Shown: positions 1 to 64,000 of the stretch, one piece after another
How the letters are laid out: each line of letters begins with the position of its first letter
How positions within the stretch are numbered: the stretch's first letter is position 1
Origin: a virus
Lineage: Duplodnaviria; Caudoviricetes
Direction: 5' to 3' (one strand)
Virus record (IMG/VR): IMGVR_UViG_3300032303_002590
DNA: 64,000 nucleotides
Position numbers and translations under genes: made by a program
The notes under the pieces: model-generated
What the model saw: only the letters and a program-made list of their open reading frames with translations
Told to the model about the DNA's origin: nothing
Database searches by the model: none

Positions 1-2532
1 GTAGTTATATCAATAAATCAAAATATATTTGGATCAGGATTATCACCAAACACTGTAATAATTTCAGGTTCAACCTATAATTTACAAGATGATGGTGAGG
101 GTAATATAATGGATACTTTAACTTCTATTTATGTAGGTAACGTATTTTATTCTCAAGGATTAATAGTAATAACTAATCAAGATTACTTATGTGTATTTGG
201 AGCTCCTCCAACTACAACAAACGATTATTTTTCATATTTAAATGTTAATTATAATCCCCAAACTTTAGATATATTAGCAAATGATTTTGCTGATTGTGGA
301 GTAATAGATCAAACCTCAGTACAACTAATGACTGTACCAGGTTTTAGTTTTCCTAATTATACTTTAAGTAATGGTATTATAACAATAACACCTGATCAAA
401 CAAGTATAATACCTGGTAATTATCAACTAAATTATACTGTTGGAAATCTCAATGGAATTAGAAGTAATACTAGTTCAATTAATTTAACTATAACATCTAG
501 ACCTTTAAATCTTAGAATTTCTAATGCAGTTAAATCTTGTTTTGATACTCCATCTTCAAATCTTGTAACTTTTACAATTAATAATGGGGTACCACCATAT
601 AGTTATTCTTTAGATAATGGAGCTACTTATACAGGAGTACCTGGATTTTTTAATCAAACTATTAATGCCTATATGACTTCGGGTATGGGTAATAAAATTT
701 ATATTAAAGATTATTTAGAAGATATAATAACTGGATCATTTGATTCACTATATCCTCCTATAACTTATACTATATCCTCTAAACTAAACCCCTGCTCAGG
801 TTCAAGTAACGGTAGATTAGGAATAACTCAAGGGAGTACAGATACCGCAACACAAGCCTCAATAGATGGAGGTGCCACATATTATTCATTGCCTAAAACC
901 TTTACTGGTCTAAATTCAGGATCTTATACTTTATACACTAAAGATTCTCATGGGTGTGTTACTAGTTCAATAGTAACTCTAGGAATATATCCTGCTTTAA
1001 CATCTAGTGCAACCCAATCTAATGTATCTTGTTATGGATCAAGTAATGGTTACATATCAGTAGCATTTACTGGTGTTACGGATACATTAATTGTTAATAT
1101 GACAGATGCTACTGGTAGTTATATATATTCAAGTATTAATTTAAGTGATTTTCCTAATAATACAGTTACTGCTTCTAATTTAGTAAGTGGAAGTTATAGT
1201 TTAGTATTATCTTCTATAGGAATGAACCAATGTCAATCTTATAATAATACATTTACTATAACATCTCCAACTCAACTAACATTTAAAACAACAGCATCTT
1301 ACATAGATTCATGTTCTAATGCTATAATATTTTCAGGTTCAGGTGGTACCTCTCCTTATACTTACTATGCTGTAGAAACAGCTTCAAGTACTATATATTC
1401 ATCAACTTCTAGCTCTGTAACCTTAAATGGATTAACAGGAGGTACATTTAATACTTTTATAGTAGATAATAGTGGATGTATATCAACTTCTTCTTTAGTA
1501 ACATCTTATGGTAGAATTTATAACTATACTGGATCATATTGTGTTACATCAAGTGGAAGTAATACTGGATATGTCTCAAGTTCGGGGATACAACAAAACT
1601 TTATTTCGGGCCCATATTCAGGTTCTATTGTAACTTCTAGTTACTCTAGTGGTTCTACTTTATTAGACCCTACTGTTAATTTTAAACAATTATTTATCTC
1701 AGGAACATTTGATAATATACAACCACTAGGAGAGGATACCCCTTGGTATCAAAGATATTATTCTAATCCTACTTTATGCCCTCCAGGAGGATGTTATGCT
1801 CCTATTTTAGTAACAGCTTTCCCAATAAGTTGTTCAACTAACTGGTCATCATCATATTCAGTGACTTATAATTCAGGATCATCTTTAGCTACTAAAACTA
1901 TAATTGAATATAGTTACACTTCTGATTTTGCCAATAAAGTTACTCATAGTATAAATAATGCTTCCCCAACAATCTCTCCTTTTTATACATTAACTGATTT
2001 TGGGGCATTTAATACTCCTAATACAATAATGTATTTTAGGGCTTATAATAGTTGTAGTATAGGAACTACTTCATCTTACAGTAATATTTTAACTGCAAGT
2101 TGTGCTACTATCCCACCCCCATCTCTTTTTACAGTACAGATTAAAAACCATACAGGAGCAACTTTAAATTATACTACAGGATCTATTCAATATATTATAT
2201 ATAATAATAAATCAGCTAGTGTTTCATTCACTAGTCAAACTAAAGATATAAGTTTATATACTATACATCCCGTTCATAGTGGAGCAGGAGGTGATATTCA
2301 TAAAGTAAATGTTTCTAGTAGTAATGATGTAAATAATAATGTTTATACTTTATTACACTGCCCCATAAATCCTACAGCATACCCTGATTATACAGTATCA
2401 ACAGAATATATTGATGGTGGGTATAATTTTTTCTTTATAGATGATATTAGTAATTTATATACGGATTTAACAGTTCATATTGATAGAGATACTTACACAA
2501 ATGCAGGGACTATAACTTTAGATATAACGTAA
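1..2532 (+). CDS. Virion structural (baseplate/tail) protein with SprB-like Cys/Gly/Thr-rich repeats; 5'-truncated, frame open from base 1
   Basis: Frame 1 reads VVISINQNIFG...LQDDGEGNIMD into ORF 109. Repeats NVSCYGSSNGYISV, NGVPPYSYSLD and GGTSPYTY resemble SprB units. Confidence 0.6.
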   Translation, partial: VVISINQNIFGSGLSPNTVIISGSTYNLQDDGEGNIMDTLTSIYVGNVFYSQGLIVITNQDYLCVFGAPPTTTNDYFSYLNVNYNPQTLDILANDFADCGVIDQTSVQLMTVPGFSFPNYTLSNGIITITPDQTSIIPGNYQLNYTVGNLNGIRSNTSSINLTITSRPLNLRISNAVKSCFDTPSSNLVTFTINNGVPPYSYSLDNGATYTGVPGFFNQTINAYMTSGMGNKIYIKDYLEDIITGSFDSLYPPITYTISSKLNPCSGSSNGRLGITQGSTDTATQASIDGGATYYSLPKTFTGLNSGSYTLYTKDSHGCVTSSIVTLGIYPALTSSATQSNVSCYGSSNGYISVAFTGVTDTLIVNMTDATGSYIYSSINLSDFPNNTVTASNLVSGSYSLVLSSIGMNQCQSYNNTFTITSPTQLTFKTTASYIDSCSNAIIFSGSGGTSPYTYYAVETASSTIYSSTSSSVTLNGLTGGTFNTFIVDNSGCISTSSLVTSYGRIYNYTGSYCVTSSGSNTGYVSSSGIQQNFISGPYSGSIVTSSYSSGSTLLDPTVNFKQLFISGTFDNIQPLGEDTPWYQRYYSNPTLCPPGGCYAPILVTAFPISCSTNWSSSYSVTYNSGSSLATKTIIEYSYTSDFANKVTHSINNASPTISPFYTLTDFGAFNTPNTIMYFRAYNSCSIGTTSSYSNILTASCATIPPPSLFTVQIKNHTGATLNYTTGSIQYIIYNNKSASVSFTSQTKDISLYTIHPVHSGAGGDIHKVNVSSSNDVNNNVYTLLHCPINPTAYPDYTVSTEYIDGGYNFFFIDDISNLYTDLTVHIDRDTYTNAGTITLDIT

Positions 2533-2837
2533 TGGCAGCAATAGTACAAGATCCAAATGCAACTCTAAGATTCAAAAATGAATATATCATTTATGAACAG
2601 GAAGTTCGTTGTAAAGTAGGAGAAAATGATTTTAACATGACTCTAAACCCTACAATATCAACTGATAATTCAGGTTCATTAAGAGATTTTGCTACAGGAT
2701 CAGATTTTTCTCCTTATGTTACTACAGTAGGACTTTATAATAATAGAAGTGAATTATTAGCTGTAGCTAAATTAGCTCAACCAATTCCACTTTCTTCAAC
2801 AACAGATACAGTTTTTGTAATTAAATATGATATTTAG
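2532..2837 (+). CDS. Conserved phage structural protein, C-terminal-type domain
   Basis: PYVTTVGLYNNRSELLAVAKLAQP motif typical of large-myovirus baseplate/tail proteins; TAATG coupling. Confidence 0.55.
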   Translation: MAAIVQDPNATLRFKNEYIIYEQEVRCKVGENDFNMTLNPTISTDNSGSLRDFATGSDFSPYVTTVGLYNNRSELLAVAKLAQPIPLSSTTDTVFVIKYDI

Positions 2838-2872
2838 TATTGCATATTGCAATACGCAATCTAAAAAATAAA

Positions 2873-2932
2873 ATGGAAAATACATTTAATTTAAAAAAAT
2901 TCCTTGCTGAAGGGAAATTATTAAAAGAAGAA
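2873..2932 (+). repeat. 60-bp leader cassette, copy 1 (MENTFNLKKFLAEGKLLKEE)
   Basis: Near-identical DNA at 16856, 56210 and 59110. Confidence 0.95.
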
Positions 2933-3562
2933 CAAACCTCGAATTTAGAACAAATAAACCCTGATTTTACCTCAGATAAAATAGTTACTACTTCTAATTA
3001 CGCTAATGATAGGGGACAACTTAAATCTCAATTTGGTAAACAATCCTATGATTTTGGAGGAAGTGAAGATCCTATTCCAAATTCTATAATAGTAGATGAT
3101 GCTGAACCTGAAGGTGATAATGAATGGATTCAATTCGATTTAAATAAAGTTGGAAAATTTCCACCAAAAAAATATATCAATTCAACTTTTACTATAGATT
3201 ATATTGATAATCAAAATAATTTAATAAAAACTATCCTAAACTCATTAGAAAGTGGTGGTATATTAGTTGTTTCTGAAAATGTGAAATCTGTATCTGATTT
3301 TTACAATAAACTGAAAAATAATTTTGATATATTAGAAGTTTATGATTTTATGGGTGATTTAAACGAAGGTGTATATACTCCCGAAGAAAGACAAGAAATG
3401 GCTGATAATATAAGAAAAAAATATACCATAAATGGTGTATACTATGATCCTTATTATCCCCTCCCACCTGGACTTAAATATGATAATGAAATGGGGGGTG
3501 ATGGTGAAGACGAAGAAGTAGATGAAAATTCAGTAATATCCCTAATTTTAAAGAAAAAATAA
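2873..3562 (+). CDS. MENTFNLK-leader protein with SAM-dependent methyltransferase-like domain (start revised to ATG 2873)
   Basis: Leader repeat, then YDFGGSE / IIVDD / IQFDL / LNSLESGGILVVSE in class I methyltransferase order. Confidence 0.5.
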   Translation: MENTFNLKKFLAEGKLLKEEQTSNLEQINPDFTSDKIVTTSNYANDRGQLKSQFGKQSYDFGGSEDPIPNSIIVDDAEPEGDNEWIQFDLNKVGKFPPKKYINSTFTIDYIDNQNNLIKTILNSLESGGILVVSENVKSVSDFYNKLKNNFDILEVYDFMGDLNEGVYTPEERQEMADNIRKKYTINGVYYDPYYPLPPGLKYDNEMGGDGEDEEVDENSVISLILKKK

Positions 3563-3566
3563 AATT

Positions 3567-4010
3567 ATGTGGTTATACGAAAATAAAGAAATAAAAGAAT
3601 TAACAGATATGCCCGAATCTACATTCGGGTTTATTTATGAAGTAACTCATTTACCTACAGGAAGAAAATACTTAGGTAAAAAGCAATTAATATCTGTTCA
3701 AAGAAAAGCTTTAGGTAAAAAAGAATTAGCTTTAATTACTGATAAAAGAGCTTCTAAAAAGAAAACTGTTACTAAAGAAAGTGATTGGAAAACCTATTAC
3801 GGATCAAATCCAACAATTAAACAGATGTTAAAAGAAGGTAAACAAGACGAATTTACAAGAGAAATTATTATGTTTGTACCTAACAAAAAATTATTAACTT
3901 ACTATGAAGACAAATATCTTTATATTAATGAGGTAATAGAAAAAGGAGATACATATTTTAATGACAATATTTCAGGTCGTTTCTTTAAAAAAGACTTTAT
4001 AAAAAACTAG
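3567..4010 (+). CDS. GIY-YIG-family endonuclease-like protein
   Basis: FGFIYEVT...RKYLGKK, YYGS, FTREI, YFNDNI. Confidence 0.7.
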   Translation: MWLYENKEIKELTDMPESTFGFIYEVTHLPTGRKYLGKKQLISVQRKALGKKELALITDKRASKKKTVTKESDWKTYYGSNPTIKQMLKEGKQDEFTREIIMFVPNKKLLTYYEDKYLYINEVIEKGDTYFNDNISGRFFKKDFIKN

Positions 4011-4036
4011 GATACCACAAAATAATTTATTATATT
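4008..4036 (+). promoter_or_regulatory. Class-2 (early/middle-type) promoter TAGG-N19-TATATT
   Basis: Same motif with an exact 19-nt spacer at 9 intergenic sites. Confidence 0.65.
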
Positions 4037-4055
4037 ACCATAAAAACCTCTTATT

Positions 4056-4208
4056 ATGAAACGTTACAGCTTATATAATAAAAATTTAACCGAGGCTATT
4101 AATTCAATTAAATCGGCTAATTTAGAAGGAGCAATATTATTTTTTGCTTCTCAAAAAAGATTAGAAATTGATCAATTTCATAAGTTATTTGACGTAAGAG
4201 AATCATAA
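4056..4208 (+). CDS. Small hypothetical protein (50 aa, MKRYSLYNKN...), not in the ORF track
   Basis: ATG after a class-2 promoter; fills the gap before primase. Confidence 0.6.
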   Translation: MKRYSLYNKNLTEAINSIKSANLEGAILFFASQKRLEIDQFHKLFDVRES

Positions 4209-4224
4209 ATAGAAAAACAAGGTT

Positions 4225-5160
4225 ATGATAAACGGAATATTATTAGGTCTAGTACAATCTGTACTAGGAAAGGGTAATGCTACCTCAAAAGGTAATTATG
4301 CTTTTCACTGCCCTTTATGTAATCATAGAAAACCCAAATTAGAAATTAATTTAGTACCAACAACTAAGAATGAAAATCCTTGGCATTGTTGGGCTTGTGA
4401 TATTAAAGGAAAAACAATTGCTTCTTTATTTAAATCAGTAAAAGCAGATAGAGAAAAATATTCTGAATTAAATTCCATCTTAGGTACCACAACTAAAATA
4501 GACCAATCAGATTTTAACCTTAACGTAGAATTACCGAAGGAATATAAACCATTATATAATCTGTCAAAAACAGATATTATCGCTAAACACGCGTTATCTT
4601 ACGTTAAAAAACGTGGTATAACACCCACAGATATACTCAAATACCAAATAGGATATTGTGAGATAGGAAGGTATGCTAATAAAATTATTATACCCAATTA
4701 TGATGCTGAAGGTAAATTAAATTACTTTATAGCTCGTTCATTTGAAAAAGATCCGTCTAGAAAATACGATGCAGTATCTACTGATAAGAATTCAATAATT
4801 GGATTTGAAAATTTAATAAATTGGAACTTACCTGTTATACTTTGTGAAGGAGCATTTGATGCAATTGCTATTAAAAGAAATGCAATACCTTTATATGGTA
4901 AAACAATGTCAAAACAATTAACTAAAAAATTATTGTCTAATAATATAAAAGACATATATTTAGCCCTGGATAGTGATGCTTTAAAAAGTACACTTAAAAT
5001 TGCCGGAGATCTACTCCACTCAGGAAAACAATTACATGTTGTGAAATTAGAAGGTAAAGACCCATCAGATATGGGCTTCGAACATTTTACACATTTAGTA
5101 CAAAATTCTCAAGAATTTACCTTTTCTGATCTTTTCTCACTCAAATTAGAAGTAAACTAA
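4225..5160 (+). CDS. DNA primase (Zn finger + TOPRIM)
   Basis: CPLC...WHCWAC zinc finger; LCEGAFDA, LALDSDA, KDPSD. Confidence 0.9.
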   Translation: MINGILLGLVQSVLGKGNATSKGNYAFHCPLCNHRKPKLEINLVPTTKNENPWHCWACDIKGKTIASLFKSVKADREKYSELNSILGTTTKIDQSDFNLNVELPKEYKPLYNLSKTDIIAKHALSYVKKRGITPTDILKYQIGYCEIGRYANKIIIPNYDAEGKLNYFIARSFEKDPSRKYDAVSTDKNSIIGFENLINWNLPVILCEGAFDAIAIKRNAIPLYGKTMSKQLTKKLLSNNIKDIYLALDSDALKSTLKIAGDLLHSGKQLHVVKLEGKDPSDMGFEHFTHLVQNSQEFTFSDLFSLKLEVN

Positions 5161-5924
5161 TGAAAAAATCTTACGACAGAATTCTCCAAATTTCAGATGA
5201 CCACAAACAAATCACATTACCTGATTCTAGGTTTTACAGACGAAATGGAGATTATTATCCTTCAATAACACACGTTTTATCTTATTACCCAAAAGGTCCT
5301 CATTTTGAAGATTGGTTAAAAAAGGTAGGTTATGCTTCAGAATACATTGTAAAAAAAGCAGCTGAAGAAGGTACTCAAACTCATAATTTATGTGAAGATT
5401 ACTTAAATGGAGAAGAATGTTCATTCTTAAATCAATATGGTAATCCTGCTTATCCACCTCATGTGTGGCAAATGTTTTTGAATTTTGTTGATTTTTGGGA
5501 AACACAAAAACCAACTTTAATTGAAACTGAAGTACATTTATTTTCAGATGTTTTAAGAGTAGCAGGAACTTGTGATTTAATTATTGAGTTAAATGATGAA
5601 TTATGGGTATTAGATTTAAAAACTTCTAATCACTTACAAACCACTTATGATTTACAAACAGCTATTTATGGTCAATGCTATGAAGAATGTTATGGTAAAA
5701 CTATAAATAGACGTGGTGTATTATGGTTAAAATCAAAATCAAGAGGTGAAGATAAAACCGGTAAACGTTTAAAAGGTAAAAATTGGGAAATTGTTGAATC
5801 TGAAAGATCACAAGAACAAAACCTAAGCATTTTTAATAATGTTAAGGCTTTATTTGATTTAGAAAATCCTGCTCCTAAACCACACATTTTAACATTAAAA
5901 ACCACAGTTAAAAGGGAAGTGTAA
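5160..5924 (+). CDS. PD-(D/E)XK exonuclease
   Basis: YPSIT, GTQTH, ETEV, AGTCDL, VLDLKTS, QTAIY. Confidence 0.8.
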   Translation: MKKSYDRILQISDDHKQITLPDSRFYRRNGDYYPSITHVLSYYPKGPHFEDWLKKVGYASEYIVKKAAEEGTQTHNLCEDYLNGEECSFLNQYGNPAYPPHVWQMFLNFVDFWETQKPTLIETEVHLFSDVLRVAGTCDLIIELNDELWVLDLKTSNHLQTTYDLQTAIYGQCYEECYGKTINRRGVLWLKSKSRGEDKTGKRLKGKNWEIVESERSQEQNLSIFNNVKALFDLENPAPKPHILTLKTTVKREV

Positions 5925-5925
5925 A

Positions 5926-5933
5926 TATTTATA
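5926..5933 (+). promoter_or_regulatory. Late-promoter-like TATTTATA
   Basis: Recurrent motif just upstream of gene starts. Confidence 0.6.
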
Positions 5934-5947
5934 TTAATAATATAAGA

Positions 5948-6700
5948 ATGATCAAACTAGCTACTTTATTAAAAGAAATACAAGGTACACCAAAAGCTAT
6001 ATTTTTAGCAGGTCCTGCTGGTAGTGGTAAGTCTACTTTGACTAAACAACTATTACCTTCCTCATACCAAGTTATTAATTCAGATGACACTTATGAAGAA
6101 CTTTTAAAAGCAAGTGGAATAGGTTTAAAACAAAAAGATTTTACTCCTGATCAATTATCACAAGCAGCTAAATTACAAGCACAAGCTAGAAAAACAACAC
6201 AAGATACATTAGCTAAATCCATCGAAGGTAAAAACAATATTATTATAGATGGAACTGGTGCTGCTTCAGGTCCTGTTTTAAAGAAAAAACAACAATTAGA
6301 GGATTTAGAGTACGAAACCTTAATGTTAATGATTTATGTTTCTCCTTTAACTTCACTTGAACGTAACCAAGAACGTGATAGAAGTTTAATACCCAGTATT
6401 GTGTTAAGAACATGGAGAGATGTTAATAAAAATATTAGTACTTACGAGCAAGCATTTGGAGATAATTTTATATTATTAAATAATGATTCTAAAGATTCAA
6501 ATAAAGGATTTTCACCCGAACTAATCAAACCCTTTACACAAGCCTCTTCTGCTATAGGAAAACCTAAAACACCAGAAGAAATGGCTAAATCTAAAGCTGA
6601 AAAAGATGCTTTGAATCAAGATATTGAATCAATGGTAAAAACTTTACCTAAATTTGATGATATAAGTTCTGCTAAATCTAAAATTCAAAATTTTATTTAA
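5948..6700 (+). CDS. P-loop kinase (zeta-toxin/AAA_33-like) with MIKLATLLKE leader
   Basis: GPAGSGKS, INSDD, IIDGTG, SLERNQERDR. Confidence 0.75.
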   Translation: MIKLATLLKEIQGTPKAIFLAGPAGSGKSTLTKQLLPSSYQVINSDDTYEELLKASGIGLKQKDFTPDQLSQAAKLQAQARKTTQDTLAKSIEGKNNIIIDGTGAASGPVLKKKQQLEDLEYETLMLMIYVSPLTSLERNQERDRSLIPSIVLRTWRDVNKNISTYEQAFGDNFILLNNDSKDSNKGFSPELIKPFTQASSAIGKPKTPEEMAKSKAEKDALNQDIESMVKTLPKFDDISSAKSKIQNFI

Positions 6701-8145
6701 TGAATATTGGTAGACAAATAGTACAAGAACTATTAGAAGGTACAGAAAAAACAGTAGCTATTTATGGTGGTGGTTTTAAACCACCTACAAAAGGTCACTT
6801 TGAAGTAGCTAAATTAGCTTTAGAAAGACATCCAAATATAGACGAACTTATAATATATGTTGGTAGTGGAGTAAGAGATGGTATTACACAACAACAATCT
6901 GTAACCATTTGGAATATTTATAAAACTAAACTATCAGATAAAGTTCAAATAGTTACTCCTGATGTTCCTCCTGTTAGAGCAGTATTAAGATATGCTAAAG
7001 ATAATCCTGATACTAAGGTAATATGGATCTTAGGAGCAAGAGAAGACAGAGAAGAGGATTTTACAGATATAGCTAAACGAACTAAATCTATAGCTCAATA
7101 CCCAAACCTAACAGTAGATATAATATCAACTCAAGGTGGTATTTCAGGTACTGCAGCTAGACAAGCACTTAATTCTTCTAAAGAAGATTTCTTTCAATTT
7201 TTACCTGATGAGGTAGGACAACAAAAAAATGATATTTATGATATTTTAACCAATAACCAGTTTGAAGAAAGATTTATTCCTGGTCCTTTATTACATGAAT
7301 CTAAAATATTAAACGAATCCTTTACCCCTCAAAAAGCTCCATTAATGAAAAGATTTGTGGAATATGCTTGTAATCATTTAGATATAGATGAGCCTAAAAT
7401 AATGATAATAAATTCTCCTGAATACACTCAGGAACATCATAGTTTTGGAGGTTATTTTCCTCAAGAACATAAAATAAACGTTGTAGTTCATAATAGAAAC
7501 ATGGCTGATATTTTAAGAACATTAGCACACGAATTAGTTCATCACCTCCAAAATTTAAATGGGATGGAATTAAATGGTGAGGATGGTTCTGATACAGAAA
7601 ATGAAGCTAATGCTAGAGCAGGAGTAATAATGAGAGAATTTGGACGTAGTAATCCTGAAATTTTTGAAAGTAAATTAAATGAAGCAATAGTTGGTGATAG
7701 GATTGAATGTGATAATTGTGGTTGGAGTTGGCCAATAGCAGATGGGGGTGATGATCTTTTTATTTGTCATAAATGTGGACACGACAATACTGAGGAATAC
7801 GATGTTGAAAATGAACAAGATTTAAAAGAATTTATTTCATTTTTAAAAGAATATTCTCAACAATTATCTGAAGGAGAATTAACTGAAGCTGAATATCATG
7901 GACGTAAAGTTCAACTTGGTAAAATAATGCAAGGTGATATTAAGAAATTTAAAGTATACGTTAAAAATAACAAGGATAAAGTAGTTAAAGTTAACTTTGG
8001 GTTTGGTGGTTCATCAGCTCATGGTAAAAGAATGAACATTAAAGTACACAATCCTAAAAGAAGAGCAGCATATAGAGCAAGACATAATTGTGATAACCCA
8101 GGACCACGTTGGAAAGCGAATTATTGGTCTTGTAGAAAATGGTAA
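6700..8145 (+). CDS. Multidomain protein: HIGH-type nucleotidyltransferase + HEXXH domain + Zn ribbon + basic C-terminal domain
   Basis: GGFKPPTKGH...ISGTAAR; RTLAHELVHH; CDNC...CHKC; RARHNCD...YWSCRKW. Confidence 0.7.
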   Translation: MNIGRQIVQELLEGTEKTVAIYGGGFKPPTKGHFEVAKLALERHPNIDELIIYVGSGVRDGITQQQSVTIWNIYKTKLSDKVQIVTPDVPPVRAVLRYAKDNPDTKVIWILGAREDREEDFTDIAKRTKSIAQYPNLTVDIISTQGGISGTAARQALNSSKEDFFQFLPDEVGQQKNDIYDILTNNQFEERFIPGPLLHESKILNESFTPQKAPLMKRFVEYACNHLDIDEPKIMIINSPEYTQEHHSFGGYFPQEHKINVVVHNRNMADILRTLAHELVHHLQNLNGMELNGEDGSDTENEANARAGVIMREFGRSNPEIFESKLNEAIVGDRIECDNCGWSWPIADGGDDLFICHKCGHDNTEEYDVENEQDLKEFISFLKEYSQQLSEGELTEAEYHGRKVQLGKIMQGDIKKFKVYVKNNKDKVVKVNFGFGGSSAHGKRMNIKVHNPKRRAAYRARHNCDNPGPRWKANYWSCRKW

Positions 8146-8148
8146 TAA

Positions 8149-8688
8149 ATGATATCAATAAGTAAACTTTTCGAAGAAGAAAAACCAAAAATAAATTACG
8201 ACATCTATTGTGATATGGATGGTGTTTTAGCAGATTTTGAAGGTCGTTTTGAACACTTTACAGGAATGTCTCCTGATCAATATAGAGCAGAAATGACTAA
8301 AAAATACGGTGAGAAAAAAGCTGTAGATATGTTTTGGGATTTAATTGATCATGAAGTTGGAGTAAGATTTTGGAGAGGAATGTCTTGGATGCCTGGTGGT
8401 AAAGAATTATGGAATTATATTAAACCTAATAAACCTACTTTACTTACTGCCCCTTCATATAATGATTCCAGCAAAATTGGAAAAACTTTATGGGTACAAG
8501 ACCACATCCCAGGAGCTAAAATGATATTTAAGCAAGCTAAACAGAAAGCTGATTTAGCAGGTCCTAATAAAATATTAATTGATGATAGAGAAGATACTAT
8601 TATGAATTGGAAATCCAAAAATGGTATCGGAATTTTATATAAAAATACAGACCAAGCAATAAACGAATTAAAACAATTAGGAATATAA
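8149..8688 (+). CDS. HAD 5'(3')-deoxyribonucleotidase-like protein
   Basis: YCDMDGVLADF, LLTAP, GKTLW, ILIDD. Confidence 0.8.
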   Translation: MISISKLFEEEKPKINYDIYCDMDGVLADFEGRFEHFTGMSPDQYRAEMTKKYGEKKAVDMFWDLIDHEVGVRFWRGMSWMPGGKELWNYIKPNKPTLLTAPSYNDSSKIGKTLWVQDHIPGAKMIFKQAKQKADLAGPNKILIDDREDTIMNWKSKNGIGILYKNTDQAINELKQLGI

Positions 8689-8691
8689 GTT

Positions 8692-9261
8692 ATGTCACAA
8701 TTAAATAGAGAATTCGAAGAAAGAGATATCCAAAGAATGAGAAACATCATTTCAGGTAATACTGGAAATACTACTCGAATTCAATCCGGTTATAGTAAAG
8801 ATAAAGTTACTCATAGTGAAGGCGATACATGGGAAGAAAACGGTAAAACCTGGACTATTCACAGTGGTATTAAACAAACCGTCACCAAACACGATGCATT
8901 AAAGGCAATGGTAGAATTTCCACTTACTTGCCCATGTTGTTCTAAAGCAATGAAAGACATTCCATTAAACAGAAAAATGTATAACATACATTCTACATGT
9001 TTTGATTGTGTTGTTGAAATGGAACATAAATTACGTATGGAAGGTAAGTATGAAGCTTATGAAAAGCAAATGTTAAATGATAACAAAAATGCTACTATAG
9101 ATGATGCTGAACAAATGTTTGATGAGTATTTTAATTCAAAAAATAATACATACGTTACCGAAGCAGGTGATATAGAAAAATGGGATGGTGGTAGTATTGA
9201 CCCTGAAGTTATAAAACTAGTTAAAGATAATATAAAACGATTAAGAAAATTAGAAATATAA
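8692..9261 (+). CDS. Hypothetical protein with Zn finger
   Basis: CPCC...CFDC. Confidence 0.6.
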   Translation: MSQLNREFEERDIQRMRNIISGNTGNTTRIQSGYSKDKVTHSEGDTWEENGKTWTIHSGIKQTVTKHDALKAMVEFPLTCPCCSKAMKDIPLNRKMYNIHSTCFDCVVEMEHKLRMEGKYEAYEKQMLNDNKNATIDDAEQMFDEYFNSKNNTYVTEAGDIEKWDGGSIDPEVIKLVKDNIKRLRKLEI

Positions 9262-9262
9262 A

Positions 9263-9270
9263 TATTTATA
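9263..9270 (+). promoter_or_regulatory. Late-promoter-like TATTTATA
   Basis: Recurrent motif. Confidence 0.6.
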
Positions 9271-9284
9271 TCAAAAAATAAACC

Positions 9285-9899
9285 ATGAGCAAATTAGACT
9301 TAAAAAACATAATTAAAGAAAGTATTACTGATTACTTATCAGAATTAAACTCCGTTAATGAAAATGATCCTGCTGTGCCATCTGATTCTACAGGTATGGC
9401 TTTGGATATGATAAATAAAACTCCAACACAAACTACAAGTGGAAATCCTCTTAGAGAAAAATCTCCAGATATCGTATTAGAAAATAATATTTCTAAAGAC
9501 GGTAAACTTTATTTAGTTAAAGAAGCTTTAAATGAATCAACTGATTCAAATATGATAGAGGAAAAACTACTATTAGACTTGATTGGTGAAGGATATACTG
9601 GTGTTTTTAATGATAAAAACAAAGCCATGGCTCATAGTAAAAAAGCTCTTAAAGAGAGAGATTTACTAATGAAAGAAAATGTTAAAAAAGGTCAAGCTAA
9701 AATTGGTGGTTTAGAAAAACAAGTAGCTGATTTAAAAGCTCAAATGCAAAAATTAATTGATAGTCCTGAAATGAGAGGTGAATTATCAAACTATACTGCT
9801 AAATTAGAAAAAACTGAACAAGTATTAGAAAAATTAAAAGCAGCAATAGAAAAATCTTCTCCTAAAAAAGCAAAGAAAGAAACTAAAGATGATGAATAA
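9285..9899 (+). CDS. Putative internal head protein, coiled coil
   Basis: MSKLDLKNIIKES leader; coiled-coil C-terminus. Confidence 0.5.
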   Translation: MSKLDLKNIIKESITDYLSELNSVNENDPAVPSDSTGMALDMINKTPTQTTSGNPLREKSPDIVLENNISKDGKLYLVKEALNESTDSNMIEEKLLLDLIGEGYTGVFNDKNKAMAHSKKALKERDLLMKENVKKGQAKIGGLEKQVADLKAQMQKLIDSPEMRGELSNYTAKLEKTEQVLEKLKAAIEKSSPKKAKKETKDDE

Positions 9900-11292
9900 T
9901 CTTGAACTTTTAAAAAATCATTTATATAAGTTAATTAAAGAGGAACTTGAAGGTGGTGAAGAGGAAAAACAAGCAGGACTTGAAAAAGCTCTGTATGATT
10001 TAGTACTTGAACCTGCTGATTTGCAAGCCACTTTATCAGCATTATCCGATATCAAAAATTATGGTATTTATGCTAATAATTTAAGAGATCCTAAAATTAT
10101 TGCTAAAATATTTGGTCCACCTGTACCTGCAACTAAAGGTAGAGTAGCTAAAGAAACTTGGGACCAAAGTAATGAAAACGAAAGACTTTCCAAAATAATT
10201 GATATTAAAAGTAGAGTACCACAAGAATGGACTAAAGTAGAACAACAGCTACAAAGCAAATTCGATGATTGGTCTGTTGAAAATGATAACGATTCATTTA
10301 ATGAATTTATAATTACATTAGATTCTAAAGAATTACCAATGGATTTCTTTGGTAAATATGCTTCTACATTTTATCCAATGAAAACACCTGATAACTTGAA
10401 AAAGTATAGTGGTGTAATGGCTAAAGATAAAGATTTTGTTGTTAATGGAGATAAAATTATTTTCCCACAAAAGAAAAACCCATTTGAAACTAAAGATTAC
10501 TTAACTAAAGTACTTAAAACTATAATGGGTAATGCTAAACTACAATATAGCTTATCCCAACAAGAATCAGAAGGTCAACCAGCAACTACTTCAAATACAC
10601 AAGGTAAAGTTGAAAAAATTAACTTCGTTAAAACATTTGACTCACCTGAATTAGCAGCTAAATTTAAAAAATTAATACCAAAAGATTTTGCTGAAAAAAC
10701 TACTATTGAAGGTAATAAAATCACAGTATCCGATATAACAGACTCACAAAAGAAAAATTTAATAGCTGCTGCATTAAAATTTGCAGAATCACAACCTAAA
10801 AAGAAACCAATGAAAGAATCATTAAAAGAACAAATATCTCAAATGGTAAGAGAGGTATTGATTGAAAAAAAATTAACTAAAGCACAACTTGTAGCTAGAG
10901 ATAAAGAAGGAAAAGATATTAAAAAGAAAAATCCTAAAATGCCCGAAGGTGAAGCTTTTGCTATTGCTACTAAAAATGTAGAAAAGAAAAAAGCTGTAAA
11001 AGAGGATTTAGATTCTGCTTTATCTAAATTAGTTAAAGATGATGATGCTTCTGAATTAGTAGCTCTTATAAAAAATTTACCAAATGCAGCTAGAGAAAAA
11101 GTAGCTCAAATGCTTAAAATAGATTTAAGTAAAGGAGAAATGGAAGAAGCTCGTTTTCCAAAAGGAACAGACATTGGTAAAAAAGGACCTGGATTTAAAG
11201 CTGTAGAAAAAGCTGCTGAAAAAGAATATGGTTCAAAAGAAGCAGGACAAAAAGTAGCAGGTGCTATACTTAAAAAAGTAATGAAAAAATAA
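9889..11292 (+). CDS. Putative internal head (poly)protein
   Basis: LYKLIKEE leader; internal MKESLKEQI, VLIEK, AVKED and MEEAR segments. Confidence 0.5.
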   Translation: MMNNLELLKNHLYKLIKEELEGGEEEKQAGLEKALYDLVLEPADLQATLSALSDIKNYGIYANNLRDPKIIAKIFGPPVPATKGRVAKETWDQSNENERLSKIIDIKSRVPQEWTKVEQQLQSKFDDWSVENDNDSFNEFIITLDSKELPMDFFGKYASTFYPMKTPDNLKKYSGVMAKDKDFVVNGDKIIFPQKKNPFETKDYLTKVLKTIMGNAKLQYSLSQQESEGQPATTSNTQGKVEKINFVKTFDSPELAAKFKKLIPKDFAEKTTIEGNKITVSDITDSQKKNLIAAALKFAESQPKKKPMKESLKEQISQMVREVLIEKKLTKAQLVARDKEGKDIKKKNPKMPEGEAFAIATKNVEKKKAVKEDLDSALSKLVKDDDASELVALIKNLPNAAREKVAQMLKIDLSKGEMEEARFPKGTDIGKKGPGFKAVEKAAEKEYGSKEAGQKVAGAILKKVMKK

Positions 11293-11399
11293 TGTCAAAG
11301 TCAAGAAAAGTAGGTAAACAAAAACCTAACCACGGTAATCAAGTTAAAAGACAAAACGTTATTAAGAAAAACGAGCAAATTTTAACTAAATTAAAATAA
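11292..11399 (+). CDS. Small basic peptide (35 aa, MSKSRKVGKQKPNHGNQ...), not in the ORF track
   Basis: TAATG-coupled; ends 1 nt before the next ATG. Confidence 0.55.
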   Translation: MSKSRKVGKQKPNHGNQVKRQNVIKKNEQILTKLK

Positions 11400-11400
11400 C

Positions 11401-11661
11401 ATGACAGAATCTACATTACGATACTTAATCAGAGAAGCAATAGAAGAAATTCATTTACAAAAACTATCTGAAAAATCTACTAATCCAACAGATAAAGTAA
11501 CTTTGGATATTCCACTTTTTATTCGTATGTTAGAATATGCGAGAGAGGATGCTCAAACTGATATGGATTTACATGATGTAACTGAAAAAACTATTGCTTT
11601 AAGCGCTAAAGGGAGAACTTTAACTATGGCTGACTATAATAAAATAGTAAGTAAAAAGTGA
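11401..11661 (+). CDS. Hypothetical protein with LRYLIRE leader
   Basis: MTESTLRYLIREAIEE; DIPLFIRMLEYARED domain. Confidence 0.6.
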   Translation: MTESTLRYLIREAIEEIHLQKLSEKSTNPTDKVTLDIPLFIRMLEYAREDAQTDMDLHDVTEKTIALSAKGRTLTMADYNKIVSKK

Positions 11662-11996
11662 TTAAATTAAGTCAATTAATAAACGAAATGGATTGTTGGG
11701 ATGGTAAAAAAATAGGCAATCCCAAAACTAAAATATCTTCTAAAACAGGTAAAAGAGTAAATAATTGTGTACCTATTAAAGAGGAAGAAGAAACATCTCA
11801 ATTAAATTTTCCTGATGGTTTTCAACCTGCAAAATCTGTTCCTCAAGGAGGAGCAATGTGTGCTAATTGTGCTAAATGGGATGAAAAAAATCAAGTTTGT
11901 AAAGGACAATACTATATTGAATGGAATGGTAATGGTGAAATACCTGCCGATCATACAGAATACGTTTGTATTTGGTGGGTAGATAAAAGAAAATAA
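11658..11996 (+). CDS. Cys-rich hypothetical protein with MIKLSQLINE leader
   Basis: CWDG...VNNCVP module and CANC...C...CIWW module. Confidence 0.6.
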   Translation: MIKLSQLINEMDCWDGKKIGNPKTKISSKTGKRVNNCVPIKEEEETSQLNFPDGFQPAKSVPQGGAMCANCAKWDEKNQVCKGQYYIEWNGNGEIPADHTEYVCIWWVDKRK

Positions 11997-11998
11997 TT

Positions 11999-12343
11999 AT
12001 GATATCATTAAAAAATTTATTAAACGAAGGTACTCTAGATAAAATATTCCACTTAGATGGAATATTAATTGTAGACGATACTAATAGAAATCAAAAAGAT
12101 ATTCTATCTGATGTTCGTTCTTTACCTGGTATTACAGTAGTAAGAAACGTAGAGATGGAACAAGATGCTACTTCACGTTATTTTAGAAGTAGACTAGAAA
12201 TAAAAATTGATCCTTACCCATACGTTAAACAAGATAAATTTGATCCTACAGATACTATCCAAGTAATATCAGATAATATTAGAAAAATACCTGGAGTAAT
12301 AGGATTTAAAGAACAAGGAGACGTAACAACAACACAAGACTAA
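11999..12343 (+). CDS. Hypothetical protein with MISLKNLLNE leader
   Basis: ORF in operon; leader motif. Confidence 0.6.
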   Translation: MISLKNLLNEGTLDKIFHLDGILIVDDTNRNQKDILSDVRSLPGITVVRNVEMEQDATSRYFRSRLEIKIDPYPYVKQDKFDPTDTIQVISDNIRKIPGVIGFKEQGDVTTTQD

Positions 12344-12346
12344 ATC

Positions 12347-12637
12347 ATGACTAAATTAGAACTTAAAAAATTGATAAAAGAAACCATATTAAATGAAATG
12401 GTTAATACCCATCCAGTACATAAAAGTATTAATAATAAATTAATGCAAATTGCTAATCGTGAAAAAATGAATAGCGATGAAGACAAGGTTGTTGGGTATG
12501 TTTTTTGGGATAAACCCGAAGATCCTGAAAATTATCTTCAAACTAGAGTTTATTTAAATAAAAAAACAGGAGAAAGATATGTTAAACAAGTAGGTGATGG
12601 TGTAGGAGAAGATTTAAATCAACCACCAAATGACTAA
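12347..12637 (+). CDS. Hypothetical protein with MTKLELKKLIKE leader
   Basis: ORF in operon; leader motif. Confidence 0.6.
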   Translation: MTKLELKKLIKETILNEMVNTHPVHKSINNKLMQIANREKMNSDEDKVVGYVFWDKPEDPENYLQTRVYLNKKTGERYVKQVGDGVGEDLNQPPND

Positions 12638-14468
12638 ACTATCAATATTAAGAAGATTAATCAAAGAAGAGATTGAGGATTTCCAAAATTCTCAACCTTT
12701 GACTTTTGAAAGTGATCCATTAGAGTATATTCTTCAAAAGTATTCTTCATTAAATGATACATTAGAAGATTTAATGACACCACACTATAGAGATTTTATT
12801 TCTGGTGTATTTGTAATAGCTCCTAAACCAACTACATTTAGAGTTATACTTCATAATAAACAAGAATTTCTTTTAATTTATGGAGAAACTTGTTATACTG
12901 CTAAAATAGCAGGTAAAAAGTATTATTTAGAAAATTTATCTGAAGAAGAATTTGCTATTACTTCTATTGCTCAATTATTAGAACTAGGTTTACCTCCAGG
13001 AAGTACTGGACCTGAAAAACCAGAAGAAAACGAAGCAAACCCAACCGAAGAAAAACCAGCAGAAGAAGCACCAGAAGAAGAAACTAAACCAGAACCTGTA
13101 AAAGAAGGGGTAAAAAAAAACTTAAAATTCGTTATTAAGGAGGCAAGTTTATCACCTGCCGAATTAGAAAAACCATTTACTTCAAAATCCGAATTTAAAG
13201 ATCAATATAGTGATAGAGGTGAAAGATTTTTAGATAAAATAAAAAATCAACAACCTTTTGAATTAAATGATGGTACTCAAGTAGTTTTAGATCCTAAAGC
13301 AACTGCTGAAGCTATTAAAGATTTACAATCTAAAGATTACAAAACTTTAGGTAAAGGTAAAATCTTTATTGATACTGAAGGTAATGCTTATGGGTTATCT
13401 GCATTTAAAAAAACACCTGAATTTGGAAGTGGAGCAGGACAAGGTGGAGGAGCTGAAAATACTGATGTACAAGAATCTGCTCAAAGCGTAGTAAATTCTA
13501 TTGCCTATAAAATTTTAGGAAAAACTATTAAAGCTGAAGATTTAACACCTGAAAATTTAACCGCAGCATATGCTATAAGTGATGTTACTGCTGGATTAGA
13601 TTCTATTATAGAATATGTTACTACTAAAAAACAATGGACATCAACCTTTGTTAATACTGCAAATTTATTATTAAAAACTTTCCCAAGTAAATCTTTACAA
13701 CAACATAGAGGTTCTTCATTTGTAAAATCAATATATGGAGCATTTTCTGTTGCTAAAAAACAAGAAGGTAGTTCATTAAACAATGACAAATGGAACCCAG
13801 CTGATATTTGGATGGTAGATGAATCTATATTAGGAATGGAATTTCCAACTAATTTAGAAGAACTAAATGGAGTAATGGCTGATTTATATACTAATAAAAA
13901 ATTAATTGGTGTTTCATTAAAACAATTAGCCGGAGAAGGAGAAATTAAAGTCTATAATTTAGATAAGGAAGCTACTAAATCACATCAATATAAAGGATAC
14001 GAATCAAGAGCTACAAATAACAATACTGTTTTAAATTATGATGATGGATCTATTACATTCAGAACATTTAATTTTGCAGGTAATTTTGCAGGTGAAATAA
14101 AAGGTAAAAAAGCTGCTCATGGTAAAATAGGTCAGGGCCCTATTAATGATGTGTTAAAATTAAATGGGTTAACATTATTACCTAATGCTAAAGAAGTTCA
14201 AGATGGGTTTAAAAGCAATAATCAAAAGCTAATTGATGACTTTTATCAATCATATAAAGAAATAGTTGAAAATATTAACCCTGAACAATTTGATGAACTT
14301 GTAAAATCAAAAGATTTAAACTGGTTAACATCTAAGTATTTATCTACTAAATTAGCATTTATATTAAAATCATTAGAACCTGAAAAACAAAATGAAGTAA
14401 TATCAGATATGTTAAATTATGCTTCTTCATCAACAAAATCTAGTTCAGTATTTGTAAAAGTATCTTAG
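12630..14468 (+). CDS. Two-domain protein with C-terminal PD-(D/E)XK-like nuclease candidate
   Basis: LRRLIKEE leader; Pro/Glu linker; QESA...DKWNPADIW...LIGVSLK. Confidence 0.5.
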   Translation: MTKLSILRRLIKEEIEDFQNSQPLTFESDPLEYILQKYSSLNDTLEDLMTPHYRDFISGVFVIAPKPTTFRVILHNKQEFLLIYGETCYTAKIAGKKYYLENLSEEEFAITSIAQLLELGLPPGSTGPEKPEENEANPTEEKPAEEAPEEETKPEPVKEGVKKNLKFVIKEASLSPAELEKPFTSKSEFKDQYSDRGERFLDKIKNQQPFELNDGTQVVLDPKATAEAIKDLQSKDYKTLGKGKIFIDTEGNAYGLSAFKKTPEFGSGAGQGGGAENTDVQESAQSVVNSIAYKILGKTIKAEDLTPENLTAAYAISDVTAGLDSIIEYVTTKKQWTSTFVNTANLLLKTFPSKSLQQHRGSSFVKSIYGAFSVAKKQEGSSLNNDKWNPADIWMVDESILGMEFPTNLEELNGVMADLYTNKKLIGVSLKQLAGEGEIKVYNLDKEATKSHQYKGYESRATNNNTVLNYDDGSITFRTFNFAGNFAGEIKGKKAAHGKIGQGPINDVLKLNGLTLLPNAKEVQDGFKSNNQKLIDDFYQSYKEIVENINPEQFDELVKSKDLNWLTSKYLSTKLAFILKSLEPEKQNEVISDMLNYASSSTKSSSVFVKVS

Positions 14469-14490
14469 AATAAAAATAAATTAAATAAAG

Positions 14491-14522
14491 CTGCAACTCC
14501 ACTTGGATGTTGCAGTCTTTTT
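14491..14522 (+). terminator. Hairpin + T-run overlapping a class-2 promoter
   Basis: CTGCAAC...GTTGCAG followed by TCTTTTT. Confidence 0.65.
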
Positions 14523-14531
14523 ATGTATATT
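14503..14531 (+). promoter_or_regulatory. Class-2 promoter TTGG-N19-TATATT
   Basis: Conserved motif and spacing. Confidence 0.65.
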
Positions 14532-14554
14532 AATCCCTAGTAAAAATTTAAAAC

Positions 14555-15871
14555 ATGAGTAAAAAAATTGTAATTGTAGGTGCTGGTGTAGCAGGTATTA
14601 ATGCTGCAACTAAACTAGTAGATAACAACTATAAAGGTAAAATTACCATTATTGACATGGGTAAAGACCCACATAAAAGATTACCAAGTGAAGTAATGAC
14701 AGGAATGTTAGGAGCAGGAGGATGGTCTGATGGTAAATTAACTTATCATACTGCTATTGGTGGTCAATTAAAAAAATACTGTGGTGAAGAAAAAGCTATG
14801 GAGTTAATGGATCAAGTCATAACTAACTTTAAACGTTTTCATCCTAAACCTGAAGAAGTACAATGTTCAAATCCTGTTGCTGAACCTGACTTTATTAAAC
14901 CCCAATTTGGTTTACGTTTATTTCCTGTATGGCATGTAGGAACTGATTATCTATTAGAAATTGCTAAAAATTGGTATAAGTATTTAGTTGATAATGGTGT
15001 TGAATTTATGTGGGAAACTAAAGTATCTAATATTGATTTTAAAAAACAATTAGTTGATTTTCACCAAAATGATCTTAGATATACAGGTATGTATCATTAT
15101 GATGAACTCATATTTGGTGTAGGTAAATCAGGTATTGACTTTGGTAAAAAATTAGCTGAAAAATATAATCTACCAACTGAACCTAAATCAGTACAAATAG
15201 GTGTCCGTTTTGAAGCACCACAACATCACTTTCAAAAATTAATTGATGTATCTTATGACTTTAAGTTATATAGAAAATTTGATGATAAAGGAGTATCACT
15301 ACGTTCATTCTGTACTAATAATAATGCTGCTTATGTCGCTGTAGAAGAAACATACGGAAACTCTACTTACAACGGTCACGCTAAAAAAGACGAACGTTAT
15401 AGAAATGATATGACTAACTTTGGTATTATAATGGAGTTAAATGGTATTGAAGATCCATTTACTTGGAGTAGAGATGTTGTAAAACAACTTCAATCAATTG
15501 ATGATAAAGGTTTATATTACTCACCTTCAAGAAAACCATCATTAACTTCAGAAGGAGAACAAGTAGAAACTTTCCAAGTATCAGATGCCGATATGATTAG
15601 TGTAAGAAAAACATTTCAAGGTTACTTTAGATACATTGATGATTTTATTGATGATATGAAAAAAGTATTTCCTACATTAAAGGACGACTGGGGGATCTAT
15701 ATACCCGAGTGCAAATATCTTTCCCCAGAACCTCTTACAAATTATGAGGATTTATCCTTAACCAAATATCCCAATGTTCATTTTGTAGGGGATGCTTTAA
15801 GTGCAAGAGGAATCAGCGTTTCTGGAGGGCAGGGTATATATGTGGCTGAAAGTCTTTTAAAGAGAAATTAA
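14555..15871 (+). CDS. FAD-dependent oxidoreductase/dehydrogenase
   Basis: IVIVGAGVAG, GAGGWSDGKL, IGVRFE, RSFC, HFVGD. Confidence 0.85.
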   Translation: MSKKIVIVGAGVAGINAATKLVDNNYKGKITIIDMGKDPHKRLPSEVMTGMLGAGGWSDGKLTYHTAIGGQLKKYCGEEKAMELMDQVITNFKRFHPKPEEVQCSNPVAEPDFIKPQFGLRLFPVWHVGTDYLLEIAKNWYKYLVDNGVEFMWETKVSNIDFKKQLVDFHQNDLRYTGMYHYDELIFGVGKSGIDFGKKLAEKYNLPTEPKSVQIGVRFEAPQHHFQKLIDVSYDFKLYRKFDDKGVSLRSFCTNNNAAYVAVEETYGNSTYNGHAKKDERYRNDMTNFGIIMELNGIEDPFTWSRDVVKQLQSIDDKGLYYSPSRKPSLTSEGEQVETFQVSDADMISVRKTFQGYFRYIDDFIDDMKKVFPTLKDDWGIYIPECKYLSPEPLTNYEDLSLTKYPNVHFVGDALSARGISVSGGQGIYVAESLLKRN

Positions 15872-15890
15872 TTTTAATGTCTGGGACGTA

Positions 15891-15898
15891 TATTTATA
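15891..15898 (+). promoter_or_regulatory. Late-promoter-like TATTTATA
   Basis: Recurrent motif upstream of a homing endonuclease. Confidence 0.55.
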
Positions 15899-15912
15899 AT
15901 AAAATATAACAT

Positions 15913-16563
15913 ATGCGTCCTTACATTTACTTAGTTAAAAATCAATATAATATTATAGTTTATATTGGTCAACAAATAGGAACTAAATCCTTATTAGAAT
16001 ATAAAGGGTCTGGTTTATTATTAAATAGAGCCTATAAAAAATATGGAGAAGATAAATTTACAAGAGAAATAATTGAATATTGTGATATTGATGAATTAAA
16101 TAGTAATGAAAAATTCTATATAAAATATTATAATACTAAATTTCCTCATGGTTATAATTTAACTGACGGTGGAGATGGGAATAAAGGTTTAAAATTTACT
16201 AAAGAGCAAAAGCAAAAAATTAGTCAAAATAAAAAGGGACACGAATGTTATTCTAACCCTGAAAGGGGAGAAAAAATAAGACAATCTAAATTAGGCAAAA
16301 CCCACACACAAGAAACTAAAGATAAGATTATTAAAACCAAAGCCTCTAAACATAACATAACCCCAGACCTAAATTTAAAAGGGCAATATAAAAGTAACTC
16401 ACAAAAATCTATAAAACAATACAATTTAGAAAATCAGTTAATTAATGAATATCAATCAGCCCAAGAAGCAGGAAGATGTTTAGGGAAATCAGGAAATCAA
16501 ATAGCAGATTGCGCCTCAGGTAGACAAAAAACAGCTTACGGATTCACTTGGAAATACAAATAA
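15913..16563 (+). mobile_element. Free-standing GIY-YIG homing endonuclease (Seg-like; NUMOD3/NUMOD1-type DNA-binding modules)
   Basis: YIY...YIGQ, YKGSG, GYNLTDGGDG, GKTHTQETKDKI, YQSAQEA...TAYGFTWKY. Confidence 0.85.
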
Positions 16564-16576
16564 TTTTTATTATATT
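16548..16576 (+). promoter_or_regulatory. Class-2 promoter TTGG-N19-TATATT (upstream box lies inside the endonuclease 3' end)
   Basis: Conserved motif and spacing. Confidence 0.55.
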
Positions 16577-16582
16577 AGACAC

Positions 16583-16825
16583 ATGGAAGAACAAGATTAT
16601 AAATCAAGAACACTAACCACTGAAGATGGTAGAACTATCATTTATTTTGATGGTAAACTACATTCATGGGATGGACCAGCATTAAGATATGCTAAGGAAT
16701 TAAAGAAAAAAGATGAATATTATTTATATGGGTTTCAGTACACTAAAGAAGAATGGTTAGAAGCACGTAGAGATAGACATGGAGTACCACCAGATAAAAA
16801 TCCACAAGTAACATCAAGATTTTAA
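16583..16825 (+). CDS. Hypothetical protein (GKLHSWDGPA motif)
   Basis: LHxxDGPA-type phage motif. Confidence 0.65.
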   Translation: MEEQDYKSRTLTTEDGRTIIYFDGKLHSWDGPALRYAKELKKKDEYYLYGFQYTKEEWLEARRDRHGVPPDKNPQVTSRF

Positions 16826-16833
16826 TATTTATT
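16826..16833 (+). promoter_or_regulatory. Late-promoter-like TATTTATT
   Basis: Recurrent motif. Confidence 0.55.
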
Positions 16834-16855
16834 ATTATAACCAAAAAATTAAAAA

Positions 16856-16915
16856 ATGGAAAACACATTTAATTTAAAATCATTCCTTGCTGAAGGGAAA
16901 TTACTAAAAGAAGAA
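16856..16915 (+). repeat. 60-bp leader cassette, copy 2
   Basis: Encodes MENTFNLKSFLAEGKLLKEE. Confidence 0.95.
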
Positions 16916-17194
16916 ATTCAAAACCTAGAACCTAAAATTCAAGCCTTTAAAAATTATGCAGAACCTAAAGTAGAAGACTTTAGAGACTTTTTACTATTTC
17001 TTGCTGAAGGTATGGGACATCACCAAGATTTTACTAAATATTCTGATATTGACTTAATCAAAATGGCTATTGAATTTGATGAGGAAGAATCAGGAAATGA
17101 CTGGTTAGAAGATAACTATGGAATTGATGTGTTAGATGGAGAGATAGCTTCATATAATGATGAAATAGAAACTTCTGGTAAAAGAGAAAGATAA
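16856..17194 (+). CDS. Acidic MENTFNLK-leader protein
   Basis: Leader cassette; D/E-rich body. Confidence 0.75.
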   Translation: MENTFNLKSFLAEGKLLKEEIQNLEPKIQAFKNYAEPKVEDFRDFLLFLAEGMGHHQDFTKYSDIDLIKMAIEFDEEESGNDWLEDNYGIDVLDGEIASYNDEIETSGKRER

Positions 17195-17207
17195 TTTCAA
17201 CTTACAC

Positions 17208-17253
17208 ACAAACTAATTTGGCTCCTTAAAGGAGCCTTATTACATTATATAAA
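17208..17253 (+). repeat. 46-bp hairpin/class-2 promoter element, copy A (TTGG 17218, TACATT 17241)
   Basis: 41/46 identical to 56545-56590; GGCTCCT-TAA-AGGAGCC stem. Confidence 0.85.
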
Positions 17254-17274
17254 TAAAACTAATAAAAACAAGTT

Positions 17275-17805
17275 ATGAAAATCGGATTAACAGGAACCAT
17301 GTCATGTGGCAAAACTACTTTAGTTAATGCTTTAAAAGAGCTACCACAATTTAAAGATTATCACTTTGCTACTGAACGTAGTAAATATTTAAGAGATTTA
17401 GGTATTCCATTAAATACTGATTCTACATTAAAAGGTCAAACTGTATTTTTAGCAGAACGTTGTGCTGAATTAATACATGAAAATTTAATTACTGATAGAA
17501 CAGTTATTGATGTAATGGCTTTTACACAAGCTGCTAAATCAATTAATTCGACTGATAAAATTTCATATGAAGAATATGCTCGTAATTTTATTGGAGAATA
17601 CGATTATATTTTTTATGTTTCTCCTGATGGAGTAGAAATAGAAGATAATGGAGTAAGAGAAACTAATTCAGAATACAGAGATCAAATTGACTTTATTATT
17701 AGAGATACTCTTAAATCCTATAATCATAGATTAAAGTGTTATACACCTATAAAAGGTAATACTAAACAACGTATTAAACAAATATTAGAAACCATTTCTT
17801 TGTAA
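17275..17805 (+). CDS. NadR/Ttd14-like (AAA_28) P-loop kinase/ATPase
   Basis: GLTGTMSCGKTT, ITDRTVID, YDYIFY, IEDNGVR. Confidence 0.75.
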   Translation: MKIGLTGTMSCGKTTLVNALKELPQFKDYHFATERSKYLRDLGIPLNTDSTLKGQTVFLAERCAELIHENLITDRTVIDVMAFTQAAKSINSTDKISYEEYARNFIGEYDYIFYVSPDGVEIEDNGVRETNSEYRDQIDFIIRDTLKSYNHRLKCYTPIKGNTKQRIKQILETISL

Positions 17806-17813
17806 TATTTATA
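17806..17813 (+). promoter_or_regulatory. Late-promoter-like TATTTATA
   Basis: Recurrent motif. Confidence 0.6.
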
Positions 17814-17842
17814 TCAAAACACTAATCTAAAAAATATTAAAC

Positions 17843-18805
17843 ATGAACATTAACGATAATTTTGATTTACGTAAACATAGAGATGCTTTATTAGCTGAAT
17901 CAACAATTAATGAAAGATTTGCTGACAAAATATATGATGTAAATCCTTTAACAGGTGAAAAAGAAAGAGTAATCTACGAAAATGATTTTGAAGTATCTAG
18001 AATGGGTATCTTTGATGATATTGATGGAGATTTAGAATATGAAGATGATAGAATAGGATACTTAGACGCTATTATCAAATATTGTACTAAACAAATGGAA
18101 GATATAGGTAATGATAATGGTGGGTTAGATGATATTGATTCTTCGGATGAAGAAGTTCCTCTAGAAGAAATGGCTAAATTAACTGGTGCTGGAGGTGTTT
18201 TTACAACTTTAGGAAAAAGAGCAGCTGATATTATCCAAAATAACCCGGAATTAGAAAAATCAGCTCTATTAAAAGCTTTAAATTCAGATCCTGAAATTGC
18301 TCAAATTTTAGATGCTAGTGAAGAAGAATTACATCAAAACCAAACAAATAAATTTGCTGCTTTAGTTCGTGGTTCAAGAGAATTAGGACAAAGAGGTAGA
18401 AAAGCAGATCCAAATAAACCAGCTGCTGAACCAAAAGCAAAAGTAGAAAAACCAACTTCACAAAAATTAAAAATAACTAACCCAAAAGCTAACGAAAAAC
18501 CTGTTTCTACAGTATTTGGTGGTGAAGAAAATGATGCCGAAGATATTGCTGATGAAATGGCTGCAACAAGAGCTGCTAAGGGTAATAAAAGATTAGGTAC
18601 GGCTGCTGAAAAATTAGCTCAAGTAACTAAAGAAATGAAAGCTTTAGTTCCTGCTTATCAAGCTGCTAAAGGTACTCCTAAAGAAGCTGCTATTGTAGCT
18701 CAATTAAAAGCTTTAACTGCTGAGAAAAAATCATTAGAAGCTAAAGTATACAAAGAACCAAAAGCATTAAGTGCTGCTGATTTGATGGGTGGAGAAGAAA
18801 TATAA
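17843..18805 (+). CDS. Putative internal head protein (acidic N-half, Ala/Lys-rich C-half)
   Basis: NFDLRKHRDALLAES leader variant; PLEEMAK junction. Confidence 0.5.
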   Translation: MNINDNFDLRKHRDALLAESTINERFADKIYDVNPLTGEKERVIYENDFEVSRMGIFDDIDGDLEYEDDRIGYLDAIIKYCTKQMEDIGNDNGGLDDIDSSDEEVPLEEMAKLTGAGGVFTTLGKRAADIIQNNPELEKSALLKALNSDPEIAQILDASEEELHQNQTNKFAALVRGSRELGQRGRKADPNKPAAEPKAKVEKPTSQKLKITNPKANEKPVSTVFGGEENDAEDIADEMAATRAAKGNKRLGTAAEKLAQVTKEMKALVPAYQAAKGTPKEAAIVAQLKALTAEKKSLEAKVYKEPKALSAADLMGGEEI

Positions 18806-18830
18806 TTAAAAAAATTAATAAATTTAAATT

Positions 18831-18856
18831 AGCCTAACTTAAAATGTTAGGCTTTT
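18831..18856 (+). terminator. Rho-independent terminator
   Basis: AGCCTAAC-7nt-GTTAGGCT-TTT. Confidence 0.75.
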
Positions 18857-18868
18857 ATCTCCTTTATA

Positions 18869-18876
18869 TATTTATA
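18869..18876 (+). promoter_or_regulatory. Late-promoter-like TATTTATA
   Basis: Upstream of terminase. Confidence 0.6.
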
Positions 18877-18890
18877 TAGAAACATATTAT

Positions 18891-20492
18891 ATGAGTGAGC
18901 AACAAGCTATGCCATTAAAGGAAATGATAAAACAGGAATGGGTAAGATGTGCTCAAGATCCTGTGTACTTCATGAAAAAATATTACTGGATTCAACACCC
19001 ACAAAGAGGTAGAATCCAATTTAACCTTTTCCCATTCCAAGAAAAGGTATTACACCAATTACAAAAGAACGAGTATACAATTATCAATAAATCTCGTCAG
19101 TTAGGTATATCAACACTAGCTTCAGCTTATGCTTTATGGTTAATGTTATTTAATAAAGATAAAAACGTACTGTGTATTGCAACTAAGCAGGAAACTGCTA
19201 AAAACATGGTAACTAAAGTACGTTTTGGATACGATAACTTACCTAAATGGTTAAAAACAAGTGATAAACCATCAGAGAATAATAAGTTATCACTTAAATT
19301 AACTAACGGATCACAGATTAAAGCAGTTGGTGCTACAGCGGATGCTGGTCGTTCAGAAGCCGTTTCTTTTCTTATTATTGATGAGGCTGCTTTTATTGAA
19401 GGTATTGATGAGATTTTTGCTTCAGCACAACAAACCTTAGCTACTGGAGGGCAATGTTTAGCATTATCTACACCTTATGGTACAGGTAACTGGTTTCACA
19501 AATCCTTTACTAAAGCACAAGCTAGAGAAAATAAATTTGTTCCATTATCTTTACCTTGGACCGTTCACCCTGAACGAGATCAAGTATGGAGAGATGCTCA
19601 AGATGAAATCTTAGGACTAAGACACGCATCACAAGAGTGTGACTGTAATTTCAGTACATCAGGGGATACTGTTATTGAACCAGATTTACTTAACTTTTAT
19701 GAATCTACCTTCATTTCAGAACCAATGGAAAGAAGAGGAGCAGGAGGAGATTTATGGATTTGGGAATTACCTGATTATTCAAAATCATATATGGTAATAG
19801 CCGACGTTGCTAGAGGAGATGCTACGGATTACTCAGCGTTTCATGTTTTTGATGTAGCTGAAGCCAAACAAGTAGCTGAATTTAAATCCCAAGTACAAAC
19901 AAAAGATTACGCTAATATATTATTTTCAATTGCAACTGAATATAATGATGCTTTATTAGTAGTAGAAAATGCTAATATTGGATGGAGTGTAATAGAAACT
20001 TTAATAGACAGAGGTTATAGAAATTTATACTATTCCTCAAAAGCCGATACCACAATGGGTGCTAATGAAAATCAATTAGCAAGAATGGAAAACGGTCAAG
20101 GTATGATACCAGGTTTTACAACTTCAATGAAAACAAGACCACTTTGTATTTCAAAATTAGTTTCCTATATACAAGAAAGATCAGTTATTTTTCAATCTAA
20201 AAGACTAATGGATGAATTGAGAGTATTCGTTTGGAAGAACGGAAAAGCTCAGTCCCAATCAGGTTACAACGATGACTTGGTAATGGCGTTTTCCATTGGT
20301 TTATTCCTGAGAGACACCGCATTACGCTTCAGACAACAAGGTATAGAATTAACTAGAGCAACTTTAGGAAGTTTCCATACTAGTACACAACAAGCACCTG
20401 GTATTTTTTCTTATAACTCTCAAGTTGATAATCCATATCAAATGAAAGACAGTATGGGGAATACCGAAGACTTAAATTGGCTTCTTGGTTAA
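18891..20492 (+). CDS. terL: Terminase large subunit (T4 gp17-like)
   Basis: LFPFQ, KSRQLGIST, IIDEAAF, LSTPYG, ADVARG, YNDDLVMA. Confidence 0.95.
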   Translation: MSEQQAMPLKEMIKQEWVRCAQDPVYFMKKYYWIQHPQRGRIQFNLFPFQEKVLHQLQKNEYTIINKSRQLGISTLASAYALWLMLFNKDKNVLCIATKQETAKNMVTKVRFGYDNLPKWLKTSDKPSENNKLSLKLTNGSQIKAVGATADAGRSEAVSFLIIDEAAFIEGIDEIFASAQQTLATGGQCLALSTPYGTGNWFHKSFTKAQARENKFVPLSLPWTVHPERDQVWRDAQDEILGLRHASQECDCNFSTSGDTVIEPDLLNFYESTFISEPMERRGAGGDLWIWELPDYSKSYMVIADVARGDATDYSAFHVFDVAEAKQVAEFKSQVQTKDYANILFSIATEYNDALLVVENANIGWSVIETLIDRGYRNLYYSSKADTTMGANENQLARMENGQGMIPGFTTSMKTRPLCISKLVSYIQERSVIFQSKRLMDELRVFVWKNGKAQSQSGYNDDLVMAFSIGLFLRDTALRFRQQGIELTRATLGSFHTSTQQAPGIFSYNSQVDNPYQMKDSMGNTEDLNWLLG

Positions 20493-20500
20493 AAAACAAA

Positions 20501-20508
20501 TATTTATA
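20501..20508 (+). promoter_or_regulatory. Late-promoter-like TATTTATA
   Basis: Upstream of portal. Confidence 0.6.
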
Positions 20509-20525
20509 ATATATAATAGAATTTT

Positions 20526-22454
20526 ATGGTAGATACTTCATTTTTTGGTAGATTACAACGATTATTTTCAACAGACGTAGTAATAAGAAACGTTGGGGGT
20601 AACCAATTAAAAGTAATGGATACTGATCGTATTCAACAGCTTGGTACTATCCAAACAAACTCACTTTTTGACAGATACAATAAGGTTTATACTACAACAG
20701 GTGGTTTAAACTTCAACTTTAATAGCGATTTAACATATCCAACTACTCGTATCCAGTTGTATACTGATTATGAAATGATGGATAGTGATTCTATTATTGC
20801 TTCTACATTAGATGTATTAGCTGATGAGACTTGTTTAAGAAATGATATGGGAGAAGTATTACAAATACGTTCTTCTGATGAAACTGTTCAAAAGATATTA
20901 TATAACTTATTTTACGATATATTAAATATTGAATTTAATCTTTGGTCATGGACTCGTAATATGTGTAAATATGGAGATTTTTATCTAAAATTAGAAATAT
21001 CAGAAAAATTTGGTATTTTTAATGTAATACCATTCTCTTCTTATTCTATTATTAGATTAGAAGGTAGAAACCCAGAAAAACCACAAGAAGTAAAATTTAG
21101 ATACGATCCTACCTTTACATCACAACAATCACCTAACGGACCTACAGTAATGTCTTCATATACTCGTAATAATAGTGAAGCTATTGTATTTGATAATTAT
21201 GAAATGGCTCACTTCAGATTATTATCTGATTTTAACTATTTACCTTATGGTAGATCATATATTGAACCTGCTCGTAAAGTATTTAAACAATTAATGTTAC
21301 TAGAAGATGCGATGCTTATACATCGTATTGTTAGAGCACCTGAAAAACGTACTTTCTTTATTAATGTTGGTAATATTCCACCAAACGAGGTAGAAAACTA
21401 TATGCAGAAAACCATCAATAAGATGAAAAAAACTCCATATATGGATCCTCAAACAGGTGAGTATAACTTAAAATTTAATATGCAAAACATATTAGAAGAT
21501 TTCTATATACCAGTTAGAGGAGGAGATACAACAACTAAAATTGAAACTACAAAAGGTTTAGATTATACTGCAATTGAGGATGTTGAATACTTAAAAAATA
21601 AATTATTTGCTGCCTTAAAAATACCAAAAGCATATTTAGGATATGAAAGTGATTTAACAGGTAAAGCAACTCTTGCAGCAGAAGATATTCGTTTTGCTCG
21701 TACAGTAGAAAGATTACAAAAAATACTAATCTCAGAATTAACAAAAATTGCTTTAGTTCACTTATATTCACAAGGATATGATGGAGAAGCATTAACTAAT
21801 TTTGAATTATCATTAACTGTTCCATCTATCATATACGAACAGGAAAAAATTGCTTTATTAAAAGAAAAATCTGCATTAGCTACTGAGTTAATACAAAATA
21901 AAATTGTTCCAACTGATTGGGTTTATGATCATATATTTAACTTTAGTGAAAACGAATACGATGAGTATAGAGATCTAATTATAGAAGATGCTAAACGTAA
22001 ATTTAGAATTGATCAAATTGAAACTGAAGGAAATGATCCATCTAAAACAGGTGAAGCATATGGTACACCACACTCATTAGCATCACTTTATGGTTCAGGT
22101 AGATATCCAGGTACTAATGGTGTGCCAAAAGGATATGATGAAGATGGTGATACTTACCCTGATCAAATTTTAGGTAGACCAAAAGAAAAAGCATCAAATA
22201 TTAATACACAAGAAAATCCATTTGGTAAAGATAGATTAGGTAGAGATGGTATGAAGAATGGAGATAATGAAGCTAAAGGATTTAGAACTGCATATAAAGG
22301 TGGGTCTCCATTAGCATTAGAAAATGCAAGTACACAAGCAGTGTATCATCAAATCTCAAGTAATTTAAAAAATATGTTCCCACAACGTAAAGTAAGTTTA
22401 TTTGAAGAAAGTGACTTATTAAATGAGAATAACCTTCTAAAAGAAGACAAATAA
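20526..22454 (+). CDS. Portal protein (T4 gp20-like)
   Basis: LLEDAMLIHRIVRAPEKR, LEDFYIPVRGG, LFAALKIPK, EDIRFAR; follows TerL. Confidence 0.93.
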   Translation: MVDTSFFGRLQRLFSTDVVIRNVGGNQLKVMDTDRIQQLGTIQTNSLFDRYNKVYTTTGGLNFNFNSDLTYPTTRIQLYTDYEMMDSDSIIASTLDVLADETCLRNDMGEVLQIRSSDETVQKILYNLFYDILNIEFNLWSWTRNMCKYGDFYLKLEISEKFGIFNVIPFSSYSIIRLEGRNPEKPQEVKFRYDPTFTSQQSPNGPTVMSSYTRNNSEAIVFDNYEMAHFRLLSDFNYLPYGRSYIEPARKVFKQLMLLEDAMLIHRIVRAPEKRTFFINVGNIPPNEVENYMQKTINKMKKTPYMDPQTGEYNLKFNMQNILEDFYIPVRGGDTTTKIETTKGLDYTAIEDVEYLKNKLFAALKIPKAYLGYESDLTGKATLAAEDIRFARTVERLQKILISELTKIALVHLYSQGYDGEALTNFELSLTVPSIIYEQEKIALLKEKSALATELIQNKIVPTDWVYDHIFNFSENEYDEYRDLIIEDAKRKFRIDQIETEGNDPSKTGEAYGTPHSLASLYGSGRYPGTNGVPKGYDEDGDTYPDQILGRPKEKASNINTQENPFGKDRLGRDGMKNGDNEAKGFRTAYKGGSPLALENASTQAVYHQISSNLKNMFPQRKVSLFEESDLLNENNLLKEDK

Positions 22455-22460
22455 AATCAA

Positions 22461-22468
22461 TATTTATA
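22461..22468 (+). promoter_or_regulatory. Late-promoter-like TATTTATA
   Basis: Recurrent motif. Confidence 0.6.
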
Positions 22469-22495
22469 ATTAGTAGTTAAATATATTTTGAATAA

Positions 22496-23356
22496 ATGGC
22501 TAATATAAAGCACAACAAATATAAAAATACTGGGATCCTATTTGAATTACTTGTAAGAAAAATTACAGCTGATACAATGTCCAGTCATGATTCTAAGGCT
22601 GTTTCTTTGATTAAAAAGTATTTTGTGAATACTGAATTATCTAAAGAAAATAAATTGTATCAATCGATATCTAAATCCCAAAGTATTAGTGAAGCTCAAG
22701 CTGATTCAATCCTTTCAACCATCTTAGAAGTAAACAAAACTTTAGATAGAACTAAAATATCAAAAGAAAAATATAATTTAATTAAAGAAATTAAATCTAA
22801 TTTTGATATTGATGATTTTTTTAAAGCTAAAATTAATAATTACAAATTATTATCTTCCACTTATACATTATTAGAAGCTAGTTTAGCACCATCTAAATTT
22901 TTAGATGATATTCTTTCTGCTAAAATGAATATTTTAGAGAATATAGCACAAACTAACGCTATAAGTGTTCCACAACCCACAGTAAGTGAGTTTGAAACAT
23001 TAGATAAAGGAACTCGTGCTTTAGTTTATAAAATAATGTTAGAAAAATTCAATGACAGATTTAATACATTATCTGATGATCAGAAAGAAGTATTAAAAGA
23101 GTACATTAATAATATTTCTAACACTACCAATTTAAAAAAATACGTGGATACTAAATTCACATCATTAAAAGAATCTCTTTTAAAACTTTTACCTACAATA
23201 GAGGACGCTACAATTAAAATTAAAGTGAATGAGACAATAAATCTTATTAACCCTATTTTAGAATCTAAAGTTATAAAAGACGATAATATAGTTGCATTAT
23301 TACAATATCAAGAACTACATAGTGAATTAACAAAAATTCATAATGCAAATAGATAA
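22496..23356 (+). CDS. Head-module hypothetical protein
   Basis: KHNKYKNTGILFELL N-terminus; lies between portal and protease. Confidence 0.6.
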   Translation: MANIKHNKYKNTGILFELLVRKITADTMSSHDSKAVSLIKKYFVNTELSKENKLYQSISKSQSISEAQADSILSTILEVNKTLDRTKISKEKYNLIKEIKSNFDIDDFFKAKINNYKLLSSTYTLLEASLAPSKFLDDILSAKMNILENIAQTNAISVPQPTVSEFETLDKGTRALVYKIMLEKFNDRFNTLSDDQKEVLKEYINNISNTTNLKKYVDTKFTSLKESLLKLLPTIEDATIKIKVNETINLINPILESKVIKDDNIVALLQYQELHSELTKIHNANR

Positions 23357-24077
23357 ATTAAAAGAATTAGTACTAAAACATCTAGCTGAACTTCTTGATG
23401 AAGAATCAGCTTCTGGTGACGCTGGAGGTTATTTAGGAATTAAAGCTTTTAAACCTAAATACGAAGCAGTTAATAAAGTATTTAATCGTAATCCTGCCCG
23501 TCCTAAAACAGCACAAGATACTAATTCACCTGCTGGATTTGAATCAATGCCTGATTCAGCTAAAGTTTATATAAAAGGTGGATTTAAAGTAGTTAAACCT
23601 GAAGAAAGAATTGATGCTAAGGATTTATGGAAAGGACAGCATTTAAATGAAGAAGAAAGAATAGCACATGCTCGTAAACACTCCTTTAAAAAACCTACAA
23701 AACAACATGAAACCTCTAAATCAGGACATGAAGATTTACCAAACCCCGATAAATATTTTGAACTAGTGAAATTTAAAATTGTAGATCCTAAGAAAACTAA
23801 AAAGAAAGAAGAACCACTTAATGAAGTTCGTTATTCTCAATTTAAATCTCAATCTAAAACTCGTACACCTCAAGAGCAATTACATATGGGTGTTAAACAA
23901 ATTCAACATAAATTAGATGAAATTAATAAATTAGTTGAGTTTGCTACTAGAATGAAAACTGAATTAAAAGGTGATGCTGATCAAATGAACTACTTAAAAC
24001 GTACTCATAATGCATTGTTTAAAATAAACGAAAGAATACAAGATATTAATAATAAAATAAAAGGTTTAACTGAATAA
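23343..24077 (+). CDS. Putative prohead core/internal protein
   Basis: LAELLDEES leader; internal HLNEE and PLNEV. Confidence 0.5.
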   Translation: MQIDKLKELVLKHLAELLDEESASGDAGGYLGIKAFKPKYEAVNKVFNRNPARPKTAQDTNSPAGFESMPDSAKVYIKGGFKVVKPEERIDAKDLWKGQHLNEEERIAHARKHSFKKPTKQHETSKSGHEDLPNPDKYFELVKFKIVDPKKTKKKEEPLNEVRYSQFKSQSKTRTPQEQLHMGVKQIQHKLDEINKLVEFATRMKTELKGDADQMNYLKRTHNALFKINERIQDINNKIKGLTE

Positions 24078-24223
24078 TGGCAGCAAAAGTAAAAGCAGCT
24101 TCATCTACTACTAAAGTAGAAAAAGTTAAGGTAAAAAGACCTGGTGTTCACTCTAAAAGTAAAACATCAAAGTTAAAAAATTCTAAGAATTACAAAAAAC
24201 TATACAGAGGGCAAGGTAAATAA
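24077..24223 (+). CDS. Small very basic protein (48 aa) ending KKLYRGQGK, not in the ORF track
   Basis: TAATG coupling; the YRGQG ending resembles small T4-like phage proteins. Confidence 0.7.
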   Translation: MAAKVKAASSTTKVEKVKVKRPGVHSKSKTSKLKNSKNYKKLYRGQGK

Positions 24224-24226
24224 AAA

Positions 24227-24234
24227 TATTTATA
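24227..24234 (+). promoter_or_regulatory. Late-promoter-like TATTTATA, only 3 nt before the ATG
   Basis: Recurrent motif. Confidence 0.5.
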
Positions 24235-24237
24235 CAC

Positions 24238-25794
24238 ATGACAGTTCAAAACTTATACACACAATACCTAGATGGTAAGGTAACCAAACAAAAATTTCTT
24301 TACGAAGTACGTAGAGACCAAAACCTTACTATGATATCCCCAACTAACTCATTTGATGATGTTATTAAGATATTAAAAAACAAATCTATAATTTCAGAAA
24401 AGGCTTCTAAAGAGTCTAAACAATCAACTGGAAAACAAGAAGTAGATATTATATCTAAAACTATTGATATGGTTAATCCATATGAATATGCTAGAGGTAT
24501 GGATTATGAACTTAATATTATAGATGTACCTGTAACTTCTGGAGATTTACATACAGATAATGTACTTAGAGCTCAGAAAAAAGTATTAGCTAATCTTACT
24601 AAAAATCCTCAATATTATTTTGAAAAATTATATGGTAAAGATAAATTTGACGGTGATGAAACTGTTGAAATTAATAAAAAATCAACTGATGCTATTGGTA
24701 AAGGTAAAAATGCTAAGATAATTAGAGAAGTAACCGACGCTCAAGAAAAGTACAGAGTAAAACCATCTGCAAAACCAACACAATTTAAACAAGATATTGC
24801 AGCAGCTAAGAAAATGATTAATGCTGGGAAATCTGAAAAAGAAGTAGTAGCAAAATATGGTCAAGCCGCTTTTAATGCCGTAAATGCACAAAACTTAGGA
24901 GAAGGAAATTTAGGTCATAATGAAAAATCTAGTATTCATCAAGAAGGAGGTTCTTGGATAGTTACCTATAAAAAAGATGGTACAAAAGAAAAAGTATTTA
25001 AATCTGAAGCAGAAGCTAAAAAATTCCAAAATAGTTTAGATGAAGGATTAGAAGGAGATCATATTACAAAAGAAGATATAGCAAATGAACTTTCTAACAG
25101 AGGAGCTAGTGATTCTGAAATAAACCAATATCTTGATTCATTAGAAAGATCAAATGATAAATTTGAAACACTAGAAGACTATGTTGAAGACTTTTTAAAC
25201 TATGTTGCTGATAAAAGTTTAAATGAAAGCTACAATCCATTCCCAATGAATGAAGACCAAGAAGCAGTATTAAAAAGATATGCTGAATCAACTGGTATAG
25301 CTTTTGAAAACCTATTAAACATGGTTGCTGAAGCTAAAGCAAAAAAAAAAGCTAAAAAAGACTATGATGGTAATGGTAAAATAGAATCACCTGAAGAAGA
25401 ATATAAAGGCTCTCGTGATAAAGCTATAAAACAAGCTATTGGTGAAGATATAGATTTAGGTCACCAAGATAACGAACCACATATGGTTAAAGCTGATTTG
25501 TATCAAATAGCTAAACAAGCATCTGAATTATATAAAATAATTGATTCTGTAGATAATATGGGAGAAGTTGATTTTCCTAGCTGGTGGCAAGCAAAAATAA
25601 CTTTAGCTAAAAGTTACTTAGAAGGAGCAAAAGATTATTTAGAAAGTGCTTTAGCAACAGGTAATGAAGAAGGAGAATTAGCAGAAAACGAAACTCCAGA
25701 AGAAGCTAAAGCTAGAACTTTAGAATTACAAGCTGAAAAAGCTAAAATAGCAGCATCGCAGAAAAAAATATCTGATCTTAATCAAGGAAGATAA
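24238..25794 (+). CDS. Putative internal head polyprotein
   Basis: Many (L/I/M)-x-E junctions; DYDGNGKIES and GHQDNEPHM...WWQAKI modules. Confidence 0.5.
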   Translation: MTVQNLYTQYLDGKVTKQKFLYEVRRDQNLTMISPTNSFDDVIKILKNKSIISEKASKESKQSTGKQEVDIISKTIDMVNPYEYARGMDYELNIIDVPVTSGDLHTDNVLRAQKKVLANLTKNPQYYFEKLYGKDKFDGDETVEINKKSTDAIGKGKNAKIIREVTDAQEKYRVKPSAKPTQFKQDIAAAKKMINAGKSEKEVVAKYGQAAFNAVNAQNLGEGNLGHNEKSSIHQEGGSWIVTYKKDGTKEKVFKSEAEAKKFQNSLDEGLEGDHITKEDIANELSNRGASDSEINQYLDSLERSNDKFETLEDYVEDFLNYVADKSLNESYNPFPMNEDQEAVLKRYAESTGIAFENLLNMVAEAKAKKKAKKDYDGNGKIESPEEEYKGSRDKAIKQAIGEDIDLGHQDNEPHMVKADLYQIAKQASELYKIIDSVDNMGEVDFPSWWQAKITLAKSYLEGAKDYLESALATGNEEGELAENETPEEAKARTLELQAEKAKIAASQKKISDLNQGR

Positions 25795-25796
25795 TC

Positions 25797-26414
25797 ATGA
25801 GTAAATCACTATTAATAGAATACGCTTTATTTACACCTAAATCTGCAGTACTAACTGAAGGTAAAGGTGATAGAAACTTAATGGTTGAAGGTGTTATTCA
25901 AAGAGCAGATGCTAAAAATCAAAATGGTAGAGTTTACCCAAAAACTATCTTAGCACGTGAAGTTGAAAGATATATTGATGGACCAGTTGCTGAAAATAGA
26001 GCATTAGGTGAATTAGATCATCCTGAATCAATGGTTATTAACCTAAAAAATGTATCTCATAACATTAAACAATTATGGTGGAATGGAGATGATTTAATGG
26101 GTAAAGTAGAAGTATTACCAACACCTTCAGGTAACATCTTAAAAGAATTATTCTTAAATAACATTACAGTAGGTATCTCTTCTCGTGGTATGGGTTCAGT
26201 TCAATCATTAGGAGAAGGTACAGTTGAAGTACAAGATGATTTTGAATTATTATGTTGGGATTTTGTTTCTACCCCATCAACACAAGGTGCTTTTATGACT
26301 CCAACAGGATTAAGCGAAGGATACAAACCACAACAAACAAGTAAATACTCAAAAATTAATACTCTAGTATCAGACATTATCTGCTCTCAATCAGGTGTAT
26401 GCTGTATTAGATAA
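25797..26414 (+). CDS. Prohead protease (T4 gp21-like)
   Basis: NQNGRVYP, ALGELDHP, GISSRGMGS, WDFVSTPST. Confidence 0.93.
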   Translation: MSKSLLIEYALFTPKSAVLTEGKGDRNLMVEGVIQRADAKNQNGRVYPKTILAREVERYIDGPVAENRALGELDHPESMVINLKNVSHNIKQLWWNGDDLMGKVEVLPTPSGNILKELFLNNITVGISSRGMGSVQSLGEGTVEVQDDFELLCWDFVSTPSTQGAFMTPTGLSEGYKPQQTSKYSKINTLVSDIICSQSGVCCIR

Positions 26415-26453
26415 CAATACTCTCCCGATTTTACAAGTCTATTGTAAAAGACT

Positions 26454-26483
26454 AATGCACTCCCTAAAAAGAGTGCATTTTTT
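26454..26483 (+). terminator. Rho-independent terminator
   Basis: AATGCACTC-8nt-GAGTGCATT-TTTT. Confidence 0.75.
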
Positions 26484-26496
26484 ATCTCCCTGCATA

Positions 26497-26504
26497 TATT
26501 TATG
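26497..26504 (+). promoter_or_regulatory. Late-promoter-like TATTTATG
   Basis: After the terminator, about 100 nt before the scaffold ATG. Confidence 0.55.
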
Positions 26505-26517
26505 ACCGTCTTATGAT

Positions 26518-26580
26518 AGATTATCTCAATATAATCTCCCTCAATATAAAAAAATTCTATATTACTTCTCAATAAGTAAT
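26518..26580 (+). promoter_or_regulatory. Leader element: two 7-bp hairpins with identical CUCAAU loops plus a central CUCAAU
   Basis: AGATTAT-CTCAAT-ATAATCT (26518-37), CTCAAT (26540-45), ATTACTT-CTCAAT-AAGTAAT (26561-80). Confidence 0.65.
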
Positions 26581-26602
26581 CAAAACAATCACAAAAAACA
26601 TT

Positions 26603-27619
26603 ATGGCAAACGAAAACACTAAAATCTTTAGTGAAGCAATCGCTGAAGCAAAGGCTATTAGAGAAACAGCTATGGTTAATGCAAAACTTGCTCTAGAAGA
26701 AGCTTTTACTCCTCGTATTCAAGAAATGATGAACAATAAGTTATCATCAATGGCTGAAGACGATGAATTGGAAGAAGATTCTCACACAAAAAATGGCGCA
26801 GCGCCAGAAGATCAAATGGATGAAATTTCATTGGAAGAACTTTTAGCTGAATTAGAAGGTCTTGAAGAAACTTCAGGATACGCTAATGACCCAGAAGACA
26901 AAGACACTTACATGAGTAATGATGGGTACGAAAAAGTATCATCTAAAAAAGGAGTAAACGATCCTTACATGGAAGAAAACGAAATTTTTGAAGAAGCTGA
27001 AGATGACGACACCGTAGCTGAAATTACAGTTGATGATTTAAAAGATATCATCAGAAATGTAGTAGCAGATCTAATGGGTGGTCCAGAAAGCGAAGAAAAT
27101 GACGAAGGTGAAGGCGAACCAGGTCACGAAGAAGGAGAAACTCCTGAAGAAGAAGCTGGTGAAGGTGAAAAAGAACTAAGTTTAGAAGAAATTTTAGCTG
27201 AACTTGAAGAAGATTCAGATATGGATGCTTCAGAAATGGCAGGTGAGCTTCAAAATGAAGAACTTGAAGAAGCTATGTCAACTATTGCTACTTTACGTTC
27301 TGAATTAAACGAAGTTAATCTTTTAAATTCTAAATTACTTTACGTTAACAAGTTGTTTAAATCTAAAAACTTAACAGAAGCTCAAAAAGTAAAAGTAATC
27401 AACGCTTTCGATAGAGCTGAAACAGTTAAAGAGTCTAAAAACATCTATGAAACGTTACAAGAATCATTAACAACAACATCTTCAACTTCTAACACTAAGT
27501 CTCAAATCAAAGAATCTCTTTCATTTGCTTCTAAAGCATCAGGAGTTGCTGACAGAAAACCAATCGTTGAAAACAACGATTTTGTAAAAAGAATGCAACA
27601 ACTTGCAGGAATTATTTAA
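26603..27619 (+). CDS. Prohead scaffold/core protein (T4 gp22-like)
   Basis: Highly acidic coiled coil with many L-x-E sites; between protease and major capsid protein. Confidence 0.85.
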   Translation: MANENTKIFSEAIAEAKAIRETAMVNAKLALEEAFTPRIQEMMNNKLSSMAEDDELEEDSHTKNGAAPEDQMDEISLEELLAELEGLEETSGYANDPEDKDTYMSNDGYEKVSSKKGVNDPYMEENEIFEEAEDDDTVAEITVDDLKDIIRNVVADLMGGPESEENDEGEGEPGHEEGETPEEEAGEGEKELSLEEILAELEEDSDMDASEMAGELQNEELEEAMSTIATLRSELNEVNLLNSKLLYVNKLFKSKNLTEAQKVKVINAFDRAETVKESKNIYETLQESLTTTSSTSNTKSQIKESLSFASKASGVADRKPIVENNDFVKRMQQLAGII

Positions 27620-27657
27620 AAAAATTAAAAACAACAAAAATCTAAAATTACATTATT

Positions 27658-29307
27658 ATGTCAAACATGATTAATTCATTATTAGAGACTGCTAACCCAT
27701 ACCAATCATTGCAGAAAGATACTGCTAGATTAGCTGGAAAATGGGCTAAATCAGGTCTTCTAGAAGGTATTTCTAATGAAACAGATAAGTCTAACATGGC
27801 TCTTATCTTAGAAAACCAAGCAAAACAATTAGTAGTAGAATCTTCTTCTACAGGAACAGGTGGTACTTTTACCGCTGGTACAGGTGAGCAATACGCTGCA
27901 GTAGCATTACCATTAGTACGTAAAGTATTTGGTCAAATCGCTGCTAAAGAATTTGTTTCTGTTCAACCAATGAGCTTACCAGCTGGATTAGTATTCTTCT
28001 TAGATTTCCAATATGGAACGAACAACCAACCATTTAGTGCTAACACTTCATTATATGGTTCTCAATCTGCTAACTTTGGTAACGAAGCTAAAGATGGTTT
28101 ATATGGTGCTGGTAGATTTGGATACTCAATCAATGAGTTTACAGGTGCTTTTACAGCAGGTACAGGTTCATTTGTAACTTCTTCTGCATTCTCTGATATT
28201 AACTACACTTCAGAATTATCAGCTTCATTCTTAGCAGGACAAATCCTTAAATTGACTGTAACTACTTCATCTTTATCTGGATTTGATACTAATGGTGTTA
28301 GATCATTTGTAGCAACTTCAGGATCAGCTTTAGCAGCTGCTAACTCTTTACCAGCGTTTACTAGACTTAATTCAAGTGCGGGTACAATTGATTTCTTCTT
28401 TACAGGGTCATCTGTAAGTTTACCAGTTACTACTACTACTAACGTAATTACTGTTTACTACAGTAAAGGTCCTAAAGATAACTCACGAGGTGATTTTGAA
28501 GATGCTTCAGGTGCTGGTTACCCTAACGCATTATCTCAAACTGCAATTTCTATCCCAGAGATTAACGTTCAAATGAGATCAGAAGCTATTGTTGCTAAAA
28601 CACGTAAGTTAAAAGCACAATGGACACCTGAGTTCTCTCAAGATTTAAATGCATTCCACTCACTTGATGCTGAAGCTGAATTAACTTCTATCTTATCAGA
28701 GTATATCTCATTAGAGATTGACTTAGAGATTTTAGATATGTTGATCCAAAACGTTCCAACAAACCAAGTTGAAGTATGGTCTGCAAGAGTAGGTAACTCA
28801 ATTACAGGTGGTACTGTTTCTAGTAACACATCAGGCGTTTACTACACTCAAATGTCTTGGTTCCAAACTTTAGGAATTAAATTGCAAAAAATCTCTAACA
28901 TCATCCACCAAAGAACCTTAAGAGGTGGTGCTAACTTCATTGTTATTTCTCCAACTGTAGCTACAATCTTGGAATCAATCCCAGGATTTGCTGCAGATAC
29001 AGATGGTGATTCAGCTAGAATGACTTATGCATTTGGTGTTCAGAAAATTGGTTCATTAAACTCTAGATATAAAGTTTACAAAAATCCTTATATGTTAGAG
29101 AATACTATCTTGTTAGGATTTAGAGGTAACCAATTCTTGGAATCAGGTGCAGTTTATGCTCCATACGTTCCGTTAATCATGACTCCATTAGTATACGATC
29201 CTAATACTTTCACACCAAGAAAAGGTATTATGACTCGTTACGCTAAGAAAATGGTACGTCCTGAATTCTATGGTAAAGTATTAGTTGCTGACTTAAACGT
29301 AGTTTAA
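27658..29307 (+). CDS. Major capsid protein (T4 gp23-like)
   Basis: VSVQPMSLPAGLVFFL, KTRKLKAQWTPE, YAPYVPL, FTPRKGIMTRY. Confidence 0.96.
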   Translation: MSNMINSLLETANPYQSLQKDTARLAGKWAKSGLLEGISNETDKSNMALILENQAKQLVVESSSTGTGGTFTAGTGEQYAAVALPLVRKVFGQIAAKEFVSVQPMSLPAGLVFFLDFQYGTNNQPFSANTSLYGSQSANFGNEAKDGLYGAGRFGYSINEFTGAFTAGTGSFVTSSAFSDINYTSELSASFLAGQILKLTVTTSSLSGFDTNGVRSFVATSGSALAAANSLPAFTRLNSSAGTIDFFFTGSSVSLPVTTTTNVITVYYSKGPKDNSRGDFEDASGAGYPNALSQTAISIPEINVQMRSEAIVAKTRKLKAQWTPEFSQDLNAFHSLDAEAELTSILSEYISLEIDLEILDMLIQNVPTNQVEVWSARVGNSITGGTVSSNTSGVYYTQMSWFQTLGIKLQKISNIIHQRTLRGGANFIVISPTVATILESIPGFAADTDGDSARMTYAFGVQKIGSLNSRYKVYKNPYMLENTILLGFRGNQFLESGAVYAPYVPLIMTPLVYDPNTFTPRKGIMTRYAKKMVRPEFYGKVLVADLNVV

Positions 29308-29333
29308 TCAACATTTAATTCTTTGATATTAAG

Positions 29334-29361
29334 AGACCTAGCGCAAGCTAGGTCTTTTTTT
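29334..29361 (+). terminator. Rho-independent terminator (GCAA tetraloop)
   Basis: AGACCTAGC-GCAA-GCTAGGTCT-TTTTTT. Confidence 0.9.
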
Positions 29362-29365
29362 ATCA

Positions 29366-29373
29366 TATTTATA
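29366..29373 (+). promoter_or_regulatory. Late-promoter-like TATTTATA
   Basis: Recurrent motif. Confidence 0.6.
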
Positions 29374-29393
29374 CTAAACTAAACGTTACTAAC

Positions 29394-30080
29394 ATGGCTT
29401 CAAACCACCACACTGATGAGGTTTTCACACCAAAAAGAAAACCCAAAAATCCAATTAAGTTCCAACTCCAACTTAATGAAGAACAAAAATTAGCAAAAGC
29501 ACTTATCGTAGAAAATCCAGTTGTCGTTTTAAAAGGAATGGCAGGATCCGGAAAGACTTTAGTAGCAGTGCAAGCAGCATTAGATATGCTATTTTGTAAA
29601 GAAGTAGAAAAGATTATTATAACAAGACCTACTGTAGCTAAAGAAGAATTAGGATTTCTACCAGGCGATTTAAAAGAAAAGATGGATCCTTGGTTGGCAC
29701 CAATTTATCATAATCTTTATATGCTTTATGGTAAAGAAAAGGTAGATAAAGAATTAGAATATGGTAATATAGAAATTGTACCATTTGCATTTATGAGAGG
29801 TAGAACATTTGTTAATGCCTTTGTAATAGTAGATGAAGCACAAAACGTAACACACGATCAAATGGAAACTGTTTTAGGAAGACTAGGTAAAGGTTCTAAA
29901 ATGGTGATATGTGGAGATTTAGCTCAAATTGATTTAAAGGTAAAAAAAGAAACAGGGTTTTCATTTTTAACTAGAGTTGAAGAGCAAGTAAACGGATTTA
30001 GAGTATTTGCTCTAAAGGCTAACCATAGGCATCAAATAGTAGAACCTATACTAAAAGTATACCAAGACTTTAGAGATTAA
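29394..30080 (+). CDS. phoH: PhoH-like ATPase
   Basis: GMAGSGKT, LGFLPGD, FMRGRTF, IVDEAQN, GDLAQID. Confidence 0.92.
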   Translation: MASNHHTDEVFTPKRKPKNPIKFQLQLNEEQKLAKALIVENPVVVLKGMAGSGKTLVAVQAALDMLFCKEVEKIIITRPTVAKEELGFLPGDLKEKMDPWLAPIYHNLYMLYGKEKVDKELEYGNIEIVPFAFMRGRTFVNAFVIVDEAQNVTHDQMETVLGRLGKGSKMVICGDLAQIDLKVKKETGFSFLTRVEEQVNGFRVFALKANHRHQIVEPILKVYQDFRD

Positions 30081-30082
30081 AA

Positions 30083-30090
30083 TATTTATA
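30083..30090 (+). promoter_or_regulatory. Late-promoter-like TATTTATA
   Basis: Recurrent motif. Confidence 0.6.
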
Positions 30091-30104
30091 TCAAATAATA
30101 CACT

Positions 30105-31271
30105 ATGGCAAATTCACAAGTCTGGGCAGGAACTGCAACTTTTATACCAGGAACATCAACTCCTTTTGGTTTTTATGATAACGATTATCAATTCCAACTC
30201 GATGCTGTAAAAGTAGCAAAATTCTGTGCACAAAGATTAGGATACCCTTCAATGGATGTTGAAATGGGTGATGTTGAATTCTTTACTTGTTTTGAAGAAG
30301 CCGTAACAACTTATGGTAATGAACTTTACCTATATCAAATTAGAAATAACTTCTTATCTTTAGAAGCTAATTCAAATCAAATTTCTCTTAATGATAAAGT
30401 TATAAAACCTTCATTAGGTAATTTAATTAGAATGGCTGCTGATTATGGTAGTGAAGCTGGAGTAGGTGGTCATACTGCTTATTATACTGGTTCATTAGAT
30501 ATGACACCAGGTCTTCAGGATTATGATTTAACTGCTTGGGCTTCTTCTTCAGGAGTTGTATCACCAGATGATTCAATTGAGATAAAAGCAGTTTATTATG
30601 AAAATGCTCCTGCTATTGTTCGTTATTTTGACCCTTATGCTGGTACAGGATATGGTTCACAGCAATTATTAGATGCATTTGGATTTGGTAATCAATCTCC
30701 TGCTATTAACTTTATGTTAATGCCATTAAATTATGATATTGCTACTATACAAGCAATTGAATTAAATGATCAAATTAGAAGATCAGCTTTTTCATTTAAT
30801 ATAGTAAACAACAAATTAAAAATATTCCCAGTTCCAACTGTAGCTAAAAGATTATTTTTTGAATATATAAAAACATCAGAAAGAGATAGTGTAATAGCTA
30901 CTACAGGACCAGGATCAGGAGATAATTTAATTACAGATATTTCAAATGTACCTTATAATAATCCTACCTATATGAATGTAAATGCTCCTGGTAGATATTG
31001 GATATTTGAATATACATTAGCATTAGCAACTGAAACTCTAGCATTTATTAGAGGTAAATATACTCAAGTGCCTATACCTGGTGCAGAAGTAACGTTAAAT
31101 CAGGCAGATTTATTATCTAAATCTAGAGAATTACAAGCCGCGTTAATTGAAAAATTACGTACTGATTTAGACGAGGCTTCACGTAGAAGTCAATTACAAA
31201 GAAAAGCAGACGAAAACGATGCAATGGCTAGAACCATGCAACAGGTTCCAATGAACATTTTTATAGGATAA
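30105..31271 (+). CDS. Neck/head-tail adaptor (T4 gp13-like)
   Basis: RLGYPSMDVEM, WIFEYTLAL...RGKY...VTLN; gene order. Confidence 0.7.
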   Translation: MANSQVWAGTATFIPGTSTPFGFYDNDYQFQLDAVKVAKFCAQRLGYPSMDVEMGDVEFFTCFEEAVTTYGNELYLYQIRNNFLSLEANSNQISLNDKVIKPSLGNLIRMAADYGSEAGVGGHTAYYTGSLDMTPGLQDYDLTAWASSSGVVSPDDSIEIKAVYYENAPAIVRYFDPYAGTGYGSQQLLDAFGFGNQSPAINFMLMPLNYDIATIQAIELNDQIRRSAFSFNIVNNKLKIFPVPTVAKRLFFEYIKTSERDSVIATTGPGSGDNLITDISNVPYNNPTYMNVNAPGRYWIFEYTLALATETLAFIRGKYTQVPIPGAEVTLNQADLLSKSRELQAALIEKLRTDLDEASRRSQLQRKADENDAMARTMQQVPMNIFIG

Positions 31272-31272
31272 T

Positions 31273-31797
31273 ATGGCGTATTTTGGACGAAGTAGGGATA
31301 TAGATATGTTTTCAAACATCAACAATGAATTGTTAGGTCAAGTAATCGAACAAAAAGTTGGTTTTTACCAAGTTATTTTAAGTGAAACTGATCATAACAT
31401 TTATGGTGAAAGTTTACATAAAAAATATATTGGACCCGTATTATTAACTTGTTTATTAGAAAGAGGTGATACAGAACCTGTAACAGATGATTTTGGAATG
31501 GATTTTACAAGAAAATTAGTTGTAAGATTTTTTAGACCTCACTTAGTAGCAGCAAATGTTGAACCTTCAGTAGGTGATATTATTTTATGGAATGAAGATT
31601 ATTACGAAGTTAATAATGTAAATGAAAACCAATTAGTAGTTGGTAAAGATCCAGATTACGCTTATACAACTGATGATTACGTTCCTGATACAGGTACTAG
31701 TTTATCTGTTATATTAGAATGTTTCTATACTCATCCAGAAAAAGTTAATATTAGAGAAAATAGATTTCCAGGTGATCCTGGTTCAATGGTAGTATAA
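31273..31797 (+). CDS. Head closure/neck protein (gp14-like)
   Basis: NIYGES, PSVGDII, YYEV; gene order. Confidence 0.6.
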   Translation: MAYFGRSRDIDMFSNINNELLGQVIEQKVGFYQVILSETDHNIYGESLHKKYIGPVLLTCLLERGDTEPVTDDFGMDFTRKLVVRFFRPHLVAANVEPSVGDIILWNEDYYEVNNVNENQLVVGKDPDYAYTTDDYVPDTGTSLSVILECFYTHPEKVNIRENRFPGDPGSMVV

Positions 31798-31803
31798 TAA
31801 ATT

Positions 31804-32679
31804 ATGGAAATTAAACCACGTCCTTTAAATACTAGAGAGTTTTTAACTACTCTTTCAGAGCCCTACCAAGAGCCTGAAAGAGATATACAACCTTATTCTA
31901 ACCCTAACTCTAAGGCTTCATTAGATGCCCAACCTGGTCAACCTGAATTTAATAGAGCTTTACAAATCTCTTTAAAAGACGATAATCAATCTACTATTAA
32001 TTTAGGGTTACAAGAGCATGATGATGCTGTGTTATATTACTTAGAAAATGTAATTAGACCTACGGTAACTCACAACGAAAGACAAATAGCAGTTCCAATT
32101 ATATATGGTTCGCCTGAAAGATGGAAATCGATTCAATACGACGGGTTTTATCGTGATAAAAACGGTAAAACAATGGCTCCACTAATAATGTTTAAAAGAG
32201 AATCATTTGAAAAAAACCGTTCATTAGGTAATAAATTAGATGGTAATGTAGTTCATAACGTTCAATATTTTGAGAAAAATTACTCACAAAGAAATGTATA
32301 TGATAATTTTGGAGTTTTAAATAACCAAAAACCTCAAAAAGAATACATGTTAGGAGTTATACCTGACTACATTAATATCACTTATAAACTAGCTATTTTT
32401 ACTGACTATGTTGAACAAATGAATCAGTTAATAGAAGGATTAGAATTTTCTTCAGATTCATACTGGGGTGATCCTGAAAAATATGTATTTAGAGCTATTA
32501 TAACTTCATTCCCTACTCCAGTAGTATTGGAAAATGGCGCTGATAGAGTGAGTAAAAGTGAATTATCTATAATGCTACAAGGTTATATTATACCTCACAA
32601 CATAAATGTTGCGATGGCTGGACCAAACCCAAAATCATATAACGTAACTAAAACAACATTTACAGAAAAAATACAATAA
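31804..32679 (+). CDS. Tail terminator/sheath stabiliser (gp15-like)
   Basis: VPIIYGSPERW, PDYINITY, QMNQLIE. Confidence 0.6.
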   Translation: MEIKPRPLNTREFLTTLSEPYQEPERDIQPYSNPNSKASLDAQPGQPEFNRALQISLKDDNQSTINLGLQEHDDAVLYYLENVIRPTVTHNERQIAVPIIYGSPERWKSIQYDGFYRDKNGKTMAPLIMFKRESFEKNRSLGNKLDGNVVHNVQYFEKNYSQRNVYDNFGVLNNQKPQKEYMLGVIPDYINITYKLAIFTDYVEQMNQLIEGLEFSSDSYWGDPEKYVFRAIITSFPTPVVLENGADRVSKSELSIMLQGYIIPHNINVAMAGPNPKSYNVTKTTFTEKIQ

Positions 32680-32680
32680 T

Positions 32681-33064
32681 ATGTCAGCAGGAATATATAA
32701 CATAACAATAGAACAAGGTGCTACAGTAGATTTTAAAATCCAATACAAAGATGTAAGTGGTAGCGCTATAAACTTAACAGGATATGAAGCAGCTATGCAA
32801 ATTAGAAGTAATTATGCTGATAATAATCCTACTACATATTTAACCTTATCAAGTTCATTAAAAACAGATGGTACAGGATTAAATATGAATAGTGCAAGTT
32901 CAGGATATATTGGAATTTTTATTTCAGCTTGTTCTTCTTCAGCATTAAATTTTCCTAATGCTAGATATGATTTAGAAATCTACTCAGGAAGTGCTAGTTG
33001 CCCTATAACAACACGTTTATTGGAAGGACAAGTTTTATTAAGTAGAGAAACAACCAGAAAATAA
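32681..33064 (+). CDS. Virion structural protein (fibre-attachment type)
   Basis: YNITIEQGAT, INLTGY.A.MQIR, RYDLEI, RLLEG. Confidence 0.6.
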   Translation: MSAGIYNITIEQGATVDFKIQYKDVSGSAINLTGYEAAMQIRSNYADNNPTTYLTLSSSLKTDGTGLNMNSASSGYIGIFISACSSSALNFPNARYDLEIYSGSASCPITTRLLEGQVLLSRETTRK

Positions 33065-35460
33065 TGTCTCAAGTAAATATAACATTAAATACTAACCAAG
33101 TAAATGTAAATACAACTAATAACCAAATAGTTGTAACTAATCCTGATAACCCTACTACGGTTAATGTGGTACAACCTACTACTAAAATAGTAGAAGTAAT
33201 TACTGCTGGACCACAAGGACCACAAGGGATACCAGGACCAATAAATTCTGGAAGTACATTAACAGGAGGAACAGACGGATACATACCTTTATGGAGTGGA
33301 AGTACTGCTCTAACAAGTAGTATAGCCAAACAAGTATTAGGTACTTTACAGATATCTGGATCAGTTACCGTAACAGGTTCAATAACTGGCTCGTTATTTG
33401 GAACAGCCTCATATACAACTCAAGCATTATCTGCTTCTTTCGCAGTATCATCTTCAACATCAGTATCGAGTTCATTTGCAATAAGTGCCTCACAGGCAAC
33501 ATCAGCATCCTGGGCACCATCAATTGCTGGAGGAAGTAACACCCAAATTCAATTTAATAGTGGAAGTAGACTTTTAGGTACAGGATCATTTACTTTTAAT
33601 TATCAAAGTCAAAGTTTACAACAAGGACAGGATGGATCAGCTTTAGGTCGGTTTTCTCATGCAGAAGGATTTCAAGCACAAGCATTAGGAAATTACTCAC
33701 ATGCTGAAGGACATCAAACAACATCAACCGGATCTTATTCACATGCTGAGGGATATTTATCAACAGCAATAGGAAATTTTTCACATGCCGAAGGAACATA
33801 TACAGTAGCGTCTGGTATAGCAAGTCATGCAGAAGGAAGCAATACAATAGCATTTGGAGGAGGATCACATGCAGAAGGTCAAGAAACAATAGCATCAGGA
33901 TCTTACTCACACGCTGAAGGGTATTCAACAATAGCTCAAGGAGACCGATCACATGCTGAAGGATATACTACACTAGCATCAGGATACTATTCACATGCAG
34001 AAGGAAACAATACAATAGCAGCAGGATACGTTTCACATGCAGAAGGACTTAGTACATTAACAGGTTATAAACTTTTTGTTGATGATTATACTGATAATGA
34101 AGGAAATATTACAATATCAGGAAATTCTACACCTTACTTTCAAGGGTCTACTAAGGTAATAGTACTTGCAGATGATTTTATTTATTATGGTACTTTTAAT
34201 ATGACTCATGTTATATATAATGCTGGTAATAATACCACCGCTATTCAAATCGATGGTTGGAATAGTAGTTATGTAGGATTTATGATATCTACAACATTTG
34301 GAGGAGATTATTCACATGCAGAAGGAGCAAATACAACAGCACAAGGAAATTATTCACATGCAGAAGGAGCAGGTACAGCAGCATCAGGATATGCTTCACA
34401 TGCCGAAGGTAATGCTACAGTAGCATCAGGATCTTACTCACACGCAGAAGGACTAAGTACAACAGCACAAGGAAATTATTCACACGCTGAAGGAAATCAA
34501 ACACAAGCATTAGGAATATTCTCTCATGCTGAAGGAGAAAATACAATAGCAATAGCAGACTACCAACACGTACAAGGTCAATACAATACAACATCCTCAG
34601 TAGTAGGAGCATTCATTCACGGAAATGGAACATCAGATGCTAATAGATCAAATTTAATATACGCACACGATTCTACAGTAGAAATAACAGGTTCATTAAA
34701 GGTATCAGGATCAATAACAGGTTCATTATTTGGAACTGCTTCATGGGCTATATCATCTTCATGGGCACCATTCCAAGTATCTGCATCTTATGCTCTAACA
34801 AGTTCCTATGCAAATATCGCTACAAGTGCTTCTTTTGCAGTATCTGCTTCAATAGCAGTAACAGCTTCATATATACTAAATGCAGTATCAAGTTCATTTG
34901 CAACAACAGCTTCTTTTGCATCAACAGCATCTATAGCACTTCAAGTATCAACTAGTATATCCACACAGAACTTACAACATAACGTACTATTTGTAGATAC
35001 AACAGGACCAGGTTACATCCAGGTAGATGGAGGTTTAAGGTATAATCCAAATCAAGACCTATTAACAACCACCTCATCCTATGCTCTTGTAGCAAATACT
35101 GCTTCATACGTTTTACAAGCAGTAAGTTCATCTTATGCATTAACTGCTTCATTCGCTCCTAACTACCAATTAACAAGTGATACTGGTTCTATGTTAGCAC
35201 CTTATGTTTTAACATCTGCTACTAGCTCAATGTTAACTCCTTACGTTTTAACTAGTGCTACTAGTTCAATGTCTGTAGCAACAGCTTCATACGTTCAAAA
35301 TGCACAAAGTGCTTCATATATTCTAAATGCAGTAAGTGCTTCTTTTGCAGTATCTGCTTCAAGAGCAGTAACAGCTTCTTATGCATTAAATGCAGGCGCA
35401 GGGGGAACTAGCATTGGATTAGTACAAGCAATGACAATAGGATTACAAAATATTTTTTAA
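33064..35460 (+). CDS. Tail fibre with YadA-head-like SHAEG repeats and ASYA/ASFA repeats
   Basis: 14-aa (G/S)xxSHAEG repeats; short collagen-like GPQGPQG. Confidence 0.75.
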   Translation: MSQVNITLNTNQVNVNTTNNQIVVTNPDNPTTVNVVQPTTKIVEVITAGPQGPQGIPGPINSGSTLTGGTDGYIPLWSGSTALTSSIAKQVLGTLQISGSVTVTGSITGSLFGTASYTTQALSASFAVSSSTSVSSSFAISASQATSASWAPSIAGGSNTQIQFNSGSRLLGTGSFTFNYQSQSLQQGQDGSALGRFSHAEGFQAQALGNYSHAEGHQTTSTGSYSHAEGYLSTAIGNFSHAEGTYTVASGIASHAEGSNTIAFGGGSHAEGQETIASGSYSHAEGYSTIAQGDRSHAEGYTTLASGYYSHAEGNNTIAAGYVSHAEGLSTLTGYKLFVDDYTDNEGNITISGNSTPYFQGSTKVIVLADDFIYYGTFNMTHVIYNAGNNTTAIQIDGWNSSYVGFMISTTFGGDYSHAEGANTTAQGNYSHAEGAGTAASGYASHAEGNATVASGSYSHAEGLSTTAQGNYSHAEGNQTQALGIFSHAEGENTIAIADYQHVQGQYNTTSSVVGAFIHGNGTSDANRSNLIYAHDSTVEITGSLKVSGSITGSLFGTASWAISSSWAPFQVSASYALTSSYANIATSASFAVSASIAVTASYILNAVSSSFATTASFASTASIALQVSTSISTQNLQHNVLFVDTTGPGYIQVDGGLRYNPNQDLLTTTSSYALVANTASYVLQAVSSSYALTASFAPNYQLTSDTGSMLAPYVLTSATSSMLTPYVLTSATSSMSVATASYVQNAQSASYILNAVSASFAVSASRAVTASYALNAGAGGTSIGLVQAMTIGLQNIF

Positions 35461-35479
35461 TAAATTAAAATAAAAAACA

Positions 35480-35908
35480 ATGGCAGCAAACACAGCACCA
35501 ATATTCTCAGGAACAGGAGATATTCAATGGGCATCAACTCCTTTAGTAGCAGCAAATACCAACTTTGATGGTACTGGAGCAAACTCAGTAATAGTAGCAA
35601 CAGCAGGAGCATCAGGAAGTTTTATTCAAAGAATAAGATTTAGAGCATCAGGTTCTGCAACAGCAACAGTAGCTAGAATTTTTTTAAATAATGGGCAATC
35701 AACAGGATCAGCAGCAAATAACATTTTATTTGATGAAATTACTTTAGCAGCAACTACAGTATCTAATACTGCAGCACAGGCTGTATATGAACTTCCTTGT
35801 AACTTTGCACTACCTGCAACTTATAAAATTTTAGCAACTATAGGTACAGCACAAACAACAGGAGGTTGGTATGTATCATCAGTAGGAGGATCTTATGCAT
35901 CAATTTAA
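35480..35908 (+). CDS. Tail-fibre-associated structural protein
   Basis: MAANTAPIF, VARIFLNN; within the fibre cluster. Confidence 0.55.
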   Translation: MAANTAPIFSGTGDIQWASTPLVAANTNFDGTGANSVIVATAGASGSFIQRIRFRASGSATATVARIFLNNGQSTGSAANNILFDEITLAATTVSNTAAQAVYELPCNFALPATYKILATIGTAQTTGGWYVSSVGGSYASI

Positions 35909-35919
35909 TATTTAGTAAT

Positions 35920-36099
35920 ATGAGATACATTTTAGTACAAGAATCAGAAAATCCAGACAATACATGGTTTTACATTATGGATGATAATTTATCAAATGTA
36001 ATTAAAATAGTAGATCACAATTGTAATGAGGTACCGGAGTTACCACCTCATCAAGTAATAGATGCCAATCCAACTTTACCAATTTGTGCAACTGAATAA
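35920..36099 (+). CDS. Small hypothetical protein (MRYILVQE...; start revised to ATG 35920)
   Basis: In-frame ATG after the upstream stop. Confidence 0.55.
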   Translation: MRYILVQESENPDNTWFYIMDDNLSNVIKIVDHNCNEVPELPPHQVIDANPTLPICATE

Positions 36100-36105
36100 A
36101 CTTAT

Positions 36106-36993
36106 ATGTTAGATTTCTCTCACATACCTTCTCAACAACAGAATACTACTATATTTTATGCAAATAGTGGAAGCTGGCAAACCTTTGTAAAACCACGTAA
36201 TGCTAAATTTATAGAGATATTCTGTTTAGGTGGTGGAGGTGGTGGTGCTAGAACCGCAAATGCCGCCGGTAATAGTGGTGGTGGAGGTGGTGGTGGTTCC
36301 GCAGGAATTGTTAGAGGAATTATTCCTGCGTTTTTACTACCTGACACACTTTACATATTAGTGGGTAAAGGTGGTGCTGGTGGAGCGGCAACCGGAACCG
36401 CAGGAACTGCGGGAGGTATTAGTTATGTATCATTAAGTGCCACAACATCGGAACAAACACTTATTTGTAAATCATCAACCGCAACCGCTAATGGAGGTTC
36501 CGCCTCAACTGCAGGTGCTGCGGCAACAATATCCGTAGTATCATTATCAGCCTTTGGTAATTTAGGTCTATTCACGGCAATTGCTGGAGTAATTGGTGGT
36601 GCAGGCGGAGCTCTTACACCAACTCCGGGAGGAAATCAAACCGCTTTAGGGACTAATTTAGTCACAGGTGGTGCAGGTGGAGGTGGAAAAAACACCGGAG
36701 CATACGCGAGTGGAGGAAATATAGCTCCTGCTTCAGTAATATTAACATCACCAGTTTCAGGTGGTTTAGGCAGTAACCCAGGTATTAATACGAATGGTGC
36801 TAGCGGTTACGGTTCACTAACCCCATTTTGTGGTACAGGAGGTGCTGGTGGTGCCGGTTCACCTACATCAACAGGGGGTAATGGCGGAAATGGCTATTAT
36901 GGTTGTGGTGGTGCCGGAGGAGGTGGAGGAAATCCAAGTGGTAATGGCGGTGACGGAGGAGACGGTTTAGTAATAATTACAGTTATAACATAA
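36106..36993 (+). CDS. Glycine-rich tail adhesin-like protein, paralog 1
   Basis: MLDFSH...WQTFVKPR...CLGGGGGG...GGDGLVIIT. Confidence 0.65.
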   Translation: MLDFSHIPSQQQNTTIFYANSGSWQTFVKPRNAKFIEIFCLGGGGGGARTANAAGNSGGGGGGGSAGIVRGIIPAFLLPDTLYILVGKGGAGGAATGTAGTAGGISYVSLSATTSEQTLICKSSTATANGGSASTAGAAATISVVSLSAFGNLGLFTAIAGVIGGAGGALTPTPGGNQTALGTNLVTGGAGGGGKNTGAYASGGNIAPASVILTSPVSGGLGSNPGINTNGASGYGSLTPFCGTGGAGGAGSPTSTGGNGGNGYYGCGGAGGGGGNPSGNGGDGGDGLVIITVIT

Positions 36994-37868
36994 TGTTAGA
37001 TTTATCATATTTTCAAAATCAAAATTCAAATGTACAAGGTTTCTTCAATGGAGGAACTTGGCAAACTTGGATAAAACCAAGAGGTGCTAAACTTGTCAAT
37101 ATTATTTGTCAGGGTTCAGGTGCTGGAGGAGGAGGAGGTCTACAATCTGCTTCTACACCAAGAGGTGGTGGTGGTGGTGGTGGAACAGGTGCTACTGCAA
37201 GATTAACTATAGATGCAAATCTTCTTCCTAACATACTTTACATACTACCCGGTATAGGAGGAGCAGGAGGATTAGGAGGAACAACAGCAACAGCAGGTTC
37301 TCCAGGACAAAATAGTTTTGTATGTTTAATCCCAGATACAGGTTCAGTATCAAATGTTATTTTACGTTCAGGAATAACACCAGCAACTGCAGGGTTTGCA
37401 GGTACAACATCAGGTGGTGGTGGAGGTGCGGCAGAAACAATATCATTAATAGCAAACAATATTTTTGCTAATCTAGGAACATTTACTTTTCAAGCTGGAC
37501 AACCTTCAGTAGCTGGTGTAACAGTTAATTCAACAGCTAATACTCCAGTAAATTTTATTACAGCTGCAGGAGGTGGAGGTGGTTCAGGAACAGGTTCTGG
37601 ATTTAATGCTACAGGAGTTTTTCCTTCAATAGCAAACACTTCTGTAAATATAAATGGACAAAATGGAATCATTTTATATAAACCCATACTAATATTATAT
37701 GGTGGAGCAGGTGGTGGCGGCTCAACTGCAGGTAATGGAGGTAATGGAGGTAATGGAGCACCCGGATGTGGTGGAGGTGGTGGTGGAGCTTCTACTAACA
37801 CAGGAGTAAATGCAGGTAATGGTGGAAATGGAGGAAATGGTTTTATAATAATAATAACAAGTATATAA
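36993..37868 (+). CDS. Glycine-rich tail adhesin-like protein, paralog 2
   Basis: MLDLSY...WQTWIKPR...GGNGFIIIT. Confidence 0.65.
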   Translation: MLDLSYFQNQNSNVQGFFNGGTWQTWIKPRGAKLVNIICQGSGAGGGGGLQSASTPRGGGGGGGTGATARLTIDANLLPNILYILPGIGGAGGLGGTTATAGSPGQNSFVCLIPDTGSVSNVILRSGITPATAGFAGTTSGGGGGAAETISLIANNIFANLGTFTFQAGQPSVAGVTVNSTANTPVNFITAAGGGGGSGTGSGFNATGVFPSIANTSVNINGQNGIILYKPILILYGGAGGGGSTAGNGGNGGNGAPGCGGGGGGASTNTGVNAGNGGNGGNGFIIIITSI

Positions 37869-37869
37869 T

Positions 37870-38778
37870 ATGTTAGATTTATCTCATATACCTAATAGTC
37901 AACAAGACATAAAAATATTTTACGCAGCATCCGGATCAAACTCATGGCAAACTTGGCAAAAACCAAGAAAATGTAATTATGTTTGGATAATGTGTATTGG
38001 TGGTGCAGGTGGAGGTGGATATGGTCCTAATATTAATAGTACTTTTACTTCAACAGGAGGAGGTTCAGGAGCTATATCAAGAGCTTTGTATAATGCACAA
38101 CAACTTCCTGATACATTATATGTACAAGTAGGTGTAGGTGGAGCAGGTGGAGTAAGTGGATCAAATGGTTCACCTGGCACAAGAAGTTGGGTATCTCTAC
38201 AACAAGCAACAACAATAGTTGCACAAAATATAGTGCAAGGTTCAGGAGCAGCAGTAGCGGCCGGTGGTATTGTTGGGAATACAGGTGGAAATGCCGCTGG
38301 GGAAACAGCAGTAACTCAAACTCAAGCTACTTTTCTTACTCTATCAAATTTTACAGGATTAGCAGGAGTTACAGCTGTAAATGGAGGAGTTCCACAAGCT
38401 CCTGATGTAACACCTTTATCATCTCAAATAACATGTCAAGGAGCAAACGGTTCTAGTAATTCTGCTGCTATTTTAGGACAAAATGGAGGTTCAATACTAT
38501 CATCATCAATATCACCATTAATACCAGGAGGAATAGGAGTAACAGCATCAGGAAGTAATGCTACAAATGGTGCAAATGGAATTACATCATGGAAACCCTT
38601 CTTTTCTACAGGGGGAGCTGGTGGAGGAAGTGCAGTTAGTGGTTCAGGAGGAAATGGAGGCAATGGTGGAATAGGATCTGGTGGTGGCGGTGGTGGTGGA
38701 ACTAGCCCTTCATCGGGGTTTTTAGCAGGAAGCGGAGGAAAAGGAGGAGACGGGTTAGTAGTAATAATATCTTTCTAA
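37870..38778 (+). CDS. Glycine-rich tail adhesin-like protein, paralog 3
   Basis: MLDLSH...WQTWQKPR...GGDGLVVII. Confidence 0.65.
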   Translation: MLDLSHIPNSQQDIKIFYAASGSNSWQTWQKPRKCNYVWIMCIGGAGGGGYGPNINSTFTSTGGGSGAISRALYNAQQLPDTLYVQVGVGGAGGVSGSNGSPGTRSWVSLQQATTIVAQNIVQGSGAAVAAGGIVGNTGGNAAGETAVTQTQATFLTLSNFTGLAGVTAVNGGVPQAPDVTPLSSQITCQGANGSSNSAAILGQNGGSILSSSISPLIPGGIGVTASGSNATNGANGITSWKPFFSTGGAGGGSAVSGSGGNGGNGGIGSGGGGGGGTSPSSGFLAGSGGKGGDGLVVIISF

Positions 38779-38788
38779 CCACTCCCAA

Positions 38789-38796
38789 TATTTATT
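38789..38796 (+). promoter_or_regulatory. Late-promoter-like TATTTATT
   Basis: Recurrent motif. Confidence 0.55.
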
Positions 38797-38810
38797 ATAA
38801 AATACAGTAA

Positions 38811-40082
38811 ATGGCTACAATAAGCACTTCAGGAATATCTACTCAACAAATAATTCGTTCAGAACATATATTACGAATAATAAATGCTTTAAACGGAGTT
38901 AATGCTAATGATATAATAATAACAGGACCATTAAATAATGGTTTAAGTTGCATAGCAACTGGTTCTTATTCACACGCTGAAGGGTTAGGAACAATAGCAT
39001 CAGGAGATTACCAACATGCTCAAGGAGCTTATAATATATCTTCCTCATTACCCTCATCATTTATTATAGGAAATGGAACATCTGCCGGTAATAGATCAAA
39101 TTTAGTATTTGCTTCTGGAAGTACTTTTCAAATAACAGGTTCATTACAAGTATTAGGTTCAATAACAGGTTCATTATTTGGAACTGCTACTACTGCTTCA
39201 TATGTTCAAAATGCTCAAAGTGCTTCATATGTACTACAAGCAGTAAGTGCATCTTTTGTAGTTTCTGCCTCAAGAGCAGTGAGTGCATCTTATGCTGTAA
39301 GTGCCTCTTTTGTAGTATCTTCTTCAAGAGCAGTAACAGCTTCTTATGCTTTAAATGGAGGACCTATTGCAGTAACAGGATCAATTTTATACTCAACATC
39401 ACCTGCTGCAGGACCAGGATTTGGGGTATCAACTGCTGATTCTATATTTTTAGGTTTTTTAGCTGGTGGATCAACAAATGTTGCATATTCAACCTTCTTA
39501 GGTTATCAAACTGGTCAAAATGCATATAGTGCTAATAATTCAAACTTTTTTGGACAATCTGCAGGTATTAATGCTATTAATGCTAATAATTCAAACTTTT
39601 TAGGTGCAAGTGCTGGTTTTGGTGCATCAAGTGCTTCTTACTCAAACTTTCTAGGTAATGCTGCTGGTTATCAATCAGTATCTGCTTCATACTCAACATT
39701 AATAGGATATCAAGCAGGATATAATACAATAGGATCTATTGGTTCAAATAATATTATTATTGGTACAAATATAACATTAGCTGCTCAACAAAAAGACTCA
39801 ATTAATTTAGGAGGAATAATATTTGCGACAGGTTCATATTCAACAACATCAGGTAACCCATTCTCAGGTTCAGTATCAGGAGCTAAAGTAGGTATTGGAA
39901 CTTCAACACCTTCATATACATTAGATATCTCAGGTTCAACTAGAATCAATGATATTCTTATACTAGAACCAAGAACAACAACACCAGGTACTCCTACAAA
40001 TGGAATGGTAATAGTCTCAGGTTCAGGAGCTAATCAACATATTTATTGCTATCTAAATAGCATATGGAAGCAATTAGATTAA
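38811..40082 (+). CDS. Second tail fibre/trimeric adhesin-like protein
   Basis: SHAEG and ASYV blocks shared with 33064; 14-aa SNFLG..AG repeats; VGIGTSTP. Confidence 0.7.
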   Translation: MATISTSGISTQQIIRSEHILRIINALNGVNANDIIITGPLNNGLSCIATGSYSHAEGLGTIASGDYQHAQGAYNISSSLPSSFIIGNGTSAGNRSNLVFASGSTFQITGSLQVLGSITGSLFGTATTASYVQNAQSASYVLQAVSASFVVSASRAVSASYAVSASFVVSSSRAVTASYALNGGPIAVTGSILYSTSPAAGPGFGVSTADSIFLGFLAGGSTNVAYSTFLGYQTGQNAYSANNSNFFGQSAGINAINANNSNFLGASAGFGASSASYSNFLGNAAGYQSVSASYSTLIGYQAGYNTIGSIGSNNIIIGTNITLAAQQKDSINLGGIIFATGSYSTTSGNPFSGSVSGAKVGIGTSTPSYTLDISGSTRINDILILEPRTTTPGTPTNGMVIVSGSGANQHIYCYLNSIWKQLD

Positions 40083-40100
40083 TAAAATTAAAATAACGTT

Positions 40101-40352
40101 ATGATTAAACCAACAAAGTTACAAGACACAGAATTACAAGAATTAAAAGATTTTCAATCTAAATCTGAAAATTTAATTGCTCAATTAGGTCAATTAACCT
40201 TTAAAAAGTTTCAACTTGAAAAAGAAGAACAATTTTTAAAAAAGCAATACGACCAAATTACATCTGCCGAAATTGAATTAAGTAAAAAACTTAAAGAAGC
40301 TTATGGAGATGTTTCAATCAACTTACAAACAGGTGAAATAACATATCCCTAA
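40101..40352 (+). CDS. Small coiled-coil protein (possible fibre chaperone)
   Basis: LGQL...LKEAYGDVSINLQTGEI. Confidence 0.55.
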   Translation: MIKPTKLQDTELQELKDFQSKSENLIAQLGQLTFKKFQLEKEEQFLKKQYDQITSAEIELSKKLKEAYGDVSINLQTGEITYP

Positions 40353-40378
40353 AATATAGGTTTTGAGCCTTCTTGTAA

Positions 40379-40386
40379 TATTTATT
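40379..40386 (+). promoter_or_regulatory. Late-promoter-like TATTTATT
   Basis: Upstream of sheath. Confidence 0.6.
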
Positions 40387-40422
40387 ATCAAATGATTAAC
40401 ATTAAAAACTAAATAAAACAAA

Positions 40423-42501
40423 ATGGCTGAAACTTTATTATCTCCAGGTGTTCTAACTAGAGAAAATGACCAATCCCAAATTACACAAGGCCCTATTACT
40501 GCGGGAGCAGCTATTATAGGACCAACTGTTTCTGGTCCTGTTAGAATACCAACTTTAGTTACTTCTTATAGTGACTATTTAAATAAATTCGGTGGTTCTT
40601 TCATCAGTGGAGGAGCTTCTTATGAGTACTTAACCTCAATCTCTGCTTATAATTACTTCCAACAAGGTGGAACTACTTTATTAGTAACTAGAGCAGTAAG
40701 TGGTACATTTGCTCCTGCAACTTCTAGTGTAACTAATAATGTATCTTTAATAACTGGATCTGTTGCTTCTGCTTCATTTTTAGTATTAAATTCTAGTACA
40801 GCTTCATGGAATCAAATACAAATTAATGCAACTACTGCTGTAGGTAGTGTTAATTATACAATTTATAACTATCCTTATGCAGCTACTGGTTCATATATAG
40901 ATGGTACTACTTATATTTACTTAGGTGTAGGTAATGGAACTCAAGATGGTACAAATGTTGTACCTTCAACAGGTAGTTGGGCAGGATATGTAGTAAATGC
41001 AGTTAATAATGGAACAAGTGGATTAGCTAGTTATTTTTCAGCTTCATTCTCAGGAGGAAGATTAACTTTCTACACTGATAATACAGGTACTTCACAAAAT
41101 TCTTTCTCACTTACTAGTAGTTTTGGTGTAGGAACACCAGTAACACAATCATTTGTAGGAGGTACAGATGGTACTCCAAATACAGTATTTGTATTAGAAA
41201 CTTTATCACAAGGTGCTATTAATAATAGTACTAGTACAGAAGGAGCAAATAATACATTACCTTCAGGATCTGAAGATAACTTAAGACTTGAAATTGTAAA
41301 CCCTAACACAGGAAGTGGTACATTTGATTTATTAATCAGAAGAGGTAATGATAATATTAATACTAAAGTAGTATTAGAACAATGGACAGGATTATCACTA
41401 GATCCAAACGCTCCAAATTATATCGAAGCCGTAATTGGTAACCAAACAACTAGTACTACTAACGGATACACTCAAGTAACAGGAGATTATACTAATAAAT
41501 CAAGATATGTAAGAGTAAAATCAGTTAATTATACTACTCCAAATTATTTTGATAATAACGGAGCTCCAATTTCTTCTTATACTTCATCTTTACCAACTGC
41601 TCAAAGTAGCTCATTTGGTGGTGCTGCAGGAACAAATTGTGGTGTTTATGGTTTATCAAATAGTAACTATACTTTACCAATCACTTTATTAAATAATAAA
41701 GATGAATTTAAATTTAATATAATCACAACTCCAGGTATAACAGCTACTGCAGGAAATTCAGTTATTACTTCATTAACTAACTTAGCAGTTAACAGAGGTG
41801 ATTGTATTGCAATTGTTGATATGTCTAGTTTTGGAGATGGTATTGCTACCGTAGTAGCTAATGCTACCGCAGTTGATAGCTCATACGCAGCAACTTACTA
41901 TCCATGGGTTCAAATTAGCGCTCCTAATACAGGAAAATTAACATGGGTTCCACCATCAACTATTATACCAAGTGTTTACGCTTATAACGATAGAGTAGGT
42001 GCTCCATGGTTCGCTCCTGCAGGATTTACAAGAGGTGGATTAAGTGTAATTCAAGCTGAAAGAAAATTAGCTCCAACTGATAGAGATACTTTATATGCTG
42101 GTAAAGTTAATTCATTAGCTACATTCCCTGGTCAAGGTGTTGTTGCTTATGGACAAAAAACATTACAGAAAAAAGCATCTGCTTTTGATAGAATTAATGT
42201 AAGAAGATTATTAATTGAATTAAAATCATATATTGGTCAAATTGCTAATGGATTAGTTTTCGAACAAAACACAGCAGTTACAAGAAATAGATTCTTAAGA
42301 CAAGTAAATCCATATCTAGAATCAGTTCAACAAAGACAAGGTTTATACTCTTACAAAGTAGTAATGGATGAATCAAATAACACCGCAGATGTGATTGACA
42401 GAAATCAAATGTTAGGTCAAATTTACCTTCAACCAACTAAAACTGCTGAGTTTATTATATTAGACTTTAATGTTACACCAACAGGTGCTACTTTCGCATA
42501 A
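40423..42501 (+). CDS. Tail sheath protein (gp18-like)
   Basis: LLSPGVLTREND, PWFAPAG, YGQKTLQ, RINVRRLL, QPTKTAEFI. Confidence 0.95.
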   Translation: MAETLLSPGVLTRENDQSQITQGPITAGAAIIGPTVSGPVRIPTLVTSYSDYLNKFGGSFISGGASYEYLTSISAYNYFQQGGTTLLVTRAVSGTFAPATSSVTNNVSLITGSVASASFLVLNSSTASWNQIQINATTAVGSVNYTIYNYPYAATGSYIDGTTYIYLGVGNGTQDGTNVVPSTGSWAGYVVNAVNNGTSGLASYFSASFSGGRLTFYTDNTGTSQNSFSLTSSFGVGTPVTQSFVGGTDGTPNTVFVLETLSQGAINNSTSTEGANNTLPSGSEDNLRLEIVNPNTGSGTFDLLIRRGNDNINTKVVLEQWTGLSLDPNAPNYIEAVIGNQTTSTTNGYTQVTGDYTNKSRYVRVKSVNYTTPNYFDNNGAPISSYTSSLPTAQSSSFGGAAGTNCGVYGLSNSNYTLPITLLNNKDEFKFNIITTPGITATAGNSVITSLTNLAVNRGDCIAIVDMSSFGDGIATVVANATAVDSSYAATYYPWVQISAPNTGKLTWVPPSTIIPSVYAYNDRVGAPWFAPAGFTRGGLSVIQAERKLAPTDRDTLYAGKVNSLATFPGQGVVAYGQKTLQKKASAFDRINVRRLLIELKSYIGQIANGLVFEQNTAVTRNRFLRQVNPYLESVQQRQGLYSYKVVMDESNNTADVIDRNQMLGQIYLQPTKTAEFIILDFNVTPTGATFA

Positions 42502-42516
42502 AGATAATTAGGAATT

Positions 42517-42541
42517 GAAGCCCTAGATAAAGGGCTTCTTT
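42517..42541 (+). terminator. Hairpin/terminator
   Basis: GAAGCCCT-6nt-AGGGCTTC-TTT. Confidence 0.7.
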
Positions 42542-42547
42542 CCCTAA

Positions 42548-42555
42548 TATTTATT
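42548..42555 (+). promoter_or_regulatory. Late-promoter-like TATTTATT
   Basis: Upstream of tube. Confidence 0.6.
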
Positions 42556-42594
42556 GTAAACAGATAATAATAAAAATAATACACAAAATATAAC

Positions 42595-43083
42595 ATGGCA
42601 GTATTAAACCCAAACGAAATAATGTTCACCGCATTTGAACCTAAAGTTTCAAATAGATTCATAATGTACATTGAAGGAATCCCAGCTTATATGATTAAGA
42701 AAGCTTCGGCTCCAGGATTCGATGCAGGTGAAATCACACTAGATCACATTAACGTTTACCGTAAAATCAAAGGTAAAGTTAAATGGAATGACATTTCAAT
42801 GACATTATATGATCCAATCGCTCCTGCAGGATCTCAAGCAGTAATGGAATGGATGCGTTTATCTCACGAATCTGTAACAGGTAGAGATGGATACTCAGAT
42901 TTCTATAAAAAAGATATTACAATGAACATTCTAGGTCCAGTAGGTGACGTAGTTGGTGAATGGATTATAAAAGGTGCATTCATCAAAACATCAACATTTG
43001 GAGATTATGATTGGGCACAAGGTGAATCAGCAGCTGAAATCTCTGTAACATTAGCGATGGATTATTGTATCTTGAACTTCTAA
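42595..43083 (+). CDS. Tail tube protein (gp19-like)
   Basis: FEPKVSNRF, VMEWMR, YKKDI, WIIKGAF; follows sheath. Confidence 0.9.
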   Translation: MAVLNPNEIMFTAFEPKVSNRFIMYIEGIPAYMIKKASAPGFDAGEITLDHINVYRKIKGKVKWNDISMTLYDPIAPAGSQAVMEWMRLSHESVTGRDGYSDFYKKDITMNILGPVGDVVGEWIIKGAFIKTSTFGDYDWAQGESAAEISVTLAMDYCILNF

Positions 43084-43107
43084 TATAAGTTTAAAACATA
43101 TAAAAGT

Positions 43108-43133
43108 AACCCACCATTTTGGTGGGTTTCTTT
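43108..43133 (+). terminator. Rho-independent terminator
   Basis: AACCCACC-ATTTT-GGTGGGTT-TCTTT. Confidence 0.8.
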
Positions 43134-43160
43134 GTCTACCCAAATAATGTTTCGTATATT
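43132..43160 (+). promoter_or_regulatory. Class-2 promoter TTGT-N19-TATATT
   Basis: Conserved spacing. Confidence 0.6.
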
Positions 43161-43189
43161 CAAGCATAAATCATTAAAAAAGAAAAAAT

Positions 43190-43438
43190 ATGAATGTATT
43201 AATTACTAAAATTCTTAATTTAGATGGAACTTGGCAAGGTTATAAATTACAACCATCTCATGCTTATGCAAAATCAACTTGGAATGAACCCGGTAAACAA
43301 TTTAATTTATTAAGTGAGATAATTGAATTTTATAAATTACAAAATGTACGTGAGTTAGGTATAAAGTACACTTACGATAATAAAGATAGAAAATATGGGA
43401 TTGAATCATATGAAGCTATTCTTCCAACAAAAAACTAG
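43190..43438 (+). CDS. Hypothetical protein
   Basis: ORF after a class-2 promoter with an A-rich leader. Confidence 0.6.
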   Translation: MNVLITKILNLDGTWQGYKLQPSHAYAKSTWNEPGKQFNLLSEIIEFYKLQNVRELGIKYTYDNKDRKYGIESYEAILPTKN

Positions 43439-43464
43439 GTTACCTGAAATATTTTTCGTATATT
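43436..43464 (+). promoter_or_regulatory. Class-2 promoter TAGG-N19-TATATT
   Basis: Conserved motif and spacing. Confidence 0.65.
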
Positions 43465-43494
43465 TAAGTATAATAATAAAAACAAATAAAGGTT

Positions 43495-44316
43495 ATGAAT
43501 TACACAATTAAAACAACAGCACTTCCTGTGAAAGTAGAACGTAGAGGTCGTCCAAAATCACCTTCAATTACTCCTGATTTTAACCCAACTAAAGTAGAAT
43601 TATTTAGAGGTACTGATTTAAAATTTAGTGATGAATTATTTAATCCTATTAAAACCAATAGTGAAATAGATGTAATTCTATCAACTGAAGGAGGATTAAT
43701 GCCAGGAACTAATATGGTATTAGTAGGTGGACCTGGTTCAGGTAAATCAACAATTGCACTTGATATGTTAGCTAATTTTACTCTTCAAGGTTACAAATGT
43801 TTATTTGTAAGTGGTGAAATGGATGAAATAGCTTACTTCAAATATTGTAAAAGATTACCTAAATTTAACTGCGTTCAAACGCTATTCCTAAAAAATTATT
43901 CACATTGTGTTAAAGAAACATTAGAATACGTGTTTAATCAAGGTTATGACGTGGTTTGTATTGATTCATTAGCTGAGGTAATTGATATGGTTAGAGATAA
44001 TTATAAATTAACTGAAGGTGCAGCTGAACATTGGTTATTAAGATTACAAGATAAAAATAAAAAAGGTGAAAACGAAATGGGTTACTATACCACATTTGTT
44101 AACATTCAACAAGTAACTAAAGCTGGTGATTTTGCTGGATCAAACAGGATAAAACACATGACAGATGCAATGGCATTAATAGAGCGTGATAAAAGTGGTT
44201 TAACACGTACTTTACACTTCTCTAAAAATAGAGATTGTGATAAAGATTTTAAAATGCATTTTGCTATTAACCAAGATACTGTACATTATACTTACGAAAC
44301 CGAAAACGAAAACTAA
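43495..44316 (+). CDS. RadA/Sms-like RecA-fold ATPase with N-terminal RRGRPK
   Basis: GGPGSGKST, VSGEM, CIDSL, TKAGDFAGSNRIKHMTDA, SKNR. Confidence 0.8.
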   Translation: MNYTIKTTALPVKVERRGRPKSPSITPDFNPTKVELFRGTDLKFSDELFNPIKTNSEIDVILSTEGGLMPGTNMVLVGGPGSGKSTIALDMLANFTLQGYKCLFVSGEMDEIAYFKYCKRLPKFNCVQTLFLKNYSHCVKETLEYVFNQGYDVVCIDSLAEVIDMVRDNYKLTEGAAEHWLLRLQDKNKKGENEMGYYTTFVNIQQVTKAGDFAGSNRIKHMTDAMALIERDKSGLTRTLHFSKNRDCDKDFKMHFAINQDTVHYTYETENEN

Positions 44317-44317
44317 T

Positions 44318-44452
44318 ATGAGCTGTTCAGGAGGAAAATCAACAATGAGAGGTAGTTACAATAAAGCTACTAATTTAAAAAAACCAACAGGTTACACAAT
44401 TGATAAAAAAGGAAACATAAAACCCACATATAATGAGAACAACAAAAAGTAG
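44318..44452 (+). CDS. Small basic hypothetical protein (MSCSGGKST...; start revised)
   Basis: ATG 1 nt after the upstream stop. Confidence 0.5.
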   Translation: MSCSGGKSTMRGSYNKATNLKKPTGYTIDKKGNIKPTYNENNKK

Positions 44453-45221
44453 AATTATTCCGTTAAATAACGATGTTAACAAATTAATGGCTTTTATTCC
44501 TTCCCTTGATAAAGGTTGGAGAGATAACCAAAGAATTAAATCTAAAGAGTATCAAATTGAAACATTAGATGCTATTGAAGGATTTCAAAAAGAGGGTTGG
44601 AAAATAAATGGTGCATATGAACAACGAGGTAAAGATAGAAGAATATCTTCTCATATGATCAAAATGCAACATCCTGATTTTAATATTAAAAATAATAAAA
44701 ATCAAACTGAAGCTATTGCTACTTTAAACATTTCAAACTCATGTAATGGTTCTAAACCACTAGAAATGGATTTAGGTGCATTTAGACAAATATGTTCTAA
44801 TGGAATGATAGCTCATACCAAATATAGTTCAGAAAAAGCTAGTCATACTCAAAAAGGATTTTATAGCTTACCACAAATTATGACTAAACTAAACACTAAA
44901 ATTTCAGATGTAATGAATGAATTTAACAAATTAAAAACAGTTAAATTATCACCATCTGAAGCAATGTCTCTTGCTGTAGCAGCAGTAGAATCACGTTTTG
45001 GTAAAGATAGTGGTATTGAAGCTTCACAACTATTAAATATAGTTAGATCTGAAGATGAAGGTAATGATTTATGGTCGGTTTATAATCGTATTCAAGAAAA
45101 CGTAACACAACCTAACCGAATTTATAATCCTGAAGGTAAATTAATTACAGGTATTGATAATCCTTTTGTAGATACTAAAGTAAATAAAGAATTATTTCAA
45201 TTAGCATATGCTTATGCATAA
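44433..45221 (+). CDS. DUF932/DUF945-like protein
   Basis: NSCNGS, GAFRQICSNGMI, RSEDEGNDLWSVYNRIQEN. Confidence 0.75.
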   Translation: MRTTKSRIIPLNNDVNKLMAFIPSLDKGWRDNQRIKSKEYQIETLDAIEGFQKEGWKINGAYEQRGKDRRISSHMIKMQHPDFNIKNNKNQTEAIATLNISNSCNGSKPLEMDLGAFRQICSNGMIAHTKYSSEKASHTQKGFYSLPQIMTKLNTKISDVMNEFNKLKTVKLSPSEAMSLAVAAVESRFGKDSGIEASQLLNIVRSEDEGNDLWSVYNRIQENVTQPNRIYNPEGKLITGIDNPFVDTKVNKELFQLAYAYA

Positions 45222-45237
45222 TTTTTTTATCTTACTA

Positions 45238-45245
45238 TATTTATA
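45238..45245 (+). promoter_or_regulatory. Late-promoter-like TATTTATA
   Basis: Recurrent motif. Confidence 0.6.
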
Positions 45246-45265
45246 TATAAACACAAATAAAATTT

Positions 45266-46012
45266 ATGGATAATCAAGTTACAAAACCAAAATTCCCTAC
45301 AGAAATTGTAGAATTACCTTCAAAAGGTTTACTTTACCCTAAAGAAAATCCTCTTTCAAGCGGTCAAATTGAAATGAAGTACATGACAGCTAGAGAAGAA
45401 GATATCTTAACTAATACTAATTATATTCAACAAGGTACTGTTTTAGATAAATTATTAGAATCACTAATTGTTTCTAAAGTAGATTTAAAAGATATCTTAA
45501 TTGGAGATAAAAACTCTATTTTAATTGCTTCTCGTATTTTAGGATACGGTCAAGATTATGAGTTTGAACATAAAGGTCAAGTTTATAAAGTAGATTTAAC
45601 TACTTTAAAAGATAAAGAACTTCCTGAAGATGTAGATTATACTAAAGGTAATGAATTTTACTTTACATTACCTGCTTCCGGAGTTGAAGTTGGATTTAAA
45701 TTACTAACTCATGGTGATGAAGCTGCAATTGACGCTGAATTAAAAGGATTAAAAAAATTATTTCCAAATGGAGGTGCACCTGAACTGTCAACTAGATTAA
45801 AATATATGCTAATTTCAGTAGGTGGAAGTTCTGATAGAAAAACCGTAAGAGAATTCGTTGATAACGAATTATTAGCAAGAGATTCAAGATCATTACGTCA
45901 AGAAATAAAAAGAATATCACCAGATATTGATTTAACTATTAAAGGCGATGAAGGGGAGGACATCGCAGTACCAATTAGTCTTAACTTTTTTTGGCCTGAC
46001 TCCAACCTATAG
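45266..46012 (+). CDS. Tail assembly chaperone / baseplate hub assembly protein (gp26-like)
   Basis: VELPSKG, MTAREEDIL, ends PISLNFFWP; upstream of tape measure. Confidence 0.75.
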   Translation: MDNQVTKPKFPTEIVELPSKGLLYPKENPLSSGQIEMKYMTAREEDILTNTNYIQQGTVLDKLLESLIVSKVDLKDILIGDKNSILIASRILGYGQDYEFEHKGQVYKVDLTTLKDKELPEDVDYTKGNEFYFTLPASGVEVGFKLLTHGDEAAIDAELKGLKKLFPNGGAPELSTRLKYMLISVGGSSDRKTVREFVDNELLARDSRSLRQEIKRISPDIDLTIKGDEGEDIAVPISLNFFWPDSNL

Positions 46013-46265
46013 AATAAATTTATTCTCCCAAATGAATGAAATAGTATTTCATGGTAAGGGAGGATATACTTGGGATACAGTTTATGAAATGCCTATTTGG
46101 CTTAGAAACTTTACATTTAAAAAATTAAAAGAATGGTATGATAAAGAACAAGAGCAAGCAGAAGCACAAAATAATCAGTTAACCAATAAAAATGCAGCTC
46201 AAATAGCTAGACCTAACATACCACAAGCAAGTACATATAATGCAACAGTGCCTACTAAACAGTAG
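45987..46265 (+). CDS. Overlapping second chaperone ORF, probably reached by frameshift at T7 45986-45992 (alternative start ATG 46032)
   Basis: +1 frame reads FFGLTPTYRINLF...YTWDTVYEMPIWLR. Confidence 0.6.
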   Translation, partial: FFGLTPTYRINLFSQMNEIVFHGKGGYTWDTVYEMPIWLRNFTFKKLKEWYDKEQEQAEAQNNQLTNKNAAQIARPNIPQASTYNATVPTKQ

Positions 46266-46274
46266 GCATTTTTT
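46249..46274 (+). terminator. Rho-independent terminator
   Basis: TGCCTACT-AAAC-AGTAGGCA-TTTTTT. Confidence 0.85.
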
Positions 46275-46284
46275 GTCCTTTACA

Positions 46285-46292
46285 TATTTATA
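46285..46292 (+). promoter_or_regulatory. Late-promoter-like TATTTATA
   Basis: Recurrent motif. Confidence 0.6.
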
Positions 46293-46309
46293 TTATATAC
46301 AAAATTACT

Positions 46310-48682
46310 ATGGCAGATAATATAGGTGATGTTAATAAACAAATAGATGATCTTAGAAAACAACTAGGCCAAAAATCCTTATCTCCTTTTGATCAAAAAG
46401 ATTTGGAAATGGCTAAAACCTATTTAAGTGGTTTGAGAAACGAACTTAGAGAGATGAATAGTGATTTAAACTATATTGCTCAAAGTTTTAAAGACAGTGT
46501 TGCTGAATTATCTAAACAAAATACCCAATTAAACATAGCACGAAACTCTATAAAGGGTATATCTAATATTGCTCGTGATGTAGTTGATTATAGAAAAGGA
46601 GAAGTTGATTTATCTGAAAAACAACTAAAAAATCTTCAAAGGCAAGCTAAACTTAAATTTGATGATTTACAATATACTTTAAGAAGTGGTAAATTAACTC
46701 AAACTCAAGCTAATGAAGTAAGAGAAACCTTATCCCAACAAGAAGCATTTAATAAAAGTCTCACCAGAACTCTTGATATTCAAGCTGAAGTTAATAAAGA
46801 AATAGGATTAATGGGAGTTGGTTTAGAAGGAGCAGGTAAATTTTTAGAAAAATTAGGATTTACTGGTATATCTAAACCTATAACTGATGCTATTCAAGCT
46901 ACTAAGAGAGCAAGATTTGAATTAAAGTTAAATCAAGATGCTATTGCGGCTATAAAAGAAGAATATGATACATTAGGGCCTTTAGATATAGAAAGAAAAA
47001 AAGAACTAAGAGAACAATTAGCTCATTTAAATGCTCAAAATAAAGAGTTAGATAAACAGACTAACAAATATAAAAATATAGCAATAGCTTTAAAGGAACA
47101 GATTACCTTAACAAATATGACAGATTTTGCCATAGGAGGTATTATTAAGAGTTTTTTGGAAGTAGATACCATGATAGGAAATACTGCTAAGAGTTTAGGG
47201 ATATCTTATAAGGAATCTCTAGGTTTAAATGCTAGTTTTACTGTTATGGCTGCCAATAGTAATAGTGTATTTGTTACTACTAAAGGTATTAATGAATCCT
47301 TTAATCAAATTAATGCTGCTTTAGGAACTAATGCTACTTTAAGTCAAGAAATACTTGTTTTCCAAACAAAAATGGTAAAACAAGCAGGTTATAGTGTTGA
47401 AGCAGCTACAATGTTATCTAAATTATCTTTAGCTACAGGTAAACCTGCTAAAGAAATAACTACAGCATTTTTGGGGCAAGCTAAAGCTTTAAATTTAGCT
47501 AATGGTACAGCTATTAACGAAAAACAATTACTTGAAGATATATCAAAAATATCAAAAGATACATTAGCTACATTTGCTGGTCAACCAGGTAAATTAGCTG
47601 AAGCTGCTTACGAAGCTAGAAAATTAGGATTAGATTTAGAAAAATTAAAAGGAACTCAAAGTGCCCTATTAGATATAGAATCTTCTATTGCAAATGAATT
47701 TGAAGCTGAAGTATTAACTGGAAAACAGTTAAACTTAGAAAAAGCAAGATACTTTGCCTTAACAAATGATTATGCAGGATTAGCAAGAGAACTTGGAAGA
47801 CAAGATATAACAAGAGCTTCATTTGCTAAAATGAACGTTATACAACAAGAAGCTACAGCTAAGGCTTTAGGAATGTCAGCTGACACAATGGGTGGAATGC
47901 TTATGGATCAGGAAGCTATGACTAAACTTTCAAGTGTTGATGGTAAAACTGCTAAAGAAAAATTTGATAATCTAGTAAAACAGGTTGGCATGGAAGAAGC
48001 TAAAAAACGTTTAGGAGATGAAACTTTAGCTAGTCAAATGGAATCAGCCTCAGTCCAAGACAGATTTACAGCATCAGTAGAAAAATTAAAAGAAGTATTT
48101 GTAGCTATATCAACAGTATTAATGCCTATTTTTGATGGTTTTGCTAATTTAGTAACTTGGCTTGCTCAATCAAAAATTGCTATGGTAGCTATACTAGGGG
48201 TTGTTTCAGCACTTGTAGGATTTCAGGCGGCATTAGCCATTAGATCCATAATTACTGCTATTGCTTCTATATTTTCTGGGTCATTTATGGCTGGACCCTT
48301 TGGTTTACCTATAGCTATTGCAGGAGTTGCAGCTTTAACTGGAATGGTAGCAGGAGCCGCCTCAATGGCTGGAGATATCAACTCACCAGCAGATGGTAAA
48401 ACTCAAATATCTACTAAAGAAGGAGGTTTATTTGAATTAAGTAAAAATGATGATGTAGTAGCTTTTCCTGGTGCTTCTAAAGCCTTAAATAATCCAACCC
48501 AAATAATTACTCCTTCAACTCCACAACCATCACCAACAATTAATAATGATGCTTTAGGAAAAGTAATAGGGGAACATGTAGCTAATGCCTTTAGACAAAC
48601 ACCTATTCAAACCAATCTAGACGGAGTAGCTGTATCAAGAGGATTACAAGCCCCAATGGGTCAAGCCACACGTAAAATATAA
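46310..48682 (+). CDS. Tape measure protein
   Basis: Long helical Ala/Leu-rich protein with a hydrophobic segment near the C-terminus; follows the chaperones. Confidence 0.8.
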   Translation: MADNIGDVNKQIDDLRKQLGQKSLSPFDQKDLEMAKTYLSGLRNELREMNSDLNYIAQSFKDSVAELSKQNTQLNIARNSIKGISNIARDVVDYRKGEVDLSEKQLKNLQRQAKLKFDDLQYTLRSGKLTQTQANEVRETLSQQEAFNKSLTRTLDIQAEVNKEIGLMGVGLEGAGKFLEKLGFTGISKPITDAIQATKRARFELKLNQDAIAAIKEEYDTLGPLDIERKKELREQLAHLNAQNKELDKQTNKYKNIAIALKEQITLTNMTDFAIGGIIKSFLEVDTMIGNTAKSLGISYKESLGLNASFTVMAANSNSVFVTTKGINESFNQINAALGTNATLSQEILVFQTKMVKQAGYSVEAATMLSKLSLATGKPAKEITTAFLGQAKALNLANGTAINEKQLLEDISKISKDTLATFAGQPGKLAEAAYEARKLGLDLEKLKGTQSALLDIESSIANEFEAEVLTGKQLNLEKARYFALTNDYAGLARELGRQDITRASFAKMNVIQQEATAKALGMSADTMGGMLMDQEAMTKLSSVDGKTAKEKFDNLVKQVGMEEAKKRLGDETLASQMESASVQDRFTASVEKLKEVFVAISTVLMPIFDGFANLVTWLAQSKIAMVAILGVVSALVGFQAALAIRSIITAIASIFSGSFMAGPFGLPIAIAGVAALTGMVAGAASMAGDINSPADGKTQISTKEGGLFELSKNDDVVAFPGASKALNNPTQIITPSTPQPSPTINNDALGKVIGEHVANAFRQTPIQTNLDGVAVSRGLQAPMGQATRKI

Positions 48683-48690
48683 TTTTACAA

Positions 48691-48698
48691 TATTTATT
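48691..48698 (+). promoter_or_regulatory. Late-promoter-like TATTTATT
   Basis: Recurrent motif. Confidence 0.55.
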
Positions 48699-48723
48699 AT
48701 AAACAAATAAAACAACAATAACA

Positions 48724-49011
48724 ATGGGATTACTAACATTATTAAACTCAGGAGTAAGTAACTTAGGATACGATGGAGCTCCAGTTCCTTCAACAGTGAA
48801 CGCTAATCCTCCAGGATTTACACGTCATAATTTATTCTCTACTACAGGACAACCTAACCAAGCTTCTCACATTATAGTAGGTGGAGTAGCAGGTTTACAA
48901 GCACCACCAAGAACTTATGTTCCTTCTAGATTAGAAGAAACAGATCCATTAAACACAAGTATTTTTAATAGTGCTGCTGGGAATCATTATACTGATCACT
49001 TACCAGGATAA
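48724..49011 (+). CDS. Hypothetical virion protein
   Basis: ORF in the tail module after a late motif. Confidence 0.55.
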   Translation: MGLLTLLNSGVSNLGYDGAPVPSTVNANPPGFTRHNLFSTTGQPNQASHIIVGGVAGLQAPPRTYVPSRLEETDPLNTSIFNSAAGNHYTDHLPG

Positions 49012-49021
49012 AAACAAATAA

Positions 49022-51052
49022 ATGGGGTTAATTAATCTTAAAACCAATCTAAAGTCTCTACAATTTGGGAATGATACTCAAGGTGGGGGCTCTAGCGGAC
49101 TACCTTATATCAAGACTGGCTTACCTGAGGATTCACCTGCAGGTGAGTATCTTGCTGGTATAGCAAGAACTAGCGCAGATTGGCCATTAAGAGGTGGAGC
49201 ATATTCAACTATAGCTGCTACAACAGATACTATTAGAATATCGCGTTTTTTAACGGATTTTCCACGTGGTTCAATATTTACTGCTAAGCAAGTAGGATTA
49301 CAAAAATCAAATCCTAATATTGAAACAGGAGGACTTACCTCAAGATTAAATACTCAAACATATAATTTAAATGCTAATTTATTAGCACAAATTTTACTAG
49401 AAGGAGATGGTACTCATATTCCAAGACCAGGAGCTAACACAAATGAGTTAGGACCTGAAGGGCAAAAAAATAAATACGAGTATATTGTATCACATAAAGG
49501 TACTGATCAAAATAGATTAGTTACTTTATATAGTTTAAAAGTAAAAACCCCTGATAATATATCATTAGGTCCTATAATTTCAAATGCAGATAAATTAGGA
49601 ATAAATTCAGATAGTGATACTATATTATTTGATTATCCAGGAGGACCGGATTCATTATATGGAGAGGGTAATACAACTATTTTTAAAGCAACAGATTTTC
49701 AAGGAGTTCCTATAAATACTGCTAACGCGTCTAGTGGGCAAATTAGACCTTTACCTATTATTAATATTACTAATTTTACTTCTAATAAATTTAATACTGA
49801 AATTAATAATGTATTATTTACAGGAAATAATATTAATAATACTATTAATGAAATTACCTTTACATCAACTGATTATCAACAATCTTCAAAAGATTTTATA
49901 AGACCTGAAAAATTACCTGAAGGAATACCTGCTATAAATTATTTTGGTAATACTTTAGCTTACAGTAAATTATTAGAATCTAAAGCTTTCACTGATTCAA
50001 CTTTTTTACAAGATTTTAGATCTCAATCATTAAACCCAGATGATCCTGTTCGTTCTCAAGCACGTAATTATAATAACCCTTTAGTTAATATAACAACAAG
50101 AGTTGGTATAGGTAGTCCTGGAAGTAGAACACCAGAACAAAAGAAATATATAAATCAAGTTAATTATAGTGGTCAAGATCAGGTAAATATGATACCTTTA
50201 TATTCTGATGCGGCGGATCCTTTTTTACATAAACCTGAAGCTAGAGATTTAATTAAATTTGCTTTTGAAGTAATAAGTAATGATAGTACAGGTACTACTA
50301 AACGATATAATAAGGAAGGACAAATTGATGATATAACAGATGCTATTACTACTAAAGTACACTTTAGAGCATTTCTAACTAACTTCTCTGATAATCATGG
50401 CTCAGAATGGGCCAGTCAAAAATACATGGGTAGAGGTGAAAATTTTTATGCATATCAAGGTTTTACTAGAGATGTAAGTTTTCAATTTAAAGTAGCAGCC
50501 CAATCTAAACAAGAAATGTTACCTTTATGGCAAAAGTTAAACTACTTAGCTTCTTCATTATACCCTGATTACCAAACAGGTACAAGCTTTATGAGAGGTA
50601 ATTTACATAGATTAACTTTAGGAGAATATTTTTATAGAACACCTGGTATTTTAAAATCAATGAATATTTCAGTTGATGATAATTATCCTTGGGAAATTAA
50701 ATACTCAGAACCTGAAACCCAAAAAGTATTTGCAACCCAAGATTTTACTAATATTACAAATAGAGGAAAATATGATTTTATAAATTCTAATTCAGATGCT
50801 GATATGATGGAATTACCACAAGTAATTAATGTATCATGCACCTTTACTCCTATACTTAGTGAATTACCTTCATTATCAAAATTAACTGAAAATGGTGGTG
50901 GTAAACATATATTAATAAGTGGTCACGGTTTTCAAGAAAATTTTATAGACCGTATTCCTAATTTACCAAATAAAGTTCCATCACCAAATAAAAACGGATT
51001 ATTTAATTCTGTACTTTTTAATATTAATACTCCTCCTCCACCAATACAATAA
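49022..51052 (+). CDS. Baseplate/tail-tube initiator-like protein
   Basis: FRAFLTNFSD, YMGRGENFY.YQGF.R, KLNYLAS, YPWEI. Confidence 0.6.
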   Translation: MGLINLKTNLKSLQFGNDTQGGGSSGLPYIKTGLPEDSPAGEYLAGIARTSADWPLRGGAYSTIAATTDTIRISRFLTDFPRGSIFTAKQVGLQKSNPNIETGGLTSRLNTQTYNLNANLLAQILLEGDGTHIPRPGANTNELGPEGQKNKYEYIVSHKGTDQNRLVTLYSLKVKTPDNISLGPIISNADKLGINSDSDTILFDYPGGPDSLYGEGNTTIFKATDFQGVPINTANASSGQIRPLPIINITNFTSNKFNTEINNVLFTGNNINNTINEITFTSTDYQQSSKDFIRPEKLPEGIPAINYFGNTLAYSKLLESKAFTDSTFLQDFRSQSLNPDDPVRSQARNYNNPLVNITTRVGIGSPGSRTPEQKKYINQVNYSGQDQVNMIPLYSDAADPFLHKPEARDLIKFAFEVISNDSTGTTKRYNKEGQIDDITDAITTKVHFRAFLTNFSDNHGSEWASQKYMGRGENFYAYQGFTRDVSFQFKVAAQSKQEMLPLWQKLNYLASSLYPDYQTGTSFMRGNLHRLTLGEYFYRTPGILKSMNISVDDNYPWEIKYSEPETQKVFATQDFTNITNRGKYDFINSNSDADMMELPQVINVSCTFTPILSELPSLSKLTENGGGKHILISGHGFQENFIDRIPNLPNKVPSPNKNGLFNSVLFNINTPPPPIQ

Positions 51053-51056
51053 AAAC

Positions 51057-51085
51057 TAGGCTCCATCAGGAGCCTTTTTTATCTT
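51057..51085 (+). terminator. Terminator AGGCTCC-ATCA-GGAGCCT-T5, overlapping TAGG-N19-TATCTT
   Basis: Same GGCTCC/GGAGCC stem as 17220 and 56557. Confidence 0.75.
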
Positions 51086-51088
51086 ACA

Positions 51089-51096
51089 TATTTATA
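51089..51096 (+). promoter_or_regulatory. Late-promoter-like TATTTATA
   Basis: Recurrent motif. Confidence 0.6.
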
Positions 51097-51110
51097 TTAA
51101 AATATAAACT

Positions 51111-51431
51111 ATGCCAAGTAGATATCAAATCGTCTCTACCATGAAATCAGATACAGGTGTTGTCTCAACATCTGGTAAAGACATGTATAAACCAACTTAC
51201 TATCCTAGTATTTATGCTAAATCTGATGATACTTATATTATAGCAGGCACTACAGATAGATTAGATAATATAGCACTAGATTTTTACAGCGATTCAACTT
51301 TATGGTGGGTTGTAGCTATGGTAAATGATCTACCAGGTGATTCAATTTATCCTACACCAGGTCAATACCTAAGAATCCCTAAAGATTTATCTTCAATATT
51401 AGCAAAATACAACCAATCAAACAATATATAA
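51111..51431 (+). CDS. LysM-like baseplate protein (gp53/tail X-like)
   Basis: DRLDNIALDFY.DSTLWWVVA..N, PGQYLRIP. Confidence 0.75.
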   Translation: MPSRYQIVSTMKSDTGVVSTSGKDMYKPTYYPSIYAKSDDTYIIAGTTDRLDNIALDFYSDSTLWWVVAMVNDLPGDSIYPTPGQYLRIPKDLSSILAKYNQSNNI

Positions 51432-51437
51432 TAAGTT

Positions 51438-53672
51438 ATGGCAATTGATTTAGATTATACTAACATTGCGGGTTCTCCCTTTCAACCCTATGTTGCTACT
51501 CAAATAGAAAAACGTAAAGACTTAGTTTATAATGAATTAAGAAGCTCAGACCAATTACAATGGCTAAACAACAAAAATGTTTGGATCAGAGTAAGTTCAG
51601 GAGTTAATGTTTTACCAGGTAATAAATCCTATGATGGATTAGAAGACGATGCTTTATCTAAAAAATATATACTTCAGGGAGGAGTTTTAAGTCATCCTAC
51701 TGATAAAGAATATAATCTACGTTATGGAGTAGGTGAGGATAATGCTTATGGTTTAAAAGGCAAATCAAGTGATCCTACAATACCTAATAATTTTGGTCAA
51801 GTTCCAATGCCTGGTATTACAAATATTGCTGTTAAAACTGGTGGTAAATTAGGTACCTTAAAAGAAACAACAATTGACTTTGTTTGTTATGGTATGGAGC
51901 AACTTCATATAATGGAAGCTCTTTATATGAAACTAGGTTTTAGTTTATTAGTAGAATGGGGTCATACCTTTTTTATAGATAATAAATATGGTAAAGTAGA
52001 AACCAATGTTCAACCACTAGATTTTTATAAAATTAATTCTAAAGAGGAATTAATGGAGAAAATTACTGAATATAGAGTAATGCATAGTGGGAATTACGAT
52101 GCTACTTGGGGTACTGTTAAAAACTTTACATATACTCTTGAAGGAAATGGAGCTTTTAAATGCCAAGTCCAATTAGTAGGAGCAGGAGATATTCTAGAAT
52201 CATTAAAAATAAACGTATCAGGAAATTTTAAAGATGCAAACGCTTCAACACCTAGTATTGCTACCAATGAAACAGGATCAGCATATCCTATAGTAGCGGA
52301 TGCTAATGAATCATTATTAAATAACGCTTTATATTTTATATATTCTTATACCCCACAAGTAACTACTGAAGATAAATCATCATGGCAAAAATTTTATGAT
52401 TATATATTACCATCAACCCCACCAGGAAGTGGTTATAATATAATTACAGAAAAAGATTATGCTTCATTTTTAGATCCATTTTTTTTCAATTTAAATTTAT
52501 CTATATCAAATTGGGAATCTAATACTGAATTACAACAAAAAGGATATAACTTTAGATTAATAAATACTCCTGGTATGAATGCCCCGCATGAAGGTTTTAT
52601 TGATTCTAAGGTACCACCATTATTTTATAAATCTTCATTTTTTGGAAAACTATCAGTTGATTTTGAATTAACTGAAGAACAAGAAAAAGATCCAGGCGCT
52701 CAACAAAATTATATTACTTTAGGGCATTTACTTTTATTAATAAAGTCTACAGGTATGTTATACCAAAGAGGCGAAAATGATGGTAGAACTAAACAAAAAC
52801 CTTACATTTATATAGATGTAAACCCTGAAACGAATAGATGCTATACATTCCCAGGACATTGCTCTTTAGATCCTACAATTTGTTTAATAGGATCCGAAAC
52901 ATTACCATTTGGAATAACATCTACTATGTTTGATGATATTAAAGCAAACTTTAATTGGTTTGATCCTGATGGATTAGGAGGAAGATTTATGTATACTTTA
53001 GTAAATCTAGACTTTGTAGCAAGTACTATGAAAAAGTACCGAGGAAATGATAAAAAAGGTGATGTTAATTTTGTAGATTTAATTAAAGATATTTTAGACG
53101 GAATTTCTAAAGCAACTGGAGGTTACAATGAATTTAGAATAGTACCAGATGATGATACTAGATGTGTAAGAATACTTGATGATAGAAGAAAATCACAAAA
53201 TAATAAATCTATTGATGATAATTACTATACAGAAATTCCAATTTTAGGTACAAAAAGTATTGCTTATAATTTTAGTTATACTGCTAAAATTTCACCTAAT
53301 ACTGCAGCTATGGTAGTAGTAGCAGCTCAAGCTATTCCTACAGGAGTACAAGGAGCTGAAAATGCTTTATCATTCTCCCACTTAAATAAAGGATTATATA
53401 ACAGATTAGGTGCTGTGACTGTAGATTCAGGTACTGAGGTCAATAAAGAAGTAGCACCTGGAGATAGTGCTGAATCAAGATATGTAGAGTTACGAACTTA
53501 TATAGAAAACTTATATAATGGAAAAGGTGGAGCCCAAACAGAGGCTGAAAAAGCAGCATCTACCCCAGCAGCCCAAGCTATTACAACTAATTCTAATTTA
53601 GTAGCAGCAGGAGTTACAGATGAGATACATAATTCAGATGGAACAGTAACTTTTGTAGGACCTAAAATTTAA
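51438..53672 (+). CDS. Baseplate hub-like protein
   Basis: PMPGIT, LGFSLLVEWGH, GNYDA..G.VKNF; gene order. Confidence 0.55.
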   Translation: MAIDLDYTNIAGSPFQPYVATQIEKRKDLVYNELRSSDQLQWLNNKNVWIRVSSGVNVLPGNKSYDGLEDDALSKKYILQGGVLSHPTDKEYNLRYGVGEDNAYGLKGKSSDPTIPNNFGQVPMPGITNIAVKTGGKLGTLKETTIDFVCYGMEQLHIMEALYMKLGFSLLVEWGHTFFIDNKYGKVETNVQPLDFYKINSKEELMEKITEYRVMHSGNYDATWGTVKNFTYTLEGNGAFKCQVQLVGAGDILESLKINVSGNFKDANASTPSIATNETGSAYPIVADANESLLNNALYFIYSYTPQVTTEDKSSWQKFYDYILPSTPPGSGYNIITEKDYASFLDPFFFNLNLSISNWESNTELQQKGYNFRLINTPGMNAPHEGFIDSKVPPLFYKSSFFGKLSVDFELTEEQEKDPGAQQNYITLGHLLLLIKSTGMLYQRGENDGRTKQKPYIYIDVNPETNRCYTFPGHCSLDPTICLIGSETLPFGITSTMFDDIKANFNWFDPDGLGGRFMYTLVNLDFVASTMKKYRGNDKKGDVNFVDLIKDILDGISKATGGYNEFRIVPDDDTRCVRILDDRRKSQNNKSIDDNYYTEIPILGTKSIAYNFSYTAKISPNTAAMVVVAAQAIPTGVQGAENALSFSHLNKGLYNRLGAVTVDSGTEVNKEVAPGDSAESRYVELRTYIENLYNGKGGAQTEAEKAASTPAAQAITTNSNLVAAGVTDEIHNSDGTVTFVGPKI

Positions 53673-53676
53673 AAAT

Positions 53677-54651
53677 ATGCCAATAACATTTGATAAATCT
53701 AAAACCGACGGTTGTTTAAATACCTATAGAGAAATATTCTCTGATCCTTATAAATCAGGAGATGATAATGCCTTTACAGGAGATGTAATATTGCCATTAG
53801 ATTTTAGTATAGAAATGGATGGGTTAAGTGGGATAATTCCTCATTCGGCATTTGTTATTCCTGCTGATTCTTTACCTAAATCTTATTTAATTAAAGAAGG
53901 ACCTGAAAAAAGAAAACAAAAAATAGCATTTATTTTACATACTATTGAGCAAAATTTTGCTAATAATAAGTGGACTACTAAATTAACAGGACAAGTACTT
54001 AATATTAGATTTGAACCATTGACTGAAGCCGAAAAGAAAGCAATTGCTGATGCTAAAGCTAAACAAAAATCTATTACTAAGTATGCTGATACTACTAAAG
54101 GGTATGGTGTTAGTAAAAATAAATTAGATGCTTATAATAAAGCAGAAGCTGCTTATCCTGGATTTAAAGAAAGATTAAGACAAACTGCTACTAATATTGG
54201 TGTTTCTGAAGATGTTTTATTAACAGTAATGTATAAGGAATCAGCAGGAACTTTATCCCCTACAATAAAAAATAATATAGGCTGTGTAGGTTTAATTCAA
54301 TTTTGCCCTGATAAAGGAGGTGGATCTACAAAAACTATTAAAGGAGTTACTTATAAACTTTCAGATATTCAAAACGCAGGACTTAAACAATTTGATTATG
54401 TTGAAAAATACTTTAAATCTTTAGGATTTAATAGTGGACATTTATCAACAGCTGGAGAATTATATGGAGCTACATTTTATCCTATTTCTAAAGGAAAACC
54501 AATAAATTGGGTATTTGGTAGTGAAAAAAGCTCTGAATACGCTATTACAGTAGCTAAACAAAATCGTGGTATAGCTGCTTTTAGTACTGCTAAAATAAAT
54601 GGTCAAACTGTAATAGATAAAGCAGCATTTGAAAGATATGTTTATGCCTAA
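53677..54651 (+). CDS. Hub C-terminal-like domain + lysozyme-fold/lytic transglycosylase
   Basis: EMDGLSGI...NKWTTKL; LLTVMYKES...CVGLIQF...QFDYVEKYF. Confidence 0.7.
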   Translation: MPITFDKSKTDGCLNTYREIFSDPYKSGDDNAFTGDVILPLDFSIEMDGLSGIIPHSAFVIPADSLPKSYLIKEGPEKRKQKIAFILHTIEQNFANNKWTTKLTGQVLNIRFEPLTEAEKKAIADAKAKQKSITKYADTTKGYGVSKNKLDAYNKAEAAYPGFKERLRQTATNIGVSEDVLLTVMYKESAGTLSPTIKNNIGCVGLIQFCPDKGGGSTKTIKGVTYKLSDIQNAGLKQFDYVEKYFKSLGFNSGHLSTAGELYGATFYPISKGKPINWVFGSEKSSEYAITVAKQNRGIAAFSTAKINGQTVIDKAAFERYVYA

Positions 54652-54663
54652 TAAAAATAAAAA

Positions 54664-55266
54664 ATGAAATACTTTCCAAAATCAAGAATAATCCCAAACC
54701 AAAAAACAACCCCAGGTCAATTTGTATCGGCAGATGGAAAAGAATATACTGGTTTATATTATACTACTTTTAAAGGAGAATCATTTGCTGGAGCTAGTCC
54801 TACTTCAGGTAGTTCTTATCCTTTAACATCAAAACCACCAATAGCAAGTTTTGATTTTGGAAATCCAACTATAGAAGGGTATAAACAATTAGTTCCTACT
54901 AAAGTTAATTTAGTTGATCCAACCCCATATACTCCACGCCCCACAGAAGCAGATTATAAAGCAGGAAAAATCACAAGATATTTTGCTAGGCAAAGAAATG
55001 GTACTACATTTAGATTAATGGAAATTGATAAATCAACATATGATGCTTTTACTACTAGTAAAGGAAATGCAAATACAGCCTTATGGAAAGTAATTTCAAT
55101 ATTCTGGCAAATAAGTGGTCCACTTTATAACGAAAAAGTAAACGGAATACAAACCAGAGCAGGTGTAATAGATACTAATCAAAGAATACTAGATAAAACA
55201 GAACCTAATTTTATAGGAATAAAACAATATCTAACAGATCTAACTCAATTTAGAAGACCTTTTTAA
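54664..55266 (+). CDS. Hypothetical baseplate-region protein
   Basis: YFPKSRI, PTEADYKAG.ITRYF, WQISGP. Confidence 0.55.
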   Translation: MKYFPKSRIIPNQKTTPGQFVSADGKEYTGLYYTTFKGESFAGASPTSGSSYPLTSKPPIASFDFGNPTIEGYKQLVPTKVNLVDPTPYTPRPTEADYKAGKITRYFARQRNGTTFRLMEIDKSTYDAFTTSKGNANTALWKVISIFWQISGPLYNEKVNGIQTRAGVIDTNQRILDKTEPNFIGIKQYLTDLTQFRRPF

Positions 55267-55274
55267 TATTTATT
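55267..55274 (+). promoter_or_regulatory. Late-promoter-like TATTTATT
   Basis: Recurrent motif. Confidence 0.55.
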
Positions 55275-55289
55275 ATAAAACACTAAAAA

Positions 55290-55388
55290 ATGGCTGAAGG
55301 TCTTATTGTTGGAATTATTATATTTGGATGTATCCTTATAATAATTGAGTATAAGGATTCAACTAATTCAAATAAAAATAAACTATGA
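55290..55388 (+). CDS. Small single-transmembrane peptide (32 aa, MAEGLIVGIIIFGCILIII...), not in the ORF track
   Basis: A-rich leader, late motif upstream, ATGA overlap with the next gene. Confidence 0.55.
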   Translation: MAEGLIVGIIIFGCILIIIEYKDSTNSNKNKL

Positions 55389-56206
55389 GCATCAAATTAA
55401 AAACAATACTCGATCAAATCCTAAAAGAAAGTACTGAAGAAAAAACATACACAGTTGATTACTGGTACCGATATGGAAATGATGATAAAGAAATGGACGA
55501 TATTGAAGTAAAAGCAACTTCTGAAGAAGAAGCAATTAAAAAAGCTAAAGAAAAAGCAAAAAGAGGTGCTATCCAATCTTCATTTAAAGCTAAAGAAAAA
55601 TCTATAAAAGAAGATTTTAAACGTTTTGACTTTCAAAACACTACAGGCGGGGGAGGTAGAAGATTTATCCCAAACCAAGGAATAATCCCTTCATCTATGT
55701 TTAATGATAAAGACTTTATGTTAAGCAATGATGGTACTAAACTTTACATGGATCCACTTTTAGTTAATGCTATTGTAAACAGCAAAACTTTAACTAATAG
55801 AGCAGCCCAAGTTAGATATCAAGAATTTAAAGAAAAAATGGGCCCTCATTTCCAACAATTTAAAAAAGGATTAGAAGGTAGATTATCTAAAGTTTTAAAA
55901 AGTGGAAAACCATTTGATGTATGGAATGGAACCATAATGACTAATAAAAAAGGACAAATTGTTTTCCCTTATAGTGATATAGGAACTATAGCAGAAAGTG
56001 AAGATAATCTTAGACCACAATTACATACCCTTGTTGGTAATGAAATGAGATTAGGAAAAAGAGCAGATATGACTGGTTATTCTCATCACGAAGAAGAACA
56101 TAAAAAAGCAGAAAGAGAACTTAATACTTTCCTTAAAAATAATCCTTCTATGATGAATGATTTAGATACAGTTACAGATCATTTCATGAAACAATTATAT
56201 AAATAA
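55385..56206 (+). CDS. Putative internal head (poly)protein with MSIKLKTILDQILKE leader
   Basis: Leader motif; internal SIKED and TIAES. Confidence 0.55.
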   Translation: MSIKLKTILDQILKESTEEKTYTVDYWYRYGNDDKEMDDIEVKATSEEEAIKKAKEKAKRGAIQSSFKAKEKSIKEDFKRFDFQNTTGGGGRRFIPNQGIIPSSMFNDKDFMLSNDGTKLYMDPLLVNAIVNSKTLTNRAAQVRYQEFKEKMGPHFQQFKKGLEGRLSKVLKSGKPFDVWNGTIMTNKKGQIVFPYSDIGTIAESEDNLRPQLHTLVGNEMRLGKRADMTGYSHHEEEHKKAERELNTFLKNNPSMMNDLDTVTDHFMKQLYK

Positions 56207-56209
56207 AAA

Positions 56210-56269
56210 ATGGAAAACACATTTAATTTTAAAAAATATCTTGCTGAAGGAAAATTACTAAAGGAAGAA
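56210..56269 (+). repeat. 60-bp leader cassette, copy 3
   Basis: Encodes MENTFNFKKYLAEGKLLKEE. Confidence 0.93.
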
Positions 56270-56533
56270 ATAACCTCAGACGTAGAAGACTATTTAATTA
56301 ACTTATATGATTTATCTTCAAGTGAAGAACATGAAGAAGGACAAGAAGTTAGTAGTATACTTTCTAGAGAAGAATATGGTGATCCTGAAGCATATGAAGA
56401 TGCTGAAATGTTTGATAAAGCCTACAATGAAATAGAACAACAAGGTGGCTCTATTACAATTGAAGGTCAACCTGATATTACATTCTCTATTCAAGGAGAC
56501 GATATAAAAATGGATTTCGTAGCAGAATACTAA
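56210..56533 (+). CDS. Very acidic MENTFN-leader protein
   Basis: Leader cassette; D/E-rich body. Confidence 0.75.
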   Translation: MENTFNFKKYLAEGKLLKEEITSDVEDYLINLYDLSSSEEHEEGQEVSSILSREEYGDPEAYEDAEMFDKAYNEIEQQGGSITIEGQPDITFSIQGDDIKMDFVAEY

Positions 56534-56544
56534 AAAATAAAAAT

Positions 56545-56590
56545 ACAAACTAATTAGGCTCCCGTAGGGAGCCTTATTACATTATATAAA
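56545..56590 (+). repeat. 46-bp hairpin/class-2 promoter element, copy B (TAGG 56555, TACATT 56578)
   Basis: 41/46 identical to 17208-17253. Confidence 0.85.
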
Positions 56591-56607
56591 AATAAAGGTT
56601 ATAACAA

Positions 56608-57945
56608 ATGTTTTACATAGTAGAAACACAAGATCAATTATCACAACTTCACATATCGGAAGAATGCTATATTAATGTTATTCCACTATCATCAAATTAC
56701 CACCCTATATTAACGGAAGTATCCTTAATTTACTATAAACCAAAGTATGGTAAAGGATTAATACTAACTATAAATCATAGTGAAGGATTTTATTTAAGTT
56801 TAGAAAAAGTAAAAGAATTTATTTTAAATCATAAAAATATTTATGTTTTAGATAAAAAAACAACAGCTCATTTAATGGGAGAGGAATTTTTAGCAAGTAA
56901 AGTACAAGATATAAATTTGCTTTCAATGCACACCTCCACTTCCACTCCGTATATACAAGATTGCGATACAAATATACACACCCATTTCGAACGACTTTAT
57001 AAAGATAAATCTTATTTAAACTCGATTATCCCAATTTGTAAACATTATGAAAAACAAGAAAAAATATATGAAATAGTACAACAATGGGTAGGAAAACAAC
57101 ATGAAATAGCGTATTATAACGAGCAATATATTGAGGTGTTCTATGGTATTGAAAAACAAGGTATCACGTTGGATATGCCTGTTTTTAATAAGAATTTTTT
57201 ATTAGAAAATCCAAAATTTAATATAAGAGATAATAAGATTTATACTCAATTTAATTTAAATAACTTTACCTCAAGACCCACTAACTCGTTTAATGGGATT
57301 AACTTTGCAGCATTAAATAAAAATAACGGACAAAGAGCATCTATTATTGCTCAAAATGATGTTTTGTTTGAATTTGATTACGATTCGTACCACCCACGTA
57401 TTTTAGCAAAATTGGTTGGATACGAATTTAATGAGGCCTCTGTTCACACCCATTTGGGACAAATGTATTTTAAAACAGAAGTATTAACTCCCGAACAATA
57501 TCAAGCTTCTAAAGAATTAACATTCAAGCAACTATATGGAGGAGTATTTGAGCAATACAAAGACATACCGTTTTTTGCTAAAGTAAAACAATATACAGAT
57601 AAGATATTTAAAGATTTTAATTCCCTGGGATATATAGAGTTAGTTGGTGGGAGGAAATTATTTGCAGGGGATATTGAAAACGTTACACCACAAAAACTAT
57701 TAAATTATATAATACAATCAGGAGAAACTTTTTATAATGTAAACTCGATAAAGAAAGTATTGGAGTACTTGAATACTAGAAAAAGCCATATTATATTATA
57801 CACTTATGATTCAATACTATTGGATTATAGTAGAGAAGATGGGAAGGAGGTATTAAAAGAAATTAAAAGGTTATTAGAAAATGAATTTGGATTTAAAGTA
57901 AATGCAAGTTTTGGAACAAATTACAATAATTTAAATAAATTATAA
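56608..57945 (+). CDS. Short divergent family-A DNA polymerase
   Basis: TSRPTN, FDYDSYHPRIL (motif A), SKELTFKQLYGG (B), NYIIQS, LYTYDSIL (C). Confidence 0.8.
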   Translation: MFYIVETQDQLSQLHISEECYINVIPLSSNYHPILTEVSLIYYKPKYGKGLILTINHSEGFYLSLEKVKEFILNHKNIYVLDKKTTAHLMGEEFLASKVQDINLLSMHTSTSTPYIQDCDTNIHTHFERLYKDKSYLNSIIPICKHYEKQEKIYEIVQQWVGKQHEIAYYNEQYIEVFYGIEKQGITLDMPVFNKNFLLENPKFNIRDNKIYTQFNLNNFTSRPTNSFNGINFAALNKNNGQRASIIAQNDVLFEFDYDSYHPRILAKLVGYEFNEASVHTHLGQMYFKTEVLTPEQYQASKELTFKQLYGGVFEQYKDIPFFAKVKQYTDKIFKDFNSLGYIELVGGRKLFAGDIENVTPQKLLNYIIQSGETFYNVNSIKKVLEYLNTRKSHIILYTYDSILLDYSREDGKEVLKEIKRLLENEFGFKVNASFGTNYNNLNKL

Positions 57946-57965
57946 ATTCTTTTGCACCCTTTACA

Positions 57966-57973
57966 TATTTATT
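57966..57973 (+). promoter_or_regulatory. Late-promoter-like TATTTATT
   Basis: Upstream of the HNH gene. Confidence 0.55.
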
Positions 57974-57988
57974 GTAAATAATATAGAT

Positions 57989-58675
57989 ATGAAAATTTGT
58001 AAAAAGTGTAATATAGAACAAGATATAATTTTATTTGCTAAAAATAAAACAAAATCTGATGGTTTACATATATGGTGTAAAAAATGCACTAGTGAAAATA
58101 ATAAAAATAGATATTTACTTAAAAGTGAATATATTAAAAATCAAACCAATTCTTATTACAACTCAAATAAAGAAAACATTTTACCTAAGTTAAAAAAATA
58201 TAGAGAACAAGATTTTATTAAAGAAAAACAAAAAAATTATATTAAACAATGGGTATTAGATAACAAAGATTCATATAGAAAATATCAAAATTCTTATACT
58301 AAACAAAGAAGAAAAAATGATCTCTCCTTTAAAACTATAGAAAGTTTAAAAATACAGATTAATCATTTTTTAAAAAAAGAAACAAAAAACAAAAAAACTG
58401 AAGATTTATTAGGATACACTTATAAGGAATTTATAGAAAAATTAGGAGTAATAGAAGAAAACCAAGATTTAGATCACAAAATTCCAATTAGTTGGTTTAT
58501 ACCAGAAACTCCTATAAACATAATATGGGATTTAAGAAACCTGCAAATCACCTCAAGAAAATACAACAGAAAAAAGAAAAACACCTATGCCGATTCAGTT
58601 AATAAAGAATATCATCAAACAGTTATAAAATGGATAAAACATACACAGTTATCAATGATTTCAACATATTTATAG
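57989..58675 (+). mobile_element. Free-standing HNH homing endonuclease with N-terminal Zn finger
   Basis: CKKC...WCKKC; LDHKIPIS...NLQ...N..K. Confidence 0.8.
58667..58674 (+). promoter_or_regulatory. Late-promoter-like TATTTATA
   Basis: Inside the HNH 3' end, upstream of ATG 58708. Confidence 0.5.
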
Positions 58676-58707
58676 ATAATGAGAATCTTTCATTAGACTA
58701 TGATAAT

Positions 58708-59097
58708 ATGAATAACAAATTATTTTGTACGTTTTCAAGTAAGAACGACTTGGAAAGTACTTTATCCAATATACAATCAAAATATAAAATATTATTTAAT
58801 AAGATATTTGTTTTATATGTTGAATCAACCGAAGAATACGTTTGTACTTACAATATAGACCACAACAACATGAGTGGTGGATTATTAGAAAATACAATTT
58901 TATTACATAGAAAGAAAGAATCAAATACACTTTATACAATTAACGCTCTAAATGATTTAATAAAATCATTAAATGGCGGTCAATTAGATACTTCATTTAT
59001 GGTTAATTGGAAAGATTATCAAAACAGTATATTATTGACCCATGCAGGTGAATTAAAGAAATTAGATACTAAAATTTACAAAATAATTACACTATAA
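58708..59097 (+). CDS. Hypothetical protein (MNNKLFCTF...; start likely 58708)
   Basis: LLHRKKESNTLYTINALN; the revised start removes the overlap with HNH. Confidence 0.65.
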   Translation: MNNKLFCTFSSKNDLESTLSNIQSKYKILFNKIFVLYVESTEEYVCTYNIDHNNMSGGLLENTILLHRKKESNTLYTINALNDLIKSLNGGQLDTSFMVNWKDYQNSILLTHAGELKKLDTKIYKIITL

Positions 59098-59109
59098 TTT
59101 AATAAAAAA

Positions 59110-59169
59110 ATGGAAAATACATTTAATTTAAAAAAATTCCTTGCTGAAGGGAAAATGTTAAAAGAAGAA
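59110..59169 (+). repeat. 60-bp leader cassette, copy 4
   Basis: Encodes MENTFNLKKFLAEGKMLKEE. Confidence 0.95.
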
Positions 59170-59367
59170 GTAGAAAATATTACTACTCTTACAGAATTAA
59201 AAGCATATCTTGATTCATTAGTCAATGATTATGTTGCAGCTACTAGTGAAATCGCAGGAGAAGATTTAGATTGGGACGGAAATGGCTCTAATATGGGGAT
59301 AAATAAAACCGAATTAGTAAATGATTTTGTTGGTTATCTTACTGATGAAATACCATCTACAAAATAA
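59110..59367 (+). CDS. Acidic MENTFNLK-leader protein
   Basis: Leader cassette; acidic body. Confidence 0.75.
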   Translation: MENTFNLKKFLAEGKMLKEEVENITTLTELKAYLDSLVNDYVAATSEIAGEDLDWDGNGSNMGINKTELVNDFVGYLTDEIPSTK

Positions 59368-59379
59368 TTACACTATAGC

Positions 59380-59408
59380 TTGGATACCTGAAGTATCTTT
59401 ATTATATT
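59380..59408 (+). promoter_or_regulatory. Class-2 promoter TTGG-N19-TATATT
   Basis: Conserved motif and spacing. Confidence 0.65.
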
Positions 59409-59451
59409 TACGATCACATAAATTAGTTTTAACATTAAAATCAAAAAAGTT

Positions 59452-60297
59452 ATGAATTTAGACTTGATTCAAAACAAGCTGAATGCCCTATCCGCACCTA
59501 AAGGAGGTGGCATGAAAAACAATGAAAAAGCATTAAGCTTTTGGAAACCAACAGTTGGAAAAGCCTTAGTAAGGTTTGTTCCCTCAAAGTACAACCCCGA
59601 AAATCCATTTAGAGAATTATACTTCCATTATGGAATCGGAAAAAGAACAATTATTTCACCTTCAAACTTTGGTGAAAAAGATCCAATTATCGAATTTTCA
59701 AAAGAACTTCGTAAAACTAAAGAACCTGAAAACTGGAAATTAGCTAAAAAACTTGAACCTAAAATGAGAGTTTTCGCACCTGTTATCGTTAGAGGTGAGG
59801 AAGACAAAGGAGTACGTTTATGGGAATTTGGTAAGGAAATTTATCAATCATTACTATCATTAGCTGCTGATGAGGATATCGGAGATTTTACCGATATCAT
59901 GGAAGGTAGAGACATGAAAATTGAAACAGTAGGACCTGAAACTACAGGAACTGATTATAACAAATCTCGTATTATGCCTGCTTTAAAAACTACTCCATTA
60001 TGTAATGATAATGACGAATTAAACAAATGGTTAGAAACACAACCAGATCCAACTTCATTTTCAAAACGTTATACTTTTGATGAAATTAAACAATTCTTAG
60101 CTGAATGGTTAAATCCAGAAGAAGAAGCTAAAGAAGAAGGTAATATAATGGATGGACCTGCAACTGAATTTGCACCAGTTCCTCCTAGTGAATCTAAATT
60201 TGAATTAGACACTAAACCAAAAGCAAATAAAGCATTTGCTCCTAAAAAAGAAATCCCAACCGCTGATGAGTTTGACGACTTATTTGGTGATAATTAA
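59452..60297 (+). CDS. Single-stranded DNA-binding protein (gp32-like)
   Basis: FWKP, VRFVP, VRLWEFGKEIY, acidic tail DEFDDLF. Confidence 0.85.
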   Translation: MNLDLIQNKLNALSAPKGGGMKNNEKALSFWKPTVGKALVRFVPSKYNPENPFRELYFHYGIGKRTIISPSNFGEKDPIIEFSKELRKTKEPENWKLAKKLEPKMRVFAPVIVRGEEDKGVRLWEFGKEIYQSLLSLAADEDIGDFTDIMEGRDMKIETVGPETTGTDYNKSRIMPALKTTPLCNDNDELNKWLETQPDPTSFSKRYTFDEIKQFLAEWLNPEEEAKEEGNIMDGPATEFAPVPPSESKFELDTKPKANKAFAPKKEIPTADEFDDLFGDN

Positions 60298-60304
60298 TTA
60301 ATTT

Positions 60305-61375
60305 ATGGCCGGTAAAAAAACAGAAAGCCTTTCCTCTAAAGTGGGAAAGGCAGTTACTGGGACTTTTTCACTTGATAAGTTCAAAAAAGGTAAAAATCTA
60401 GGGCAAAGTTCATCTAATTTTAAACCACAAGCGTGGATTAATTTTACTGAACCTGTTAAAGAAATGCTAGAAATGCAAGGTATTCCTAAAGGGCATATCA
60501 CTTTAGTTAGAGGTCATAGTAATACAGGTAAAACTACTTTATTAATTGAAGCTGCTATTGAAGCTCAAAAAACAGGTGTATTACCAGTTATTATTATAAC
60601 TGAGATGAAACATAGTTGGGAACACTGGTCTGCAATGGGGTTTGAATTAGGAGAAGAAATTGATGAGAATGGTAATAAAGACTATAAAGGTTTCTTTATT
60701 TATGCAGATAGAGAATCTTTACAATGTATTGAAGATGTAGCAGCATTTATGGCTGATTTATTGGATGAACAAAAGAAAGGTAATTTACCTTATGACTTAC
60801 TATTCTTATGGGATTCAATTGGATCTATTCCATGTAAAATGAGTATTGAAAAAAATACTAATTCACCAATGTGGAATGCAGGAGCAATGTCTCAACAATT
60901 TGCTAACTTTATTAATCAAAGATTGATTATGTCTCGTAAAGAATCACAAGCTTACACTAATACAATGCTTTGTGTAAATAAAGTATGGGTTGAACCAGCA
61001 CTTATGCCAATGGCTCAGCCAAAATTACGGAATAAAGGCGGTGATAGTATGTTTTTTGATGCCTCATTCATAATTACTTTTGGTAACGTGACTAGTCCTG
61101 GTACTCAAAAAGTAAAAGCTACTAAAAATGGTAAGGAAATTGAATTTGCTCTTAAAACTAAAGTATCTTGTGATAAAAATCACGTAACAGGTGTAACAGC
61201 TAAAGGTACTATTGTAAGTACAGCTCACGGGTTTATTAAAAATTCACCTAATGAGATAAACAAATATAAAAAAGAACACTCTAAAGATTGGTCAGTTATT
61301 TTAGGAAGCGATGATTTTGATATCGTTGAAGAAGAAAACACTGATTTTGTAGGAGTAGATTTATCAGAAATATAA
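60305..61375 (+). CDS. RecA/UvsX-like recombinase
   Basis: GIPKGHI.LVRGHSNTGKTT, FLWDSIGS, KGG. Confidence 0.85.
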   Translation: MAGKKTESLSSKVGKAVTGTFSLDKFKKGKNLGQSSSNFKPQAWINFTEPVKEMLEMQGIPKGHITLVRGHSNTGKTTLLIEAAIEAQKTGVLPVIIITEMKHSWEHWSAMGFELGEEIDENGNKDYKGFFIYADRESLQCIEDVAAFMADLLDEQKKGNLPYDLLFLWDSIGSIPCKMSIEKNTNSPMWNAGAMSQQFANFINQRLIMSRKESQAYTNTMLCVNKVWVEPALMPMAQPKLRNKGGDSMFFDASFIITFGNVTSPGTQKVKATKNGKEIEFALKTKVSCDKNHVTGVTAKGTIVSTAHGFIKNSPNEINKYKKEHSKDWSVILGSDDFDIVEEENTDFVGVDLSEI

Positions 61376-61377
61376 TT

Positions 61378-62406
61378 ATGGATTATAAAGATCTTTTAAA
61401 CAATATAAAAGAAGATTCACAAAGTGAGGCCCTACATTTAAATAGTAGGGTCTTATTGGTGGATAGTATGAATACTTTCCTAAGATCATTTGCTGTTATT
61501 AATAGTACAAATACACAAGGAACACACGTAGGAGGTATGATTGGGTTTTTAAGATCATTAGCTTACGTAGTTAATCTTGTACAACCTACAAGAGTAGTAT
61601 GTGTTTTTGATGGTGAGGGAAATACTACAAATAGAAAACATTTATATGCTGATTATAAAGGTAATCGTAAATTAAAAAGAATTACTAATTGGTCTTCATT
61701 TGATGATTTTGCTGATGAATCTGCTTCATTATCACAACAAATGTTAAGATTAGTTGACTATTTAAAAACATTACCTATAAGCATTATAACTAGAGACAAA
61801 TTAGAAGCAGATGATTTAATTGGTTATTTAGCTCCTAAATTTGATTCTTCAATTATAATGTCAGCCGATCAAGATTTCTTACAATTGTGTAGTGATACTG
61901 TTCAAGTATATTCTCCAATTAAAAAGAAATTTTATGGACCCAAAGAGGTATTTGATGAATATGGGTTATGGCCTCAAAACTTTATTAATTATAAAGTATT
62001 AATGGGTGATAGTTCTGATAATTTACCTGGAGTAAAAGGATTAGGTCCTAAAAAATTATACAAATTATTCCCTGAAATTACAGGAGATAAAAAAGTTACA
62101 TTAAAGGAAATTATTTCAAAAAGTTTAGAAAAACATGATGAAAATGGAATTTACGGCAATGTATGGCTTTTTAGAGGACAATTAATAATTAATGAACAAT
62201 TAATGTCATTAGAAAAACCAAATATTCCTGAACCTGATGAAATGGTATTAGAGAGATTAATAGATGAAAGTCCTTACACTTTAAATCAAACAAGATTTTT
62301 ACAATTACATAAATCCGATTTATTAGAAAGACAAATATCTCCCAACATAGAATTTTGGATCCAGAATAATTTTTCGTATCTTACAAATTACAAACACAAA
62401 AAATAA
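61378..62406 (+). CDS. 5'-3' exonuclease / T4 RNase H-like (FEN family)
   Basis: LLVDSMN, VFDG, YKGNR, LEADDLI, SADQD, MGDSSDNLPGVKGLGPK. Confidence 0.92.
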   Translation: MDYKDLLNNIKEDSQSEALHLNSRVLLVDSMNTFLRSFAVINSTNTQGTHVGGMIGFLRSLAYVVNLVQPTRVVCVFDGEGNTTNRKHLYADYKGNRKLKRITNWSSFDDFADESASLSQQMLRLVDYLKTLPISIITRDKLEADDLIGYLAPKFDSSIIMSADQDFLQLCSDTVQVYSPIKKKFYGPKEVFDEYGLWPQNFINYKVLMGDSSDNLPGVKGLGPKKLYKLFPEITGDKKVTLKEIISKSLEKHDENGIYGNVWLFRGQLIINEQLMSLEKPNIPEPDEMVLERLIDESPYTLNQTRFLQLHKSDLLERQISPNIEFWIQNNFSYLTNYKHKK

Positions 62407-62417
62407 AAGTTATATAA

Positions 62418-63803
62418 ATGGTTGCATTCGCTAGTTTAAAGGATTACGGTCCTAATTTTCAAATAAAAGTTATTAATTCTTTACTAAAAAATAAAGCATT
62501 TTTACTTAATGTTAGAGATATTATTGATGATAGCCATTTCGAACATCCTGGTCATAAGTGGGTTTTAACTGAAACTTTAAAATACTTTGACAAATATCAT
62601 ACAACACCAACTTTAGATACTTTAAAAATTGAAGTTAAAAAGATTGATAATGATATTTTACAAACAGCTGTAAAAGAACAATTAAAACTAGTTTACACTA
62701 CACAATATGATGATCAAGAGTATGTTGAAGAGGAATTTGCTAATTTTTGTAAAAACCAATTATTAAAAAATGCTTTAATAGACTCAGTAGATTTATTAAA
62801 AAGTGGTCATTACGATGATATCAGATTACTAATTGATAATGCTTTAAAAGCAGGCGCTGATAAAAATCTAGGTCATGAGTATAAAAAAGATGTTGAAACT
62901 CGTTATAGAGAATCAAGTAGAAAAACTGTACCTACACCTTGGACGGTGTTAAATACTTTACTTCAAGGAGGATTAGGTGGAGGTGATTATGGTTTAATTT
63001 ATGGCGGTCCTGGTGGAGGTAAATCATGGGATTTAGTAGCATTAGGTGCATTCGCGGGTTCATTAGGTTATAAAGTAATTCACTATACTTTAGAATTAGG
63101 TGAAGATTATGTTGGTAAAAGATATGATGCCTATTATACAGGAATTTCTGTAAGTGAAGTGCATAACTACCAAGATAAAATTAAGGAAATGTTAGAAGAA
63201 TACGATGATAATATTATTATCAAAGAATATCCTTCTAAAGGAGCATCACTAACTACAATTAAATCACACATCCAGAAAACAATGGATTTAGGTTTTACAC
63301 CTGATTTGATTTTAATTGATTATGTAGATTTATTAAAACCACCTTCAAGACGTAAAGAAAAGAAAGAAGAAATTGATGATTTACATTACGGAACTAAAGG
63401 TTTAGCTAAAGAATTAAATTTACCTATTTGGTCAGTGTCTCAAGTAAATAGAGCAGGTGCTAAAGATGAGATTGTAGAAGGTGACAAATCAGCAGGTTCA
63501 TATGAAAAACAAGCTATTGTGGACTTTGGTATGTCTCAATCTAGATTGAAGAAAGATAAAACAGATGGTACAGGAAGATGGCATATTCAAAAGAATCGTT
63601 ACGGACCTGATGGTATGACTTATAATGTTAATATTGATACTTCTTGTGGTCATATTGAAGTGCTAGGAGAGTATGATGATACTGAGGATTATAAAAATCA
63701 ATCACAAGCCCCTGCATCTAAATTTGGAGGAATAAGTTCCAATGAGAAAAGCACAATGAGTAATCTGTTTAAAAACTTTGAATTGAGCAACACCTCCGAA
63801 TAA
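62418..63803 (+). CDS. DnaB-like replicative helicase (gp41-like)
   Basis: GGPGGGKS, YTLEL, LIDYVDLL, SQVNR, KNRYG. Confidence 0.92.
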   Translation: MVAFASLKDYGPNFQIKVINSLLKNKAFLLNVRDIIDDSHFEHPGHKWVLTETLKYFDKYHTTPTLDTLKIEVKKIDNDILQTAVKEQLKLVYTTQYDDQEYVEEEFANFCKNQLLKNALIDSVDLLKSGHYDDIRLLIDNALKAGADKNLGHEYKKDVETRYRESSRKTVPTPWTVLNTLLQGGLGGGDYGLIYGGPGGGKSWDLVALGAFAGSLGYKVIHYTLELGEDYVGKRYDAYYTGISVSEVHNYQDKIKEMLEEYDDNIIIKEYPSKGASLTTIKSHIQKTMDLGFTPDLILIDYVDLLKPPSRRKEKKEEIDDLHYGTKGLAKELNLPIWSVSQVNRAGAKDEIVEGDKSAGSYEKQAIVDFGMSQSRLKKDKTDGTGRWHIQKNRYGPDGMTYNVNIDTSCGHIEVLGEYDDTEDYKNQSQAPASKFGGISSNEKSTMSNLFKNFELSNTSE

Positions 63804-63811
63804 TATTTATA
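63804..63811 (+). promoter_or_regulatory. Late-promoter-like TATTTATA
   Basis: Recurrent motif. Confidence 0.55.
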
Positions 63812-63836
63812 ACCACGTCTTTAAAAAAATAAAAAT

Positions 63837-64000
63837 ATGTTAACTACACCTCGTCACTATTACAAACCATTCGAATATCAAGAAGCATTCGATTATTATC
63901 TTGATCAACAACGCTCACACTGGCTAGCAGATGAAGTACCTCTAGCATCCGATTTAAATGATTGGAAACAGAAACTTTCTAAATCTGAAAAAAACCTAAT
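63837..64000 (+). CDS. nrdB: Ribonucleotide reductase beta subunit, N-terminal fragment (runs off the window)
   Basis: MLTTPRHYYKPFEYQEAF...SHWLADEVPLASDLNDWK.KLS..EKNL. Confidence 0.85.
   Translation, partial: MLTTPRHYYKPFEYQEAFDYYLDQQRSHWLADEVPLASDLNDWKQKLSKSEKNL

Follow-up and report, generated by a model that had tools for sequence, protein, structure and literature searches.

Short N-terminal leaders on unrelated proteins of a marine phage resemble T4 capsid-targeting propeptides

We analysed a stretch of viral DNA of 64,000 nucleotides (hereafter the window), in which otherwise unrelated proteins begin with short leaders ending in hydrophobic-x-Glu. These leaders are probably T4-type capsid-targeting propeptides of a marine, distantly T4-like phage, and the tags most likely load about 17 unrelated proteins, enzymes included, into the capsid in the manner of T4 but on a larger scale. 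Genes are named below by their first position, and all those given with coordinates lie on the + strand.

The initial annotation had listed leaders on about 17 unrelated genes. All 17 N-termini were located, with an ATG rather than an upstream TTG as the start of 2873 and a GTG start for 11658, and the mature parts of the 17 proteins are mutually unrelated, the sole pair being a 23-residue match with an E-value of 0.009. We searched 68 window proteins for a strict pattern, [LIFMV]xx[LIFMVY][LIFMV]xE, ending by residue 22. The pattern was present in 15 of the 68, compared to 2.33 ± 1.44 matches (maximum 8) in 5000 shuffles of residues 2–22 and 1.55 matches expected from internal 22-residue windows, bearing out the predicted enrichment over shuffled controls. 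The motif Glu is residue 10 in four proteins of this strict set, 12 in three and 13 in five (residues 10–13 in 12/15), and residue 15, 18 or 20 in one protein each. Genes 6700 and 17843 fall outside the strict set and have hydrophobic-x-Glu at residues 13 and 19, respectively; their leaders are backed by homologues, and these two looser matches complete the set of 17. When the 17 leaders were aligned on the Glu, P7 was Leu in 13, P4 was Leu, Phe or Ile in 15, P3 was Leu, Ile or Phe in all 17, and P1' was Gly, Glu or Ser in 13. No N-terminal motif was found among the tail, baseplate and replication proteins of the window, in agreement with the earlier statement that tail genes and most replication genes lack such leaders.

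The leaders fall into three classes. Class A is a 20-residue MENTFN leader with a double site, and it is found on small, very acidic proteins: 2873 (2873–3562, 229 aa, mature pI 4.3; leader 2873–2932, in which Glu13 and Glu19 each close a hydrophobic-x-Glu), 16856 (16856–17194, 112 aa; 20-codon leader 16856–16915), 56210 (56210–56533, 107 aa; leader 56210–56269), which lies amid replication genes, and 59110 (59110–59367, 85 aa; 20-codon leader 59110–59169). In these four genes a segment of exactly 60 nt (codons 1–20), together with a short A-run, is ~90% identical in DNA, and no conservation was found upstream or downstream of that segment. A divergent class A leader of 19 residues, ending in LLAE, begins the 320-aa protein 17843 (17843–18805), whose N-terminus resembles those of genes at L001 32632 and 40242 of the cultured relative immuto. 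Class B is a 10-residue tag of the MI(K/S)L.. type, and class C is a 12–13-residue tag of the form ..L+xLI+E. The four 10-residue leaders are hydrophobic at positions 4, 7 and 8 and have Glu at position 10, matching the residue logic of the T4 tag, in which targeting depends on residues 4 and 7 and processing on residues 8 and 10, and propeptides span 10–19 residues (PMC9026906). The cargoes had also been described as acidic; this held for the MENTFN class alone, the pI of the other mature cargoes ranging from 4.8 to 9.6.

The same tags occur on other unrelated proteins. The MENTFN tag was found on 27 proteins in 16 unrelated clusters, and three of the five contigs with MENTFN also encode an S77 protease. 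MIKLxxLLKE occurs in >120 viral contigs, with 108/122 matches at true ORF starts; the tails of the 107 proteins bearing this tag (>100 viral contigs) fall into 48 clusters, and all three complete genomes with the tag encode an S77 protease.

Three of the tagged proteins are recognisable enzymes whose genes share one late operon. Gene 5948 (5948–6700) encodes a class B leader (10 residues, Glu10) followed by a P-loop kinase (AAA_33/Zeta_toxin-like) whose Pfam domain begins at residue 18, equivalent to HMM position 2; 17 of the 107 MIKLxxLLKE-tagged proteins are homologues of this kinase. Gene 6700 (6700–8145) encodes a 13-residue leader, an NMNAT-like nucleotidyltransferase and extra modules; its CTP_transf_like domain begins at residue 21 (HMM position 1), and its matches to NMNAT are weak. 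Gene 8149 (8149–8688) encodes a class B leader (10 residues, Glu10) and a 5'-deoxynucleotidase (NT5C, HAD fold) whose Pfam domain begins at residue 19 (HMM position 4). Glu10 of 8149 is at least 90% conserved across 56 homologues, and the flanking residues vary. In an AlphaFold model of 8149 (pLDDT 93.5), residues 1–16 lie outside the fold, which begins at residue 18; residues 1–10 average 51, and residues 9–12, the predicted cut, score <50. Pfam domains begin 15–20 residues into the tagged proteins, an extension that leaderless enzymes of the window do not have. These data support the leaders as real, enriched and portable add-ons outside folded domains. As a point against the packaging reading, enzymes of this housekeeping type would be an unusual cargo.

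The remaining leaders of this region belong to 9285 (9285–9899, 204 aa; class C, 12 residues), which has a leader-bearing homologue at 79517 in the relative G001; 9889 (9889–11292, 467 aa; 18 residues), for which tblastn found no phage homologue; 11401 (11401–11661, 86 aa; class C, 12 residues); 11658 (11658–11996, 112 aa; class B, 10 residues); 11999 (11999–12343, 114 aa; class B, 10 residues), with a leader-bearing homologue at 83701 in G001; and 12347 (12347–12637, 96 aa; class C, 12 residues). A 15-residue leader begins the 273-aa protein 55385 (55385–56206). In G001, as in the window, leader genes cluster immediately upstream of the head module.

The motif also occurs at internal joints of larger proteins. 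From homology and an AlphaFold model, 12630 (12630–14468) comprises a 13-residue class C leader, domain A, a disordered acidic linker, a joint at residues 165–171 (nt 13122–13142) and domain B; residues 120–171, the stretch ending at the joint, have pLDDT <50. The 486-aa homologues of 12630 keep a hydrophobic-x-Glu immediately before domain B, and four begin right after it; against the leader reading, in many of these homologues the leader-like N-terminus belongs to a conserved mini-domain and has no Glu. Domain B is homologous to ORF90 of cyanophage S-SCSM1 (blastp 1e-35), which carries the annotation 'virion protein'; in that record, virion proteins had been assigned by mass spectrometry. 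The leader and domain A of 12630 align inside an 841-aa immuto protein in which the motif is retained. The motif equivalent to the 6700 leader in immuto likewise lies within a protein, near residue 286 of a 907-aa fusion. Gene 6700 itself has a candidate internal joint at residues 378–384 (nt 7831–7851), and its C-terminal module has a homologue in immuto that is encoded as a separate gene. In immuto fusions the motif thus lies immediately before the domains that correspond by homology to 6700 and 12630, a placement that fits a cleavage joint and not a translation-start feature.

A gp21-like protease had been reported at 25797, and this assignment is well founded: 25797–26414 encodes a prohead protease of the S77/T4 gp21 family (Pfam PF03420, 5.7e-31) that aligns to T4 gp21 (PDB 5JBL, 1.4e-19), keeps the ELDHP (His) and GISSRG (Ser) motifs, and has LIE at residue 8 of its own N-terminus, comparable to LIE-9 of T4 gp21. 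The window also encodes a T4 gp20-type portal (20526–22454; Pfam Portal_T4, 1.8e-68) and a gp23-type major capsid protein with an N-terminal propeptide (27658–29307; Pfam Gp23, 7.9e-74). Residue 69 of the capsid protein aligns with residue 16 of mature T4 gp23; maturation is therefore expected at ILE52 or VVE61. Between the protease and capsid genes, 26603–27619 encodes an acidic helical protein whose position and composition point to a putative scaffold; family searches gave no match for it, and over the C-terminal 120 residues it shares 53% identity with immuto gp067.

Leader operons had been placed behind a promoter motif, and this was true of only some. The late-like motif ATATTTATA heads four of nine leader-bearing transcription units, lying 23 nt upstream of the ATG of 5948 and 9285, 38 nt upstream of that of 17843 and, with one mismatch, 31 nt upstream of 16856. 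The other five units are without it (it was not found before 2873, 11401, 55385, 56210 or 59110), and the motif stands before structural operons too, those of the terminase and portal among them.

By analogy to T4, we infer that the amphipathic N-terminal helix (hydrophobic P7, P4 and P3; Glu at P1) would bind the scaffolding core during prohead assembly on the portal. The 25797 protease, active inside the prohead, would cut after the leader Glu, and would also cut the identical motif at internal joints. The mature proteins would then be released inside the head, be packaged there together with the DNA, and pass into the host with it.

An alternative that appears unlikely, and yet has several features of the locus on its side, is that the leader proteins are processed parts of the prohead core or scaffold that are degraded or retained as structural parts and do not reach the host as cargo, in which case the motif is only a gp21-type signal for cleavage and assembly. 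Two candidate proteins lie between the portal and protease genes, the site of the T4 core proteins gp67 and gp68. One, 23343 (23343–24077), is a 244-aa basic protein with a 20-residue leader and an N-terminus homologous to immuto gp072. The other, 24238 (24238–25794), is a further candidate processed head protein outside the set of 17, in which FLYE ends at residue 23; its immuto counterpart has FIAE at the same place, and it shares a module with the 841-aa immuto protein. The scaffold-like 26603 has 26 hydrophobic-x-Glu sites, and the main leader cluster adjoins the head genes. By contrast, the tagged set holds a recognisable kinase, nucleotidyltransferase and NT5C, the small acidic tagged proteins are dispersed among replication genes, and T4 employs the same signal for ejected proteins.

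We consider it quite unlikely that the helix has nothing to do with the capsid, serving instead as a docking site for a phage or host factor or as an inactivating pro-sequence, with a convergent likeness to T4. Amphipathic N-terminal helices are common, and the strict motif has a background of 4–8% in other phages. With a single ORF caller applied to all genomes, the motif was found in 14/68 proteins of the window and 14/49 of the syntenic immuto region, compared to 4/89 (4.5%; Fisher p = 0.002) in Staphylococcus phage K (Herelleviridae, AT-rich, 29% G+C) and 8/102 in S-SCSM1; genome-wide, G001 showed a modest enrichment (16/169 matches vs 7.6 ± 2.7 expected). In S-SCSM1 the strict motif failed to separate virion (1/30) from non-virion (7/75) proteins, indicating that a motif match alone is weak evidence, and part of the 17 leaders may be background. 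However, the Glu at residues 10–13 is nearly invariant, the tag is found together with an S77 protease in genomes, the motif is retained at internal domain joints that close disordered linkers, and homologues are present in cyanophage virions.

A reading in which a modifying enzyme recognises the shared tag is very improbable: relatives do encode one radical-SAM protein, but it resembles QueE, which acts in 7-deazaguanine synthesis, tens of kb separate its gene from the tagged genes (in G001, at 5 kb vs 32–33 and 78–86 kb), and no radical-SAM gene was found in the window. Hardly any credence attaches to a compositional or translation-start artefact, or to MENTFN as a mobile promoter-plus-start DNA cassette, a reading suggested by the 30% G+C genome with N-termini rich in Lys, Ile, Leu and Glu and by the conservation of the MENTFN leader in DNA, and largely refuted by the 7–10 times fewer matches in composition-preserving shuffles and internal windows, the rate in phage K at similar G+C, the restriction of MENTFN conservation to 60 coding bases that exclude the upstream region, and the persistence of the motif within fusion proteins far from start codons.

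The capsid-targeting reading finds its closest parallel in T4, in which the capsid-targeting sequence is carried by IPI, IPII, IPIII and the Alt propeptide and is cleaved off by the prohead protease gp21 (Mullaney and Black 1996; PMC3012670, PMC9026906). Both systems have an N-terminal tag of 10–20 residues with the 4/7/8/10 spacing, ending in (L/I)-x-Glu, on unrelated proteins, with conserved tag DNA beside variable cargo genes. The protease of the window phage belongs to the gp21 family, its portal and capsid protein are of T4 type, and the capsid propeptide is homologous, with hydrophobic-x-Glu sites where T4 cuts. Unlike T4, which has a handful of tagged genes, the window has ~17 in 64 kb, with three leader classes; its putative cargoes include enzymes of metabolic type and small proteins of high acidity, in contrast to the small, basic internal proteins of T4; the motif joins modules of fusion proteins in its relatives; and the phage is remote from the T-even phages in both lineage and host group. 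The claim of a set much larger than that of T4 thus stands against the few T4 internal proteins, but the set is comparable to the processed sets of phiKZ and SPN3US. In the jumbo phages phiKZ, 201phi2-1 and SPN3US, a gp21-related protease likewise cleaves many head proteins after Glu, propeptides may carry several sites, and paralogues may have identical N-termini (PMC5694885, PMC7411985). The jumbo motif is (A/S/G)-x-Glu, however, in propeptides often >100 residues long, whereas the window leaders are short and end in hydrophobic-x-Glu, and the window genome is not jumbo, its relatives being about 160–180 kb.

NMNAT-like (cytidylyltransferase) proteins are present in three cyanophage virion proteomes, those of S-SCSM1, S-CBWM1 and another estuarine phage (PMC9602691). 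In T4-like cyanophages a PF01467 enzyme (S-SSM5; the family also of 6700), encoded beside a homologue of 12630, is among the proteins detected in virions (PMC9602691), and the N-terminal decapeptide of the S-SCSM1 NMNAT-like enzyme fits the 4/7/8/10 rule. The cyanophage enzyme differs in having ~90 extra residues between tag and catalytic domain, and its similarity to 6700 is weak (pairwise E 0.009), which counts against the packaging reading; a loading signal was not proposed by the authors of that study (PMC9602691). Finally, encapsulins and the Dar system of phage P1 also use a short terminal peptide or N-terminal region to send unrelated proteins into an HK97-fold shell, but encapsulin tags are C-terminal and retained, and Dar relies on ordered protein-protein dependencies and not on a protease-removed tag.

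All 17 N-termini that the initial annotation had read as protease-cleavable leaders were found in the window, on proteins whose mature parts are, as claimed, without relationship to one another (genes are named here by start coordinate). The leaders fall into three classes: a 20-residue MENTFN tag (class A), a 10-residue MI(K/S)L type (class B) and a 12–13-residue type (class C). We scored N-termini for the motif hydrophobic-x-x-hydrophobic-hydrophobic-x-Glu ending within the first 22 residues. The motif was present in 15 of 68 window proteins, compared with 2.33 ± 1.44 (maximum 8 in 5000) after shuffling of residues 2–22, bearing out the proposed enrichment over controls, and with 1.55 expected from internal 22-residue windows. 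The Glu was residue 10, 12 or 13 in 12 of these 15 proteins, and lay at residues 10–20 across the 17 leaders. When the leaders were aligned on this Glu (P1, after which cleavage is predicted), the seventh position counted back (P7) was Leu in 13/17 and Leu, Ile or Phe in 16/17, P4 was Leu, Phe or Ile in 15/17 and hydrophobic in 16/17, P3 was Leu, Ile or Phe in every leader, and the residue after the Glu (P1') was mostly Gly, Glu or Ser. The motif was missing from the N-terminus of every tail, baseplate and replication protein in the window, as had been indicated for tail and most replication genes. The description of cargoes as acidic held for class A, which is consistently acidic, but not for the remaining cargoes.

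Using the same ORF caller for all sources, we found the motif in 14/68 proteins of the window (20.6%), 14/49 of the syntenic region of Flavobacterium phage immuto (28.6%), 8/102 of cyanophage S-SCSM1 (7.8%), and 4/89 of Staphylococcus phage K, a phage of another family with 29% G+C (4.5%; Fisher p = 0.002). The background of the loose motif is 4–8% in other phages, and within the first 100 kb of S-SCSM1 the motif failed to separate virion proteins (1/30) from other proteins (7/75). Some leader-like N-termini in the 12630 family are part of a conserved mini-domain lacking the Glu. A 111-kb contig from a relative had the motif in 16/169 ORFs, compared with 7.6 ± 2.7 in shuffles, and nine of the 16 lay within one 8-kb block immediately upstream of the head genes. 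The shuffles, the internal windows and the phage K rate largely rule out a compositional artefact.

T4 internal proteins carry propeptides of 10–19 residues (PMC9026906), and the tag is the sole feature common to them (PMC9026906; PMC3012670); in the decapeptide of IPIII, targeting depends on residues 4 and 7, and processing on residues 8 and 10 (PMC9026906). The four 10-residue leaders of the window are hydrophobic at positions 4, 7 and 8 with Glu at 10, and in the longer leaders the spacing counted back from the Glu is unchanged. The gp21-like protease reported at 25797 (+ strand) was confirmed: it matches the S77 prohead protease family of T4 gp21 (PF03420, 5.7e-31) and aligns to the T4 gp21 structure 5JBL (1.4e-19), with ELDHP and GISSRG aligning to the matching gp21 segments. 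We take these to be the S77 catalytic His and Ser motifs. Its N-terminus has LIE at residue 8, the counterpart of LIE-9 of T4 gp21 (PMC9026906). The major capsid protein (27658) has a T4-like propeptide; its residue 69 aligns to residue 16 of mature T4 gp23, and the capsid cut is therefore predicted at ILE52 or VVE61. The scaffold-like protein (26603) contains 26 hydrophobic-x-Glu sites, and the class A leader contains two sites, Glu13 and Glu19; in phage SPN3US, additional cuts within propeptides have been proposed to aid fragment clearance (PMC5694885). The immuto homologue of the scaffold-like protein, gp067 (immuto positions 40627–41868), is annotated as a 'DNA polymerase phi-like protein', and several further immuto annotations in this region look doubtful.

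Every gene in the window lies on the + strand, and G+C is ~30%. Pfam matches identify a T4-type large terminase (18891), the gp20 portal (20526; 1.8e-68), the gp23 major capsid protein (27658; 7.9e-74) and PhoH (29394–30080), all on the + strand; tail and baseplate genes lie downstream of the head genes, followed by replication genes for a Pol A fragment, gp32, a RecA-like protein, FEN and DnaB. The closest cultured relative is immuto (160 kb), whose core proteins are 40–60% identical to those of the window, with DNA-level similarity in the capsid gene only (76%). PhoH is 93% identical to immuto PhoH at the protein level, against ~60% for the adjoining capsid, portal and terminase proteins, which points to either a recent exchange or exceptionally strong constraint. 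A very basic 48-residue protein (24077–24223), perhaps a head peptide associated with DNA, shares 80% identity with immuto gp085; its gene lies between head genes in the window, and that of gp085 after the NT5C operon in immuto. Three tandem paralogues of ~295 aa with MLD(F/L)S.. N-termini (36106–38778) lie in the region of highest G+C in the window (39.5%). Homing-endonuclease-like genes, SegE-like GIY-YIG and NUMOD-bearing, are among 3567–4010, 15913–16563 and 56608–58675. The family A DNA polymerase match covers no more than the C-terminal portion of a 445-aa ORF that is followed by a Cys-rich ORF, and this gene may be split.

The tags are portable between unrelated genes. Across exactly the first 60 coding bases, DNA identity among the four MENTFN genes is ~90%, and conservation ends on both sides. 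We considered whether this repeat is a promoter cassette of the PeSL-like kind, but upstream DNA is unconserved; confinement of the conservation to the 60 coding bases therefore excludes that reading. A degenerate DNA pattern for the MENTFN leader retrieved a further 24 genes from 19 viral contigs, and the downstream sequences (n = 27) formed 16 unrelated clusters, most with a pI of 4–5. The pattern MIKLxxLLKE matched at least 120 viral contigs. Among the matches listed, 108 of 122 began at the first ATG after an in-frame stop and opened an ORF of at least 40 residues, and the tails (n = 107) formed 48 unrelated clusters, some of them made up of kinases resembling 5948 or NT5C enzymes resembling 8149. 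An S77 protease is encoded by all three complete genomes with the MIKLxxLLKE tag among the matches listed, and by three of five fragmentary MENTFN contigs.

The leaders lie outside the enzyme folds to which they are attached. In three cargo enzymes, the Pfam domain starts 15–20 residues past the start codon: NT5C of the 5'-nucleotidase 8149 from residue 19 (HMM position 4), AAA_33 of the P-loop kinase 5948 from residue 18 (HMM 2), and CTP_transf_like of the NMNAT-like nucleotidyltransferase 6700 from residue 21 (HMM 1). The Pfam domains of the leaderless enzymes 17275 and 14555 begin at once. Conservation of Glu10 reaches at least 90% across 56 NT5C homologues, and the neighbouring residues are variable. 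In the AlphaFold model of NT5C (mean pLDDT 93.5), the fold excludes residues 1–16, and pLDDT drops below 50 at residues 9–12, the position of the predicted cut. Cargo matches in PHROGs were to families of unknown function only, giving no functional name, and tblastn searches of phage records with 9889 and 17843 returned no match.

Copies of the motif also occur between modules within longer proteins. The immuto counterpart of the 6700 domain is embedded in a 907-aa protein; ahead of it, near residue 286, is a sequence ending in LAE that can be aligned with the 6700 leader. The leader and domain A of 12630 are homologous to residues 672–797 of an 841-aa immuto protein, in which the motif is kept. 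Because the motif is kept at internal joints, an explanation based on translation starts is ruled out. The AlphaFold model of 12630 has an acidic disordered linker (residues 120–171, pLDDT <50) ending at an internal copy of the motif, followed by a confident domain B. Homologues of 486 aa begin with a 45-residue piece of another kind, followed by a conserved ..L-K/T-E that immediately precedes domain B, and four homologues begin just past this point. In 6700, a similar candidate joint (residues 378–384) precedes a module encoded by a gene of its own in immuto. These internal copies fit a protease site separating modules. With the 12630 model (pLDDT 83), neither Foldseek (best E 0.03) nor VIA-align (best Z 5.8, domain A only) gave a convincing fold match, and a protein atlas search returned unnamed viral clusters only. 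Domain B (13143–14468) has an invariant Gly-rich loop, NPADIW and VSLKK, which recall PD-(D/E)XK nucleases; it matched no fold or family.

Virion data from cyanophages bear on two of these proteins. S-SCSM1 ORF90, which is annotated as a 'virion protein', is a homologue of 12630 domain B (1e-35). Mass spectrometry of CsCl-purified S-SCSM1 virions detected 45 proteins, including an NMNAT left unexplained by the authors, and NMNAT-like proteins occur in two other cyanophage virion proteomes (PMC9602691). The S-SCSM1 NMNAT gene adjoins ORF90, and the N-terminal decapeptide of its product fits the 4/7/8/10 rule, as does that of the S-SSM5 cytidylyltransferase. The latter belongs to the same Pfam family as 6700; direct similarity between 6700 and the S-SCSM1 NMNAT is weak. 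S-SCSM1 ORF30 (positions 44215–44535; 106 aa), just upstream of the terminase gene, starts with a decapeptide of nearly the T4-tag pattern and is not among the reported virion proteins.

The motif ATATTTATA is enriched in the window (17 matches versus 6.2 expected) and almost exclusively intergenic, in many cases exactly 23 nt upstream of the ATG that opens a structural operon, with matches at 5925, 9262, 15890, 18868, 20500, 22460, 24226, 29365, 30082, 45237, 46284 and 51088, among others. It resembles a late promoter giving a very short untranslated leader. The proposal that leader operons lie behind such motifs was upheld in part: ATATTTATA precedes 5948, 9285, 17843 and 16856 (one mismatch), but not the other leader units. 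A different motif, TTCGTATATT, occurs inside the tail module at ~43150–43190 and 43455–43495, upstream of 43190 and 43495.

Judged from sequence, the leaders are probably T4-type capsid-targeting tags that load cargo into the head, although we hold this with some reserve. Alternatively, the tagged proteins could belong to the core and not be ejected as cargo, or the leader helix could serve a function unrelated to the capsid. A radical-SAM/SPASM system, with the leader as a maturase substrate tag, is not supported, since the window has no such gene and the only one in relatives is QueE-like and far from tagged genes. If the leaders are capsid-targeting tags, T4 capsid targeting would not be a T-even peculiarity but a modular way of loading proteins that is widespread among abundant marine T4-like phages, and a sequence rule would predict which phage proteins travel in the capsid to act in the first seconds of infection, anti-defence proteins and metabolism-resetting enzymes being candidates. 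About ten function-unassigned window proteins would be probable early effectors, the detection of NMNAT-like enzymes in cyanophage virions would have a mechanism, and natural tags would be available for loading foreign proteins into phages of hosts other than E. coli.

We regard as doubtful a further combined proposal, in which the late operon 5948–8688 is an injected enzyme kit that resets host NAD+ or nucleotide pools, and tags and joints form a lineage-wide modular loading system. The kinase, NMNAT-like enzyme and 5'-nucleotidase, each of which has its own leader, would then be injected with the DNA and act as infection begins, pre-empting NAD+-depleting defence systems, for instance. Marine T4-like phages of the Flavobacterium type and cyanophages would likewise load exchangeable enzymes and anti-defence proteins, explaining the puzzling enzymes of cyanophage virion proteomes. 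In the literature searched, such tags were undescribed outside T-even and jumbo phages, and we found no paper that connects capsid-targeting sequences with either cyanophages or Flavobacterium phages, and no immuto proteome.

At the level of sequence, the window's system has every feature by which membership of the T4 capsid-targeting sequence (CTS)/gp21 system can be judged. Like the T4 CTS, the leader is a 10–20-residue propeptide ending in (L/I)-x-Glu, with the Glu within that range in 17/17 cases; it has hydrophobic targeting positions, is portable over unrelated proteins, and is accompanied by an encoded gp21-family protease. Unlike the T4 CTS, the window's system spans ~17 genes in 64 kb and three leader classes, its cargoes are enzymes and strongly acidic proteins, and its lineage also uses the motif as an inter-module joint. 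The window leaders do not fit the pattern of the jumbo phages phiKZ and SPN3US, whose cleavage motif is (A/S/G)-x-Glu (PMC5694885); in contrast to the long propeptides of jumbo phages, the window leaders are 10–20 residues long, with Leu, Ile or Phe at P3 in 17/17.

What the first reader, a model, noticed from the sequence alone, without database searches (positions are those of the whole stretch)
2873..59169. Near-identical 60-bp DNA cassette fused to four unrelated acidic cargo genes
Seen: the sequence atggaaaa(t/c)acatttaatt...cttgctgaagg(g/a)aaa...aa(a/g)gaagaa recurs at 2873, 16856, 56210 and 59110, each behind an A-run. Copies 1 and 4 differ by only about 2 nt. Similarity stops abruptly after the KEE codons, and the bodies are unrelated and strongly acidic. 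Three of the four genes are immediately followed by a class-2 promoter, so they sit at late-to-early operon junctions. Inference: synonymous-level identity implies recent copying or gene conversion of the leader onto new cargo, giving a shufflable cassette. Small acidic injected proteins are candidates for DNA-mimic or anti-defence factors (compare T4 IPI* and T7 Ocr).
Basis: partly seen in the sequence, partly recalled or inferred. Interest (0 to 1): 0.82.

Follow-up and report, generated by a model that had tools for sequence, protein, structure and literature searches.

The report
Capsid-loading leader on phage cargo proteins
A T4-like phage of marine Flavobacteria puts the same 20-residue N-terminal tag, which holds two cutting sites for its head-maturation protease, on several unrelated small acidic proteins; the tag most likely loads them into the capsid for delivery with the DNA, as T4 does with its internal proteins, and it marks hundreds of unstudied candidate injected proteins.

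Summary
Four genes (2873, 16856, 56210, 59110, + strand) start with MENTFNLKKFLAEGKLLKEE. Similarity ends right after KEE, and the bodies are unrelated and acidic (pI 4.05-4.28; window median 5.98). A fifth, diverged copy starts at 17843.

The window belongs to a distant T4-like Flavobacterium myovirus with a gp20 portal and a gp21-type (Peptidase_S77) prohead protease. The leader holds two L-x-E motifs (LAE|G, LKE|E), which is the gp21 cutting rule. T4 ipII and ipIII likewise share a 30-nt-identical leader, MKTYQEFIAE.

My best reading (about 0.7) is a T4-type capsid-targeting propeptide. No packaging or cleavage has been measured.

- **Spread:** a leader profile finds 692 protein clusters, nearly all matching at residue 1, in viral contigs only.
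- **Polyproteins:** 41% of the top hits reuse the core LAEGKLLKE as an internal linker between shuffled acidic modules.
- **Turnover:** cargo differs at orthologous loci in close relatives.
- **Copying:** recent DNA copying is supported only for copies 1 and 4.
- **Promoters:** the promoter claim is only partly verifiable.

I class it as a new variant of a known kind. This scan has noted analogous leaders with other sequences in other T4-like phages.

The parts
2873..3562 (+). Leader gene c1 (229 aa). The leader is 2873-2932. The body is acidic with a class I methyltransferase-like fold and a conserved C-terminal SLILKKK.
16856..17194 (+). Leader gene c2 (112 aa). The leader is 16856-16915. 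A second FLAEG at 16996-17010 matches the leader DNA at 14 of 15 nt and looks like the remnant of an internal linker.
17843..18805 (+). Fifth, diverged leader gene (320 aa), starting MNINDNFDLRKHRDALLAE|S. It lies directly upstream of the large terminase gene.
   Evidence: the terminase is identified
56210..56533 (+). Leader gene c3 (107 aa). The leader is 56210-56269. The body is a compact alpha/beta fold with no known structural match. It ends in FVAE-Y, at the point where some orthologs continue through an ITEGKLNE linker into another module.
59110..59367 (+). Leader gene c4 (85 aa). The leader is 59110-59169.
59074..59096 (+). Left copy of the 23-nt direct repeat (ATTTACAAAATAATTACACTATA) that brackets the c4 cassette.
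59355..59377 (+). Right copy of the same repeat (22 of 23 nt identical). Relatives have 0, 1 or 2 cassettes between such repeats.
17220..17256 (+). Hairpin GGCTCCTTAAAGGAGCC plus the TTATTACATTATATAAA motif after c2. It resembles a PeSL terminator/promoter cassette.
56557..56593 (+). Hairpin GGCTCCCGTAGGGAGCC plus the TTATTACATTATATAAA motif after c3. The same cassette type is conserved in relatives L001, L003 and L016.
20526..22454 (+). T4 gp20-type portal protein.
   Evidence: PF07230, 1.8e-68
25797..26414 (+). gp21-type prohead core serine protease (Peptidase_S77), the presumed processing enzyme. Its own N-terminus carries LIE and LTE|GK.
   Evidence: (PF03420, 5.7e-31)
26603..27619 (+). 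Acidic scaffold-like (gp22-like) protein with pI 4.12. Its N-terminus reads ...FSEAIAE|AK, and it has many L-x-E sites, including LLAE|LE and ILAE|LE.
27658..29307 (+). gp23-type major capsid protein. Its propeptide aligns with the T4 gp23 propeptide, with a candidate cut at LVVE|SSS.

Best explanation
The 20-residue leader is a capsid-targeting propeptide of the T4 internal-protein type.

Inferred mechanism, by analogy with the T4 CTS:
1. The N-terminal half, M-x-N-(T)-F-[ND]-L-K-K-[FY], docks the newly made protein onto the scaffolding core of the assembling prohead.
2. The C-terminal half, L-A-E|G-K-L-L-K-E|x, offers two L-x-E sites to the phage's gp21-type prohead protease. The protease removes the tag during head maturation.
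3. The freed small acidic body stays in the head and enters the cell with the DNA.

In relatives, the 9-residue core is also used as a joint between modules of polyproteins, which the same protease would cut apart.

The 60-nt leader and short repeats at the 3' end of the cassettes give the phage recombination system patches of homology. Cargo is therefore inserted, lost, swapped and fused at these points.

Shown here:
- the shared leader;
- the L-x-E motifs and their conservation;
- the presence of a gp21-type protease, portal, scaffold-like protein and gp23-type capsid protein;
- cargo turnover at orthologous loci;
- internal linker copies;
- restriction of the leader to viral sequence.

Inferred: docking, cleavage, packaging, injection, and any anti-defence role of the cargo.
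For: 1. Phage type. The nearest cultured relative is Flavobacterium phage immuto, at 68% nt identity over terminase and portal. The window encodes a gp20 portal (PF07230, 1.8e-68) and a Peptidase_S77 prohead protease (PF03420, 5.7e-31). It also has a gp23-type capsid protein whose propeptide aligns with that of T4.

2. T4 rule. IPs carry 10-19-residue N-terminal propeptides (CTS). In the IPIII CTS, targeting maps to residues 4 and 7 and processing to residues 8 and 10. gp21 cuts after L/I-X-E (PMC9026906; PMC3012670). The leader here is 13 residues to LAE| or 19 residues to LKE|.

3. T4 precedent at the DNA level. T4 ipII and ipIII share an identical 30-nt leader, MKTYQEFIAE, ending in F-I-A-E. 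The leader here has F-L-A-E.

4. Conservation pattern. Across 147 representatives, the Leu at P3 and Glu at P1 of site 1 are conserved in 146 and 147. Those of site 2 are conserved in 133 and 136. In diverged leaders, P2 and P1' change but L-x-E stays: immuto FLTE|N, FLVE|N, LLKE|G and ILKE|N; L008 LLE|S; window c5 LLAE|S.

5. Polyproteins. 61 of 149 representatives carry 1-3 internal copies of the core LAEGKLLKE between modules. Most of these lack the N-terminal half. Modules recur in different orders. One such ORF is continuous in its contig DNA.

6. Accessibility. In both AlphaFold models the leader is largely low-confidence (pLDDT under 50 at residues 1-4 and 13-21 in c1, and at 1-4 and 14-18 in c3), while the bodies fold well.

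7. Other head proteins. The protease, scaffold-like protein and capsid protein carry similar sites: LTE|GK, AIAE|AK, LVVE|S.

8. Distribution. The profile finds 692 clusters at E <= 1e-3, with the match at residue 1 in about 141 of 147. 94 + 8 IMG/VR contigs carry the pattern, and none of 185,579 prokaryote genomes does. Peptidase_S77 is present in 4 of 5 large leader-bearing contigs, and also in immuto and the window.

9. Genome-specific variants. Leaders within a genome are more alike than leaders between genomes (0.73 vs 0.61 identity, permutation p about 5e-4). This is expected if the tag must fit that phage's own core.

10. Cargo turnover. At orthologous loci, flanking genes are 75-95% identical while relatives carry 0, 1 or 2 leader genes with different bodies.
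Against: - No experiment exists. There is no virion proteome, N-terminal sequence or cleavage assay for this phage or for immuto, and no paper was found.
- The cargo is strongly acidic, whereas T4 internal proteins and their T-even relatives are described as basic (PMC9026906). Acidic proteins in a DNA-filled head are less obviously accommodated, and could instead be expelled like the scaffold.
- G at P1' and K at P2' are conserved far more than the loose T4 cutting rule needs. The core therefore has some further constraint.
- The leader genes lie among replication and nucleotide-metabolism genes, not in the head module, and their time of expression is unknown.
- Similarity to the T4 CTS itself is limited to F-[IL]-A-E.
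Confidence: 0.7

Rival explanations
1. The leader targets proteins to the prohead core and is cleaved, but the acidic bodies are accessory scaffold or filler proteins. They would be degraded or expelled before DNA packaging and would not be injected effectors.
For: The bodies (pI about 4.1-4.3) resemble the acidic scaffold-like protein (pI 4.12) more than the basic T4 internal proteins (PMC9026906). T4 IPIII affects the rate of head assembly.
Against: There are at least 85 module families among 149 representatives, with presence/absence and cargo swaps between close relatives. This looks like arms-race turnover, not like a structural part. The bodies are folded domains (pLDDT about 88-95), one with an enzyme-like fold. 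c3 has only one further L-x-E, near its C-terminus, so it would not be shredded the way the scaffold is.
Confidence: 0.12
2. The leader is a shared protein-protein interaction peptide unrelated to the capsid. It could be a docking motif for a host or phage machine (polymerase, clamp, chaperone, protease adaptor) or a degradation tag. Multiple copies in polyproteins would then give multivalent binding.
For: G-K after the first Glu and the whole LAEGKLLKE core are conserved beyond what a loose L-x-E rule needs. The leader genes sit next to replication genes such as the DNA polymerase, gp32-like SSB and primase.
Against: This does not explain why Leu P3 and Glu P1 are exactly the residues kept when the leader diverges. 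It does not explain why the N-terminal half occurs almost only at residue 1 while the core recurs at module borders. It also leaves unexplained the co-occurrence with a gp21-type protease and the close T4 precedent.
Confidence: 0.1
3. The conserved element works at the nucleic-acid level. It would be a translation-initiation or mRNA element, or purely a recombination site like the PeSL cassettes, and the peptide would be incidental.
For: Copies 1 and 4 have no synonymous difference (p about 5e-4). Rare codons (TTC CTT ... GGG) are shared. T4-type phages are known to shuffle genes at short conserved cassettes (PMC2839356, PMC4122927).
Against: c3 differs from c1 and c4 at as many synonymous sites as codon usage predicts, yet keeps the peptide. 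Relatives use other codons for the same residues. Internal in-frame copies of the core far from any start codon cannot be initiation signals. 692 clusters conserve the peptide.
Confidence: 0.04
4. The tag is a recognition sequence for a peptide-modifying enzyme. A radical-SAM/SPASM maturase was proposed earlier in this scan for a shared tag in phage RB43.
For: 4 of 5 large leader-bearing records have a Radical_SAM match.
Against: In immuto that gene is QueE. It lies inside the queD-queE-folE-dpdA 7-deazaguanine cluster, 70-90 kb from three of the four leader genes and about 29 kb from the fourth. The matches are 259-276 aa ORFs. G010 has 8 leader matches and no Radical_SAM match. No such gene lies beside any leader gene examined.
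Confidence: 0.02

Closest known systems
Phage T4 capsid-targeting sequence (CTS) on internal proteins IPI, IPII and IPIII, removed by the gp21 prohead protease (Mullaney and Black 1996, as cited in PMC9026906 and PMC3012670)
   Same: - A short N-terminal propeptide is shared by otherwise unrelated, dispensable proteins.
- It ends in hydrophobic-Ala-Glu (T4 F-I-A-E, here F-L-A-E), which fits the L/I-X-E rule.
- The leader can be identical at the nucleotide level between paralogs (T4 ipII/ipIII 30 of 30 nt; here c1/c4 58 of 60 nt).
- The phage encodes a gp21-family protease, a gp20 portal and a gp23-type capsid protein.
- The cargo varies between relatives.
   Different: - There is no real sequence homology to MKTYQEFIAE beyond those four residues.
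- The leader is longer (20 aa) and has two cut sites.
- The cargo is strongly acidic, not basic.
- The genes are dispersed (or in tandem arrays of six in relative G010), not arranged as in T4.
- The core is reused as an internal linker of polyproteins, which T4 internal proteins do not show.
- The host is a flavobacterium.
- Nothing has been measured.
Processed head and ejection proteins of giant phages phiKZ, 201phi2-1 and SPN3US (gp175/gp245 proteases, S/A-X-E motif; PMC9026906, PMC5694885)
   Same: Many head-internal proteins are cut C-terminal to Glu at a short motif by a gp21 relative. Propeptides can hold several redundant cut sites.
   Different: Those phages have no single shared leader across unrelated cargo and no fixed 9-residue linker. 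The motif and the phage lineage are different.
Phage P1 Dar anti-restriction system, with the N-terminal 30-residue packaging signal of DarB (PMC9024508)
   Same: An N-terminal signal is sufficient to bring a protein into the capsid. The packaged proteins protect incoming DNA from restriction.
   Different: The P1 signal is not a family-wide cassette and is not known to be a protease site shared by many proteins. The phage type is unrelated.
PeSL (promoter-early stem-loop) cassettes that mediate modular shuffling in T4-type phages (PMC2839356, PMC4122927)
   Same: A short conserved hairpin plus an AT-rich promoter-like element lies between variable genes (after c2 and c3, and at 51059). Indels between relatives fall at repeated short sequences (the 23-nt repeat around c4).
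   Different: The sequences differ, and the host promoter type is Bacteroidota, not sigma-70. Here part of the shared homology is coding (the leader itself). Promoter and terminator activity are untested.

Membership tests
T4-type CTS-bearing internal (head-packaged) proteins | A short N-terminal propeptide (10-19 aa in T4) shared by proteins whose mature parts are unrelated | tested here: met
   A 20-aa leader sits on 4 (+1 diverged) ORFs. hhalign aligns columns 1-28 only, and blastp between bodies gives E > 1.
T4-type CTS-bearing internal (head-packaged) proteins | The propeptide ends in the prohead-protease motif L/I-X-E | tested here: met
   LAE|G and LKE|E are present. Leu P3 and Glu P1 are conserved in 146 and 147 of 147 at site 1, and in 133 and 136 of 147 at site 2. 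They are kept in diverged leaders. This is sequence evidence only.
T4-type CTS-bearing internal (head-packaged) proteins | The same phage encodes a gp21-family prohead protease and a T4-type head module | tested here: met
   PF03420 5.7e-31, PF07230 1.8e-68, and a gp23 homolog. S77 is present in 4 of 5 large leader-bearing contigs.
T4-type CTS-bearing internal (head-packaged) proteins | Sequence homology of the leader to the T4 CTS MKTYQEFIAE | tested here: inconclusive
   Only F-[IL]-A-E is shared. This is too short to call homology.
T4-type CTS-bearing internal (head-packaged) proteins | The protein is found in proheads and virions, and the leader is removed by the protease | not testable with these tools
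   This needs virion proteomics or a cleavage assay. No published data were found.
T4-type CTS-bearing internal (head-packaged) proteins | A dispensable, variable repertoire between related phages | tested here: met
   Orthologous loci A and B carry 0, 1 or 2 leader genes with different bodies, while flanking genes are 75-95% identical.
PeSL regulatory cassettes of T4-type phages | A stem-loop terminator followed by an early promoter, between variable ORFs | tested here: inconclusive
   GGCTCC-loop-GGAGCC hairpins with a following AT-rich conserved motif lie at 17220, 51059 and 56557. The sigma-70 scan is uninformative for this host. Activity was not tested.
PeSL regulatory cassettes of T4-type phages | Indels between relatives are bounded by the repeated cassette | tested here: inconclusive
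   A 23-nt direct repeat brackets c4. L008 has three copies bracketing two cassettes, and L001 has none. This repeat is not the hairpin cassette.
Radical-SAM/SPASM-linked N-terminal tags on phage proteins | A maturase gene is encoded near the tagged genes | tested here: not met
   The only Radical_SAM gene in immuto is QueE, in the 7-deazaguanine cluster and tens of kb from the leader genes. G010 has 8 leader matches and no Radical_SAM match.
Class I SAM-dependent methyltransferase (c1 body only) | A Rossmann-like methyltransferase fold | tested here: met
   The AlphaFold model has pLDDT 80. 145 Foldseek PDB matches reach E <= 1e-3, and all but a few of those listed are SAM methyltransferases or methyltransferase-fold enzymes. 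TM is only 0.3-0.44. phrog_4752 scores 8.7e-6.
Class I SAM-dependent methyltransferase (c1 body only) | An intact glycine-rich SAM-binding loop and catalytic activity | not tested
   The loop reads YDFGGSEDP (invariant in 9 orthologs), which departs from the usual GxGxG. No Pfam methyltransferase family reaches its cut-off.

The most novel reading that the evidence does not exclude
LAEGKLLKE-type leaders and linkers define a large, combinatorially shuffled library of head-packaged, protease-released acidic effectors in T4-like phages of marine Bacteroidota. The library has hundreds of families and almost none carries a known domain. Single-module genes and 'beads-on-a-string' polyproteins would interconvert by recombination at the linker. 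Many modules would be injected counter-defence proteins, for instance against nucleases that attack the 7-deazaguanine-modified DNA of these phages, in parallel with T4 IPI* against GmrSD.
Probability: 0.35. Interest if true: 0.75.

Novelty: new variant of a known kind. Interest (0 to 1): 0.55.

Why it matters
If the reading holds, a 20-residue sequence tag identifies the injected-protein repertoire of a large group of uncultured marine Flavobacteriia phages. That repertoire comprises 692 protein clusters at 50% identity. Only 4 of the 149 examined have any Pfam hit.

Proteins that arrive with the DNA act before any phage gene is expressed, so they are prime candidates for counter-defence factors. 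The tag would therefore be a practical search handle for new anti-defence proteins in a host phylum where few are known.

The reuse of the tag's core as a linker in polyproteins would extend the T4 CTS idea. It would go from 'one tag, one protein' to a modular system in which the protease cuts strung-together modules apart.

A cultured member of the group exists (Flavobacterium phage immuto), so the idea can be tested directly. The tag could also serve for protein delivery into Bacteroidota, as the T4 and P1 signals do for enterobacteria.

Tried and rejected
- **Family searches on the bodies.** Pfam and PHROGs on the four bodies gave nothing above the cut-offs, apart from a weak methyltransferase-like hit for c1.
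- **Family searches on the 149 leader-bearing representatives.** Only 4 proteins had any Pfam hit. The PHROG tail-fibre and baseplate hits each came from single members, and I did not trace which members.
- **c3 fold searches.** Foldseek PDB gave a best E of 0.025 (Roadblock-like). VIA-align wide gave a best Z of 4.8. No fold was assigned.
- **c4 body in the ESM Atlas.** There was no informative neighbour.
- **tblastn of c4 against the phage records.** It returned only chance hits.
- **Kinase idea for the 237-aa cargo of L007.** A GSGKNGKVF...VIKITK motif is visible, but there is no Pfam or PHROG support.
- **c5 versus immuto gene 194.** These lie at the same position upstream of the terminase, but they are not detectably homologous.
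- **Sigma-70 promoter scan.** It found fewer sites than shuffled sequence, so it is uninformative for a Bacteroidota host.
- **Whole genome of the window.** None is held. The window's own 160-kb contig could not be fetched, so the copy number outside the window is unknown.
- **Secretion-signal reading.** Rejected on sight, because the leader is charged and hydrophilic.
- **Radical-SAM tag reading.** Tested and rejected.

Full report
**1. Observation**

The 19-nt start of the cassette occurs exactly four times in the window, all on the + strand, at 2873, 16856, 56210 and 59110. Shuffled sequence gave a mean of 0.39 matches, and 0 of 100 shuffles reached four.

Each copy forms the first 20 codons of an ORF. 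The ORFs are 229, 112, 107 and 85 aa long. The peptide is MENTFN[LF]K[KS][FY]LAEGK[LM]LKEE, and each ATG follows an A-rich run.

Copies 1 and 4 differ at 2 of 60 nt.

Alignment of the DNA and of the proteins shows that similarity stops right after KEE. A profile-profile comparison of the c1 and c3 families aligns only columns 1-28. blastp between the bodies gives E > 1.

The bodies have pI 4.05-4.28. The median for + strand ORFs of the window is 5.98, and only 9% fall below 4.5.

A relaxed N-terminal search adds a fifth, diverged member at 17843-18805. It starts MNINDNFDLRKHRDALLAE|S, is 320 aa long, and lies just upstream of the terminase gene.

**2. What the genome is**

All long ORFs are on one strand and G+C is 31%.

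The terminase-portal stretch is 68% identical at the DNA level to Flavobacterium phage vB_FspM_immuto, a 160-kb myovirus.

The window encodes these T4-type head genes:
- a gp20 portal (PF07230, 1.8e-68);
- a gp21-type prohead core serine protease (PF03420 Peptidase_S77, 5.7e-31);
- a very acidic scaffold-like protein (pI 4.12);
- a gp23-type capsid protein whose N-terminal propeptide aligns with that of T4, with LVVE|SSS where T4 has FLTE|AEIGG.

The exact c1 protein is on record on a 160,191-bp contig.

**3. The known precedent**

T4 internal proteins carry 10-19-residue N-terminal propeptides, the capsid targeting sequences (CTS). These bind the proteins to the prohead core. In the IPIII CTS, targeting maps to residues 4 and 7 and processing to residues 8 and 10.

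gp21 cuts after L/I-X-E. The CTS is thought to let T4-like phages load varied proteins (PMC9026906). T-even internal proteins are described as a diverse set of defence proteins with only the CTS conserved (PMC3012670).

I checked T4 itself. ipII and ipIII begin with the same 30 nt, which encode MKTYQEFIAE, and their bodies are different.

The leader here has the same logic. It is identical or nearly identical at the DNA level between paralogs. It has F-L-A-E where T4 has F-I-A-E. It has a second site, L-K-E. The propeptide would be 13 or 19 residues long.

**4. Evidence that the L-x-E sites matter**

A 36-column profile of the leader was searched against 1.84 billion representative proteins. 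It found 692 clusters at E <= 1e-3. The match lies at residue 1 in about 141 of 147 of the best hits.

The consensus is M-[DEN]-N-F-[DN]-L-K-K-[YF]-L-A-E-G-[KR]-L-L-K-E. The Leu at P3 and Glu at P1 of site 1 are conserved in 146 and 147 of 147. Those of site 2 are conserved in 133 and 136.

In diverged leaders, P2 and P1' change but L-x-E is kept:
- immuto: FLTE|N, FLVE|N, LLKE|G, ILKE|N;
- L008: LLE|S;
- window c5: LLAE|S.

The protease itself starts ...SLLIE|Y...VLTE|GK, and the scaffold-like protein starts ...AIAE|AK.

In the two AlphaFold models the leader is largely low-confidence. pLDDT is under 50 at residues 1-4 and 13-21 in c1, and at 1-4 and 14-18 in c3. Only a six-residue helix at 7-12 is predicted. 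The bodies fold with pLDDT of about 88-95.

**5. Polyproteins**

61 of the 149 best representatives carry one to three internal copies of the 9-residue core LAEGKLLKE. Most of these lack the N-terminal half NF[DN]LKK[YF]. The copies lie between recognisable modules, and the modules recur in other orders and as single genes. Examples are P0027, P0053 and P0012.

One such ORF (P0027, 384 aa) is continuous in its contig DNA.

There are 210 modules in about 85 families. Their median length is 95 aa and their median pI is 4.26.

The window shows traces of the same process:
- c2 has a second FLAEG whose DNA matches the leader at 14 of 15 nt;
- c3 ends in FVAE-Y, exactly where some orthologs run on through ITEGKLNE into a further module.

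A motif that marks both the N-terminus and the module borders is what a processing site would look like. This is the strongest argument for cleavage, and it goes beyond the T4 model.

**6. Turnover and mobility**

Locus A lies between the orthologs of 55385-56206 and 56608-57945. Locus B lies between the orthologs of 58630-59097 and 59452-60297. At both loci, relatives with 75-95% identical flanking genes carry zero, one or two leader genes with different bodies.

The c4 cassette is bracketed by a 23-nt direct repeat (59074-59096 and 59355-59377, 22 of 23 nt identical). L008 has three copies of the repeat around two cassettes, and L001 has no cassette.

c2 and c3 are followed by a GGCTCC-loop-GGAGCC hairpin and a conserved TTATTACATTATATAAA. 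A third such cassette is at 51059. These resemble the PeSL terminator/promoter cassettes that mediate shuffling in T4-type phages (PMC2839356, PMC4122927). Their activity is untested.

Copy number and arrangement vary between genomes:
- relative G010 has a tandem array of six leader genes;
- the complete 166-kb genome G008 has three leader genes;
- immuto has four.

Leaders within a genome are more alike than leaders between genomes (0.73 vs 0.61 identity, permutation p about 5e-4). This fits either co-adaptation to that phage's own core or conversion between copies. Shared descent of close genomes is a caveat.

**7. Gene conversion claim**

I compared each pair with the codon usage of 23 long genes of the window.
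- c1 and c4 have 0 synonymous codon differences where 6.0 are expected (p about 4.5e-4).
- The pairs involving c2 have 2 where about 5.5-6.2 are expected (p 0.02-0.04).
- c3 against c1 or c4 has 4 where about 5.5 are expected (not significant).

Recent copying or conversion is therefore supported for c1/c4 only. Overall, the leader is an old peptide held by selection on the protein.

**8. Distribution**

The leader pattern occurs in 8 + 94 IMG/VR viral contigs. It occurs in none of 185,579 bacterial and archaeal species genomes. Peptidase_S77 is present in 4 of 5 large leader-bearing contigs; the fifth is 77% complete.

**9. Cargo**

- **c1 family.** It keeps the leader in all orthologs, and has a conserved core and a C-terminal SLILKKK. 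Its model matches class I SAM methyltransferases (Foldseek E about 1e-5, TM 0.3-0.44). The glycine loop is atypical.
- **c3.** It has 45 ortholog clusters and a compact alpha/beta fold without a convincing structural match.
- **c4.** Nothing informative was found.
- **The wider set.** Only 4 of the 149 representatives have any Pfam hit.

DNA mimicry and anti-defence activity are therefore open. They are reasonable by analogy with T4 IPI* and P1 Dar, and relatives of this phage modify their DNA with 7-deazaguanines. There is no direct evidence.

**10. Rivals**

- **Accessory scaffold role, degraded rather than injected.** This is the most serious rival, because the cargo is acidic like the scaffold.
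- **An unrelated docking peptide.** This is possible, but it does not explain the L-x-E conservation pattern or the border positions.
- **A nucleic-acid element.** This is contradicted by internal in-frame copies and by synonymous divergence.
- **A radical-SAM recognition tag.** I tested it. The only Radical_SAM gene in immuto is QueE, in the deazaguanine cluster and tens of kb from the leader genes. G010 has 8 leader matches and no Radical_SAM match.

**11. Novelty**

The principle (CTS plus gp21) is textbook T4 biology. What appears undescribed is:
- this particular leader;
- its spread through hundreds of protein families of Flavobacteriia phages;
- the acidic cargo;
- the reuse of the core as a polyprotein joint.

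No paper in the library links capsid targeting with flavobacterial phages.

Earlier reports of this scan describe analogous leaders and protease-jointed polyproteins, with other sequences, in other uncultured T4-like phages. The kind therefore recurs, and this is a further, well-populated variant.

All functional steps remain inferences from sequence.

Noticed in passing
window 3567-4010 and 15913-16563: Homing-endonuclease genes lie next to two of the leader genes. A SegE-type GIY-YIG gene starts 4 nt after the c1 stop codon (Pfam PF19835 on the identical contig). A homing endonuclease (phrog_314, 8e-32) lies about 290 nt upstream of c2. They may help these cassettes spread.
   Followed up: partly
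window 24077-24223: A 48-aa, extremely basic ORF (pI 10.8, 16 Lys/Arg) lies in the head module between the portal and the protease. It could be a DNA-condensing internal protein that fills the role of the basic T4 internal proteins.
   Followed up: no
window 22496-25794: Three ORFs of 286, 244 and 518 aa lie between the portal and the protease, where T4 has the core proteins gp67 and gp68. None has a family match. Their N-termini carry L-x-E sites (KHLAE|L; QNLYTQYLDGK...KFLYE|V), and they may be further core or cargo proteins with other leaders.
   Followed up: partly
window 25797-26414: The N-terminus of the prohead protease has LIE at residues 6-8, as T4 gp21 has LIE-9. It also has VLTE|GK at residues 18-23, which resembles the leader's LAE|GK. 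This suggests self-processing.
   Followed up: no
L016:1491-1520 (IMGVR_UViG_3300008448_000520): The leader gene at the locus orthologous to c3 has one extra A in a poly-A run right after ATGGAA, which puts the leader out of frame. This could be a sequencing error, a pseudogene or slippage.
   Followed up: no
L007:1526-2239 (= P0022): A 237-aa leader-bearing protein at the locus orthologous to c4 has a kinase-like glycine loop and Lys motif (GSGKNGKVF...VIKITK). It has no Pfam or PHROG hit, and could be an injected kinase.
   Followed up: partly
P0049 (318 aa, metagenomic): This leader-bearing protein has a DHH phosphoesterase-like body (phrog_4771, 1.1e-8). An enzyme of this kind could degrade cyclic or linear oligonucleotide signals.
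   Followed up: no
window 51059-51110: A third GGCTCC-loop-GGAGCC hairpin, with a T-run and a TTACATATTTATATTAAAATATAAAC stretch, lies before the gene at 51111. It is the same cassette type as after c2 and c3, but it is not next to a leader gene.
   Followed up: partly
window 2837-2855: A perfect 8-bp hairpin with a 3-nt loop (GTATTGCA-TAT-TGCAATAC) overlaps the stop codon of the upstream ORF, 18 nt before the c1 start codon.
   Followed up: no
window 17843-18805: The C-terminal half of the diverged leader protein is Lys/Ala-rich. It gives a weak, sub-threshold match to T7 protein 6.7 (PF17570, E 0.007). From my own knowledge, that T7 protein is a small virion protein.
   Followed up: no
L008:10983-11260: There is a second cassette at the c4-type locus. 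It has a strongly diverged leader, MENFNLKKSKTFLLE|SEQ, which still keeps an L-x-E.
   Followed up: partly
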